A stretch of DNA of 64,000 nt from Auanema rhodensis (lineage: Eukaryota; Animalia; Nematoda), in the NCBI GenBank assembly GCA_964057225.1, contig OZ059897.1, positions 10,912,001 to 10,976,000 of the forward strand, in the 5' to 3' direction. The notes under the pieces were generated by a model that was not told the DNA's origin, did not search any database, and worked only from the letters and a program-made list of their open reading frames with translations. The position numbers and the translations under genes are program-made. Of the stretch, positions 1-64,000 are shown piece after piece; the first letter of the stretch is position 1, and each line of letters starts with the position of its first letter.

Positions 1-69
1 AAATTGAAGAATCTTAGTTCATTTCAGTAACAATAAACACACTAACTTTGTTAAGTTGTTGTAATATCG

Positions 70-141
70 GCCCAAGTAGTATAGTGGTCAGTACTCCACG
101 TTGTGGCCGTGGCGACACAGATTCGATTCCTGTCTTGGGCA
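70..141 (+). tRNA. tRNA-His: tRNA-His(GUG) first copy; B-box variant G53A (GATTCGATTCC), probably impaired
   Basis: Cloverleaf: GCCCAAG/CTTGGGC acceptor, GTAT/GTAC D stem, CCACG-TTGTGGC-CGTGG anticodon arm, ACAGA/CCTGT T stem with A53.C61 mismatch, A73, then TTTTTT. Confidence 0.85.
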
Positions 142-287
142 TTTTTTGTTTTGAAATTAAAATGCTATAAAATTATTGCTTGCTTGTCTTATTAGATTTC
201 TTTAATTTGAATACTTATTCAAGTTATAACAATTTTCGATTTATTCACGTTCAATCAACTGTATTGTTTTCAAAAATAAAGACAAAA

Positions 288-340
288 TTCAATTTCTGTT
301 CATTGAATTAGAATTTTCATGTTGTCACACAGAAATTGAA
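288..340. repeat. 12-bp inverted repeat in the spacer of each monomer (TTCAATTTCTGT ... ACAGAAATTGAA, 29-nt loop; 11 bp in the TCTGG variant)
   Basis: 288-299 is the exact reverse complement of 329-340. Confidence 0.85.
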
Positions 341-401
341 GAATCTTAGTTCAATTCAGTAACAATGAACACACTAACTTTGTTAAGTTGTTGTAATATC
401 G

Positions 402-473
402 GCCCAAGTAATATAGTGGTTAGTACTCCACGTTGTGGCCGTGGCGACACAGATTCGATTCCTGTCTTGGACA
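402..473 (+). pseudogene. tRNA-His pseudogene-type copy (G10A, G53A, G71A); representative of the degenerate class
   Basis: AAGTAATATAG breaks the A box and the 10-25 pair, GATTCG breaks the B box and the 53-61 pair, CTTGGAC gives a C2.A71 mismatch. Confidence 0.8.
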
Positions 474-3400
474 TTTTTTGTTTTGAAATTAAAATGCTAC
501 AAAATTATTGCTTGCTTGTCATGTTAGATTTCTTTAATTCAAATACTTATTTAAGTTCTAACAATTTTTGATTCAATCACGTTCAATTAACTGTATTGTT
601 TTCAAAAATAAAGACATCTTTCAATTTCTGGTCATTGATTTAGAATTTTCATGTTGTCGCACAGAAATTGAAGATTCTTAGTTCAATTCAGTAACAATGA
701 ACACACTAACTTTGTTAAGTTGTTGTGATATCGGCCCAAGTAATATAGTGGTTAGTACTCCACGTTGTGGCCGTGGCGACACAGATTCGATTCCTGTCTT
801 GGGCATTTTTTGTTTTGAAATTAAAATGCTACAAAATTATTGCTTGCTTGTCATGTTAGATTTCTTTAATTTGAATACTTATTCAAGTTATAACAATTTT
901 CGATTAAATCACGTTCATTTAACTGTATTGTTTTCAAAAATAAAGACAAAATTCAGTTTCTGTTCGTTGAATTAGAATTTTCATGTTGTCACACAGAAAT
1001 TGAAGATTCTTAGTTCAATTCAGTAACAATGAACACACTAACTTTGTTAAGTTGTTGTAATATCGGCCCAAGTAATATAGTGGTTAGTACTCCACGTTGT
1101 GGCCGTGGCGACACAGATTCGATTCCTGTCTTGGGCATTTTTTGTTTTGAAATTAAAATGCTATAAACATATTGCTTGCTTGTCATGTTAGATTTCTTTA
1201 ATTCAAATACTTATTTAAGTTCTAACAATTTTTGATTTAATCACGTTCAATCAACTGTATTGTTTTCAAAAATAAAGACAAAATTCAATTTCTGTTCGTT
1301 GAATTAGAATTTTCATGTTGTCACACAGAAATTGAAGAATCTTAGTTCAATTCAGTAACAACGAACACACTAACTTTGTTAAGTTGTTGTAATATCGGCC
1401 CAAGTAATATAGTGGTTAGTACTCCACGTTGTGGCCGTGGCGACACAGATTTGATTCCTGTTTTGGGCATTTTTTGTTTTGAAATTTAAATGCTATAAAA
1501 TTATTGCTTGCTTGTCATGTTAGATTTGTTTAATTCAAATACTTATTTAAGTTCCAACAATTTTCGATTAAATCACGTTCTTTTAACTGTATTGTTTTCA
1601 AAAATAAAGACAAAATTCAATTTCTGTTCGTTGAATTAGAAATTTCATGTTGTCACACAGAAATTGAAGAATCTTAGTTCAATTCAGTAACAACGAACAC
1701 ACTAACTTTGTTAAATTGTTGTAATATCGGCCCAAGTAATATAGTGGTTAGTACTCCACGTTGTGGCCGTGGCGACACAGATTCGATTCCTGTTTTGGGC
1801 ATTTTTTGTTTTGAAATTTAAATGCTATAAAATTATTGCTTGCTTGTCATGTTAGATTTTTTTAATTTGAATACTTATTCAAGTTTTAACAATTTTGGAT
1901 TTAATCACGTTCAATCAACTGTATTGTTTTCAAAAATAAAGACATCTTTCAATTTCTGGTCATTGAATTAGAATTTTCATGTTGTCACACAGAAATTGAA
2001 GAATCTTAGTTCATTTCAGTAACAATGAACACACTAACTTTGTTAAGTTGTTGTAATATCGGCCCAAGTAATATAGTGGTTAGTACTCCACGTTGTGGCC
2101 GTGGCGACACAGGTTCGATTCCTGTCTTGGGCATTTTTTGTTTTGAAATTTAAATGCTATAAAATTATTGCTTGCTTGTCATGTTAGATTTGTTTAATTC
2201 AAATACTTATTTAAGTTCCAACAATTTTCGATTAAATCACGTTCATTTAACTGTATTGTTTTCAAAAATAAAGACAAAATTCAATTTCTGTTCGTTGAAT
2301 TAGAATTTTCATGTTGTCACACAGAAATTGAAGAATCTTAGTTCAATTCAGTAACAACGAACACACTAACTTTGTTAAGTTGTTGTAATATCGGCCCAAG
2401 TAATATAGTGGTTAGTACTCCACGTTGTGGCCGTGGCGACACAGATTCGATTCCTGTTTTGGGCATTTTTTGTTTTGAAATTTAAATGCTATAAAATTAT
2501 TGCTTGCTTGTCATGTTAGATTTTTTTAATTTGAATACTTATTCAAGTTATAACAATTTTGGATTTAATCACGTTCAATCAACTGTATTGTTTTCAAAAA
2601 TAAAGACATCTTTCAATTTCTGGTCATTGAATTAGAATTTTCATGTTGTCACACAGAAATTGAAGAATCTTAGTTCATTTCAGTAACAATAAACACACTA
2701 ACTTTGTTAAGTTGTTGTAATATCGGCCCAAGTAGTATAGTGGTCAGTACTCCACGTTGTGGCCGTGGCGACACAGATTCGATTCCTGTCTTGGGCATTT
2801 TTTGTTTTGAAATTAAAATGCTATAAAATTATTGCTTGCTTGTCTTATTAGATTTCTTTAATTTGAATACTTATTCAAGTTATAACAATTTTCGATTTAA
2901 TCACGTTCAATCAACTGTATTGTTTTCAAAAATAAAGACAAAATTCAATTTCTGTTCATTGAATTAGAATTTTCATGTTGTCACACAGAAATTGAAGAAT
3001 CTTAGTTCAATTCAGTAACAATGAACACACTAACTTTGTTAAGTTGTTGTAATATCGGCCCAAGTAATATAGTGGTTAGTACTCCACGTTGTGGCCGTGG
3101 CGACACAGATTCGATTCCTGTCTTGGACATTTTTTGTTTTGAAATTAAAATGCTACAAAATTATTGCTTGCTTGTCATGTTAGATTTCTTTAATTCAAAT
3201 ACTTATTTAAGTTCTAACAATTTTTGATTCAATCACGTTCAATTAACTGTATTGTTTTCAAAAATAAAGACATCTTTCAATTTCTGGTCATTGATTTAGA
3301 ATTTTCATGTTGTCGCACAGAAATTGAAGATTCTTAGTTCAATTCAGTAACAATGAACACACTAACTTTGTTAAGTTGTTGTGATATCGGCCCAAGTAAT

Positions 3401-5515
3401 ATAGTGGTTAGTACTCCACGTTGTGGCCGTGGCGACACAGATTCGATTCCTGTCTTGGGCATTTTTTGTTTTGAAATTAAAATGCTACAAAATTATTGCT
3501 TGCTTGTCATGTTAGATTTCTTTAATTTGAATACTTATTCAAGTTATAACAATTTTCGATTAAATCACGTTCATTTAACTGTATTGTTTTCAAAAATAAA
3601 GACAAAATTCAATTTCTGTTCGTTGAATTAGAATTTTCATGTTGTCACACAGAAATTGAAGATTCTTAGTTCAATTCAGTAACAATGAACACACTAACTT
3701 TGTTAAGTTGTTGTAATATCGGCCCAAGTAATATAGTGGTTAGTACTCCACGTTGTGGCCGTGGCGACACAGGTTCGATTCCTGTCTTGGGCATTTTTTG
3801 TTTTGAAATTTAAATGCTATAAAATTATTGCTTGCTTGTCATGTTAGATTTGTTTAATTCAAATACTTATTTAAGTTCCAACAATTTTCGATTAAATCAC
3901 GTTCATTTAACTGTATTGTTTTCAAAAATAAAGACAAAATTCAATTTCTGTTCGTTGAATTAGAATTTTCATGTTGTCACACAGAAATTGAAGAATCTTA
4001 GTTCAATTCAGTAACAACGAACACACTAACTTTGTTAAGTTGTTGTAATATCGGCCCAAGTAATATAGTGGTTAGTACTCCACGTTGTGGCCGTGGCGAC
4101 ACAGATTCGATTCCTGTTTTGGGCATTTTTTGTTTTGAAATTTAAATGCTATAAAATTATTGCTTGCTTGTCATGTTAGATTTTTTTAATTTGAATACTT
4201 ATTCAAGTTATAACAATTTTGGATTTAATCACGTTCAATCAACTGTATTGTTTTCAAAAATAAAGACATCTTTCAATTTCTGGTCATTGAATTAGAATTT
4301 TCATGTTGTCACACAGAAATTGAAGAATCTTAGTTCATTTCAGTAACAATAAACACACTAACTTTGTTAAGTTGTTGTAATATCGGCCCAAGTAGTATAG
4401 TGGTCAGTACTCCACGTTGTGGCCGTGGCGACACAGATTCGATTCCTGTCTTGGGCATTTTTTGTTTTGAAATTAAAATGCTATAAAATTATTGCTTGCT
4501 TGTCTTATTAGATTTCTTTAATTTGAATACTTATTCAAGTTATAACAATTTTCGATTTAATCACGTTCAATCAACTGTATTGTTTTCAAAAATAAAGATA
4601 AAATTCAATTTCTGTTCATTGAATTAGAATTTTCATGTTGTCACACAGAAATTGAAGAATCTTAGTTCAATTCAGTAACAATGAACACACTAATTTTGTT
4701 AAGTTGTTGTAATATCGGCCCAAGTAATATAGTGGTTAGTACTCCACGTTGTGGCCGTGGCGACACAGATTCGATTCCTGTCTTGGACATTTTTTGTTTT
4801 GAAATTAAAATGCTACAAAATTATTGCTTGCTTGTCATGTTAGATTTCTTTAATTCAAATACTTATTTAAGTTCTAACAATTTTTGATTCAATCACGTTC
4901 AATTAACTGTATTGTTTTCAAAAATAAAGACATCTTTCAATTTCTGGTCATTGATTTAGAATTTTCATGTTGTCGCACAGAAATTGAAGATTCTTAGTTC
5001 AATTCAGTAACAATGAACACACTAACTTTGTTAAGTTGTTGTGATATCGGCCCAAGTAATATAGTGGTTAGTACTCCACGTTGTGGCCGTGGCGACACAG
5101 ATTCGATTCCTGTCTTGGGCATTTTTTGTTTTGAAATTAAAATGCTACAAAATTATTGCTTGCTTGTCATGTTAGATTTGTTTAATTCAAATACTTATTT
5201 AAGTTCTAACAATTTTTGATTTAATCACGTTCAATTAACTGTATTGTTTTCAAAAATAAAGACAAAATTCAATTTCTGTTCATTGAATTAGAATTTTCAT
5301 GTTGTCACACAGAAATTGAAGAATCTTAGTTCAATTCAGTAACAATGAACACACTAACTTTGTTAAGTTGTTGTAATATCGGCCCAAGTAATATAGTGGT
5401 TAGTACTCCACGTTGTGGCCATGGCGACACAGGTTCGATTCCTGTCTTGGGCATTTTTTGTTTTGAAATTTAAATGCTATAAAATTATTGCTTGCTTGTC
5501 ATGTTAGATTTGTTT

Positions 5516-5654
5516 CCAAGGATGAAGATATGGGAAGGCGGGCCGAAAAGTACAATCTGAAATAGACAAAGTAAAGGAAAACGATAAAAACAAAACTGAA
5601 ATGGAACAAAACATAGAAAAAAGGATAAAAAATAATCGCTAACCGCGACATAGT
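5516..5654. other. ~140-bp non-array segment of unknown origin replacing most of a spacer
   Basis: Array similarity stops after ...TAGATTTGTTT (5515) and resumes at TTGTAATA (5655). The segment is A-rich on + and I saw no match elsewhere in the window. Confidence 0.9.
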
Positions 5655-5665
5655 TTGTAATACCG

Positions 5666-5731
5666 GCCCAAGTAGTATAGTGGTTAGTACTCCACGTTGT
5701 GGCCGTACAGGTTCGATTCCTGTCTTGGGCA
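5666..5731 (+). pseudogene. tRNA-His with 6-nt deletion (GGCGAC: end of anticodon stem plus variable loop); A and B boxes intact
   Basis: Reads GGCCGT-ACAGGTTCG instead of GGCCGTGGCGACACAGGTTCG. Confidence 0.9.
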
Positions 5732-6442
5732 TTTTTTGTTTTGAAATTTAAATGCTATAAAATTATTGCTTGCTTGTCATGTTAGATTTGTTTAATTTAA
5801 ATACTTATTTAAGTTCCAACAATTTTCGATTAAATCACGTTCAATTAACTGTATTGTTTTCAAAAATAAAGACAAAATTCAAAATTGCTTGCTTGTCATG
5901 TTAGATTTCTTTAATTTGAATACTTATTCAAGTTATAACAATTTTGGATTTAATCACGTTCAATCAACTGTATTGTTTTCAAAAATAAAGACATCTTTCA
6001 ATTTCTGGTCATTGAATTAGAATTTTCATGTTGTCACACAGAAATTGAAGAATATTAGTTCATTTCAGTAACAATGAACACACTAACTTTGTTAAGTTGT
6101 TGTAATATCGGCCCAAGTAGTATAGTGGTTAGTACTCCACGTTGTGGCCGTGGCGACACAGATTCGATTCCTGTCTTGGGCATTTTTTGTTTTGAAATTA
6201 AAATGCTATAAACATATTGCTTGCTTGTCATGTTAGATTTGTTTAATTCAAATACTTATTTAAGTTCTAACAATTTTCGATTAAATCACGTTCAATCAAC
6301 TGTATTGTTTTCAAAAATAAAGACATCTTTCAATTTCTGGTCATTGAATTAGAATTTTCATGTTGTCACACAGAAATTGAAGAATCTTAGTTCATTGCAG
6401 TAACAATGAACACACTAACTTTGTTAAGTTGTTGTAATATCG

Positions 6443-6476
6443 GCCCAAGTAGTATAGTGGTCAGTACTCCACGTTG
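6443..6476 (+). pseudogene. 5' half of tRNA-His truncated at G34
   Basis: GCCCAAG...CCACGTTG followed by inverted array sequence. Confidence 0.9.
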
Positions 6477-6606
6477 AAAATTGTTGGAACTTAAATAAGT
6501 ATTTGAATTAAACAAATCTAACATGACAAGCAAGCAATAATTTTATAGCATTTAAATTTCAAAACAAAAAATGCCCAAGACAGGAATCGAACCTGTGTCG
6601 CCACGG
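6477..6606 (-). repeat. Inverted monomer fragment: tRNA-His 3' half (C38-A73), terminator and part of spacer
   Basis: Reverse complement reads CCGTGGCGACACAGGTTCGATTCCTGTCTTGGGCATTTTTTG...TTCCAACAATTTT. Confidence 0.95.
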
Positions 6607-7806
6607 ATTTGAATACTTATTCAAATTATAACAATTTTCGATTTAATCACGTTCAATCAACTGTATTGTTTTCAAAAATAAAGACAAAATTCAATTTCTG
6701 TTCATTGAATTAGAATTTTCATGTTGTCACACAGAAATTGAAGAATCTTAGTTCATTTCAGTAACAATGAACACACTAACTTTGTTAAGTTGTTGTAATA
6801 TCGGCCCAAGTAATATAGTGGTTAGTACTCCACGTTGTGGCCGTGGCGACACAGGTTCGATTCCTGTCTTGGGCATTTTTTGTTTTGAAATTAAAATGCT
6901 ATAAACATATTGCTTGCTTGTCATGTTAGATTTCTTTAATTCAAATACTTATTTAAGTTCTAACAATTTTTGATTTAATCACGTTCAATCAACTGTATTG
7001 TTTTCAAAAATAAAGACAAAATTCAATTTCTGTTCGTTGAATTAGAATTTTCATGTTGTCACACAGAAATTGAAGAATCTTAGTTCATTTCAGTAACAAT
7101 GAACACACTAACTTTGTTAAGTTGTTGTAATATCGGCCCAAGTAATATAGTGGTTAGTACTCCACGTTGTGGCCGTGGCGACACAGGTTCGATTCCTGTC
7201 TTGGGCATTTTTTGTTTTGAAATTTAAATGCTATAAAATTATTGCTTGCTTGTCATGTTAGATTTGTTTAATTCAAATACTTATTTAAGTTCCAACAATT
7301 TTCGATTAAATCACGTTCATTTAACTGTATTGTTTTCAAAAATAAAGACAAAATTCAATTTCTGTTCGTTGAATTAGAATTTTCATGTTGTCACACAGAA
7401 ATTGAAGAATCTTAGTTCAATTCAGTAACAACGAACACACTAACTTTGTTAAGTTGTTGTAATATCGGCCCAAGTAATATAGTGGTTAGTACTCCACGTT
7501 GTGGCCGTGGCGACACAGGTTCGATTCCTGTCTTGGGCATTTTTTGTTTTGAAATTTAAATGCTATAAAATTATTGCTTGCTTGTCATGTTAGATTTGTT
7601 TAATTCAAATACTTATTTAAGTTCCAACAATTTTCGATTTAATCACGTTCAATCAACTGTATTGTTTTCAAAAATAAAGACATCTTTCAATTTCTGGTCA
7701 TTGAATTAGAATTTTCATGTTGTCACACAGAAATTGAAGAATCTTAGTTCATTTCAGTAACAATGAATAGAATAACTTTGTTTAGTTGTTGTAATATTGG
7801 CCCAAG

Positions 7807-7817
7807 TAGTATAGTGG
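7807..7817 (+). promoter_or_regulatory. Pol III A box (representative; TAGTATAGTGG)
   Basis: Matches the TRGYNNARNGG-type internal promoter in the D arm. Confidence 0.85.
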
Positions 7818-7849
7818 TTAGTACTCCACGTTGTGGCCGTGGCGACACA

Positions 7850-7860
7850 GGTTCGATTCC
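7850..7860 (+). promoter_or_regulatory. Pol III B box (representative; GGTTCGATTCC)
   Basis: Matches GGTTCRANTCC. Confidence 0.9.
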
Positions 7861-7871
7861 TGTCTTGGGCA

Positions 7872-7877
7872 TTTTTT
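7872..7877 (+). terminator. Pol III oligo-T terminator (representative; T6 followed by GTTTT)
   Basis: TTTTTT immediately after A73 in nearly all units. Confidence 0.9.
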
Positions 7878-10800
7878 GTTTTGAAATTAAAATGCTATAA
7901 ACATATTGCTTGCTTGTCATGTTAGATTTCTTTAATTCAAATACTTATTTAAGTTCTAACAATTTTTGATTTAATCACGTTCAATCAACTGTATTGTTTT
8001 CAAAAATAAAGACAAAATTCAATTTCTGTTCATTGAATTAGAATTTTCATGTTGTCACACAGAAATTGAAGAATCTTAGTTCAATTCAGTAACAATGAAC
8101 ACACTAACTTTGTTAAGTTGTTGTAATATCGGCCCAAGTAATATAGTGGTTAGTACTCCACGTTGTGGCCGTGGCGACACAGGTTCGATTCCTGTCTTGG
8201 GCATTTTTTGTTTTGAAATTTAAATGCTATAAAATTATTGCTTGCTTGTCATGTTAGATTTGTTTAATTCAAATACTTATTTAAGTTCCAACAATTTTCG
8301 ATTAAATCACGTTCATTTAACTGTATTGTTTTCAAAAATAAAGACAAAATTCAATTTCTGTTCGTTGAATTAGAATTTTCATGTTGTCACACAGAAATTG
8401 AAGAATCTTAGTTCAATTCAGTAACAACGAACACACTAACTTTGTTAAGTTGTTGTAATATCGGCCCAAGTAATATAGTGGTTAGTACTCCACGTTGTGG
8501 CCGTGGCGACACAGATTCGATTCCTGTTTTGGGCATTTTTTGTTTTGAAATTTAAATGCTATAAAATTATTGCTTGCTTGTCATGTTAGATTTTTTTAAT
8601 TTGAATACTTATTCAAGTTATAACAATTTTGGATTTAATCACGTTCAATCAACTGTATTGTTTTCAAAAATAAAGACATCTTTCAATTTCTGGTCATTGA
8701 ATTAGAATTTTCATGTTGTCACACAGAAATTGAAGAATCTTAGTTCATTTCAGTAACAATAAACACACTAACTTTGTTAAGTTGTTGTAATATCGGCCCA
8801 AGTAGTATAGTGGTCAGTACTCCACGTTGTGGCCGTGGCGACACAGATTCGATTCCTGTCTTGGGCATTTTTTGTTTTGAAATTAAAATGCTATAAAATT
8901 ATTGCTTGCTTGTCTTATTAGATTTCTTTAATTTGAATACTTATTCAAGTTATAACAATTTTCGATTTAATCACGTTCAATCAACTGTATTGTTTTCAAA
9001 AATAAAGACAAAATTCAATTTCTGTTCATTGAATTAGAATTTTCATGTTGTCACACAGAAATTGAAGAATCTTAGTTCAATTCAGTAACAATGAACACAC
9101 TAACTTTGTTAAGTTGTTGTAATATCGGCCCAAGTAATATAGTGGTTAGTGCTCCACGTTGTGGCCGTGGCGACAGAGATTCGATTCCTGTCTTGGACAT
9201 TTTTTGTTTTGAAATTAAAATGCTACAAAATTATTGCTTGCTTGTCATGTTAGATTTCTTTAATTCAAATACTTATTTAAGTTCTAACAATTTTTGATTC
9301 AATCACGTTCAATTAACTGTATTGTTTTCAAAAATAAAGACATCTTTCAATTTCTGGTCATTGATTTAGAATTTTCATGTTGTCACACAGAAATTGAAGA
9401 TTCTTAGTTCAATTCAGTAACAATGAACACACTAACTTTGTTAAGTTGTTGTGATATCGGCCCAAGTAATATAGTGGTTAGTACTCCACGTTGTGGCCGT
9501 GGCGACACAGATTCGATTCCTGTCTTGGGCATTTTTTGTTTTGAAATTAAAATGCTACAAAATTATTGCTTGCTTGTCATGTTAGATTTCTTTAATTTGA
9601 ATACTTATTCAAGTTATAACAATTTTTGATTTAATCACGTTCAATCAACTGTATTGTTTTCAAAAATGAAGAAATCTTTCAATTTCTGGTCATTGAATTA
9701 GAATTTTCATGTTGTCACACAGAAATTGAAGAATCTTAGTTCAATTCAGTAACAATGAACACACTAACTTTGTTAAGTTGTTGTAATATCGGCCCAAGTG
9801 ATATAGTGGTTAGTACTCCACGTTGTGGCCGTGGCGACACAGATTCGATTCCTGTCTTGGGCATTTTTTGTTTTGAAATTAAAATGCTACAAAATTATTG
9901 CTTCCTTGTCATGTTAGATATCTTTAATTTGAATACTTATTTAAGTTATAACAATTTTCGATTTAATCACGTTCAATCAACTGTATTGTTTTCAAAAATA
10001 AAGACAAAATTCAATTTCTGTTCATTGAATTAGAATTTTCATGTTGTCACACAGAAATTGAAGAATCTTAGTTCAATTCAGTAACAATGAACACACTAAC
10101 TTTGTTAAGTTGTTGTAATATCGGCCCAAGTAATATAGTGGTTAGTACTCCACGTTGTGGCCGTGGCGACACAGGTTCGATTCCTGTCTTGGGCATTTTT
10201 TGTTTTGAAATTTAAATGCTATAAAATTATTGCTTGCTTGTCATGTTAGATTTGTTTAATTCAAATACTTATTTAAGTTCCAACAATTTTCGATTAAATC
10301 ACGTTCATTTAACTGTATTGTTTTCAAAAATTAAGACAAAATTCAATTTCTGTTCGTTGAATTAGAATTTTCATGTTGTCACACAGAAATTGAAGAATCT
10401 TAGTTCAATTCAGTAACAACGAACACACTAACTTTGTTAAGTTGTTGTAATATCGGCCCAAGTAATATAGTGGTTAGTACTCCACGTTGTGACCGTGGCG
10501 ACACAGATTCGATTCCTGTTTTGGGCATTTTTTGTTTTGAAATTTAAATGCTATAAAATTATTGCTTGCTTGTCATGTTAGATTTTTTTAATTTGAATAC
10601 TTATTCAAGTTTTAACAATTTTGGATTTAATCACGTTCAATCAACTGTATTGTTTTCAAAAATAAAGACATCTTTCAATTTCTGGTCATTGAATTAGAAT
10701 TTTCATGTTGTCACACAGAAATTGAAGAATCTTAGTTCATTTCAGTAACAATGAACACACTAACTTCGTTAAGTTGTTGTAATATCGGCCCAAGTAATAT

Positions 10801-13443
10801 AGTGGTTAGTACTCCACGTTGTGGCCGTGGCGACACAGATTCGATTCCTGTCTTGGGCATTTTTTGTTTTGAAATTAAAATGCTATAAACATATTGCTTG
10901 CTTGTCATGTTAGATTTGTTTAATTCAAATACTTATTTAAGTTCCAACAATTTTCGATTAAATCACGTTCATTTAACTGTATTGTTTTCAAAAATAAAGA
11001 CAAAATTCAATTTCTGTTCGTTGAATTAGAATTTTCATGTTGTCACACAGAAATTGAAGAATCTTAGTTCATTTCAGTAACAATGAACACACTAACTTTG
11101 TTAAGTTGTTGTAATATCGGCCCAAGTAGTATAGTGGTTAGTACTCCACGTTGTGGCCGTGGCGACACAGATTCGATTCCTGTCTTGGGCATTTTTTGTT
11201 TTGAAATTAAAATGCTATAAACATATTGCTTGCTTGTCATGTTAGATTTGTTTAATTCAAATACTTATTTAAGTTCCAACAATTTTCGATTAAATCACGT
11301 TCATTTAACTGTATTGTTTTCAAAAATAAAGACAAAATTCAATTTCTGTTCGTTGAATTAGAATTTTCATGTTGTCACACAGAAATTGAAGAATCTTAGT
11401 TCATTTCAGTAACAATGAACACACTAACTTCGTTAAGTTGTTGTAATATCGGCCCAAGTAATATAGTGGTTAGTACTCCACGTTGTGACCGTGGCGACAC
11501 AGATTCGATTCCTGTTTTGGGCATTTTTTGTTTTGAAATTTAAATGCTATAAAATTATTGCTTGCTTGTCATGTTAGATTTTTTTAATTTGAATACTTAT
11601 TCAAGTTTTAACAATTTTGGATTTAATCACGTTCAATCAACTGTATTGTTTTCAAAAATAAAGACATCTTTCAATTTCTGGTCATTGAATTAGAATTTTC
11701 ATGTTGTCACACAGAAATTGAAGAATCTTAGTTCATTTCAGTAACAATGAACACACTAACTTCGTTAAGTTGTTGTAATATCGGCCCAAGTAGTATAGTG
11801 GTTAGTACTCCACGTTGTGGCCGTGGCGACACAGATTCGATTCCTGTCTTGGCCATTTTTTGTTTTGAAATTAAAATGCTATAAACATATTGCTTGCTTG
11901 TCATGTTAGATTTCTTTAATTCAAATACTTATTTAAGTTCTAACAATTTTTGATTTAATCACGTTCAATTAACTGTATTGTTTTCAAAAATAAAGACATC
12001 TTTCAATTTCTGGTCATTGATTTAGAATTTTCATGTTGTCACACAGAAATTGAAGATTCTTAGTTCAATTCAGTAACAATGAACACACTAACTTTGTTAA
12101 GTTGTTGTGATATCGGCCCAAGTAATATAGTGGTTAGTACTCCACGTTGTGGCCGTGGCGACACAGATTCGATTCCTGTCTTGGGCATTTTTTGTTTTGA
12201 AATTAAAATGCTACGAAATTATTGCTTGCTTGTGATGTTAGATTTCTTTAATTTGAATACTTATTCAAGTTATAACAATTTTCGATTTAATCACGTTCAA
12301 TCAACTGTATTGTTTTTGAAAATAAAGACAAAATTCAATTTCTAGTCATTGAATTAGAATTTTCATGTTGTCACACAGAAATTGAAGAATCTTAGTTCAA
12401 TTCAGTAACAATGAACACACTAACTTTGTTAAGTTGTTGTTATATCGGCCCAAGTAATATAGTGGTTAGTACTCCACGTTGTGGCCGTGGCGACACAGAT
12501 TCGATTCCTGTCTTGGGCATTTTTTGTTTTGAAATTTAAATGCTATAAAATTATTGCTTGCTTGTCATGTTAGATTTCTTTAATTCAAATACTTATTTAA
12601 GTTCTAACAATTTTTGATTCAATCACGTTCAATTAACTGTATTGTTTTCAAAAATAAAGACATCTTTCAATTTCTGGTCATTGATTTAGAATTTTCATGT
12701 TGTCACACAGAAATTGAAGATTCTTAGTTCAATTCAGTAACAATGAACACACTAACTTTGTTAAGTTGTTGTGATATCGGCCCAAGTAATATAGTGGTTA
12801 GTACTCCACGTTGTGGCCGTGGCGACACAGATTCGATTCCTGTCTTGGGCATTTTTTGTTTTGAAATTAAAATGCTACAAAATTATTGCTTGCTTGTCAT
12901 GTTAGATTTCTTTAATTTGAATACTTATTCAAGTTATAACAATTTTTGATTTAATCACGTTCAATCAACTGTATTGTTTTCAAAAATAAAGACAAAATTC
13001 AATTTCTGTTCATTGATTTAGAATTTTCATGTTGTCACACAGAAATTGAAGATTCTTAGTTCAATTCAGTAACAATGAACACACTAACTTTGTTAAGTTG
13101 TTGTGATATCGGCCCAAGTAATATAGTGGTTAGTACTCCACGTTGTGGCCGTGGCGACACAGGTTCGATTCCTGTCTTGGGCATTTTTTGTTTTGAAATT
13201 AAAATGCTACAAAATTATTGCTTGCTTGTCATGTTAGATTTCTTTAATTTGAATACTTATTCAAGTTATAACAATTTTTGATTTAATCACGTTCAATCAA
13301 CTGTATTGTTTTCAAAAATAAAGACAAAATTCAATTTCTGTTCATTGAATTAGAATTTTCATGTTGTCACACAGAAATTGAAGAATCTTAGTTCAATTCA
13401 GTAACAATGAACAGAATAACTTTGTTTAGTTGTTGTAATATCG

Positions 13444-13515
13444 GCCCAAGTAGTATAGTGGTTAGTACTCCACGTTGTGGCCGTGGCGACACAGGTTCGA
13501 TTCCTGTCTTGGGCA
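13444..13515 (+). tRNA. tRNA-His: tRNA-His(GUG), canonical copy
   Basis: Same sequence as the 7800 copy. Confidence 0.93.
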
Positions 13516-16431
13516 TTTTTTGTTTTGAAATTAAAATGCTACAAAATTATTGCTTGCTTGTCATGTTAGATTTCTTTAATTTGAATACTTATTCAAGTTT
13601 TAACAATTTTGGATTTAATCACGTTCAATCAACTGTATTGTTTTCAAAAATAAAGACATCTTTCAATTTCTGGTCATTGAATTAGAATTTTCATGTTGTC
13701 ACACAGAAATTGAAGAATCTTAGTTCATTTCAGTAACAATGAACACACTAACTTCGTTAAGTTGTTGTAATATCGGCCCAAGTAATATAGTGGTTAGTAC
13801 TCCACGTTGTGGCCGTGGCGACACAGATTCGATTCCTGTCTTGGGCATTTTTTGTTTTGAAATTAAAATGCTATAAACATATTGCTTGCTTGTCATGTTA
13901 GATTTGTTTAATTCAAATACTTATTTAAGTTCCAACAATTTTCGATTAAATCACGTTCATTTAACTGTATTGTTTTCAAAAATAAAGACAAAATTCAATT
14001 TCTGTTCGTTGAATTAGAATTTTCATGTTGTCACACAGAAATTGAAGAATCTTAGTTCATTTCAGTAACAATGAACACACTAACTTTGTTAAGTTGTTGT
14101 AATATCGGCCCAAGTAGTATAGTGGTTAGTACTCCACGTTGTGGCCGTGGCGACACAGATTCGATTCCTGTCTTGGGCATTTTTTGTTTTGAAATTAAAA
14201 TGCTATAAACATATTGCTTGCTTGTCATGTTAGATTTGTTTAATTCAAATACTTATTTAAGTTCCAACAATTTTCGATTAAATCACGTTCATTTAACTGT
14301 ATTGTTTTCAAAAATAAAGACAAAATTCAATTTCTGTTCGTTGAATTAGAATTTTCATGTTGTCACACAGAAATTGAAGAATCTTAGTTCATTTCAGTAA
14401 CAATGAACACACTAACTTCGTTAAGTTGTTGTAATATCGGCCCAAGTAATATAGTGGTTAGTACTCCACGTTGTGACCGTGGCGACACAGATTCGATTCC
14501 TGTTTTGGGCATTTTTTGTTTTGAAATTTAAATGCTATAAAATTATTGCTTGCTTGTCATGTTAGATTTTTTTAATTTGAATACTTATTCAAGTTTTAAC
14601 AATTTTGGATTTAATCACGTTCAATCAACTGTATTGTTTTCAAAAATAAAGACATCTTTCAATTTCTGGTCATTGAATTAGAATTTTCATGTTGTCACAC
14701 AGAAATTGAAGAATCTTAGTTCATTTCAGTAACAATGAACACACTAACTTCGTTAAGTTGTTGTAATATCGGCCCAAGTAGTATAGTGGTTAGTACTCCA
14801 CGTTGTGGCCGTGGCGACACAGATTCGATTCCTGTCTTGGCCATTTTTTGTTTTGAAATTAAAATGCTATAAACATATTGCTTGCTTGTCATGTTAGATT
14901 TCTTTAATTCAAATACTTATTTAAGTTCTAACAATTTTTGATTTAATCACGTTCAATTAACTGTATTGTTTTCAAAAATAAAGACATCTTTCAATTTCTG
15001 GTCATTGATTTAGAATTTTCATGTTGTCACACAGAAATTGAAGATTCTTAGTTCAATTCAGTAACAATGAACACACTAACTTTGTTAAGTTGTTGTGATA
15101 TCGGCCCAAGTAATATAGTGGTTAGTACTCCACGTTGTGGCCGTGGCGACACAGATTCGATTCCTGTCTTGGGCATTTTTTGTTTTGAAATTAAAATGCT
15201 ACAAAATTATTGCTTGCTTGTGATGTTAGATTTCTTTAATTTGAATACTTATTCAAGTTATAACAATTTTCGATTTAATCACGTTCAATCAACTGTATTG
15301 TTTTTGAAAATAAAGACAAAATTCAATTTCTAGTCATTGAATTAGAATTTTCATGTTGTCACACAGAAATTGAAGAATCTTAGTTCAATTCAGTAACAAT
15401 GAACACACTAACTTTGTTAAGTTGTTGTTATATCGGCCCAAGTAATATAGTGGTTAGTACTCCACGTTGTGGCCGTGGCGACACAGATTCGATTCCTGTC
15501 TTGGGCATTTTTTGTTTTGAAATTTAAATGCTATAAAATTATTGCTTGCTTGTCATGTTAGATTTCTTTAATTCAAATACTTATTTAAGTTCTAACAATT
15601 TTTGATTCAATCACGTTCAATTAACTGTATTGTTTTCAAAAATAAAGACATCTTTCAATTTCTGGTCATTGATTTAGAATTTTCATGTTGTCACACAGAA
15701 ATTGAAGATTCTTAGTTCAATTCAGTAACAATGAACACACTAACTTTGTTAAGTTGTTGTGATATCGGCCCAAGTAATATAGTGGTTAGTACTCCACGTT
15801 GTGGCCGTGGCGACACAGATTCGATTCCTGTCTTGGGCATTTTTTGTTTTGAAATTAAAATGCTACAAAATTATTGCTTGCTTGTCATGTTAGATTTCTT
15901 TAATTTGAATACTTATTCAAGTTATAACAATTTTTGATTTAATCACGTTCAATCAACTGTATTGTTTTCAAAAATAAAGACAAAATTCAATTTCTGTTCA
16001 TTGATTTAGAATTTTCATGTTGTCACACAGAAATTGAAGATTCTTAGTTCAATTCAGTAACAATGAACACACTAACTTTGTTAAGTTGTTGTGATATCGG
16101 CCCAAGTAATATAGTGGTTAGTACTCCACGTTGTGGCCGTGGCGACACAGGTTCGATTCCTGTCTTGGGCATTTTTTGTTTTGAAATTAAAATGCTACAA
16201 AATTATTGCTTGCTTGTCATGTTAGATTTCTTTAATTTGAATACTTATTCAAGTTATAACAATTTTTGATTTAATCACGTTCAATCAACTGTATTGTTTT
16301 CAAAAATAAAGACAAAATTCAATTTCTGTTCATTGAATTAGAATTTTCATGTTGTCACACAGAAATTGAAGAATCTTAGTTCAATTCAGTAACAATGAAC
16401 AGAATAACTTTGTTTAGTTGTTGTAATATCG

Positions 16432-16503
16432 GCCCAAGTAGTATAGTGGTTAGTACTCCACGTTGTGGCCGTGGCGACACAGGTTCGATTCCTGTCTTGG
16501 GCA
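16432..16503 (+). tRNA. tRNA-His: tRNA-His(GUG), canonical copy
   Basis: Same sequence as the 7800 copy. Confidence 0.93.
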
Positions 16504-19087
16504 TTTTTTGTTTTGAAATTAAAATGCTACAAAATTATTGCTTGCTTGTCATGTTAGATTTCTTTAATTTGAATACTTATTCAAGTTTTAACAATTTTGG
16601 ATTTAATCACGTTCAATCAACTGTATTGTTTTCAAAAATAAAGACATCTTTCAATTTCTGGTCATTGAATTAGAATTTTCATGTTGTCACACAGAAATTG
16701 AAGAATCTTAGTTCATTTCAGTAACAATGAACACACTAACTTCGTTAAGTTGTTGTAATATCGGCCCAAGTAATATAGTGGTTAGTACTCCACGTTGTGG
16801 CCGTGGCGACACAGATTCGATTCCTGTCTTGGGCATTTTTTGTTTTGAAATTAAAATGCTATAAACATATTGCTTGCTTGTCATGTTAGATTTGTTTAAT
16901 TCAAATACTTATTTAAGTTCCAACAATTTTCGATTAAATCACGTTCATTTAACTGTATTGTTTTCAAAAATAAAGACAAAATTCAATTTCTGTTCGTTGA
17001 ATTAGAATTTTCATGTTGTCACACAGAAATTGAAGAATCTTAGTTCATTTCAGTAACAATGAACACACTAACTTTGTTAAGTTGTTGTAATATCGGCCCA
17101 AGTAGTATAGTGGTTAGTACTCCACGTTGTGGCCGTGGCGACACAGATTCGATTCCTGTCTTGGGCATTTTTTGTTTTGAAATTAAAATGCTATAAACAT
17201 ATTGCTTGCTTGTCATGTTAGATTTGTTTAATTCAAATACTTATTTAAGTTCCAACAATTTTCGATTAAATCACGTTCATTTAACTGTATTGTTTTCAAA
17301 AATAAAGACAAAATTCAATTTCTGTTCGTTGAATTAGAATTTTCATGTTGTCACACAGAAATTGAAGAATCTTAGTTCATTTCAGTAACAATGAACACAC
17401 TAACTTCGTTAAGTTGTTGTAATATCGGCCCAAGTAATATAGTGGTTAGTACTCCACGTTGTGACCGTGGCGACACAGATTCGATTCCTGTTTTGGGCAT
17501 TTTTTGTTTTGAAATTTAAATGCTATAAAATTATTGCTTGCTTGTCATGTTAGATTTTTTTAATTTGAATACTTATTCAAGTTTTAACAATTTTGGATTT
17601 AATCACGTTCAATCAACTGTATTGTTTTCAAAAATAAAGACATCTTTCAATTTGTGGTCATTGAATTAGAATTTTCATGTTGTCACACAGAAATTGAAGA
17701 ATCTTAGTTCATTTCAGTAACAATGAACACACTAACTTCGTTAAGTTGTTGTAATATCGGCCCAAGTAATATAGTGGTTAGTACTCCACGTTGTGACCGT
17801 GGCGACACAGATTCGATTCCTGTTTTGGGCATTTTTTGTTTTGAAATTTAAATGCTATAAAATTATTGCTTGCTTGTCATGTTAGATTTTTTTAATTTGA
17901 ATACTTATTCAAGTTTTAACAATTTTGGATTTAATCACGTTCAATCAACTGTATTGTTTTCAAAAATAAAGACATCTTTCAATTTCTGGTCATTGAATTA
18001 GAATTTTCATGTTGTCACACAGAAATTGAAGAATCTTAGTTCATTTCAGTAACAATGAACACACTAACTTCGTTAAGTTGTTGTAATATCGGCCCAAGTA
18101 GTATAGTGGTTAGTACTCCACGTTGTGGCCGTGGCGACACAGATTCGATTCCTGTCTTGGCCATTTTTTGTTTTGAAATTAAAATGCTATAAACATATTG
18201 CTTGCTTGTCATGTTAGATTTCTTTAATTCAAATACTTATTTAAGTTCTAACAATTTTTGATTTAATCACGTTCAATTAACTGTATTGTTTTCAAAAATA
18301 AAGACATCTTTCAATTTCTGGTCATTGATTTAGAATTTTCATGTTGTCACACAGAAATTGAAGATTCTTAGTTCAATTCAGTAACAATGAACACACTAAC
18401 TTTGTTAAGTTGTTGTGATATCGGCCCAAGTAATATAGTGGTTAGTACTCCACGTTGTGGCCGTGGCGACACAGATTCGATTCCTGTCTTGGGCATTTTT
18501 TGTTTTGAAATTAAAATGCTACAAAATTATTGCTTGCTTGTCATGTTAGATTTCTTTAATTTGAATACTTATTCAAGTTATAACAATTTTTGATTTAATC
18601 ACGTTCAATCAACTGTATTGTTTTCAAAAATAAAGACAAAATTCAATTTCTGTTCATTGATTTAGAATTTTCATGTTGTCACACAGAAATTGAAGATTCT
18701 TAGTTCAATTCAGTAACAATGAACACACTAACTTTGTTAAGTTGTTGTGATATCGGCCCAAGTAATATAGTGGTTAGTACTCCACGTTGTGGCCGTGGCG
18801 ACACAGGTTCGATTCCTGTCTTGGGCATTTTTTGTTTTGAAATTAAAATGCTACAAAATTATTGCTTGCTTGTCATGTTAGATTTCTTTAATTTGAATAC
18901 TTATTCAAGTTATAACAATTTTTGATTTAATCACGTTCAATCAACTGTATTGTTTTCAAAAATAAAGACAAAATTCAATTTCTGTTCATTGAATTAGAAT
19001 TTTCATGTTGTCACACAGAAATTGAAGAATCTTAGTTCAATTCAGTAACAATGAACAGAATAACTTTGTTTAGTTGTTGTAATATCG

Positions 19088-19159
19088 GCCCAAGTAGTAT
19101 AGTGGTTAGTACTCCACGTTGTGGCCGTGGCGACACAGGTTCGATTCCTGTCTTGGGCA
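19088..19159 (+). tRNA. tRNA-His: tRNA-His(GUG), canonical copy
   Basis: Same sequence as the 7800 copy. Confidence 0.93.
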
Positions 19160-21743
19160 TTTTTTGTTTTGAAATTAAAATGCTACAAAATTATTGCTTG
19201 CTTGTCATGTTAGATTTCTTTAATTTGAATACTTATTCAAGTTTTAACAATTTTGGATTTAATCACGTTCAATCAACTGTATTGTTTTCAAAAATAAAGA
19301 CATCTTTCAATTTCTGGTCATTGAATTAGAATTTTCATGTTGTCACACAGAAATTGAAGAATCTTAGTTCATTTCAGTAACAATGAACACACTAACTTTG
19401 TTAAGTTGTTGTAATATCGGCCCAAGTAATATAGTGGTTAGTACTCCACGTTGTGGCCGTGGCGACACAGATTCGATTCCTGTCTTGGGCATTTTTTGTT
19501 TTGAAATTAAAATGCTATAAACATATTGCTTGCTTGTCATGTTAGATTTGTTTAATTCAAATACTTATTTAAGTTCCAACAATTTTCGATTAAATCACGT
19601 TCATTTAACTGTATTGTTTTCAAAAATAAAGACAAAATTCAATTTCTGTTCGTTGAATTAGAATTTTCATGTTGTCACACAGAAATTGAAGAATCTTAGT
19701 TCATTTCAGTAACAATGAACACACTAACTTCGTTAAGTTGTTGTAATATCGGCCCAAGTAATATAGTGGTTAGTACTCCACGTTGTGACCGTGGCGACAC
19801 AGATTCGATTCTTGTTTTGGGCATTTTTTGTTTTGAAATTTAAATGCTATAAAATTATTGCTTGCTTGTCATGTTAGATTTTTTTAATTTGAATACTTAT
19901 TCAAGTTTTAACAATTTTGGATTTAATCACGTTCAATCAACTGTATTGTTTTCAAAAATAAAGACATCTTTCAATTTGTGGTCATTGAATTAGAATTTTC
20001 ATGTTGTCACACAGAAATTGAAGAATCTTAGTTCATTTCAGTAACAATGAACACACTAACTTCGTTAAGTTGTTGTAATATCGGCCCAAGTAGTATAGTG
20101 GTTAGTACTCCACGTTGTGGCCGTGGCGACACAGATTCGATTCCTGTCTTGGCCATTTTTTGTTTTGAAATTAAAATGCTATAAACATATTGCTTGCTTG
20201 TCATGTTAGATTTCTTTAATTCAAATACTTATTTAAGTTCTAACAATTTTTGATTTAATCACGTTCAATTAACTGTATTGTTTTCAAAAATAAAGACATC
20301 TTTCAATTTCTGGTCATTGATTTAGAATTTTCATGTTGTCACACAGAAATTGAAGATTCTTAGTTCAATTCAGTAACAATGAACACACTAACTTTGTTAA
20401 GTTGTTGTGATATCGGCCCAAGTAATATAGTGGTTAGTACTCCACGTTGTGGCCGTGGCGACACAGATTCGATTCCTGTCTTGGGCATTTTTTGTTTTGA
20501 AATTAAAATGCTACAAAATTATTGCTTGCTTGTGATGTTAGATTTCTTTAATTTGAATACTTATTCAAGTTATAACAATTTTCGATTTAATCACGTTCAA
20601 TCAACTGTATTGTTTTTGAAAATAAAGACAAAATTCAATTTCTAGTCATTGAATTAGAATTTTCATGTTGTCACACAGAAATTGAAGAATCTTAGTTCAA
20701 TTCAGTAACAATGAACACACTAACTTTGTTAAGTTGTTGTTATATCGGCCCAAGTAATATAGTGGTTAGTACTCCACGTTGTGGCCGTGGCGACACAGAT
20801 TCGATTCCTGTCTTGGGCATTTTTTGTTTTGAAATTTAAATGCTATAAAATTATTGCTTGCTTGTCATGTTAGATTTCTTTAATTCAAATACTTATTTAA
20901 GTTCTAACAATTTTTGATTCAATCACGTTCAATTAACTGTATTGTTTTCAAAAATAAAGACATCTTTCAATTTCTGGTCATTGATTTAGAATTTTCATGT
21001 TGTCACACAGAAATTGAAGATTCTTAGTTCAATTCAGTAACAATGAACACACTAACTTTGTTAAGTTGTTGTGATATCGGCCCAAGTAATATAGTGGTTA
21101 GTACTCCACGTTGTGGCCGTGGCGACACAGATTCGATTCCTGTCTTGGGCATTTTTTGTTTTGAAATTAAAATGCTACAAAATTATTGCTTGCTTGTCAT
21201 GTTAGATTTCTTTAATTTGAATACTTATTCAAGTTATAACAATTTTTGATTTAATCACGTTCAATCAACTGTATTGTTTTCAAAAATAAAGACAAAATTC
21301 AATTTCTGTTCATTGATTTAGAATTTTCATGTTGTCACACAGAAATTGAAGATTCTTAGTTCAATTCAGTAACAATGAACACACTAACTTTGTTAAGTTG
21401 TTGTGATATCGGCCCAAGTAATATAGTGGTTAGTACTCCACGTTGTGGCCGTGGCGACACAGGTTCGATTCCTGTCTTGGGCATTTTTTGTTTTGAAATT
21501 AAAATGCTACAAAATTATTGCTTGCTTGTCATGTTAGATTTCTTTAATTTGAATACTTATTCAAGTTATAACAATTTTTGATTTAATCACGTTCAATCAA
21601 CTGTATTGTTTTCAAAAATAAAGACAAAATTCAATTTCTGTTCATTGAATTAGAATTTTCATGTTGTCACACAGAAATTGAAGAATCTTAGTTCAATTCA
21701 GTAACAATGAACAGAATAACTTTGTTTAGTTGTTGTAATATCG

Positions 21744-21815
21744 GCCCAAGTAGTATAGTGGTTAGTACTCCACGTTGTGGCCGTGGCGACACAGGTTCGA
21801 TTCCTGTCTTGGGCA
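21744..21815 (+). tRNA. tRNA-His: tRNA-His(GUG), canonical copy
   Basis: Same sequence as the 7800 copy. Confidence 0.93.
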
Positions 21816-23735
21816 TTTTTTGTTTTGAAATTAAAATGCTACAAAATTATTGCTTGCTTGTCATGTTAGATTTCTTTAATTTGAATACTTATTCAAGTTT
21901 TAACAATTTTGGATTTAATCACGTTCAATCAACTGTATTGTTTTCAAAAATAAAGACATCTTTCAATTTCTGGTCATTGAATTAGAATTTTCATGTTGTC
22001 ACACAGAAATTGAAGAATCTTAGTTCATTTCAGTAACAATGAACACACTAACTTCGTTAAGTTGTTGTAATATCGGCCCAAGTAATATAGTGGTTAGTAC
22101 TCCACGTTGTGGCCGTGGCGACACAGATTCGATTCCTGTCTTGGGCATTTTTTGTTTTGAAATTAAAATGCTATAAACATATTGCTTGCTTGTCATGTTA
22201 GATTTGTTTAATTCAAATACTTATTTAAGTTCCAACAATTTTCGATTAAATCACGTTCAATCAACTGTATTGTTTTCAAAAATAAAGACATCTTTCAATT
22301 TCTGGTCATTGAATTAGAATTTTCATGTTGTCACACAGAAATTGAAGAATCTTAGTTCATTTCAGTAACAATGAACACACTAACTTCGTTAAGTTGTTGT
22401 AATATCGGCCCAAGTAGTATAGTGGTTAGTACTCCACGTTGTGGCCGTGGCGACACAGATTCGATTCCTGTCTTGGCCATTTTTTGTTTTGAAATTAAAA
22501 TGCTATAAACATATTGCTTGCTTGTCATGTTAGATTTCTTTAATTCAAATACTTATTTAAGTTCTAACAATTTTCGATTTAATCACGTTCAATCACCTGT
22601 ATTGTTTTTGAAAATAAAGACAAAATTCAATTTCTAGTCATTGAATTAGAATTTTCATGTTGTCACACAGAAATTGAAGATTCTTAGTTCAATTCAGTAA
22701 CAATGAACACACTAACTTTGTTAAGTTGTTGTAATATCGGCCCAAGTAATATAGTGGTTAGTACTCCACGTTGTGGCCGTGGCGACACAGATTCGATTCC
22801 TGTCTTGGGCATTTTTTGTTTTGAAATTTAAATGCTATAAAATTATTGCTTGCTTGTCATGTTAGATTTCTTTAATTCAAATACTTATTTAAGTTCTAAC
22901 AATTTTTGATTCAATCACGTTCAATTAACTGTATTGTTTTCAAAAATAAAGACATCTTTCAATTTCTGGTCATTGATTTAGAATTTTCATGTTGTCACAC
23001 AGAAATTGAAGATTCTTAGTTCAATTCAGTAACAATGAACACACTAACTTTGTTAAGTTGTTGTGATATCGGCCCAAGTAATATAGTGGTTAGTACTCCA
23101 CGTTGTGGCCGTGGCGACACAGATTCGATTCCTGTCTTGGGCATTTTTTGTTTTGAAATTAAAATGCTACAAAATTATTGCTTGCTTGTCATGTTAGATT
23201 TCTTTAATTTGAATACTTATTCAAGTTATAACAATTTTTGATTTAATCACGTTCAATCAACTGTATTGTTTTCAAAAATAAAGACAAAATTCAATTTCTG
23301 TTCATTGATTTAGAATTTTCATGTTGTCACACAGAAATTGAAGATTCTTAGTTCAATTCAGTAACAATGAACACACTAACTTTGTTAAGTTGTTGTGATA
23401 TCGGCCCAAGTAATATAGTGGTTAGTACTCCACGTTGTGGCCGTGGCGACACAGGTTCGATTCCTGTCTTGGGCATTTTTTGTTTTGAAATTAAAATGCT
23501 ACAAAATTATTGCTTGCTTGTCATGTTAGATTTCTTTAATTTGAATACTTATTCAAGTTATAACAATTTTTGATTTAATCACGTTCAATCAACTGTATTG
23601 TTTTCAAAAATAAAGACAAAATTCAATTTCTGTTCATTGAATTAGAATTTTCATGTTGTCACACAGAAATTGAAGAATCTTAGTTCAATTCAGTAACAAT
23701 GAACAGAATAACTTTGTTTAGTTGTTGTAATATCG

Positions 23736-23807
23736 GCCCAAGTAGTATAGTGGTTAGTACTCCACGTTGTGGCCGTGGCGACACAGGTTCGATTCCTGTC
23801 TTGGGCA
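23736..23807 (+). tRNA. tRNA-His: tRNA-His(GUG), canonical copy
   Basis: Same sequence as the 7800 copy. Confidence 0.93.
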
Positions 23808-23971
23808 TTTTTTGTTTTGAAATTAAAATGCTACAAAATTATTGCTTGCTTGTCATGTTAGATTTCTTTAATTTGAATACTTATTTAAGTTATAACAATT
23901 TTCAATTTAATCACGTTCAATCAACTGTATTGTTTTCAAAAATAAAGACAAAATTCAATTTCTGTTCATTG

Positions 23972-24232
23972 TCACTGATATTTTACTTCAACCATATAAA
24001 AGACTCAAATACCGAGTTACATTCTAGAATTTTCACTATCAAAAAGTTTTCTCACTCCCTTCGTAGGCACCAATGGAATATCGACTTTCCTAATCTTCGA
24101 AAAAACGCATCAAGAAATGGAATCGAATACAGAGCGATCAAGACATGGAATTCCTTACCCGACAACTTGATTAACCTTGAGGAAACCAAAAGCTTCAGAA
24201 AACACCTCTACAATACTCTACAAACTCCATAA
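23972..24232 (+). pseudogene. C-terminal 86 aa of a LINE ORF2 (reverse transcriptase-associated tail)
   Basis: Open frame from the insertion edge to TAA at 24230-24232; WNSLP motif. Confidence 0.75.
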
Positions 24233-24709
24233 TGTGATCTAAATAATTAATACGAGTGTTAATTTGTTCATTTTTCATTTTGTTAATTATTTCTCTTTCC
24301 ATAGTCATAACCTTGTTCTGTTTTTCTGTTCGTGACAATTGGCAACAGTTTCCTATTTTCATCCCTTCTTTACTCCTTTGTTACTTCGTTTCATATCTTA
24401 TAGACATGAGTCATACGGATTGAACGCAAGTTATCTCCTATTGTTAGAACGGGCTCGGCTCAACTTATGAGTACCTCCGTACCTAACAACTACCAACAGG
24501 AGATCAGCTTTTATGCTGAACAAACCCCCTGTTTTCTGAAAAAAAAAGGAACTGCCTACAAATATTCACTCTCAGTTTAACTTATTATTTTTATCCACCC
24601 TTCATTTTTTTTTCAATGTTCTTATTGTATGGCTCTTACTCATGTAACTTCTCATTTGTACTAATACCGTTTAGCCTGTAATACTGAACAATAAACCAAT
24701 AAACGTGTA
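23972..24709 (+). mobile_element. 5'-truncated non-LTR retrotransposon (CR1/L2-like LINE) 3' end, 738 bp, copy 1
   Basis: Inserted between TTCATTG and AATTAG with no TSD and no deletion. It encodes ...YRAIKTWNSLPDNLINLEETKSFRKHL..., resembling the WNxLP/SFK-L C-terminus of CR1/L2-group ORF2, followed by a ~480-bp T-rich 3' UTR ending CAATAAAC-CAATAAAC-GTGTA. Confidence 0.8.
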
Positions 24710-26133
24710 AATTAGAATTTTCATGTTGTCACACAGAAATTGAAGAATCTTTGTTCAATTCAGTAACAACGAACACACTAACTTTGTTAAGTTGTTGTAT
24801 TATCGGCCCAAGTAATATAGTGGTTAGTACTCCACGTTGTGGCCGTGGCGACACAGGTTCGATTCCTGTCTTGGGCATATTTTGTTTTGAAATTTAAATG
24901 CTATAAAATTATTGCTTGCTTGTCATGTTAGATTTGTTTAATTCAAATACTTATTTAAGTTCCAACAATTTTCGATTAAATCACGTTCATTTAACTGTAT
25001 TGTTTTCAAAAATAAAGACAAAATTCAATTTCTGTTCGTTGAATTAGAATTTTCATGTTGTCACACAGAAATTGAAGAATCTTAGTTCAATTCAGTAACA
25101 ATGAACACACTAACTTTGTTAAGTTGTTGTAATATCGGCCCAAGTAATATAGTGGTTAGTACTCCACGTTGTGGCCGTGGCGACACAGATTCGATTCCTG
25201 TTTTGGGCATTTTTTGTTTTGAAATTTAAATGCTATAAAATTATTGCTTGCTTGTCATGTTAGATTTGTTTAATTCAAATACTTATTTAAGTTCTAACAA
25301 TTTTTGATTCAATCACGTTCAATTAACTGTATTGTTTTCAAAAATAAAGACATCTTTCAATTTCTGGTCATTGATTTAGAATTTTCATGTTGTCACACAG
25401 AAATTGAAGATTCTTAGTTCAATTCAGTAACAATGAACACACTAACTTTGTTAAGTTGTTGTGATATCGGCCCAAGTAATATAGTGGTTAGTACTCCACG
25501 TTGTGGCCGTGGCGACACAGATTCGATTCCTGTCTTGGGCATTTTTTGTTTTGAAATTAAAATGCTACAAAATTATTGCTTGCTTGTCATGTTAGATTTC
25601 TTTAATTTGAATACTTATTCAAGTTATAACAATTTTTGATTTAATCACGTTCAATCAACTGTATTGTTTTCAAAAATAAAGACAAAATTCAATTTCTGTT
25701 CATTGATTTAGAATTTTCATGTTGTCACACAGAAATTGAAGATTCTTAGTTCAATTCAGTAACAATGAACACACTAACTTTGTTAAGTTGTTGTGATATC
25801 GGCCCAAGTAATATAGTGGTTAGTACTCCACGTTGTGGCCGTGGCGACACAGGTTCGATTCCTGTCTTGGGCATTTTTTGTTTTGAAATTAAAATGCTAC
25901 AAAATTATTGCTTGCTTGTCATGTTAGATTTCTTTAATTTGAATACTTATTCAAGTTATAACAATTTTTGATTTGATCACGTTCAATCAACTGTATTGTT
26001 TTCAAAAATAAAGACAAAATTCAATTTCTGTTCATTGAATTAGAATTTTCATGTTGTCACACAGAAATTGAAGAATCTTAGTTCAATTCAGTAACAATGA
26101 ACAGAATAACTTTGTTTAGTTGTTGTAATATCG

Positions 26134-26205
26134 GCCCAAGTAGTATAGTGGTTAGTACTCCACGTTGTGGCCGTGGCGACACAGGTTCGATTCCTGTCTT
26201 GGGCA
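26134..26205 (+). tRNA. tRNA-His: tRNA-His(GUG), canonical copy
   Basis: Same sequence as the 7800 copy. Confidence 0.93.
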
Positions 26206-27793
26206 TTTTTTGTTTTGAAATTAAAATGCTACAAAATTATTGCTTGTTTGTCATGTTAGATTTCTTTAATTTGAATACTTATTTAAGTTATAACAATTTT
26301 CAATTTAATCACGTTCAATCAACTGTATTGTTTTCAAAAATAAAGACAAAATTCAATTTCTGTTCATTGAATTAGAATTTTCATGTTGTCACACAGAAAT
26401 TGAAGAATCTTAGTTCAATTCAGTAACAACGAACACACTAACTTTGTTAAGTTGTTGTATTATCGGCCCAAGTAATATAGTGGTTAGTACTCCACGTTGT
26501 GGCCGTGGCGACACAGGTTCGATTCCTGTCTTGGGCATATTTTGTTTTGAAATTTAAATGCTATAAAATTATTGCTTGCTTGTCATGTTAGATTTGTTTA
26601 ATTCAAATACTTATTTAAGTTCCAACAATTTTCGATTAAATCACGTTCATTTAACTGTATTGTTTTCAAAAATAAAGACAAAATTCAATTTCTGTTCGTT
26701 GAATTAGAATTTTCATGTTGTCACACAGAAATTGAAGAATCTTAGTTCAATTCAGTAACAATGAACACACTAACTTTGTTAAGTTGTTGTAATATCGGCC
26801 CAAGTAATATAGTGGTTAGCACTCCACGTTGTGGCCGTGGCGACACAGATTCGATTCCTGTTTTGGGCATTTTTTGTTTTGAAATTTAAATGCTATAAAA
26901 TTATTGCTTGCTTGTCATGTTAGATTTGTTTAATTCAAATACTTATTTAAGTTCCAACAATTTTCGATTGAATCACGTTCATTTAACTGTATTGTTTTCA
27001 AAAATAAAGACAAAATTCAATTTCTGTTCGTTGAATTAGAATTTTCATGTTGTCACACAGAAATTGAAGAATCTTAGTTCAATTCAGTAACAACGAACAC
27101 ACTAACTTTGTTAAGTTGTTGTAATATCGGCCCAAGTAATATAGTGGTTAGTACTCCACGTTGTGGCCGTGGCGACACAGATTCGATTCCTGTTTTGGGC
27201 ATTTTTTGTTTTGAAATTTAAATGCTATAAAATTATTGCTTGCTTGTCATGTTAGATTTGTTTAATTCAAATACTTATTTAAGTTCCAACAATTTTCGAT
27301 TAAATCACGTTCATTTAACTGTATTGTTTTCAAAAATAAAGACAAAATTCAATTTCTGTTCGTTGAATTAGAATTTTCATGTTGTCACACAGAAATTGAA
27401 GAATCTTAGTTCATTTCAGTAACAATGAACACACTAACTTTGTTAAGTTGTTGTAATATCGGCCCAAGTAGTATAGTGGTTAGTACTCCACGTTGTGGCC
27501 GTGGCGACACAGATTCGATTCCTGTTTTGGGCATTTTTTGTTTTGAATTTTAAATGCTATAAAATTATTGCTTGCTTGTCATGTTAGATTTGTTTAATTC
27601 AAATACTTATTTAAGTTCCAACAATTTTCGATTAAATCACGTTCATTTAACTGTATTGTTTTCAAAAATAAAAACAAAATTCAATTTCTGTTCGTTGAAT
27701 TAGAATTTTCATGTTGTCACACAGAAATTGAAGAATCTTAGTTCATTTCAGTAACAATGAACACACTAACTTTGTTAAGTTGTTGTAATATCG

Positions 27794-27865
27794 GCCCAAG
27801 TAGTATAGTGGTTAGTACTCCACGTTGTGGCCGTGGCGACACAGGTTCGATTCCTGTCTTGGGCA
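27794..27865 (+). tRNA. tRNA-His: tRNA-His(GUG), canonical copy
   Basis: Same sequence as the 7800 copy. Confidence 0.93.
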
Positions 27866-28361
27866 TTTTTTGTTTTGAAATTAAAATGCTATAAACATAT
27901 TGCTTGCTTGTCATGTTAGATTTGTTTAATTCAAATACTTATTTAAGTTCTAACAATTTTCGATTTAATCACGTTCAATCAACTGTATTGTTTTCAAAAA
28001 TAAAGACATCTTTCAATTTCTGGTCATTGAATTAGAATTTTCATGTTGTCACACAGAAATTGAAGAATCTTAGTTCAATTCAGTAACAATGAACACACTA
28101 ACTTTGTTAAGTTGTTGTGATATCGGCCCAAGTAATATAGTGGTTAGTACTCCACGTTGTGGCCGTGGCGACACAGGTTCGATTCCTGTCTTGGGCATTT
28201 TTTGTTTTGAAATTAAAATGCTACAAAATTATTGCTTGCTTGTCATGTTAGATTTCTTTAATTTGAATACTTATTTAAGTTATAACAATTTTCAATTTAA
28301 TCACGTTCAATCAACTGTATTGTTTTCAAAAATAAAGACAAAATTCAATTTCTGTTCATTG

Positions 28362-28622
28362 TCACTGATATTTTACTTCAACCATATAAAAGACTCAAAT
28401 ACCGAGTTACATTCTAGAATTTTCACTATCAAAAAGTTTTCTCACTCCCTTCGTAGGCACCAATGGAATATCGACTTTCCTAATCTTCGAAAAAACGCAT
28501 CAAGAAATGGAATCGAATACAGAGCGATCAAGACATGGAATTCCTTACCCGACAACTTGATTAACCTTGAGGAAACCAAAAGCTTCAGAAAACACCTCTA
28601 CAATACTCTACAAACTCCATAA
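28362..28622 (+). pseudogene. LINE ORF2 C-terminal remnant, copy 2
   Basis: Identical translation in the ORF track. Confidence 0.75.
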
Positions 28623-29099
28623 TGTGATCTAAATAATTAATACGAGTGTTAATTTGTTCATTTTTCATTTTGTTAATTATTTCTCTTTCCATAGTCATAA
28701 CCTTGTTCTGTTTTTCTGTTCGTGACAATTGGCAACAGTTTCCTATTTTCATCCCTTCTTTACTCCTTTGTTACTTCGTTTCATATCTTATAGACATGAG
28801 TCATACGGATTGAACGCAAGTTATCTCCTATTGTTAGAACGGGCTCGGCTCAACTTATGAGTACCTCCGTACCTAACAACTACCAACAGGAGATCAGCTT
28901 TTATGCTGAACAAACCCCCTGTTTTCTGAAAAAAAAAGGAACTGCCTACAAATATTCACTCTCAGTTTAACTTATTATTTTTATCCACCCTTCATTTTTT
29001 TTTCAATGTTCTTATTGTATGGCTCTTACTCATGTAACTTCTCATTTGTACTAATACCGTTTAGCCTGTAATACTGAACAATAAACCAATAAACGTGTA
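28362..29099 (+). mobile_element. CR1/L2-like LINE 3' end, copy 2 (apparently identical to copy 1)
   Basis: Same junctions and, by eye, the same sequence as 23972-24709. Confidence 0.8.
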
Positions 29100-30523
29100 A
29101 ATTAGAATTTTCATGTTGTCACACAGAAATTGAAGAATCTTTGTTCAATTCAGTAACAACGAACACACTAACTTTGTTAAGTTGTTGTATTATCGGCCCA
29201 AGTAATATAGTGGTTAGTACTCCACGTTGTGGCCGTGGCGACACAGGTTCGATTCCTGTCTTGGGCATATTTTGTTTTGAAATTTAAATGCTATAAAATT
29301 ATTGCTTGCTTGTCATGTTAGATTTGTTTAATTCAAATACTTATTTAAGTTCCAACAATTTTCGATTAAATCACGTTCATTTAACTGTATTGTTTTCAAA
29401 AATAAAGACAAAATTCAATTTCTGTTCGTTGAATTAGAATTTTCATGTTGTCACACAGAAATTGAAGAATCTTAGTTCAATTCAGTAACAATGAACACAC
29501 TAACTTTGTTAAGTTGTTGTAATATCGGCCCAAGTAATATAGTGGTTAGTACTCCACGTTGTGGCCGTGGCGACACAGATTCGATTCCTGTTTTGGGCAT
29601 TTTTTGTTTTGAAATTTAAATGCTATAAAATTATTGCTTGCTTGTCATGTTAGATTTGTTTAATTCAAATACTTATTTAAGTTCTAACAATTTTTGATTC
29701 AATCACGTTCAATTAACTGTATTGTTTTCAAAAATAAAGACATCTTTCAATTTCTGGTCATTGATTTAGAATTTTCATGTTGTCACACAGAAATTGAAGA
29801 TTCTTAGTTCAATTCAGTAACAATGAACACACTAACTTTGTTAAGTTGTTGTGATATCGGCCCAAGTAATATAGTGGTTAGTACTCCACGTTGTGGCCGT
29901 GGCGACACAGATTCGATTCCTGTCTTGGGCATTTTTTGTTTTGAAATTAAAATGCTACAAAATTATTGCTTGCTTGTCATGTTAGATTTCTTTAATTTGA
30001 ATACTTATTCAAGTTATAACAATTTTTGATTTAATCACGTTCAATCAACTGTATTGTTTTCAAAAATAAAGACAAAATTCAATTTCTGTTCATTGATTTA
30101 GAATTTTCATGTTGTCACACAGAAATTGAAGATTCTTAGTTCAATTCAGTAACAATGAACACACTAACTTTGTTAAGTTGTTGTGATATCGGCCCAAGTA
30201 ATATAGTGGTTAGTACTCCACGTTGTGGCCGTGGCGACACAGGTTCGATTCCTGTCTTGGGCATTTTTTGTTTTGAAATTAAAATGCTACAAAATTATTG
30301 CTTGCTTGTCATGTTAGATTTCTTTAATTTGAATACTTATTCAAGTTATAACAATTTTTGATTTGATCACGTTCAATCAACTGTATTGTTTTCAAAAATA
30401 AAGACAAAATTCAATTTCTGTTCATTGAATTAGAATTTTCATGTTGTCACACAGAAATTGAAGAATCTTAGTTCAATTCAGTAACAATGAACAGAATAAC
30501 TTTGTTTAGTTGTTGTAATATCG

Positions 30524-30595
30524 GCCCAAGTAGTATAGTGGTTAGTACTCCACGTTGTGGCCGTGGCGACACAGGTTCGATTCCTGTCTTGGGCA
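30524..30595 (+). tRNA. tRNA-His: tRNA-His(GUG), canonical copy
   Basis: Same sequence as the 7800 copy. Confidence 0.93.
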
Positions 30596-32183
30596 TTTTT
30601 TGTTTTGAAATTAAAATGCTACAAAATTATTGCTTGTTTGTCATGTTAGATTTCTTTAATTTGAATACTTATTTAAGTTATAACAATTTTCAATTTAATC
30701 ACGTTCAATCAACTGTATTGTTTTCAAAAATAAAGACAAAATTCAATTTCTGTTCATTGAATTAGAATTTTCATGTTGTCACACAGAAATTGAAGAATCT
30801 TAGTTCAATTCAGTAACAACGAACACACTAACTTTGTTAAGTTGTTGTATTATCGGCCCAAGTAATATAGTGGTTAGTACTCCACGTTGTGGCCGTGGCG
30901 ACACAGGTTCGATTCCTGTCTTGGGCATATTTTGTTTTGAAATTTAAATGCTATAAAATTATTGCTTGCTTGTCATGTTAGATTTGTTTAATTCAAATAC
31001 TTATTTAAGTTCCAACAATTTTCGATTAAATCACGTTCATTTAACTGTATTGTTTTCAAAAATAAAGACAAAATTCAATTTCTGTTCGTTGAATTAGAAT
31101 TTTCATGTTGTCACACAGAAATTGAAGAATCTTAGTTCAATTCAGTAACAATGAACACACTAACTTTGTTAAGTTGTTGTAATATCGGCCCAAGTAATAT
31201 AGTGGTTAGCACTCCACGTTGTGGCCGTGGCGACACAGATTCGATTCCTGTTTTGGGCATTTTTTGTTTTGAAATTTAAATGCTATAAAATTATTGCTTG
31301 CTTGTCATGTTAGATTTGTTTAATTCAAATACTTATTTAAGTTCCAACAATTTTCGATTGAATCACGTTCATTTAACTGTATTGTTTTCAAAAATAAAGA
31401 CAAAATTCAATTTCTGTTCGTTGAATTAGAATTTTCATGTTGTCACACAGAAATTGAAGAATCTTAGTTCAATTCAGTAACAACGAACACACTAACTTTG
31501 TTAAGTTGTTGTAATATCGGCCCAAGTAATATAGTGGTTAGTACTCCACGTTGTGGCCGTGGCGACACAGATTCGATTCCTGTTTTGGGCATTTTTTGTT
31601 TTGAAATTTAAATGCTATAAAATTATTGCTTGCTTGTCATGTTAGATTTGTTTAATTCAAATACTTATTTAAGTTCCAACAATTTTCGATTAAATCACGT
31701 TCATTTAACTGTATTGTTTTCAAAAATAAAGACAAAATTCAATTTCTGTTCGTTGAATTAGAATTTTCATGTTGTCACACAGAAATTGAAGAATCTTAGT
31801 TCATTTCAGTAACAATGAACACACTAACTTTGTTAAGTTGTTGTAATATCGGCCCAAGTAGTATAGTGGTTAGTACTCCACGTTGTGGCCGTGGCGACAC
31901 AGATTCGATTCCTGTTTTGGGCATTTTTTGTTTTGAATTTTAAATGCTATAAAATTATTGCTTGCTTGTCATGTTAGATTTGTTTAATTCAAATACTTAT
32001 TTAAGTTCCAACAATTTTCGATTAAATCACGTTCATTTAACTGTATTGTTTTCAAAAATAAAAACAAAATTCAATTTCTGTTCGTTGAATTAGAATTTTC
32101 ATGTTGTCACACAGAAATTGAAGAATCTTAGTTCATTTCAGTAACAATGAACACACTAACTTTGTTGAGTTGTTGTAATATCG

Positions 32184-32255
32184 GCCCAAGTAGTATAGTG
32201 GTTAGTACTCCACGTTGTGGCCGTGGCGACACAGGTTCGATTCCTGTCTTGGGCA
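32184..32255 (+). tRNA. tRNA-His: tRNA-His(GUG), canonical copy
   Basis: Same sequence as the 7800 copy. Confidence 0.93.
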
Positions 32256-33102
32256 TTTTTTGTTTTGAAATTAAAATGCTATAAACATATTGCTTGCTTG
32301 TCATGTTAGATTTGTTTAATTCAAATACTTATTTAAGTTCTAACAATTTTCGATTTAATCACGTTCAATCAACTGTATTGTTTTCAAAAATAAAGACATC
32401 TTTCAATTTCTGGTCATTGAATTAGAATTTTCATGTTGTCACACAGAAATTGAAGAATCTTAGTTTAATTCAGTAACAATGAACACACTAACTTTGTTAA
32501 GTTGTTGTAATATCGGCCCAAGTGATATAGTGGTTAGTACTCCACGTTGTGGCCGTGGAGACACAGATTCGATTCCTGTCTTGGGCATTTTTTGTTTTGA
32601 AATTAAAATGCTATAAACATATTGCTTGCTTGTCATGTTAGATTTCTTTAATTCAAATACTTATTTAAGTTCTAACAATTTTTGATTTAATCACGTTCAA
32701 TTAACTGTATTGGTTTCAAAAATAAAGACATCTTTCAATTTCTGGTCATTGATTTAGAATTTTCATGTTGTCACACAGAAATTGAAGATTCTTAGTTCAA
32801 TTCAGTAACAATGAACACACTAACTTTGTTAAGTTGTTGTGATATCGGCCCAAGTAATATAGTGGTTAGTACTCCACGTTGTGGCCGTGGCGACACAGAT
32901 TCGATTCCTGTCTTGGGCATTTTTTGTTTTGAAATTAATATGCTACAAAATTATTGCTTGCTTGTCATGTTAGATTTGTTTAATTCAAATACTTATTTAA
33001 GTTCTAACAATTTTTGATTTAATCACGTTAAATTAACTGTATTGTTTTCAAAAATAAAGACAAAATTCAATTTCTGTTCGTTGAATTAGAATTGTAATAT
33101 CG

Positions 33103-33174
33103 GCCCAAGTAATATAGTGATTAGTACTCCACGTTGTGGCCGTGGCGACACAGGTTCGATTCCTGTCTTGGGCA
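33103..33174 (+). pseudogene. tRNA-His copy lacking 77 bp of 5' flank, with G10A and D-loop GG>GA
   Basis: Spacing from the previous copy is 255 bp; reads GAATTAGAATTGTAATATC and ATAGTGATTAG. Confidence 0.85.
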
Positions 33175-35758
33175 TTTTTTGTTTTGAAATTTAAATGCTA
33201 TAAAATTATTGCTTGCTTGTCATGTTAGATTTCTTTAATTCAAATACTTATTTAAGTTCTAACAATTTTTGATTTAATCACGTTCAATTAACTGTATTGT
33301 TTTCAAAAATAAAGACAAAATTCAATTTCTGTTCGTTGAATTAGAATTTTCATGTTGTCACACAGAAATTGAAAAATCTTAGTTCAATTCAGTAACAATG
33401 AACACACTAACTTTGTTAAGTTGTTGTAATATCGGCCCAAGTAATATAGTGGTTAGTACTCCACGTTGTGGCCGTGGCGACACAGATTCGATTTCTGTTT
33501 TGGGCATTTTTTGTTTTGAAATTTAAATGCTATAAAATTATTGCTTGCTTGTCATGTTAGATTTGTTTAATTCAAATACTTATTTAAGTTCCAACAATTT
33601 TCGATTAAATCACGTTCATTTAACTGTATTGTTTTCAAAAATAAAGACAAAATTCAATTTCTGGTCATTGAATTAGAATTTTCATGTTGTCACACAGAAA
33701 TTGAAGAATCTTAGTTCAATTCAGTAACAATGAACACACTAACTTTGTTAAGTTGTTGTAATATCGGCCCAAGTAATATAGTGGTTAGTACTCCACGTTG
33801 TGGCCGTGGAGACACAGATTCGATTCCTGTCTTGGGCATTTTTTGTTTTGAAATTAAAATGCTATAAACATATTGCTTGCTTGTCATGTTAGATTTCTTT
33901 AATTCAAATACTTATTTAAGTTCTAACAATTTTTGATTTAATCACGTTCAATTAACTGTATTGTTTTCAAAAATAAAGACATCTTTCAATTTCTGGTCAT
34001 TGATTTAGAATTTTCATGTTGTCACACAGAAATTGAAGATTCTTAGTTCAATTCAGTAACAATGAACACACTAACTTTGTTAAGTTGTTGTGATATCGGC
34101 CCAAGTAATATAGTGGTTAGTACTCCACGTTGTGGCCGTGGCGACACAGATTCGATTCCTGTCTTGGGCATTTTTTGTTTTGAAATTAAAATGCTACAAA
34201 ATTATTGCTTGCTTGTCATGTTAGATTTCTTTAATTTGAATACTTATTCAAGTTATAACAATTTTCGATTTAATCACGTTCAATCAACTGTATTGTTTTT
34301 GAAAATAAAGACAAAATTCAATTTCTGGTCATTGAATTAGAATTTTCATGTTGTCACACAGAAATTGAAGAATCTTAGTTCAAGTCAGTAACAATGAACA
34401 CACTAACTTTGTTAAGTTGTTGTAATATCGGCCCAAGTAATATAGTGGTTAGTACTCCACGTTGTGGCCGTGGCGACACAGATTCGATTCCTGTCTTGGG
34501 CATTTTTTGTTTTGAAATTTAAATGCTATAAAATTATTGCTTGCTTGTCATGTTAGATTTCTTTAATTCAAATACTTATTTAAGTTCTAACAATTTTTGA
34601 TTCAATCACGTTCAATTAACTGTATTGTTTTCAAAAATAAAGACATCTTTCAATTTCTGGTCATTGATTTAGAATTTTCATGTTGTCACACAGAAATTGA
34701 AGATTCTTAGTTCAATTCAGTAACAATGAACACACTAACTTTGTTAAGTTGTTGTGATATCGGCCCAAGTAATATAGTGGTTAGTACTCCACGTTGTGGC
34801 CGTGGCGACACAGATTCGATTCCTGTCTTGGACATTTTTTGTTTTGAAATTAAAATGCTACAAAATTATTGCTTGCTTGTCATGTTAGATTTCTTTAATT
34901 TGAATACTTATTCAAGTTATAACAATTTTTGATTTAATCACGTTCAATCAACTGTATTGTTTTCAAAAATAAAGACAAAATTCAATTTCTGTTCATTGAA
35001 TTAGAATTATCATGTTGTCACACAGAAATTGAAGAATCTTAGTTCAATTCAGTAACAATGAACAGAATAACTTTGTTTAGTTGTTGTACTATCGGCCCAA
35101 GTAGTATAGTGGTTAGTACTCCACGTTGTGGCCGTGGCGACACAGGTTCTATTCCTGTCTTGGGCATTTTTTGTTTTGAAATTAAAATGCTATAAACATA
35201 TTGCTTGCTTGTCATGTTAGATTTCTTTAATTCAAATACTTATTTAAGTTCTAACAATTTTTGATTTAATCACGTTCAATCAACTGTATTGTTTTCAAAA
35301 ATGAAGACAAAATTCAATTTCTGTTCATTGAATTAGAATTTTCATGTTGTCACACAGAAATTGAAGAATCTTAGTTCATTTCAGTAACAATGAACAGAAT
35401 AACTTTGTTTAGTTGTTGTAATATCGGCCCAAGTAGTATAGTGGTTAGTACTCCACGTTGTGGCCGTGGCGACACAGATTCGATTCCTGTCTTGGGCATT
35501 TTTTGTTTTGAAATTAAAATGCTACAAAATTATTGCTTGCTTGTCATGTTAGATTTCTTTAATTTGAATACTTATTTAAGTTATAACAATTTTCGATTTA
35601 ATCACGTTCAATCAACTGTATTGTTTTCAAAAATAAAGACAAAATTCAATTTCTGTTCATTGAATTAGAATTTTCATGTTGTCACACAGAAATTGAAGAA
35701 TCTTAGTTCATTTCAGTAACAATGAACAGAATAACTTTGTTTAGTTGTTGTAATATCG

Positions 35759-35830
35759 GCCCAAGTAGTATAGTGGTTAGTACTCCACGTTGTGGCCGTG
35801 GCGACACAGGTTCGATTCCTGTCTTGGGCA
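35759..35830 (+). tRNA. tRNA-His: tRNA-His(GUG), canonical copy
   Basis: Same sequence as the 7800 copy. Confidence 0.93.
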
Positions 35831-37750
35831 TTTTTTGTTTTGAAATTAAAATGCTATAAACATATTGCTTGCTTGTCATGTTAGATTTCTTTAATTCAAA
35901 TACTTATTTAAGTTCTAACAATTTTTGATTTAATCACGTTCAATCAACTGTATTGTTTTCAAAAATAAAGACAAAATTCAATTTCTGTTCATTGAATTAG
36001 AGTTTTCATGTTGTCACACAGAAATTGAAGAATCTTAGTTCAATTCAGTAACAATGAACACACTAACTTTGTTAAGTTGGTGTAATATCGGCCCAAGTAA
36101 TATAGTGGTTAGTACTTCACGTTGTGGCCGTGGCGACACAGGTTCGATTCCTGTCTTGGGCATTTTTTGTTTTGAAATTAAAATGCTATAAACATATTGC
36201 TTGCTTGTCATGTTAGATTTCTTTAATTCAAATACTTATTTAAGTTCTAACAATTTTTGATTTAATCACGTTCAATTAACTGTATTGTTTTCAAAAATAA
36301 AGACATCTTTCAATTTCTGGTCATTGAATTAGAATTTTCATGTTGTCACACAGAAATTGAAGAATCTTAGTTCAATTCAGTAACAATGAACACACTAACT
36401 TTGTTAAGTTGTTGTAATATCGGCCCAAGTAATATAGTGGTTAGTACTCCACGTTGTGGCCGTGGCGACACAGATTCGATTCCTGTCTTGGGCATTTTTT
36501 GTTTTGAAATTAAAATGCTACAAAATTATTGCTTGCTTGTCATGTTAGATTTTTTTAATTTGAATACTTATTTAAGTTATAACACTTTTCGATTTAATCA
36601 CGTTCAATCAACTGTATTGTTTTCAAAAATAAAGACAAAATTCAATTTCTGTTCATTGAATTAGAATTTTCATGTTGTCACACAGAAATTGAAGAATCTT
36701 AGTTCATTTCAGTAACAATGAACAGAATAACTTTGTTTAGTTGTTGTAATATCGGCCCAAGTAGTATAGTGGTTAGTACTCCACGTTGTGGCCGTGGCGA
36801 CACAGATTCGATTCCTGTTTTGGGCATTTTTTGTTTTGAAATTTAAATGCTATAAAATTATTGCTTGCTTGTCATGTTAGATTTGTTTAATTCAAATACT
36901 TATTTAAGTTCCAACAATTTTCGATTAAATCACGTTCATTTAACTGTATTGTTTTCAAAAATAAAGACAAAATTCAATTTCTGTTCGTTGAATTAGAATT
37001 TTCATGTTGTCACACAGAAATTGAAGAATCTTAGTTCAATTCAGTAACAACGAACACACTAACTTTGTTAAGTTGTTGTAATATCGGCCCAAGTAATATA
37101 GTGGTTAGTACTCCACGTTGTGGCCGTGGCGACACAGATTCGATTCCTGTTTTGGGCATTTTTTGTTTTGAAATTTAAATGCTATAAAATTATTGCTTGC
37201 TTGTCATGTTAGATTTGTTTAATTCAAATACTTATTTAAGTTCCAACAATTTTCGATTAAATCACGTTCTTTTAACTGTATTGTTTTCAAAAATAAAGAC
37301 AAAATTCAATTTCTGTTCGTTGAATTAGAGTTTTCATGTTGTCACACAGAAATTGAAGAATCTTAGTTCAATTCAGTAACAACGAACACACTAACTTTGT
37401 TAAGTTGTTGTAATATCGGCCCAAGTAATATAGTGGTTAGTACTCCACGTTGTGGCCGTGGCGACACAGATTCGATTCCTGTTTTGGGCATTTTTTGTTT
37501 TGAAATTTAAATGCTATAAAATTATTGCTTGCTTGTCATGTTAGATTTTTTTAATTTGAATACTTATTCAAGTTTTAACAATTTTGGATTTAATCACAAT
37601 CAATCAACTGTATTGTTTTCAAAAATAAAGACAAAATTCAATTTCTGTTCATTGAATTAGAATTTTCATGTTGTCACACAGAAATTGAAGAATCTTAGTT
37701 CATTTCAGTAACAATGAACAGAATAACTTTGTTTAGTTGTTGTAATATCG

Positions 37751-37822
37751 GCCCAAGTAGTATAGTGGTTAGTACTCCACGTTGTGGCCGTGGCGACACA
37801 GGTTCGATTCCTGTCTTGGGCA
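37751..37822 (+). tRNA. tRNA-His: tRNA-His(GUG), canonical copy
   Basis: Same sequence as the 7800 copy. Confidence 0.93.
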
Positions 37823-38746
37823 TTTTTTGTTTTGAAATTAAAATGCTATAAACATATTGCTTGCTTGTCATGTTAGATTTCTTTAATTCAAATACTTATT
37901 TAAGTTCTAACAATTTTTGATTTAATCACGTTCAATCAACTGTATTGTTTTCAAAAATAAAGACAAAATTCAATTTCTGTTCATTGAATTAGAGTTTTCA
38001 TGTTGTCACACAGAAATTGAAGAATCTTAGTTCAATTCAGTAACAATGAACACACTAACTTTGTTAAGTTGTTGTAATATCGGCCCAAGTAATATAGTGG
38101 TTAGTACTTCACGTTGTGGCCGTGGCGACACAGGTTCGATTCCTGTCTTGGGCATTTTTTGTTTTGAAATTAAAATGCTATAAACATATTGCTTGCTTGT
38201 CATGTTAGATTTCTTTAATTCAAATACTTATTTAAGTTCTAACAATTTTTGATTTAATCACGTTCAATTAACTGTATTGTTTTCAAAAATAAAGACATCT
38301 TTCAATTTCTGGTCATTGAATTAGAATTTTCATGTTGTCACACAGAAATTGAAGAATCTTAGTTCATTTCAGTAACAATGAACAGAATAACTTTGTTTAG
38401 TTGTTGTAATATCGGCCCAAGTAGTATAGTGGTTAGTACTCCACGTTGTGGCCGTGGCGACACAGATTCGATTCCTGTTTTGGGCATTTTTTGTTTTGAA
38501 ATTTAAATGCTATAAAATTATTGCTTGCTTGTCATGTTAGATTTGTTTAATTCAAATACTTATTTAAGTTCCAACAATTTTCGATTAAATCACGTTCATT
38601 TAACTGTATTGTTTTCAAAAATAAAGACAAAATTCAATTTCTGTTCGTTGAATTAGAATTTTCATGTTGTCACACAGAAATTGAAGAATCTTAGTTCATT
38701 TCAGTAACAATGAACAGAATAACTTTGTTTAGTTGTTGTAATATCG

Positions 38747-38818
38747 GCCCAAGTAGTATAGTGGTTAGTACTCCACGTTGTGGCCGTGGCGACACAGGTT
38801 CGATTCCTGTCTTGGGCA
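38747..38818 (+). tRNA. tRNA-His: tRNA-His(GUG), canonical copy
   Basis: Same sequence as the 7800 copy. Confidence 0.93.
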
Positions 38819-39741
38819 TTTTTTGTTTTGAAATTAAAATGCTATAAACATATTGCTTGCTTGTCATGTTAGATTTCTTTAATTAAATACTTATTTAAGT
38901 TCTAACAATTTTTGATTTAATCACGTTCAATCAACTGTATTGTTTTCAAAAATAAAGACAAAATTCAATTTCTGTTCATTGAATTAGAATTTTCATGTTG
39001 TCACACAGAAATTGAAGAATCTTAGTTCATTTCAGTAACAATGAACAGAATAACTTTGTTTAGTTGTTGTAATATCGGCCCAAGTAGTATAGTGGTTAGT
39101 ACTCCACGTTGTGGCCGTGGCGACACAGATTCGATTCCTGTTTTGGGCATTTTTTGTTTTGAAATTTAAATGCTATAAAATTATTGCTTGCTTGTCATGT
39201 TAGATTTGTTTAATTCAAATACTTATTTAAGTTCCAACAATTTTCGATTAAATCACGTTCATTTAACTGTATTGTTTTCAAAAATAAAGACAAAATTCAA
39301 TTTCTGTTCGTTGAATTAGAATTTTCATGTTGTCACACAGAAATTGAAGAATCTTAGTTCAATTCAGTAACAACGAACACACTAACTTTGTTAAGTTGTT
39401 GTAATATCGGCCCAAGTAATATAGTGGTTAGTACTCCACGTTGTGGCCGTGGCGACACAGATTCGATTCCTGTTTTGGGCATTTTTTGTTTTGAAATTTA
39501 AATGCTATAAAATTATTGTTTGCTTGTCATGTTAGATTTGTTTAATTCAAATACTTATTTAAGTTCCAACAATTTTCGATTAAATCACGTTCTTTTAACT
39601 GTATTGTTTTCAAAAATAAAGACAAAATTCAATTTCTGTTCGTTGAATTAGAATTTTCATGTTGTCACACAGAAATTGAAGAATCTTAGTTCAATTCAGT
39701 AACAACGAACACACTAACTTTGTTAAATTGTTGTAATATCG

Positions 39742-39813
39742 GCCCAAGTAATATAGTGGTTAGTACTCCACGTTTTGGCCGTGGCGACACAGATTCGATT
39801 CCTGTTTTGGGCA
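39742..39813 (+). pseudogene. tRNA-His body with anticodon TTG (Gln), plus G10A, G53A, C66T
   Basis: CCACG TT TTG GC CGTGG; anticodon at 39775-39777. Confidence 0.85.
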
Positions 39814-40075
39814 TTTTTTGTTTTGAAATTTAAATGCTATAAAATTATTGCTTGCTTGTCATGTTAGATTTTTTTTCAATTTGAATACTTATTCAAGTTT
39901 TAACAATTTTGGATTTAATCACGTTCAATCAACTGTATTGTTTTCAAAAATAAAGATATCTTTCAATTTCTGGTCATTGAATTAGAATTTTCATGTTGTC
40001 ACACAGAAATTGAAGAATCTTAGTTCATTTCAGTAACAATGAACACACTAACTTTGTTAAGTTGTTGTAATATCA

Positions 40076-40147
40076 GCCCAAGTAGTATAGTGGTTAGTAC
40101 TCCACGTTGTGGCCGTGGCGACACAGGTTCGATTCCTGTTTTGGGCA
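40076..40147 (+). tRNA. tRNA-His: tRNA-His(GUG) isodecoder with A at -1 and G7.U66 wobble; boxes intact
   Basis: TATCA-GCCCAAG ... GGTTCGATTCCTGT-TTTGGGCA; the same type occurs at 42400, 44392, 46052, 59335 and 61326. Confidence 0.85.
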
Positions 40148-41071
40148 TTTTTTGTTTTGAAATTAAAATGCTATAAAATTATTGCTTGCTTGTCATGTTA
40201 GATTTCTTTAATTTGAATACTTATTCAAGTTATAACAATTTTTGATTTAATCACGTTCAATCAACTGTATTGTTTTCAAAAATAAAGACATCATCCAATT
40301 TCTGGTCATTGAATTAGAATTTTCATGTTGTCACACAGAAATTGAAGAATCTTAGTTCATTTCAGTAACAATGAACACACTAACTTTGTTAAGTTGTTGT
40401 AATATCGGCCCAAGTAGGATAGTGGTTAGTACTCCACGTTGTGGCCGTGGCGACACAGATTCGATTCCTGTCTTGGGCATTTTTTGTTTTGAAATTAAAA
40501 TGCTATAAACATATTGCTTGCTTGTCATGTTAGATTTGTTTAATTCAAATACTTATTTAAGTTCTAACAATTTTCGATTTAATCACGTTCATTTAACTGT
40601 ATTGTTTTCAAAAATAAAGACATCTTTCAATTTCTGGTCATTGAATTTGAATTTTCATGTTGTCACACAGAAATTGAAGAATCTTAGTTCATTTCAGTAA
40701 CAATGAACACACTAACTTTGTTAAGTTGTTGTAATATCGGCCCAAGTAGTATAGTGGTTAGTACTCCACGTTGTGGCCGTGGCGACACAGATTCGATTCC
40801 TGTCTTGGGCATTTTTTGTTTTGAAATTAAAATGCTATAAACATATTGCTTGCTTGTCATGTTAGATTTGTTTAATTCAAATACTTATTTAAGTTCTAAC
40901 AATTTTCGATTTAATCACGTTCAATCAACTGTATTGTTTTCAAAAATAAAGACATCTTTCAATTTCTGGTCATTGAATTTGAATTTTCATGTTGTCACAC
41001 AGAAATTGAAGAATCTTAGTTCATTTCAGTAACAATGAACACACTAACTTTGTTAAGTTGTTGTAATATCG

Positions 41072-41143
41072 GCCCAAGTAGTATAGTGGTTAGTACTCCA
41101 CGTTGTGGCCGTGGCGACACAGGTTCGATTCCTGTCTTGGGCA
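41072..41143 (+). tRNA. tRNA-His: tRNA-His(GUG), canonical copy
   Basis: Same sequence as the 7800 copy. Confidence 0.93.
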
Positions 41144-42731
41144 TTTTTTGTTTTGAAATTTAAATGCTATAAAATTATTGCTTGCTTGTCATGTTAGATT
41201 TGTTTAATTCAAATACTTATTTAAGTTCCAACAATTTTCGATTAAATCACGTTCATTTAACTGTATTGTTTTCAAAAATAAAGACAAAATTCAATTTCTG
41301 TTCGTTGAATTAGAATTTTCATGTTGTCACACAGAAATTGAAGAATCTTAGTTCAATTCAGTAACAACGAACACACTAACTTTGTTAAGTTGTTGTAATA
41401 TCGGCCCAAGTAATATAGTGGTTAGTACTCCACGTTGTGGCCGTGGCGACACAGATTCGATTCCTGTTTTGGGCATTTTTTGTTTTGAAATTTAAATGCT
41501 ATAAAATTATTGTTTGCTTGTCATGTTAGATTTGTTTAATTCAAATACTTATTTAAGTTCCAACAATTTTCGATTAAATCACGTTCTTTTAACTGTATTG
41601 TTTTCAAAAATAAAGACAAAATTCAATTTCTGTTCGTTGAATTAGAATTTTCATGTTGTCACACAGAAATTGAAGAATCTTAGTTCAATTCAGTAACAAC
41701 GAACACACTAACTTTGTTAAATTGTTGTAATATCGGCCCAAGTAGTATAGTGGTCAGTACTCCACGTTGTGGCCGTGGCGACACAGATTCGATTCCTGTT
41801 TTGGGCATTTTTTGTTTTGAAATTTAAATGCTATAAAATTATTGCTTGCTTGTCATGTTAGATTTGTTTAATTCAAATACTTATTTAAGTTCTAACAATT
41901 TTTGATTTAATCACGTTCAATCAACTGTATTGTTTTCAAAAATAAAGACAAAATTCAATTTCTGTTCATTGAATTAGAATTTTCATGTTGTCACACAGAA
42001 ATTGAAGAATCTTAGTTCATTTCAGTAACAATGAACACACTAACTTTGTTAAGTTGTTGTAATATCGGCCCAAGTAGGATAGTGGTTAGTACTCCACGTT
42101 GTGGCCGTGGCGACACAGATTCGATTCCTGTCTTGGGCATTTTTTGTTTTGAAATTAAAATGCTATAAACATATTGCTTGCTTGTCATGTTAGATTTGTT
42201 TAATTCAAATACTTATTTAAGTTCTAACAATTTTCGATTTAATCACGTTCATTTAACTGTATTGTTTTCAAAAATAAAGACAAAATTCAATTTCTGTTCG
42301 TTGAATTAGAATTTTCATGTTGTCACACAGAAATTGAAGAATCTTAGTTCAATTCAGTAACAATGAACACAATAACTTTGTTAAGTTGTTGTAATATCAG
42401 CCCAAGTAGTATAGTGGTTAGTACTCCACGTTGTGGCCGTGGCGACACAGGTTCGATTCCTGTTTTGGGCATTTTTTGTTTTGAAATTAAAATGCTACAA
42501 AATTATTGCTTGCTTGTCATGTTAGATTTCTTTAATTTGAATACTTATTCAAGTTATAACAATTTTTGATTTAATCACGTTCAATCAACTGTATTGTTTT
42601 CAAAAATAAAGACATCATCCAATTTCTGGTCATTGAATTAGAATTTTCATGTTGTCACACAGAAATTGAAGAATCTTAGTTCATTTCAGTAACAATGAAC
42701 ACACTAACTTTGTTAAGTTGTTGTAATATCG

Positions 42732-42803
42732 GCCCAAGTAGTATAGTGGTTAGTACTCCACGTTGTGGCCGTGGCGACACAGGTTCGATTCCTGTCTTGG
42801 GCA
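42732..42803 (+). tRNA. tRNA-His: tRNA-His(GUG), canonical copy
   Basis: Same sequence as the 7800 copy. Confidence 0.93.
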
Positions 42804-44723
42804 TTTTTTGTTTTGAAATTTAAATGCTATAAAATTATTGCTTGCTTGTCATGTTAGATTTTTTTAATTTGAATACTTTTTCAAGTTTTAACAATTTTGG
42901 ATTTAATCACGTTCAATCAACTGTATTGTTTTCAAAAATAAAGACATCTTTCAATTTCTGGTCATTGAATTTGAATTTTCATGTTGTCACACAGAAATTG
43001 AAGAATCTTAGTTCATTTCAGTAACAATGAACACACTAACTTTGTTAAGTTGTTGTAATATCGGCCCAAGTAGTATAGTGGTTAGTACTCCACGTTGTGG
43101 CCGTGGCGACACAGATTCGATTCCTGTCTTGGGCATTTTTTGTTTTGAAATTAAAATGCTATAAACATATTGCTTGCTTGTCATGTTAGATTTGTTTAAT
43201 TCAAATACTTATTTAAGTTCTAACAATTTTCGATTTAATCACGTTCAATCAACTGTATTGTTTTCAAAAATAAAGACATCTTTCAATTTCTGGTCATTGA
43301 ATTAGAATTTTCATGTTGTCACACAGAAATTGAAGAATCTTAGTTCAATTCAGTAACAACGAACACACTAACTTTGTTAAGTTGTTGTAATATCGGCCCA
43401 AGTAATATAGTGGTTAGTACTCCACGTTGTGGCCGTGGCGACACAGATTCGATTCCTGTTTTGGGCATTTTTTGTTTTGAAATTTAAATGCTATAAAATT
43501 ATTGTTTGCTTGTCATGTTAGATTTGTTTAATTCAAATACTTATTTAAGTTCCAACAATTTTCGATTAAATCACGTTCTTTTAACTGTATTGTTTTCAAA
43601 AATAAAGACAAAATTCAATTTCTGTTCGTTGAATTAGAATTTTCATGTTGTCACACAGAAATTGAAGAATCTTAGTTCAATTCAGTAACAACGAACACAC
43701 TAACTTTGTTAAATTGTTGTGATATCGGCCCAAGTAGTATAGTGGTCAGTACTCCACGTTGTGGCCGTGGCGACACAGATTCGATTCCTGTTTTGGGCAT
43801 TTTTTGTTTTGAAATTTAAATGCTATAAAATTATTGCTTGCTTGTCATGTTAGATTTGTTTAATTCAAATACTTATTTAAGTTCTAACAATTTTTGATTT
43901 AATCACGTTCAATCAACTGTATTGTTTTCAAAAATAAAGACAAAATTCAATTTCTGTTCATTGAATTAGAATTTTCATGTTGTCACACAGAAATTGAAGA
44001 ATCTTAGTTCATTTCAGTAACAATGAACACACTAACTTTGTTAAGTTGTTGTAATATCGGCCCAAGTAGGATAGTGGTTAGTACTCCACGTTGTGGCCGT
44101 GGCGACACAGATTCGATTCCTGTCTTGGGCATTTTTTGTTTTGAAATTAAAATGCTATAAACATATTGCTTGCTTGTCATGTTAGATTTGTTTAATTCAA
44201 ATACTTATTTAAGTTCTAACAATTTTCGATTTAATCACGTTCATTTAACTGTATTGTTTTCAAAAATAAAGACAAAATTCAATTTCTGTTCGTTGAATTA
44301 GAATTTTCATGTTGTCACACAGAAATTGAAGAATCTTAGTTCAATTCAGTAACAATGAACACAATAACTTTGTTAAGTTGTTGTAATATCAGCCCAAGTA
44401 GTATAGTGGTTAGTACTCCACGTTGTGGCCGTGGCGACACAGGTTCGATTCCTGTTTTGGGCATTTTTTGTTTTGAAATTAAAATGCTACAAAATTATTG
44501 CTTGCTTGTCATGTTAGATTTCTTTAATTTGAATACTTATTCAAGTTATAACAATTTTTGATTTAATCACGTTCAATCAACTGTATTGTTTTCAAAAATA
44601 AAGACATCATCCAATTTCTGGTCATTGAATTAGAATTTTCATGTTGTCACACAGAAATTGAAGAATCTTAGTTCATTTCAGTAACAATGAACACACTAAC
44701 TTTGTTAAGTTGTTGTAATATCG

Positions 44724-44795
44724 GCCCAAGTAGTATAGTGGTTAGTACTCCACGTTGTGGCCGTGGCGACACAGGTTCGATTCCTGTCTTGGGCA
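44724..44795 (+). tRNA. tRNA-His: tRNA-His(GUG), canonical copy
   Basis: Same sequence as the 7800 copy. Confidence 0.93.
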
Positions 44796-47047
44796 TTTTT
44801 TGTTTTGAAATTTAAATGCTATAAAATTATTGCTTGCTTGTCATGTTAGATTTTTTTAATTTGAATACTTTTTCAAGTTTTAACAATTTTGGATTTAATC
44901 ACGTTCAATCAACTGTATTGTTTTCAAAAATAAAGACATCTTTCAATTTCTGGTCATTGAATTTGAATTTTCATGTTGTCACACAGAAATTGAAGAATCT
45001 TAGTTCATTTCAGTAACAATGAACACACTAACTTTGTTAAGTTGTTGTAATATCGGCCCAAGTAGTATAGTGGTTAGTACTCCACGTTGTGGCCGTGGCG
45101 ACACAGATTCGATTCCTGTCTTGGGCATTTTTTGTTTTGAAATTTAAATGCTATAAAATTATTGCTTGCTTGTCATGTTAGATTTGTTTAATTCAAATAC
45201 TTATTTAAGTTCCAACAATTTTCGATTAAATCACGTTCATTTAACTGTATTGTTTTCAAAAATAAAGACAAAATTCAATTTCTGTTCGTTGAATTAGAAT
45301 TTTCATGTTGTCACACAGAAATTGAAGAATCTTAGTTCAATTCAGTAACAACGAACACACTAACTTTGTTAAGTTGTTGTAATATCGGCCCAAGTAATAT
45401 AGTGGTTAGTACTCCACGTTGTGGCCGTGGCGACACAGATTCGATTCCTGTTTTGGGCATTTTTTGTTTTGAAATTTAAATGCTATAAAATTATTGTTTG
45501 CTTGTCATGTTAGATTTGTTTAATTCAAATACTTATTTAAGTTCCAACAATTTTCGATTAAATCACGTTCTTTTAACTGTATTGTTTTCAAAAATAAAGA
45601 CAAAATTCAATTTCTGTTCGTTGAATTAGAATTTTCATGTTGTCACACAGAAATTGAAGAATCTTAGTTCAATTCAGTAACAACGAACACACTAACTTTG
45701 TTAAATTGTTGTAATATCGGCCCAAGTAATATAGTGGTTAGTACTCCACGTTGTGGCCGTGGCGACACAGGTTCGATTCCTGTTTTGGGCATTTTTTGTT
45801 TTGAAACTTAAATGCTATAAAATTATTGCTTGCTTGTCATGTTAGATTTGTTTAATTCAAATACTTATTTAAGTTCTAACAATTTTTGATTTAATCACGT
45901 TCAATCAACTGTATTGTTTTCAAAAATAAAGATATCTTTCAATTTCTGGTCATTGAATTAGAATTTTCATGTTGTCACACAGAAATTGAAGAATCTTAGT
46001 TCATTTCAGTAACAATGAACACACTAACTTTGTTAAGTTGTTGTAATATCAGCCCAAGTAGTATAGTGGTTAGTACTCCACGTTGTGGCCGTGGCGACAC
46101 AGGTTCGATTCCTGTTTTGGGCATTTTTTGTTTTGAAACTTAAATGCTATAAAATTATTGCTTGCTTGTCATGTTAGATTTGTTTAATTCAAATACTTAT
46201 TTAAGTTCTAACAATTTTTGATTTAATCACGTTCAATCAACTGTATTGTTTTCAAAAATAAAGACAAAATTCAATTTCTGTTCATTGAATTAGAATTTTC
46301 ATGTTGTCACACAGAAATTGAAGAATCTTAGTTCATTTCAGTAACAATGAACACACTAACTTTGTTCAGTTGTTGTAATATCGGCCCAAGTAGGATAGTG
46401 GTTAGTACTCCACGTTGTGGCCGTGGCGACACAGATTCGATTCCTGTCTTGGGCATTTTTTGTTTTGAAATTAAAATGCTATAAACATATTGCTTGCTTG
46501 TCATGTTAGATTTGTTTAATTCAAATACTTATTTAAGTTCTAACAATTTTCGATTTAATCACGTTCATTTAACTGTATTGTTTTCAAAAATAAAGACAAA
46601 ATTCAATTTCTGGTCATTGAATTAGAATTTTCATGTTGTCACACAGAAATTGAAGAATCTTAGTTCATTTCAGTAACAATGAACACACTAACTTTGTTAA
46701 GTTGTTGTAATATCGGCCCAAGTAGTATAGTGGTTAGTACTCCACGTTGTGGCCGTGGCGACACAGGTTCGATACCTGTTTTGGGCATTTTTTGTTTTGA
46801 AATTAAAATGCTACAAAATTATTGCTTGCTTGTCATGTTAGATTTTTTTAATTTGAATACTTTTTCAAGTTTTAACAATTTTGGATTTAATCACGTTCAA
46901 TCAACTGTATTGTTTTCAAAAATAAAGACATCTTTCAATTTCTGGTCATTGAATTTGAATTTTCATGTTGTCACACAGAAATTGAAGAATCTTAGTTCAT
47001 TTCAGTAACAATGAACACACTAACTTTGTTAAGTTGTTGTAATATCG

Positions 47048-47119
47048 GCCCAAGTAGTATAGTGGTTAGTACTCCACGTTGTGGCCGTGGCGACACAGGT
47101 TCGATTCCTGTCTTGGGCA
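47048..47119 (+). tRNA. tRNA-His: tRNA-His(GUG), canonical copy
   Basis: Same sequence as the 7800 copy. Confidence 0.93.
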
Positions 47120-49703
47120 TTTTTTGTTTTGAAATTTAAATGCTATAAAATTATTGCTTGCTTGTCATGTTAGATTTGTTTAATTCAAATACTTATTTAA
47201 GTTCCAACAATTTTCGATTAAATCACGTTCATTTAACTGTATTGTTTTCAAAAATAAAGACAAAATTCAATTTCTGTTCGTTGAATTAGAATTTTCATGT
47301 TGTCACACAGAAATTGAAGAATCTTAGTTCAATTCAGTAACAACGAACACACTAACTTTGTTAAGTTGTTGTAATATCGGCCCAAGTAATATAGTGGTTA
47401 GTACTCCACGTTGTGGCCGTGGCGACACAGATTCGATTCCTGTTTTGGGCATTTTTTGTTTTGAAATTTAAATGCTATAAAATTATTGTTTGCTTGTCAT
47501 GTTAGATTTGTTTAATTCAAATACTTATTTAAGTTCCAACAATTTTCGATTAAATCACGTTCTTTTAACTGTATTGTTTTCAAAAATAAAGACAAAATTC
47601 AATTTCTGTTCGTTGAATTAGAATTTTCATGTTGTCACACAGAAATTGAAGAATCTTAGTTCAATTCAGTAACAACAAACACACTAACTTTGTTAAATTG
47701 TTGTAATATCGGCCCAAGTAATATAGTGGTTAGTACTCCACGTTGTGGCCGTGGCGACACAGGTTCGATTCCTGTTTTGGGCATTTTTTGTTTTGAAACT
47801 TAAATGCTATAAAATTATTGCTTGCTTGTCATGTTAGATTTGTTTAATTCAAATACTTATTTAAGTTCTAACAATTTTTGATTTAATCACGTTCAATCAA
47901 CTGTATTGTTTTCAAAAATAAAGATATCTTTCAATTTCTGGTCATTGAATTAGAATTTTCATGTTGTCACACAGAAATTGAAGAATCTTAGTTCATTTCA
48001 GTAACAATGAACACACTAACTTTGTTAAGTTGTTGTAATATCAGCCCAAGTAGTATAGTGGTTAGTACTCCACGTTGTGGCCGTGGCGATACAGGTTCGA
48101 TTCCTGTTTTGGGCATTTTTTGTTTTGAAACTTAAATGCTATAAAATTATTGCTTGCTTGTCATGTTAGATTTGTTTAATTCAAATACTTATTTAAGTTC
48201 TAACAATTTTTGATTTAATCACGTTCAATCAACTGTATTGTTTTCAAAAATAAAGACAAAATTCAATTTCTGTTCATTGAATTAGAATTTTCATGTTGTC
48301 ACACAGAAATTGAAGAATCTTAGTTCATTTCAGTAACAATGAACACACTAACTTTGTTCAGTTGTTGTAATATCGGCCCAAGTAGGATAGTGGTTAGTAC
48401 TCCACGTTGTGGCCGTGGCGACACAGATTCGATTCCTGTCTTGGGCATTTTTTGTTTTGAAATTAAAATGCTATAAACATATTGCTTGCTTGTCATGTTA
48501 GATTTGTTTAATTCAAATACTTATTTAAGTTCTAACAATTTTCGATTTAATCACGTTCATTTAACTGTATTGTTTTCAAAAATAAAGACAAAATTCAATT
48601 TCTGTTCGTTGAATTAGAATTTTCATGTTGTCACACAGAAATTGAAGAATCTTAGTTCAATTCAGTAACAATGAACACAATAACTTTGTTAAGTTGTTGT
48701 AATATCAGCCCAAGTAGTATAGTGGTTAGTACTCCACGTTGTGGCCGTGGCGACACAGGTTCGATACCTGTTTTGGGCATTTTTTGTTTTGAAATTAAAA
48801 TGCTACAAAATTATTGCTTGCTTGTCATGTTAGATTTCTTTAATTTGAATACTTATTCAAGTTATAACAATTTTTGATTTAATCACGTTCAATCAACTGT
48901 ATTGTTTTCAAAAATAAAGACATCATCCAATTTCTGGTCATTGAATTAGAATTTTCATGTTGTCACACAGAAATTGAAGAATCTTAGTTCATTTCAGTAA
49001 CAATGAACACACTAACTTTGTTAAGTTGTTGTAATATCGGCCCAAGTAGTATAGTGGTTAGTACTCCACGTTGTGGCCGTGGCGACACAGGTTCGATACC
49101 TGTTTTGGGCATTTTTTGTTTTGAAATTAAAATGCTACAAAATTATTGCTTGCTTGTCATGTTAGATTTTTTTAATTTGAATACTTTTTCAAGTTTTAAC
49201 AATTTTGGATTTAATCACGTTCAATCAACTGTATTGTTTTCAAAAATAAAGACATCTTTCAATTTCTGGTCATTGAATTTGAATTTTCATGTTGTCACAC
49301 AGAAATTGAAGAATCTTAGTTCATTTCAGTAACAATGAACACACTAACTTTGTTAAGTTGTTGTAATATCGGCCCAAGTAGTATAGTGGTTAGTACTCCA
49401 CGTTGTGGCCGTGGCGACACAGATTCGATTCCTGTCTTGGGCATTTTTTGTTTTGAAATTAAAATGCTATAAACATATTGCTTGCTTGTCATGTTAGATT
49501 TGTTTAATTCAAATACTTATTTAAGTTCTAACAATTTTCGATTTAATCACGTTCAATCAACTGTATTGTTTTCAAAAATAAAGACATCTTTCAATTTCTG
49601 GTCATTGAATTAGAATTTTCATGTTGTCACACAGAAATTGAAGAATCTTAGTTCATTTCAGTAACAATGAACACACTAACTTTGTTAAGTTGTTGTAATA
49701 TCG

Positions 49704-49775
49704 GCCCAAGTAGTATAGTGGTTAGTACTCCACGTTGTGGCCGTGGCGACACAGGTTCGATTCCTGTCTTGGGCA
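49704..49775 (+). tRNA. tRNA-His: tRNA-His(GUG), canonical copy
   Basis: Same sequence as the 7800 copy. Confidence 0.93.
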
Positions 49776-50700
49776 TTTTTTGTTTTGAAATTTAAATGCT
49801 ATAAAACTATTGCTTGCTTGTCATGTTAGATTTTTTTAATTTGAATACTTATTCAAGTTTTAACAATTTTGGATTTAATCACGTTCAATCAACTGTATTG
49901 TTTTCAAAAATAAAGACATCTTTCAATTTCTGGTCATTGAATTTGAATTTTCATGTTGTCACACAGAAATTGAAGAATCTTAGTTCATTTCAGTAACAAT
50001 GAACGCACTAACTTTGTTAAGTTGTTGTAATATCAGCCCAAGTAGTATAGTGGTTAGTACTCCACGTTGTGGCCGTGGCGACACAGATTCGATTCCTGTC
50101 TTGGGCATTTTTTGTTTTGAAATTAAAATGCTATAAACATATTGCTTGCTTGTCATGTTAGATTTGTTTAATTCAAATACTTATTTAAGTTCTACCAATT
50201 TTCGATTTAATCACGTTCAATCAACTGTATTGTTTTCAAAAATAAAGACATCTTTCAATTTCTGGTCATTGAATTAGAATTTTCATGTTGTCACACAGAA
50301 ATTGAAGAATGTTAGTTCATTTCAGTAACAATGAACACACTAACTTTGTTAAGTTGTTGTAATATCGGCCCAAGTAGTATAGTGGTCAGTACTCCACGTT
50401 GTGGCCGTGGCGACACAGATTCGATTCCTGTCTTGGGCATTTTTTGTTTCGAAATTAAAATGCTATAAACATATTGCTTGCTTGTCATGTTAGATTTCTT
50501 TAATTCAAATACATATTTAAGTTCTAACAATTTTTGATTTAATCACGTTCAATTAACTGTATTTTTTTTCAAAAATAAAGACAAAATTCAATTTCTGTTC
50601 ATTGAATTAGAATTTTCATGTTGTCACACAGAAAATGAAGAATCTTAGTTCATTTCAGTAACAATGAACAGAATAACTTTGTTTAGTTGTTGTAATATCG

Positions 50701-50772
50701 GCCCAAGTAGTATAGTGGTTAGTACTCCACGTTGTGGCCGTGGCGACACAGGTTCGATTCCTGTCTTGGGCA
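50701..50772 (+). tRNA. tRNA-His: tRNA-His(GUG), canonical copy
   Basis: Same sequence as the 7800 copy. Confidence 0.93.
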
Positions 50773-51032
50773 TTTTTTGTTTTGAAATTAAAATGCTACA
50801 AAATTATTGCTTGCTTGTCATGTTAGATTTCTTTAATTCAAATACATATTTAAGTTCTAACATTTTTTGATTTAATCACGTTCAATTAACTGTATTGTTT
50901 TCAAAAATAAAGACATCATCCAATTTCTGGTCATTGAATTAGAATTTTCATGTTGTCACACAGAAATTGAAGAATCTTAGTTCATTTCAGTAACAATGAA
51001 CACACTAACTTTGTTAAGTTGTTGTAATATCG

Positions 51033-51104
51033 GCCCAAGTAGTATAGTGGTTAGTACTCCACGTTGTGGCCGTGGCGACACAGGTTCGATTCCTGTCTTG
51101 GGCA
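51033..51104 (+). tRNA. tRNA-His: tRNA-His(GUG), canonical copy
   Basis: Same sequence as the 7800 copy. Confidence 0.93.
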
Positions 51105-51696
51105 TTTTTTGTTTTGAAATTTAAATGCTATAAAATTATTGCTTGCTTGTCATGTTAGATTTTTTTAATTTGAATACTTTTTCAAGTTTTAACAATTTTG
51201 GATTTAATCACGTTCAATCAACTGTATTGTTTTCAAAAATAAAGACATCTTTCAATTTCTGGTCATTGAATTTGAATTTTCATGTTGTCACACAGAAATT
51301 GAAGAATCTTAGTTCATTTCAGTAACAATGAACACACTAACTTTGTTAAGTTGTTGTAATATCGGCCCAAGTAGTATAGTGGTTAGTACTCCACGTTGTG
51401 GCCGTGGCGACACAGATTCGATTCCTGTCTTGGGCATTTTTTGTTTTGAAATTAAAATGCTATAAACATATTGCTTGCTTGTCATGTTAGATTTGTTTAA
51501 TTCAAATACTTATTTAAGTTCTAACAATTTTCGATTTAATCACGTTCAATCAACTGTATTGTTTTCAAAAATAAAGACATCTTTCAATTTCTGGTCATTG
51601 AATTAGAATTTTCATGTTGTCACACAGAAATTGAAGAATCTTAGTTCATTTCAGTAACAATGAACACACTAACTTTGTTAAGTTGTTGTAATATCG

Positions 51697-51768
51697 GCCC
51701 AAGTAGTATAGTGGTTAGTACTCCACGTTGTGGCCGTGGCGACACAGGTTCGATTCCTGTCTTGGGCA
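51697..51768 (+). tRNA. tRNA-His: tRNA-His(GUG), canonical copy
   Basis: Same sequence as the 7800 copy. Confidence 0.93.
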
Positions 51769-52028
51769 TTTTTTGTTTTGAAATTTAAATGCTATAAAAC
51801 TATTGCTTGCTTGTCATGTTAGATTTTTTTAATTTGAATACTTATTCAAGTTTTAACAATTTTGGATTTAATCACGTTCAATCAACTGTATTGTTTTCAA
51901 AAATAAAGACATCTTTCAATTTCTGGTCATTGAATTTGAATTTTCATGTTGTCACACAGAAATTGAAGAATCTTAGTTCATTTCAGTAACAATGAACGCA
52001 CTAACTTTGTTAAGTTGTTGTAATATCG

Positions 52029-52100
52029 GCCCAAGTAGTATAGTGGTTAGTACTCCACGTTGTGGCCGTGGCGACACAGGTTCGATTCCTGTCTTGGGCA
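52029..52100 (+). tRNA. tRNA-His: tRNA-His(GUG), canonical copy
   Basis: Same sequence as the 7800 copy. Confidence 0.93.
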
Positions 52101-53025
52101 TTTTTTGTTTTGAAATTTAAATGCTATAAAACTATTGCTTGCTTGTCATGTTAGATTTTTTTAATTTGAATACTTATTCAAGTTTTAACAATTTTGGATT
52201 TAATCACGTTCAATCAACTGTATTGTTTTCAAAAATAAAGACATCTTTCAATTTCTGGTCATTGAATTTGAATTTTCATGTTGTCACACAGAAATTGAAG
52301 AATCTTAGTTCATTTCAGTAACAATGAACGCACTAACTTTGTTAAGTTGTTGTAATATCGGCCCAAGTAGTATAGTGGTTAGTACTCCACGTTGTGGCCG
52401 TGGCGACACAGATTCGATTCCTGTCTTGGGCATTTTTTGTTTTGAAATTAAAATGCTATAAACATATTGCTTGCTTGTCATGTTAGATTTGTTTAATTCA
52501 AATACTTATTTAAGTTCTAACAATTTTCGATTTAATCACGTTCAATCAACTGTATTGTTTTCAAAAATAAAGACATCTTTCAATTTCTGGTCATTGAATT
52601 AGAATTTTCATGTTGTCACACAGAAATTGAAGAATGTTAGTTCATTTCAGTAACAATGAACACACTAACTTTGTTAAGTTGTTGTAATATCGGCCCAAGT
52701 AGTATAGTGGTCAGTACTCCACGTTGTGGCCGTGGCGACACAGATTCGATTCCTGTCTTGGGCATTTTTTGTTTCGAAATTAAAATGCTATAAACATATT
52801 GCTTGCTTGTCATGTTAGATTTCTTTAATTCAAATACATATTTAAGTTCTAACAATTATTGATTTAATCACGTTCAATTAACTGTATTTTTTTTCAAAAA
52901 TAAAGACAAAATTCAATTTCTGTTCATTGAATTAGAATTTTCATGTTGTCACACAGAAATTGAAGAATCTTAGTTCATTTCAGTAACAATGAACAGAATA
53001 ACTTTGTTTAGTTGTTGTCATATCG

Positions 53026-53097
53026 GCCCAAGTAGTATAGTGGTTAGTACTCCACGTTGTGGCCGTGGCGACACAGGTTCGATTCCTGTCTTGGGCA
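53026..53097 (+). tRNA. tRNA-His: tRNA-His(GUG), canonical copy
   Basis: Same sequence as the 7800 copy. Confidence 0.93.
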
Positions 53098-53689
53098 TTT
53101 TTTGTTTTGAAATTAAAATGCTATAAACATATTGCTTGCTTGTCATGTTAGATTTCTTTAATTCAAATACTTATTTAAGTTCTAACAATTTTTGATTTAA
53201 TCACGTTCAATTAACTGTATTGTTTTCAAAAATAAAGACATCTTTCAATTTCTGGTCATTGAATTAGAATTTTCATGTTGTCACACAGAAATTGAAGATT
53301 CTTAGTTCAATTCAGTAACAATGAACACACTAATTTTTTTAAGTTGTTGTGATATCGGCCCAAGTAATATAGTGGTTAGTACTCCACGTTGTGGCCGTGG
53401 CGACACAGATTCGATTCCTGTCTTGGGCATTTTTTGTTTTGAAATTAAAATGCTACAAAATTATTGCTTGCTTGTCATGTTAGATTTCTTTAATTTGAAT
53501 ATTTATTCAAGTTATAACAATTTTTGAATTAATCACGTTCAATCAACTGTATTGTTTTCAAAAATAAAGACAAAATTCAATTTCTGTTCATTGAATTAGA
53601 ATTTTCATGTTGTCACACAGAAATTGAAGAATCTTAGTTCATTTCAGTAACAATGAACACACTAACTTTGTTAAGTTGTTGTAATATCG

Positions 53690-53761
53690 GCCCAAGTAGT
53701 ATAGTGGTTAGTACTCCACGTTGTGGCCGTGGCGACACAGGTTCGATTCCTGTCTTGGGCA
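53690..53761 (+). tRNA. tRNA-His: tRNA-His(GUG), canonical copy
   Basis: Same sequence as the 7800 copy. Confidence 0.93.
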
Positions 53762-54686
53762 TTTTTTGTTTTGAAATTTAAATGCTATAAAATTATTGCT
53801 TGCTTGTCATGTTAGATTTTTTTAATTTGAATACTTATTCAAGTTTTAACAATTTTGGATTTAATCACGTTCAATCAACTGTATTGTTTTCAAAAATAAA
53901 GACATCTTTCAATTTCTGGTCATTGAATTTGAATTTTCATGTTGTCACACAGAAATTGAAGAATCTTAGTTCATTTCAGTAACAATGAACACACTAACTT
54001 TGTTAAGTTGTTGTAATATCGGCCCAAGTAGTATAGTGGTTAGTACTCCACGTTGTGGCCGTGGCGACACAGATTCGATTCCTGTCTTGGGCATTTTTTG
54101 TTTTGAAATTAAAATGCTATAAACATATTGCTTGCTTGTCATGTTAGATTTGTTTAATTCAAATACTTATTTAAGTTCTAACAATTTTCGATTTAATCAC
54201 GTTCAATCAACTGTATTGTTTTCAAAAATAAAGACATCTTTCAATTTCTGGTCATTGAATTAGAATTTTCATGTTGTCACACAGAAATTGAAGAATCTTA
54301 GTTCATTTCAGTAACAATGAACACACTAACTTTGTTAAGTTGTTGTAATATCGGCCCAAGTAGTATAGTGGTCAGTACTCCACGTTGTGGCCGTGGCGAC
54401 ACAGATTCGATTCCTGTCTTGGGCATTTTTTGTTTCGAAATTAAAATGCTATAAACATATTGCTTGCTTGTCATGTTAGATTTCTTTAATTCAAATACAT
54501 ATTTAAGTTCTAACAATTTTTGATTTAATCACGTTCAATTAACTGTATTTTTTTTCAAAAATAAAGACAAAATTCAATTTCTGTTCATTGAATTAGAATT
54601 TTCATGTTGTCACACAGAAAATGAAGAATCTTAGTTCATTTCAGTAACAATGAACAGAATAACTTTGTTTAGTTGTTGTAATATCG

Positions 54687-54758
54687 GCCCAAGTAGTATA
54701 GTGGTTAGTACTCCACGTTGTGGCCGTGGCGACACAGGTTCGATTCCTGTCTTGGGCA
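54687..54758 (+). tRNA. tRNA-His: tRNA-His(GUG), canonical copy
   Basis: Same sequence as the 7800 copy. Confidence 0.93.
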
Positions 54759-55018
54759 TTTTTTGTTTTGAAATTAAAATGCTACAAAATTATTGCTTGC
54801 TTGTCATGTTAGATTTCTTTAATTCAAATACATATTTAAGTTCTAACAATTTTTGATTTAATCACGTTCAATTAACTGTATTGTTTTCAAAAATAAAGAC
54901 ATCATCCAATTTCTGGTCATTGAATTAGAATTTTCATGTTGTCACACAGAAATTGAAGAATCTTAGTTCATTTCAGTAACAATGAACACACTAACTTTGT
55001 TAAGTTGTTGTAATATCG

Positions 55019-55090
55019 GCCCAAGTAGTATAGTGGTTAGTACTCCACGTTGTGGCCGTGGCGACACAGGTTCGATTCCTGTCTTGGGCA
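55019..55090 (+). tRNA. tRNA-His: tRNA-His(GUG), canonical copy
   Basis: Same sequence as the 7800 copy. Confidence 0.93.
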
Positions 55091-55682
55091 TTTTTTGTTT
55101 TGAAATTTAAATGCTATAAAATTATTGCTTGCTTGTCATGTTAGATTTTTTTAATTTGAATACTTTTTCAAGTTTTAACAATTTTGGATTTAATCACGTT
55201 CAATCAACTGTATTGTTTTCAAAAATAAAGACATCTTTCAATTTCTGGTCATTGAATTTGAATTTTCATGTTGTCACACAGAAATTGAAGAATCTTAGTT
55301 CATTTCAGTAACAATGAACACACTAACTTTGTTAAGTTGTTGTAATATCGGCCCAAGTAGTATAGTGGTTAGTACTCCACGTTGTGGCCGTGGCGACACA
55401 GATTCGATTCCTGTCTTGGGCATTTTTTGTTTTGAAATTAAAATGCTATAAACATATTGCTTGCTTGTCATGTTAGATTTGTTTAATTCAAATACTTATT
55501 TAAGTTCTAACAATTTTCGATTTAATCACGTTCAATCAACTGTATTGTTTTCAAAAATAAAGACATCTTTCAATTTCTGGTCATTGAATTAGAATTTTCA
55601 TGTTGTCACACAGAAATTGAAGAATCTTGGTTCATTTCAGTAACAATGAACACACTAACTTTGTTAAGTTGTTGTAATATCG

Positions 55683-55754
55683 GCCCAAGTAGTATAGTGG
55701 TTAGTACTCCACGTTGTGGCCGTGGCGACACAGGTTCGATTCCTGTCTTGGGCA
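55683..55754 (+). tRNA. tRNA-His: tRNA-His(GUG), canonical copy
   Basis: Same sequence as the 7800 copy. Confidence 0.93.
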
Positions 55755-56679
55755 TTTTTTGTTTTGAAATTTAAATGCTATAAAACTATTGCTTGCTTGT
55801 CATGTTAGATTTTTTTAATTTGAATACTTATTCAAGTTTTAACAATTTTGGATTTAATCACGTTCAATCAACTGTATTGTTTTCAAAAATAAAGACATCT
55901 TTCAATTTCTGGTCATTGAATTTGAATTTTCATGTTGTCACACAGAAATTGAAGAATCTTAGTTCATTTCAGTAACAATGAACGCACTAACTTTGTTAAG
56001 TTGTTGTAATATCGGCCCAAGTAGTATAGTGGTTAGTACTCCACGTTGTGGCCGTGGCGACACAGATTCGATTCCTGTCTTGGGCATTTTTTGTTTTGAA
56101 ATTAAAATGCTATAAACATATTGCTTGCTTGTCATGTTAGATTTGTTTAATTCAAATACTTATTTAAGTTCTAACAATTTTCGATTTAATCACGTTCAAT
56201 CAACTGTATTGTTTTCAAAAATAAAGACATCTTTCAATTTCTGGTCATTGAATTAGAATTTTCATGTTGTCACACAGAAATTGAAGAATGTTAGTTCATT
56301 TCAGTAACAATGAACACACTAACTTTGTTAAGTTGTTGTAATATCGGCCCAAGTAGTATAGTGGTCAGTACTCCACGTTGTGGCCGTGGCGACACAGATT
56401 CGATTCCTGTCTTGGGCATTTTTTGTTTCGAAATTAAAATGCTATAAACATATTGCTTGCTTGTCATGTTAGATTTCTTTAATTCAAATACATATTTAAG
56501 TTCTAACAATTTTTGATTTAATCACGTTCAATTAACTGTATTTTTTTTCAAAAATAAAGACAAAATTCAATTTCTGTTCATTGAATTAGAATTTTCATGT
56601 TGTCACACAGAAAATGAAGAATCTTAGTTCATTTCAGTAACAATGAACAGAATAACTTTGTTTAGTTGTTGTAATATCG

Positions 56680-56751
56680 GCCCAAGTAGTATAGTGGTTA
56701 GTACTCCACGTTGTGGCCGTGGCGACACAGGTTCGATTCCTGTCTTGGGCA
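56680..56751 (+). tRNA. tRNA-His: tRNA-His(GUG), canonical copy
   Basis: Same sequence as the 7800 copy. Confidence 0.93.
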
Positions 56752-57011
56752 TTTTTTGTTTTGAAATTAAAATGCTACAAAATTATTGCTTGCTTGTCAT
56801 GTTAGATTTCTTTATTTCAAATACATATTTAAGTTCTAACAATTTTTGATTTAATCACGTTCAATTAACTGTATTGTTTTCAAAAATAAAGACAAAATTC
56901 AATTTCTGTTCATTGAATTAGAATTTTCATGTTGTCACACAGAAATTGAAGAATCTTAGTTCATTTCAGTAACAATGAACAGAATAACTTTGTTTAGTTG
57001 TTGTCATATCG

Positions 57012-57083
57012 GCCCAAGTAGTATAGTGGTTAGTACTCCACGTTGTGGCCGTGGCGACACAGGTTCGATTCCTGTCTTGGGCA
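57012..57083 (+). tRNA. tRNA-His: tRNA-His(GUG), canonical copy
   Basis: Same sequence as the 7800 copy. Confidence 0.93.
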
Positions 57084-57675
57084 TTTTTTGTTTTGAAATT
57101 AAAATGCTATAAACATATTGCTTGCTTGTCATGTTAGATTTCTTTAATTCAAATACTTATTTAAATTCTAACAATTTTTGATTTAATCACGTTCAATTAA
57201 CTGTATTGTTTTCAAAAATAAAGACATCTTTCAATTTCTGGTCATTGAATTAGAATTTTCATGTTGTCACACAGAAATTGAAGATTCTTAGTTCAATTCA
57301 GTAACAATGAACACACTAATTTTTTTAAGTTGTTGTGATATCGGCCCAAGTAATATAGTGGTTAGTACTCCACGTTGTGGCCGTGGCGACACAGATTCGA
57401 TTCCTGTCTTGGGCATTTTTTGTTTTGAAATTAAAATGCTACAAAATTATTGCTTGCTTGTCATGTTAGATTTCTTTAATTTGAATATTTATTCAAGTTA
57501 TAACAATTTTCGATTTAATCACGTTCAATCAACTGTATTGTTTTCAAAAATAAAGACAAAATTCAATTTCTGTTCATTGAATTAGAATTTTCATGTTGTC
57601 ACACAGAAATTGAAGAATCTTAGTTCATTTCAGTAACAATGAACACACTAACTTTGTTAAGTTGTTGTAATATCG

Positions 57676-57747
57676 GCCCAAGTAGTATAGTGGTTAGTAC
57701 TCCACGTTGTGGCCGTGGCGACACAGGTTCGATTCCTGTCTTGGGCA
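57676..57747 (+). tRNA. tRNA-His: tRNA-His(GUG), canonical copy
   Basis: Same sequence as the 7800 copy. Confidence 0.93.
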
Positions 57748-58671
57748 TTTTTTGTTTTGAAATTTAAATGCTATAAAATTATTGCTTGCTTGTCATGTTA
57801 GATTTTTTTAATTTGAATACTTATTCAAGTTTTAACAATTTTGGATTTAATCACGTTCAATCAACTGTATTGTTTTCAAAAATAAAGACATCTTTCAATT
57901 TCTGGTCATTGAATTTGAATTTTCATGTTGTCACACAGAAATTGAAGAATCTTAGTTCATTTCAGTAACAATGAACACACTAACTTTGTTAAGTTGTTGT
58001 AATATCGGCCCAAGTAGTATAGTGGTTAGTACTCCACGTTGTGGCCGTGGCGACACAGATTCGATTCCTGTCTTGGGCATTTTTTGTTTTGAAATTAAAA
58101 TGCTATAAACATATTGCTTGCTTGTCATGTTAGATTTGTTTAATTCAAATACTTATTTAAGTTCTAACAATTTTCGATTTAATCACGTTCAATCAACTGT
58201 ATTGTTTTCAAAAATAAAGACATCTTTCAATTTCTGGTCATTGAATTAGAATTTTCATGTTGTCACACAGAAATTGAAGAATCTTAGTTCATTTCAGTAA
58301 CAATGAACACACTAACTTTGTTAAGTTGTTGTAATATCGGCCCAAGTAGTATAGTGGTCAGTACTCCACGTTGTGGCCGTGGCGACACAGATTCGATTCC
58401 TGTCTTGGGCATTTTTTGTTTTGAAATTAAAATGCTACAAAATTATTGCTTGCTTGTCATGTTAGATTTTTTTAATTTGAATACTTATTTAAGTTATAAC
58501 AATTTTCGATTTAATCACGTTCAATCAACTGTATTGTTTTCAAAAATAAAGACAAAATTCAATTTCTGTTCATTGAATTAGAATTTTCATGTTGTCACAC
58601 AGAAATTGAAGAATCTTAGTTCATTTCAGTAACAATGAACAGAATAACTTTGTTTAAATGTTGTAATATCG

Positions 58672-58743
58672 GCCCAAGTAGTATAGTGGTTAGTACTCCA
58701 CGTTGTGGCCGTGGCGACACAGGTTCGATTCCTGTCTTGGGCA
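58672..58743 (+). tRNA. tRNA-His: tRNA-His(GUG), canonical copy
   Basis: Same sequence as the 7800 copy. Confidence 0.93.
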
Positions 58744-60662
58744 TTTTTTGTTTTGAAATTAAAATGCTATAAACATATTGCTTGCTTGTCATGTTAGATT
58801 TCTTTAATTAAATACTTATTTAAGTTCTAACAATTTTCGATTTAATCACGTTCAATCAACTGTATTGTTTTCAAAAATAAAGACATCTTTCAATTTCTGG
58901 TCATTGAATTTGAATTTTCATGTTGTCACACAGAAATTGAAGAATCTTAGTTCATTTCAGTAACAATGAACACACTAACTTTGTTAAGTTGTTGTAATAT
59001 CAGCCCAAGTAGTATAGTGGTTAGTACTCCACGTTGTGGCCGTGGCTACACAGGTTCGATTCCTGTTTTGGGCATTTTTTGTTTTGAAATTAAAATGCTA
59101 CAAAATTATTGCTTGCTTGTCATGTTAGATTTCTTTAATTTGAATACTTATTCAAGTTATAACAATTTTTGATTTAATCACGTTCAATCAACTGTATTGT
59201 TTTCAAAAATAAAGACATCATCCAATTTCTGGTCATTGAATTAGAATTTTCATGTTGTCACACAGAAATTGAAGAATCTTAGTTCAATTCAGTAACAATG
59301 AACACAATAACTTTGTTAAGTTGTTGTAATATCAGCCCAAGTAGTATAGTGGTTAGTACTCCACGTTGTGGCCGTGGCGACACAGGTTCGATTCCTGTTT
59401 TGGGCATTTTTTGTTTTGAAATTAAAATGCTATAAACATATTGCTTGCTTGTCATGTTAGATTTGTTTAATTCAAATACTTATTTAAGTTCTAACAATTT
59501 TCGATTTAATCACGTTCAATCAACTGTATTGTTTTCAAAAATAAAGACATCTTTCAATTTCTGGTCATTGAATTAGAATTTTCATGTTGTCACACAGAAA
59601 TTGAAGAATCTTAGTTCATTTCAGTAACAATGAACACACTAACTTTGTTAAGTTGTTGTAATATCGGCCCAAGTAGTATAGTGGTTAGTACTCCACGTTG
59701 TGGCCGTGGCGACACAGATTCGATTCCTGTCTTGGGCATTTTTTGTTTTGAAATTAAAATGCTATAAACATATTGCTTGCTTGTCATGTTAGATTTGTTT
59801 AATTCAAATACTTATTTAAGTTCAAACAATTTTCGATTTAATCACGTTCAATCAACTGTATTGTTTTCAAAAATAAAGACATCTTTCAATTTCTGGTCAT
59901 TGAATTAGAATTTTCATGTTGTCACACAGAAATTGAAGAATCTTAGTTCATTTCAGTAACAATGAACACACTAACTTTGTTAAGTTGTTGTAATATCGGC
60001 CCAAGTAGTATAGTGGTCAGTACTCCACGTTGTGGCCGTGGCGACACAGATTCGATTCCTGTCTTGGGCATTTTTTGTTTCGAAATTAAAATGCTATAAA
60101 CATATTGCTTGCTTGTCATGTTAGATTTCTTTAATTCAAATACTTATTTAAGTTCTAACAATTTTCGATTTAATCACGTTCAATCAACTGTATTGTTTTC
60201 AAAAATAAAGACATCTTTCAATTTCTGGTCATTGAATTAGAATTTTCATGTTGTCACACAGAAATTGAAGAATCTTAGTTCATTTCAGTAACAATGAACA
60301 CACTAACTTTGTTAAGTTGTTGTAATATCGGCCCAAGTAGTATAGTGGTCAGTACTCCACGTTGTGGCCGTGGCGACACAGATTCGATTCCTGTCTTGGG
60401 CATTTTTTGTTTTGAAATTAAAATGCTACAAAATTATTGCTTGCTTGTCATGTTAGATTTTTTTAATTTGAATACTTATTTAAGTTATAACAATTTTCGA
60501 TTTAATCACGTTCAATCAACTGTATTGTTTTCAAAAATAAAGACAAGATTCAATTTCTGTTCATTGAATTGGAATTTTCATGTTGTCACACAGAAATTGA
60601 AGAATCTTAGTTCATTTCAGTAACAATGAACAGAATAACTTTGTTTAAATGTTGTAATATCG

Positions 60663-60734
60663 GCCCAAGTAGTATAGTGGTTAGTACTCCACGTTGTGGC
60701 CGTGGCGACACAGGTTCGATTCCTGTCTTGGGCA
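60663..60734 (+). tRNA. tRNA-His: tRNA-His(GUG), canonical copy
   Basis: Same sequence as the 7800 copy. Confidence 0.93.
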
Positions 60735-61657
60735 TTTTTTGTTTTGAAATTAAAATGCTATAAACATATTGCTTGCTTGTCATGTTAGATTTCTTTAATT
60801 AAATACTTATTTAAGTTCTAACAATTTTCGATTTAATCACGTTCAATCAACTGTATTGTTTTCAAAAATAAAGACATCTTTCAATTTCTGGTCATTGAAT
60901 TTGAATTTTCATGTTGTCACACAGAAATTGAAGAATCTTAGTTCATTTCAGTAACAATGAACACACTAACTTTGTTAAGTTGTTGTAATATCAGCCCAAG
61001 TAGTATAGTGGTTAGTACTCCACGTTGTGGCCGTGGCTACACAGGTTCGATTCCTGTTTTGGGCATTTTTTGTTTTGAAATTAAAATGCTACAAAATTAT
61101 TGCTTGCTTGTCATGTTAGATTTCTTTAATTTAAATACTTATTCAAGTTATAACAATTTTTGATTTAATCACGTTCAATCAACTGTATTGTTTTCAAAAA
61201 TAAAGACATCATCCAATTTCTGGTCATTGAATTAGAATTTTCATGTTGTCACACAGAAATTGAAGAATCTTAGTTCAATTCAGTAACAATGAACACAATA
61301 ACTTTGTTAAGTTGTTGTAATATCAGCCCAAGTAGTATAGTGGTTAGTACTCCACGTTGTGGCCGTGGCGACACAGGTTCGATTCCTGTTTTGGGCATTT
61401 TTTGTTTTGAAATTAAAATGCTATAAACATATTGCTTGCTTGTCATGTTAGATTTGTTTAATTCAAATACTTATTTAAGTTCTAACAATTTTCGATTTAA
61501 TCACGTTCAATCAACTGTATTGTTTTCAAAAATAAAGACATCTTTCAATTTCTGGTCATTGAATTAGAATTTTCATGTTGTCACACAGAAATTGAAGAAT
61601 CTTAGTTCATTTCAGTAACAATGAACACACTAACTTTGTTAAGTTGTTGTAATATCG

Positions 61658-61729
61658 GCCCAAGTAGTATAGTGGTTAGTACTCCACGTTGTGGCCGTGG
61701 CGACACAGGTTCGATTCCTGTCTTGGGCA
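61658..61729 (+). tRNA. tRNA-His: tRNA-His(GUG), canonical copy
   Basis: Same sequence as the 7800 copy. Confidence 0.93.
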
Positions 61730-63317
61730 TTTTTTGTTTTGAAATTTAAATGCTATAAAACTATTGCTTGCTTGTCATGTTAGATTTTTTTAATTTGAAT
61801 ACTTATTCAAGTTTTAACAATTTTGGATTTAATCACGTTCAATCAACTGTATTGTTTTTAAAAATAAAGACATCTTTCAATTTCTGGTCATTGAATTTGA
61901 ATTTTCATGTTGTCACACAGAAATTGAAGAATCTTAGTTCATTTCAGTAACAATGAACACACTAACTTTGTTAAGTTGTTGTAATATCGGCCCAAGTAGT
62001 ATAGTGGTTAGTACTCCACGTTGTGGCCGTGGCGACACAGATTCGATTCCTGTCTTGGGCATTTTTTGTTTTGAAATTAAAATGCTATAAACATATTGCT
62101 TGCTTGTCATGTTAGATTTGTTTAATTCAAATACTTATTTAAGTTCTAACAATTTTCGATTTAATCACGTTCAATCAACTGTATTGTTTTCAAAAATAAA
62201 GACATCTTTCAATTTCTGGTCATTGAATTAGAATTTTCATGTTGTCACACAGAAATTGAAGAATCTTAGTTCATTTCAGTAACAATGAACACACTAACTT
62301 TGTTAAGTTGTTGTAATATCGGCCCAAGTAGTATAGTGGTCAGTACTCCACGTTGTGGCCGTGGCGACACAGATTCGATTCCTGTCTTGGGCATTTTTTG
62401 TTTCGAAATTAAAATGCTATAAACATATTGCTTGCTTGTCATGTTAGATTTCTTTAATTCAAATACATATTTAAGTTCTAACAATTTTTGATTTAATCAC
62501 GTTCAATTAACTGTATTGTTTTCAAAAATAAAGACAAAATTCAATTTCTGGTCATTGAATTTGAATTTTCATGTTGTCACACAGAAATTGAAGAATCTTA
62601 GTTCATTTCAGTAACAATGAACACACTAACTTTGTTAAGTTGTTGTAATATCGGCCCAAGTAGTATAGTGGTTAGTACTCCACGTTGTGGCCGTGGCGAC
62701 ACAGATTCGATTCCTGTCTTGGGCATTTTTTGTTTTGAAATTAAAATGCTATAAACATATTGCTTGCTTGTCATGTTAGATTTGTTTAATTCAAATACTT
62801 ATTTAAGTTCTAACAATTTTCGATTTAATCACGTTCAATCAACTGTATTGTTTTCAAAAATAAAGACATCTTTCAATTTCTGGTCATTGAATTAGAATTT
62901 TCATGTTGTCACACAGAAATTGAAGAATCTTAGTTCATTTCAGTAACAATGAACACACTAACTTTGTTAAGTTGTTGTAATATCGGCCCAAGTAGTATAG
63001 TGGTCAGTACTCCACGTTGTGGCCGTGGCGACACAGATTCGATTCCTGTCTTGGGCATTTTTTGTTTCGAAATTAAAATGCTATAAACATATTGCTTGCT
63101 TGTCATGTTAGATTTCTTTAATTCAAATACATATTTAAGTTCTAACAATTTTTGATTTAATCACGTTCAATTAACTGTATTGTTTTCAAAAATAAAGACA
63201 AAATTCAATTTCTGGTCATTGAATTTGAATTTTCATGTTGTCACACAGAAATTGAAGAATCTTAGTTCATTTCAGTAACAATGAACACACTAACTTTGTT
63301 TAGTTGTTGTAATATCG

Positions 63318-63389
63318 GCCCAAGTAGTATAGTGGTTAGTACTCCACGTTGTGGCCGTGGCGACACAGGTTCGATTCCTGTCTTGGGCA
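63318..63389 (+). tRNA. tRNA-His: tRNA-His(GUG), canonical copy
   Basis: Same sequence as the 7800 copy. Confidence 0.93.
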
Positions 63390-64000
63390 TTTTTTGTTTT
63401 GAAATTAAAATGCTACAAAATTATTGCTTGCTTGTCATGTTAGATTTCTTTAATTCAAATACATATTTAAGTTCTAACAATTTTCGATTTAATCACGTTC
63501 AATCAACTGTATTGTTTTCAAAAATAAAGACATCTTTCAATTTCTGGTCATTGAATTAGAATTTTCATGTTGTCACACAGAAATTGAAGAATCTTAGTTC
63601 ATTTCAGTAACAATGAACACACTAACTTTGTTAAGTTGTTGTAATATCGGCCCAAGTAGTATAGTGGTCAGTACTCCACGTTGTGGCCGTGGCGACACAG
63701 ATTCGATTCCTGTCTTGGGCATTTTTTGTTTCGAAATTAAAATGCTATAAACATATTGCTTGCTTGTCATGTTAGATTTCTTTAATTCAAATACATATTT
63801 AAGTTCTAACAATTTTTGATTTAATCACGTTCAATTAACTGTATTGTTTTCAAAAATAAAGACAAAATTCAATTTCTGGTCATTGAATTTGAATTTTCAT
63901 GTTGTCACACAGAAATTGAAGAATCTTAGTTCATTTCAGTAACAATGAACACACTAACTTTGTTTAGTTGTTGTAATATCGGCCCAAGTAGTATAGTGGT

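Follow-up and report, generated by a model that had tools for sequence, protein, structure and literature searches.

A tandem array of largely non-canonical tRNA-His(GUG) copies in the nematode Auanema rhodense: probably a decaying, germline-restricted satellite

Findings

A stretch of 64,000 nucleotides on chromosome C5 of Auanema rhodense (the window, by which we mean this whole stretch at its full length) is occupied by a head-to-tail array of 332-bp units, each containing a tRNA-His(GUG) gene or a mutated derivative of it. The window is a slice of a much larger block, in which most copies are damaged and drift as freely as the spacers between them, implying that the copy number reflects repeat amplification rather than a need for histidine tRNA. 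Based on these observations we propose, as the likely explanation, that the block is a decaying satellite derived from a tRNA gene, whose copies are supernumerary because conserved genes elsewhere in the genome supply tRNA-His, and that it is most probably restricted to the germline.

Structure and extent of the array

In the window ARAGORN predicts 186 tRNA genes, without exception on the + strand; 185 are called as tRNA-His(GTG) and one as 'Gln(TTG)'. Rfam adds a further unit with a 6-nt deletion at 5666-5731, bringing the total to 187 tRNA-His(GUG)-derived units arranged head-to-tail and all in the + orientation. TRF reports a period of 332 over positions 1-33093 and again over 33092-64000, and the anchor-to-anchor spacing is exactly 332 bp in 172 of 186 intervals and 331, 333 or 334 bp in eight. 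The other six intervals measure 284, 445 and 693 bp (5409-6831), 1070 bp on two occasions (23763-24833 and 28153-29223) and 255 bp (32875-33130). A fixed head-to-tail unit with a tRNA gene in each, repeated far beyond chance, defines the array as a tandem tRNA-gene array, or tDNA satellite.

1-64000, + strand: part of the tandem tRNA-His array (187 units, pitch 332 bp), delimited by ARAGORN, TRF, unit spacing and its extension on C5; continues past both window ends
70-401, + strand: representative 332-bp unit, from the sequence and per-column diversity
Parts of the representative unit, + strand: tRNA body 70-141; encoded G -1 at 69; T-run Pol III terminator 142-153; AT-rich spacer of 260 bp

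The T-run terminator is conserved across the units (per-column diversity, pi 0.007). Parts of the spacer, for instance unit positions 253-264, hardly vary.

The initial annotation of this DNA had described a single tRNA species in one orientation with a near-invariant monomer length, all of which is borne out; its pitch of 332 bp likewise stands, and its count of about 189 units was close to the 187 recovered here. It had also placed both ends of the array outside the window, in agreement with which matches to two units span C5:10,462,361 to 11,044,623. The entire block extends over C5:10.17-11.04 Mb, i.e. about 0.87 Mb with about 2,000 copies, and across the genome a 35-nt core pattern matches at 1,928 sites in forward and 129 in reverse orientation, giving at least 2,057 copies, with 0 for the control. 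An inverted block of 128 copies is situated at 10.19-10.24 Mb. Sequence was read directly for 200 kb of C5; the segments at 10.32-10.88, 10.89-10.91 and 10.98-11.02 Mb, the region beyond 11.04 Mb and the right boundary are known from match coordinates only.

The block lies 44-48% of the way along the 23.1-Mb C5, near the middle of the chromosome, and is essentially confined to this one chromosome. Its left flank carries a gypsy integrase, a Polinton polB and Tc1 transposases, the block is interrupted by LTR retroelements that contain long open frames, and tandem repeats cover 52% of the 200 kb read. Such a repeat- and transposon-dense, gene-poor location, in the centre or at the ends of an autosome, is what characterizes germline-restricted A. 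rhodense DNA.

Decay of the copies

In a working multi-copy tRNA family the A and B boxes and all cloverleaf pairs are expected to be intact, but the exact canonical tRNA-His sequence is found in just 34 of the 187 window copies, and a stem pair is broken in 139. Genome-wide there are 681 exact canonical 72-mers against at least 2,057 core matches. The initial annotation had not noticed that the intact gene is in the minority. Canonical copies number 57/169, 33/128, 13/56 and 5/16 in other sampled blocks, and their share swings haphazardly from block to block, between 11% and 64%. The most frequent changes in the window are G53A in the B box, which affects the G53-C61 pair (114 of 187), G10A in the A box (89) and C66T (47). 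Over 483 sampled copies the otherwise invariant B-box G53 is lost in about 45% (61% of those in the window), and the A-box change G10A is equally common.

47048-47119, + strand: canonical copy with the same sequence as the dispersed genes; 67.3 bits, folding as a cloverleaf with an MFE of -26.3 kcal/mol
734-805, + strand: G10A + G53A double variant, a common type, mispaired at A10.C25 in the A box and at A53.C61 in the B box; 53.4 bits, MFE -22.5 kcal/mol
39742-39813, + strand: copy of His origin whose anticodon is altered by G34T, hence the tRNA-Gln(TTG) call, also carrying G10A, G53A and C66T; MFE -18.1, no cloverleaf; pseudogene-like mutant

The last of these cannot be taken as a genuine tRNA-Gln gene, as it is a His copy carrying four changes. 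On folding, mutants lose 3.4-8 kcal/mol relative to the canonical sequence; the cloverleaf MFE structure is lost in a G53A-only copy and in the anticodon mutant, and is kept in the G10A + G53A copy. Every mutant copy scores 50-64 bits, against a cut-off of 29 bits. Judged from their sequences, the mutant copies are predicted to be non-functional.

Absence of constraint relative to the spacer

A working multi-copy tRNA family should further show a body conserved relative to its flanks and spacers, and the block does not. Rare alleles number 17 over the 72 tRNA sites and 62 over the 260 spacer sites, i.e. 0.236 versus 0.238 per site (binomial p=1), and segregating columns make up 34/72 of the tRNA body and 132/260 of the spacer. 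With stratification by GC/AT, neither rare alleles nor segregating columns are depleted in the tRNA body. Mean nucleotide diversity of the tRNA body is about half that of the spacer (0.027 versus 0.051). This halved diversity, together with the approximately 680 canonical copies that persist, makes some earlier constraint, or a preferential amplification of intact units, possible.

Outside the block there are at least 18 strictly conserved tRNA-His genes. A mini-array of 11 tRNA-His genes with a 157-bp unit at C5:9.083 Mb, in which all genes are canonical, served as the control for constraint: its variable columns are 0/72 in the tRNA and 16/85 in the spacer (Fisher p=2.8e-5). Five dispersed tRNA-His loci, whose flanks are unrelated, are also all canonical. 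A progenitor of the 260-bp spacer was sought in the sequences that flank the dispersed His genes and the mini-array, and no significant similarity was recovered.

Duplications and rearrangements

The window retains several traces of events that involve more than one unit:

5516-6803, + strand: rearranged stretch with a 139-bp foreign insert (5516-5654), the tRNA copy with the 6-nt deletion (5666-5731), partial units and an inverted 131-bp piece of a unit (6476-6606)
23972-24709, + strand: 738-bp insert, a dispersed LTR-like repeat, at unit position 236
28362-29099, + strand: second copy of the 738-bp insert at the same unit position, at a lag of 4,390 bp
32848-33102, + strand: short 255-bp unit with a 77-bp spacer deletion, at the junction of the two TRF blocks
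45056-49111, + strand: clear higher-order repeat of 6 units (1,992 bp) in which the order of tRNA variants is repeated, with equal-score pairs 1,992 bp apart

The 738-bp repeat has eight full-length copies elsewhere (96-99%) on C3, C4, C7 and C8, two of those on C3 lying 3.6 kb apart in the same orientation. Since the 1,165-bp stretches around the two inserts in the array are 99.9% identical, the insert must have travelled within a 4,390-bp tandem duplication. Monomers recur as identical pairs at lags of 1660, 1992, 2656 and 2988 bp (5, 6, 8 and 9 units) and at 4,390 bp, with nine pairs at lag 1992 and six at lag 4390; 106 of 172 monomers are distinct. Higher-order repeats and co-amplified inserts are the signature of unequal exchange, and the multi-unit duplications, the co-duplicated LTR-like insert and the small inversions and deletions show satellite dynamics.

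Origin and maintenance of the block

We suggest that a 332-bp unit comprising a tRNA-His(GUG) gene with its encoded G-1, a terminator and a spacer was amplified, probably by unequal crossing-over or replication slippage. Working tRNA-His would be supplied by the at least 18 conserved genes outside the block, leaving the block copies supernumerary and each of them effectively invisible to selection, such that mutations would accrue at the spacer rate and damaging variants (G10A, G53A and C66T) could spread via multi-unit duplication. The roughly one third of copies that are still canonical could be transcribed by Pol III wherever the block is present. The block would lie in a central germline-restricted segment, discarded from the somatic cells of A. 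rhodense, where selection on repeats may be weak.

The germline assembly of A. rhodense described in a recent preprint (bioRxiv 10.64898/2026.08.27.747507) comprises 180.9 Mb in 7 chromosomes with 19,554 tRNA loci, of which only 215 are pseudogenes, and one sentence of its main text lists tRNA, 5S and U2 arrays among the germline-restricted tandem repeats. A search of C5 for elimination break sites, using a motif reconstructed from the published account of O. tipulae (PMC13060919), gave 6 hits and its reversed control 7, which is chance level.

The initial annotation had attributed the copy number to satellite-type amplification and not to translational demand, a view which the conserved genes outside the block, the non-canonical state of two thirds of the block copies and the equal density of rare variants in body and spacer all support. 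Histidine is not a special case: many tRNA families are arrayed in this genome, as attested by a second tRNA array that we found on C4 and by the 19,554 tRNA loci of the preprint, which is largely the situation that the annotation had itself named as counting against its reading.

Alternative explanations

The block could instead be a germline provisioning battery, a germline-only amplified gene set comparable to the oocyte-type 5S genes of Xenopus, on which oocytes and early embryos would draw for bulk tRNA-His before somatic cells discard it. The approximately 680 canonical copies have intact terminators, many tRNA families are arrayed, and the germline-restricted arrays named in the preprint (5S, U2 and several tRNAs) encode RNAs needed in bulk, all of which would suit such a role. 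We nevertheless regard it as unlikely: two thirds of the copies are changed at invariant positions with no constraint relative to the spacer, the canonical fraction is haphazard between blocks (11% to 64%), and histidine is a low-use amino acid. Moreover, how selection treats a tRNA gene that is in use can be seen in this very genome, in its small cluster of conserved His genes.

Lower still we rate a structural or chromosome-identity element, in which the tDNA block binds TFIIIC/condensin or a dedicated protein and acts in homologue recognition, in the manner of a pairing centre, or as a chromatin barrier. Its restriction essentially to one chromosome, near the middle (10.17-11.04 of 23.1 Mb), and the nearly invariant spacer stretches, such as that at unit positions 253-264, are compatible with such an element, and a possible part of chromosome-specific central repeats in homologue pairing is raised as a speculation in the preprint (bioRxiv 10.64898/2026.08.27.747507). 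However, of the 187 window copies 114 lack the B-box G53 and 89 the A-box G10, spacer stretches of low diversity would be expected anyway when most of the diversity stems from a few old variants, and the sequence gives no hint of the centromeric, TFIIIC/condensin or barrier role that the initial annotation had offered as its other option. It is likewise improbable that the one third of units whose A and B boxes are intact serve as binding sites for TFIIIC/condensin or a dedicated protein, forming a unique central region of identity or pairing in meiosis that is then lost from the soma. The chromosomes of rhabditid nematodes are holocentric, making a role as a centromere satellite unlikely; it also lacks support from the sequence, and we set it aside.

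That the array was over-expanded or mis-assembled, with a far smaller true copy number, is very improbable: long near-identical tandem repeats are hard to assemble and read depth in the preprint is low over repeat-rich regions (29-fold versus 236-fold; bioRxiv 10.64898/2026.08.27.747507), but the units are distinguishable (106 of 172 monomers distinct), with ordered higher-order patterns and unique transposon insertions, and the preprint has HiFi reads mapping uniquely in the repeats and explains the low depth by somatic elimination, backed by telomere-addition sites and FISH.

Relationship to known systems

The decaying tRNA-derived satellite proposed here almost certainly belongs to the same class of object as the germline-restricted tRNA, 5S and U2 arrays of A. 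rhodense (bioRxiv 10.64898/2026.08.27.747507), the main text of which preprint does not describe the His block, its size, its decay or its lack of constraint. The present analysis adds the anatomy of the array, its copy numbers, mutation spectrum, lack of constraint and duplication structure, and the transposon-rich setting of the block. A search of the literature for other reports of tRNA arrays in nematodes returned none beyond the Auanema preprint. The block offers a clean natural case of an essential gene's sequence amplified where selection cannot see single copies, with a conserved cluster of the same tRNA as a built-in control. As mutated copies, at 50-64 bits, clear the 29-bit cut-off of standard tRNA finders by a wide margin, the preprint's count of only 215 pseudogenes among 19,554 loci may overstate the number of functional tRNA genes, a warning based on bit scores and not on the pseudogene test of tRNAscan-SE itself. 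The variant positions A10, A53 and U66 furnish ready-made markers for the expression of germline-restricted arrays.

Large tandem families of Pol III genes (hundreds to thousands of copies), silenced in part or used in the germline alone, include the oocyte-type 5S rRNA genes and the 3.18-kb tDNA repeat of Xenopus and the tRNA clusters of zebrafish and Arabidopsis, and these arrays are, as far as is known, retained in all cells. In the His block, unlike in those, most copies are broken in a box or a stem, and the block is probably lost from the soma. The tRNA array units of Entamoeba contain one to five different tRNA genes with short tandem repeats between them, and take in nearly all of the organism's tRNA genes. 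The E. histolytica arrays (10.64898/2026.07.06.736064) resemble the block in being long tandem tRNA arrays that make up a sizeable share of the genome, and a structural role has been proposed for them. The block is nonetheless not an array of the Entamoeba type: its unit holds one gene, TRF detected no short-period repeat inside the 332-bp unit or its spacer, and a conserved tRNA-His set exists outside the array. The tRNA-His of C. elegans shares with that of A. rhodense the encoded G -1, the A73 discriminator and the lack of a detectable Thg1, and its 17 genes (Rao and Jackman 2015, PMC4338351) compare with at least 18 non-array genes here, though no such array is described there.

The closest parallels are with classical satellite DNA evolving by unequal crossing-over, with which the block shares a fixed unit length, one orientation apart from local inversions, neutral drift across the complete unit, multi-unit duplications (5, 6, 8, 9 and 11 units) and co-amplified transposon inserts. 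It differs from such satellites in that a recognisable Pol III gene forms the core of its unit, and about one third of the copies of that gene are intact.

Structure and extent of the tRNA-His array

Within the 64-kb window ARAGORN predicted 186 tRNA genes, each of them on the + strand; 185 are tRNA-His(GTG) and one is Gln(TTG). The Rfam tRNA model recovered one more unit. TRF assigns a 332-bp period to the entire window, in two blocks with a junction at about 33,093, and the anchor-to-anchor spacing is exactly 332 bp in 172/186 cases and 331, 333 or 334 bp in 8/186. These results bear out the initial annotation, which had described about 189 tRNA-His units at a 332-bp pitch in a single orientation.

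Divergent tRNA units of the window
39742-39813, + strand: the copy called Gln(TTG) by ARAGORN, an anticodon mutant of the array
5666-5731: 187th unit, with a 6-nt deletion, found with the Rfam tRNA model

Each unit comprises a G at position -1, the 72-nt tRNA body, a T-run (TTTTTTGTTTT) and a 260-bp AT-rich spacer. Such a T-run ordinarily terminates Pol III transcription, and here it is near-invariant across the units (pi 0.007). TRF detected no short tandem repeat within the spacer, and an Rfam scan of 14 kb returned no RNA family besides tRNA.

The window, at C5:10,912,001-10,976,000, is one slice of a large block on this contig. A search of 180,911,798 bases in 112 contigs (the chromosome-size ones being about 21-25 Mb) with a 35-nt tRNA core pattern, allowing up to 2 mismatches, gave 1,928 forward and 129 reverse matches, that is at least 2,057 tRNA-His sites, and 0 matches for the control. 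Among the matches listed, a minority of the total, all but about 18 loci fall within C5:10,172,419-~11,044,623, a block spanning 0.87 Mb near the centre of the 23.1-Mb contig. Most of this block is known from match coordinates; in the 200 kb of sequence read to the left of the window (C5:10,122,001-10,322,000) the array has a sharp left edge at C5:10,172,419, and is split into smaller blocks by non-array DNA. One of these, with about 128 tRNA-His units (C5:10190588-10237432), is inverted relative to the rest of the array and supplies nearly all reverse-strand matches genome-wide. The left edge (C5:10172419-10180950) shows a compound higher-order unit of 871, 1078 and 1742 bp, built from 332-, 331- and 208-bp sub-units, with copies 98-99% identical. 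A genome-wide tRNA search additionally located a second large array at C4:18565922-18939185, with a 73-nt tRNA at a pitch of about 377 bp on both strands.

Duplication and insertion within the array

Within the window, 99 of the 172 regular monomers have an identical twin. Twins are 2,988, 1,992, 2,656 or 1,660 bp apart (9, 6, 8 and 5 units), or else 4,390 bp, and a 6-unit repeat pattern is plain at 45-49 kb. A 738-bp insert occurs twice, and the 1,165-bp stretches compared around the two copies are 99.9% identical; together with their equal position in the unit, this means that a single insertion was copied along in an 11-unit duplication. The insert belongs to a dispersed LTR-like repeat, of which eight full-length copies (96-99%) are found elsewhere, on C3, C4, C7 and C8. 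Two copies on C3 lie 3.6 kb apart, as if flanking a full element.

Inserts and irregular units of the window
5516-6803: rearranged region with 139 bp of foreign sequence, incomplete units and 131 bp in inverted orientation
23972-24709: first copy of the 738-bp insert, in the spacer
28362-29099: second copy of the 738-bp insert, at the identical unit position
From 32848: short unit of 255 bp, with 77 bp of spacer missing

Degeneration of the block copies

Only 34 of the 187 window copies have the canonical sequence, namely the 72-nt body shared by five dispersed tRNA-His genes and a separate mini-array; in 139, one or more Watson-Crick or wobble pairs are broken. The commonest changes are G53A (114 copies), G10A (89) and C66T (47), the remainder affecting the acceptor stem, position 37 and the anticodon. 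G10 and G53 are part of the internal Pol III promoter and the G53-C61 pair is invariant; in the A box, G10A leaves A10.C25 mismatched, in the B box G53A does the same to A53.C61, and C66T creates a G7.U66 wobble. The predicted minimum free energy is -26.3 kcal/mol for canonical tRNA-His, -22.9 kcal/mol for a G53A-only copy (whose MFE structure is not a cloverleaf), -22.5 kcal/mol for a G10A+G53A copy and -18.1 kcal/mol for the anticodon mutant; all mutant copies score 50-64 bits, the cut-off being 29 bits. All four combinations of G or A at positions 10 and 53 are common in the window with the sites 43 bp apart, implying either recurrent mutation or that exchange or conversion took place within the tRNA body.

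The exact canonical 72-mer is present 681 times in the genome, about a third of the at least 2,057 core matches, and other sampled blocks contain 57/169, 33/128, 13/56 and 5/16 canonical copies. G10A and G53A are common to distant blocks; C66T is almost limited to the window, with 1/56 copies sampled at 11.02-11.04 Mb and 0 in the other sampled blocks.

Absence of constraint within the block

To assess constraint, 368 units with a length of exactly 332 bp were compared column by column; they came from the window, from the forward blocks on the left and from the inverted block. Alleles present in at most 2 copies were taken as recent mutations. Such rare alleles are not depleted in the tRNA body (17 alleles over 72 tRNA sites versus 62 over 260 spacer sites; 0.236 versus 0.238 per site, binomial p = 1), nor was significant depletion seen there when G/C and A/T sites were split. 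Segregating columns are likewise distributed (34/72 versus 132/260, Fisher p = 0.69). In the window, the tRNA body shows about half the mean diversity of the spacer (0.027 versus 0.051) because it has fewer old high-frequency variants, and weak past constraint may have acted on it. A separate mini-array of tRNA-His genes on C5 served as control: 0/72 of its tRNA columns are variable versus 16/85 in its spacer (Fisher p = 2.8e-5). Hence, selection on used tRNA-His genes is visible in this genome and absent within the block.

Genomic setting and the published germline genome

No tandem repeats were found in the 50-kb left flank of the array. Those long open frames of this flank that have family matches (C5:10152224-10170701) match a chromodomain integrase, Polinton/Maverick-type DNA polymerase B fragments and tandem Tc1/mariner transposases; among all its long open frames no ordinary genes were seen. 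The DNA that interrupts the array (C5:10181932-10315599) consists of LTR retroelements of the Ty3/gypsy and Pao/BEL types, whose open frames are very long; one frame, of 2,954 codons, includes a viral fusion-glycoprotein-like domain (PF24664).

A preprint on the germline genome of Auanema rhodense reports an APS4 assembly of 180.9 Mb in seven chromosome scaffolds (10.64898/2026.08.27.747507); from the assembly statistics, this is very probably the genome analyzed here. It quotes a chromosome 5 break site at 16,502,174, lists "arrays of 5S rRNA, several tRNA loci and U2" among germline-restricted tandem repeats, and proposes as a general view that the repeats of eliminated regions amplify under weak selection (10.64898/2026.08.27.747507). 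The transposon-rich setting and the quoted break site are compatible with 10.17-11.04 Mb lying inside the central germline-restricted segment, and we consider it likely that the block is germline-restricted. The preprint gives the break-site motif as a figure only; a pattern rebuilt for it matched C5 at chance level.

The tRNA arrays of this genome are already published in outline (10.64898/2026.08.27.747507). New relative to the preprint's main text is the quantified absence of constraint with an internal control. Its annotation counts 19,554 tRNA loci with "only 215" called pseudogenes (10.64898/2026.08.27.747507); the disparity between this figure and about 1,400 non-canonical His copies alone is also absent from that text.

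Working tRNA-His genes and origin of the block

Five single dispersed tRNA-His genes on C4, C5 and C6, with unrelated flanks, share one identical 72-nt sequence. The same body is found in the mini-array (C5:9083000-9087000), where 11 canonical genes repeat every 157 bp and are grouped into three short blocks; it is probably the working His cluster. Two further loci encode a second isodecoder, whose 6:67 pair is compensated. Outside the block, the working complement numbers at least 18 genes.

The block is best read as a tRNA-containing unit that underwent satellite-type amplification in weakly selected DNA; its approximately 2,000 copies are supernumerary to the working genes and drift. Such amplification had been suggested in the initial annotation, and it is favored by the outside genes, the decayed copies, the lack of constraint and the multi-unit duplications. 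On sequence alone, the rival readings are less probable: a battery that provisions the germline, a role of the block in chromosome structure or pairing, and assembly over-expansion.

Every tRNA-His locus, in the array (window position 69 and each unit) and dispersed, encodes a G at -1, preceded by TATCG or TATTG context bases, and an A73 discriminator; the genome has no match to the Thg1 domain (PF04446). The gene number outside the block is close to the 17 tRNA-His genes of C. elegans (PMC4338351), and the encoded G-1, described as the unusual mode by which C. elegans acquires this base (PMC4338351), is apparently common to Auanema too.
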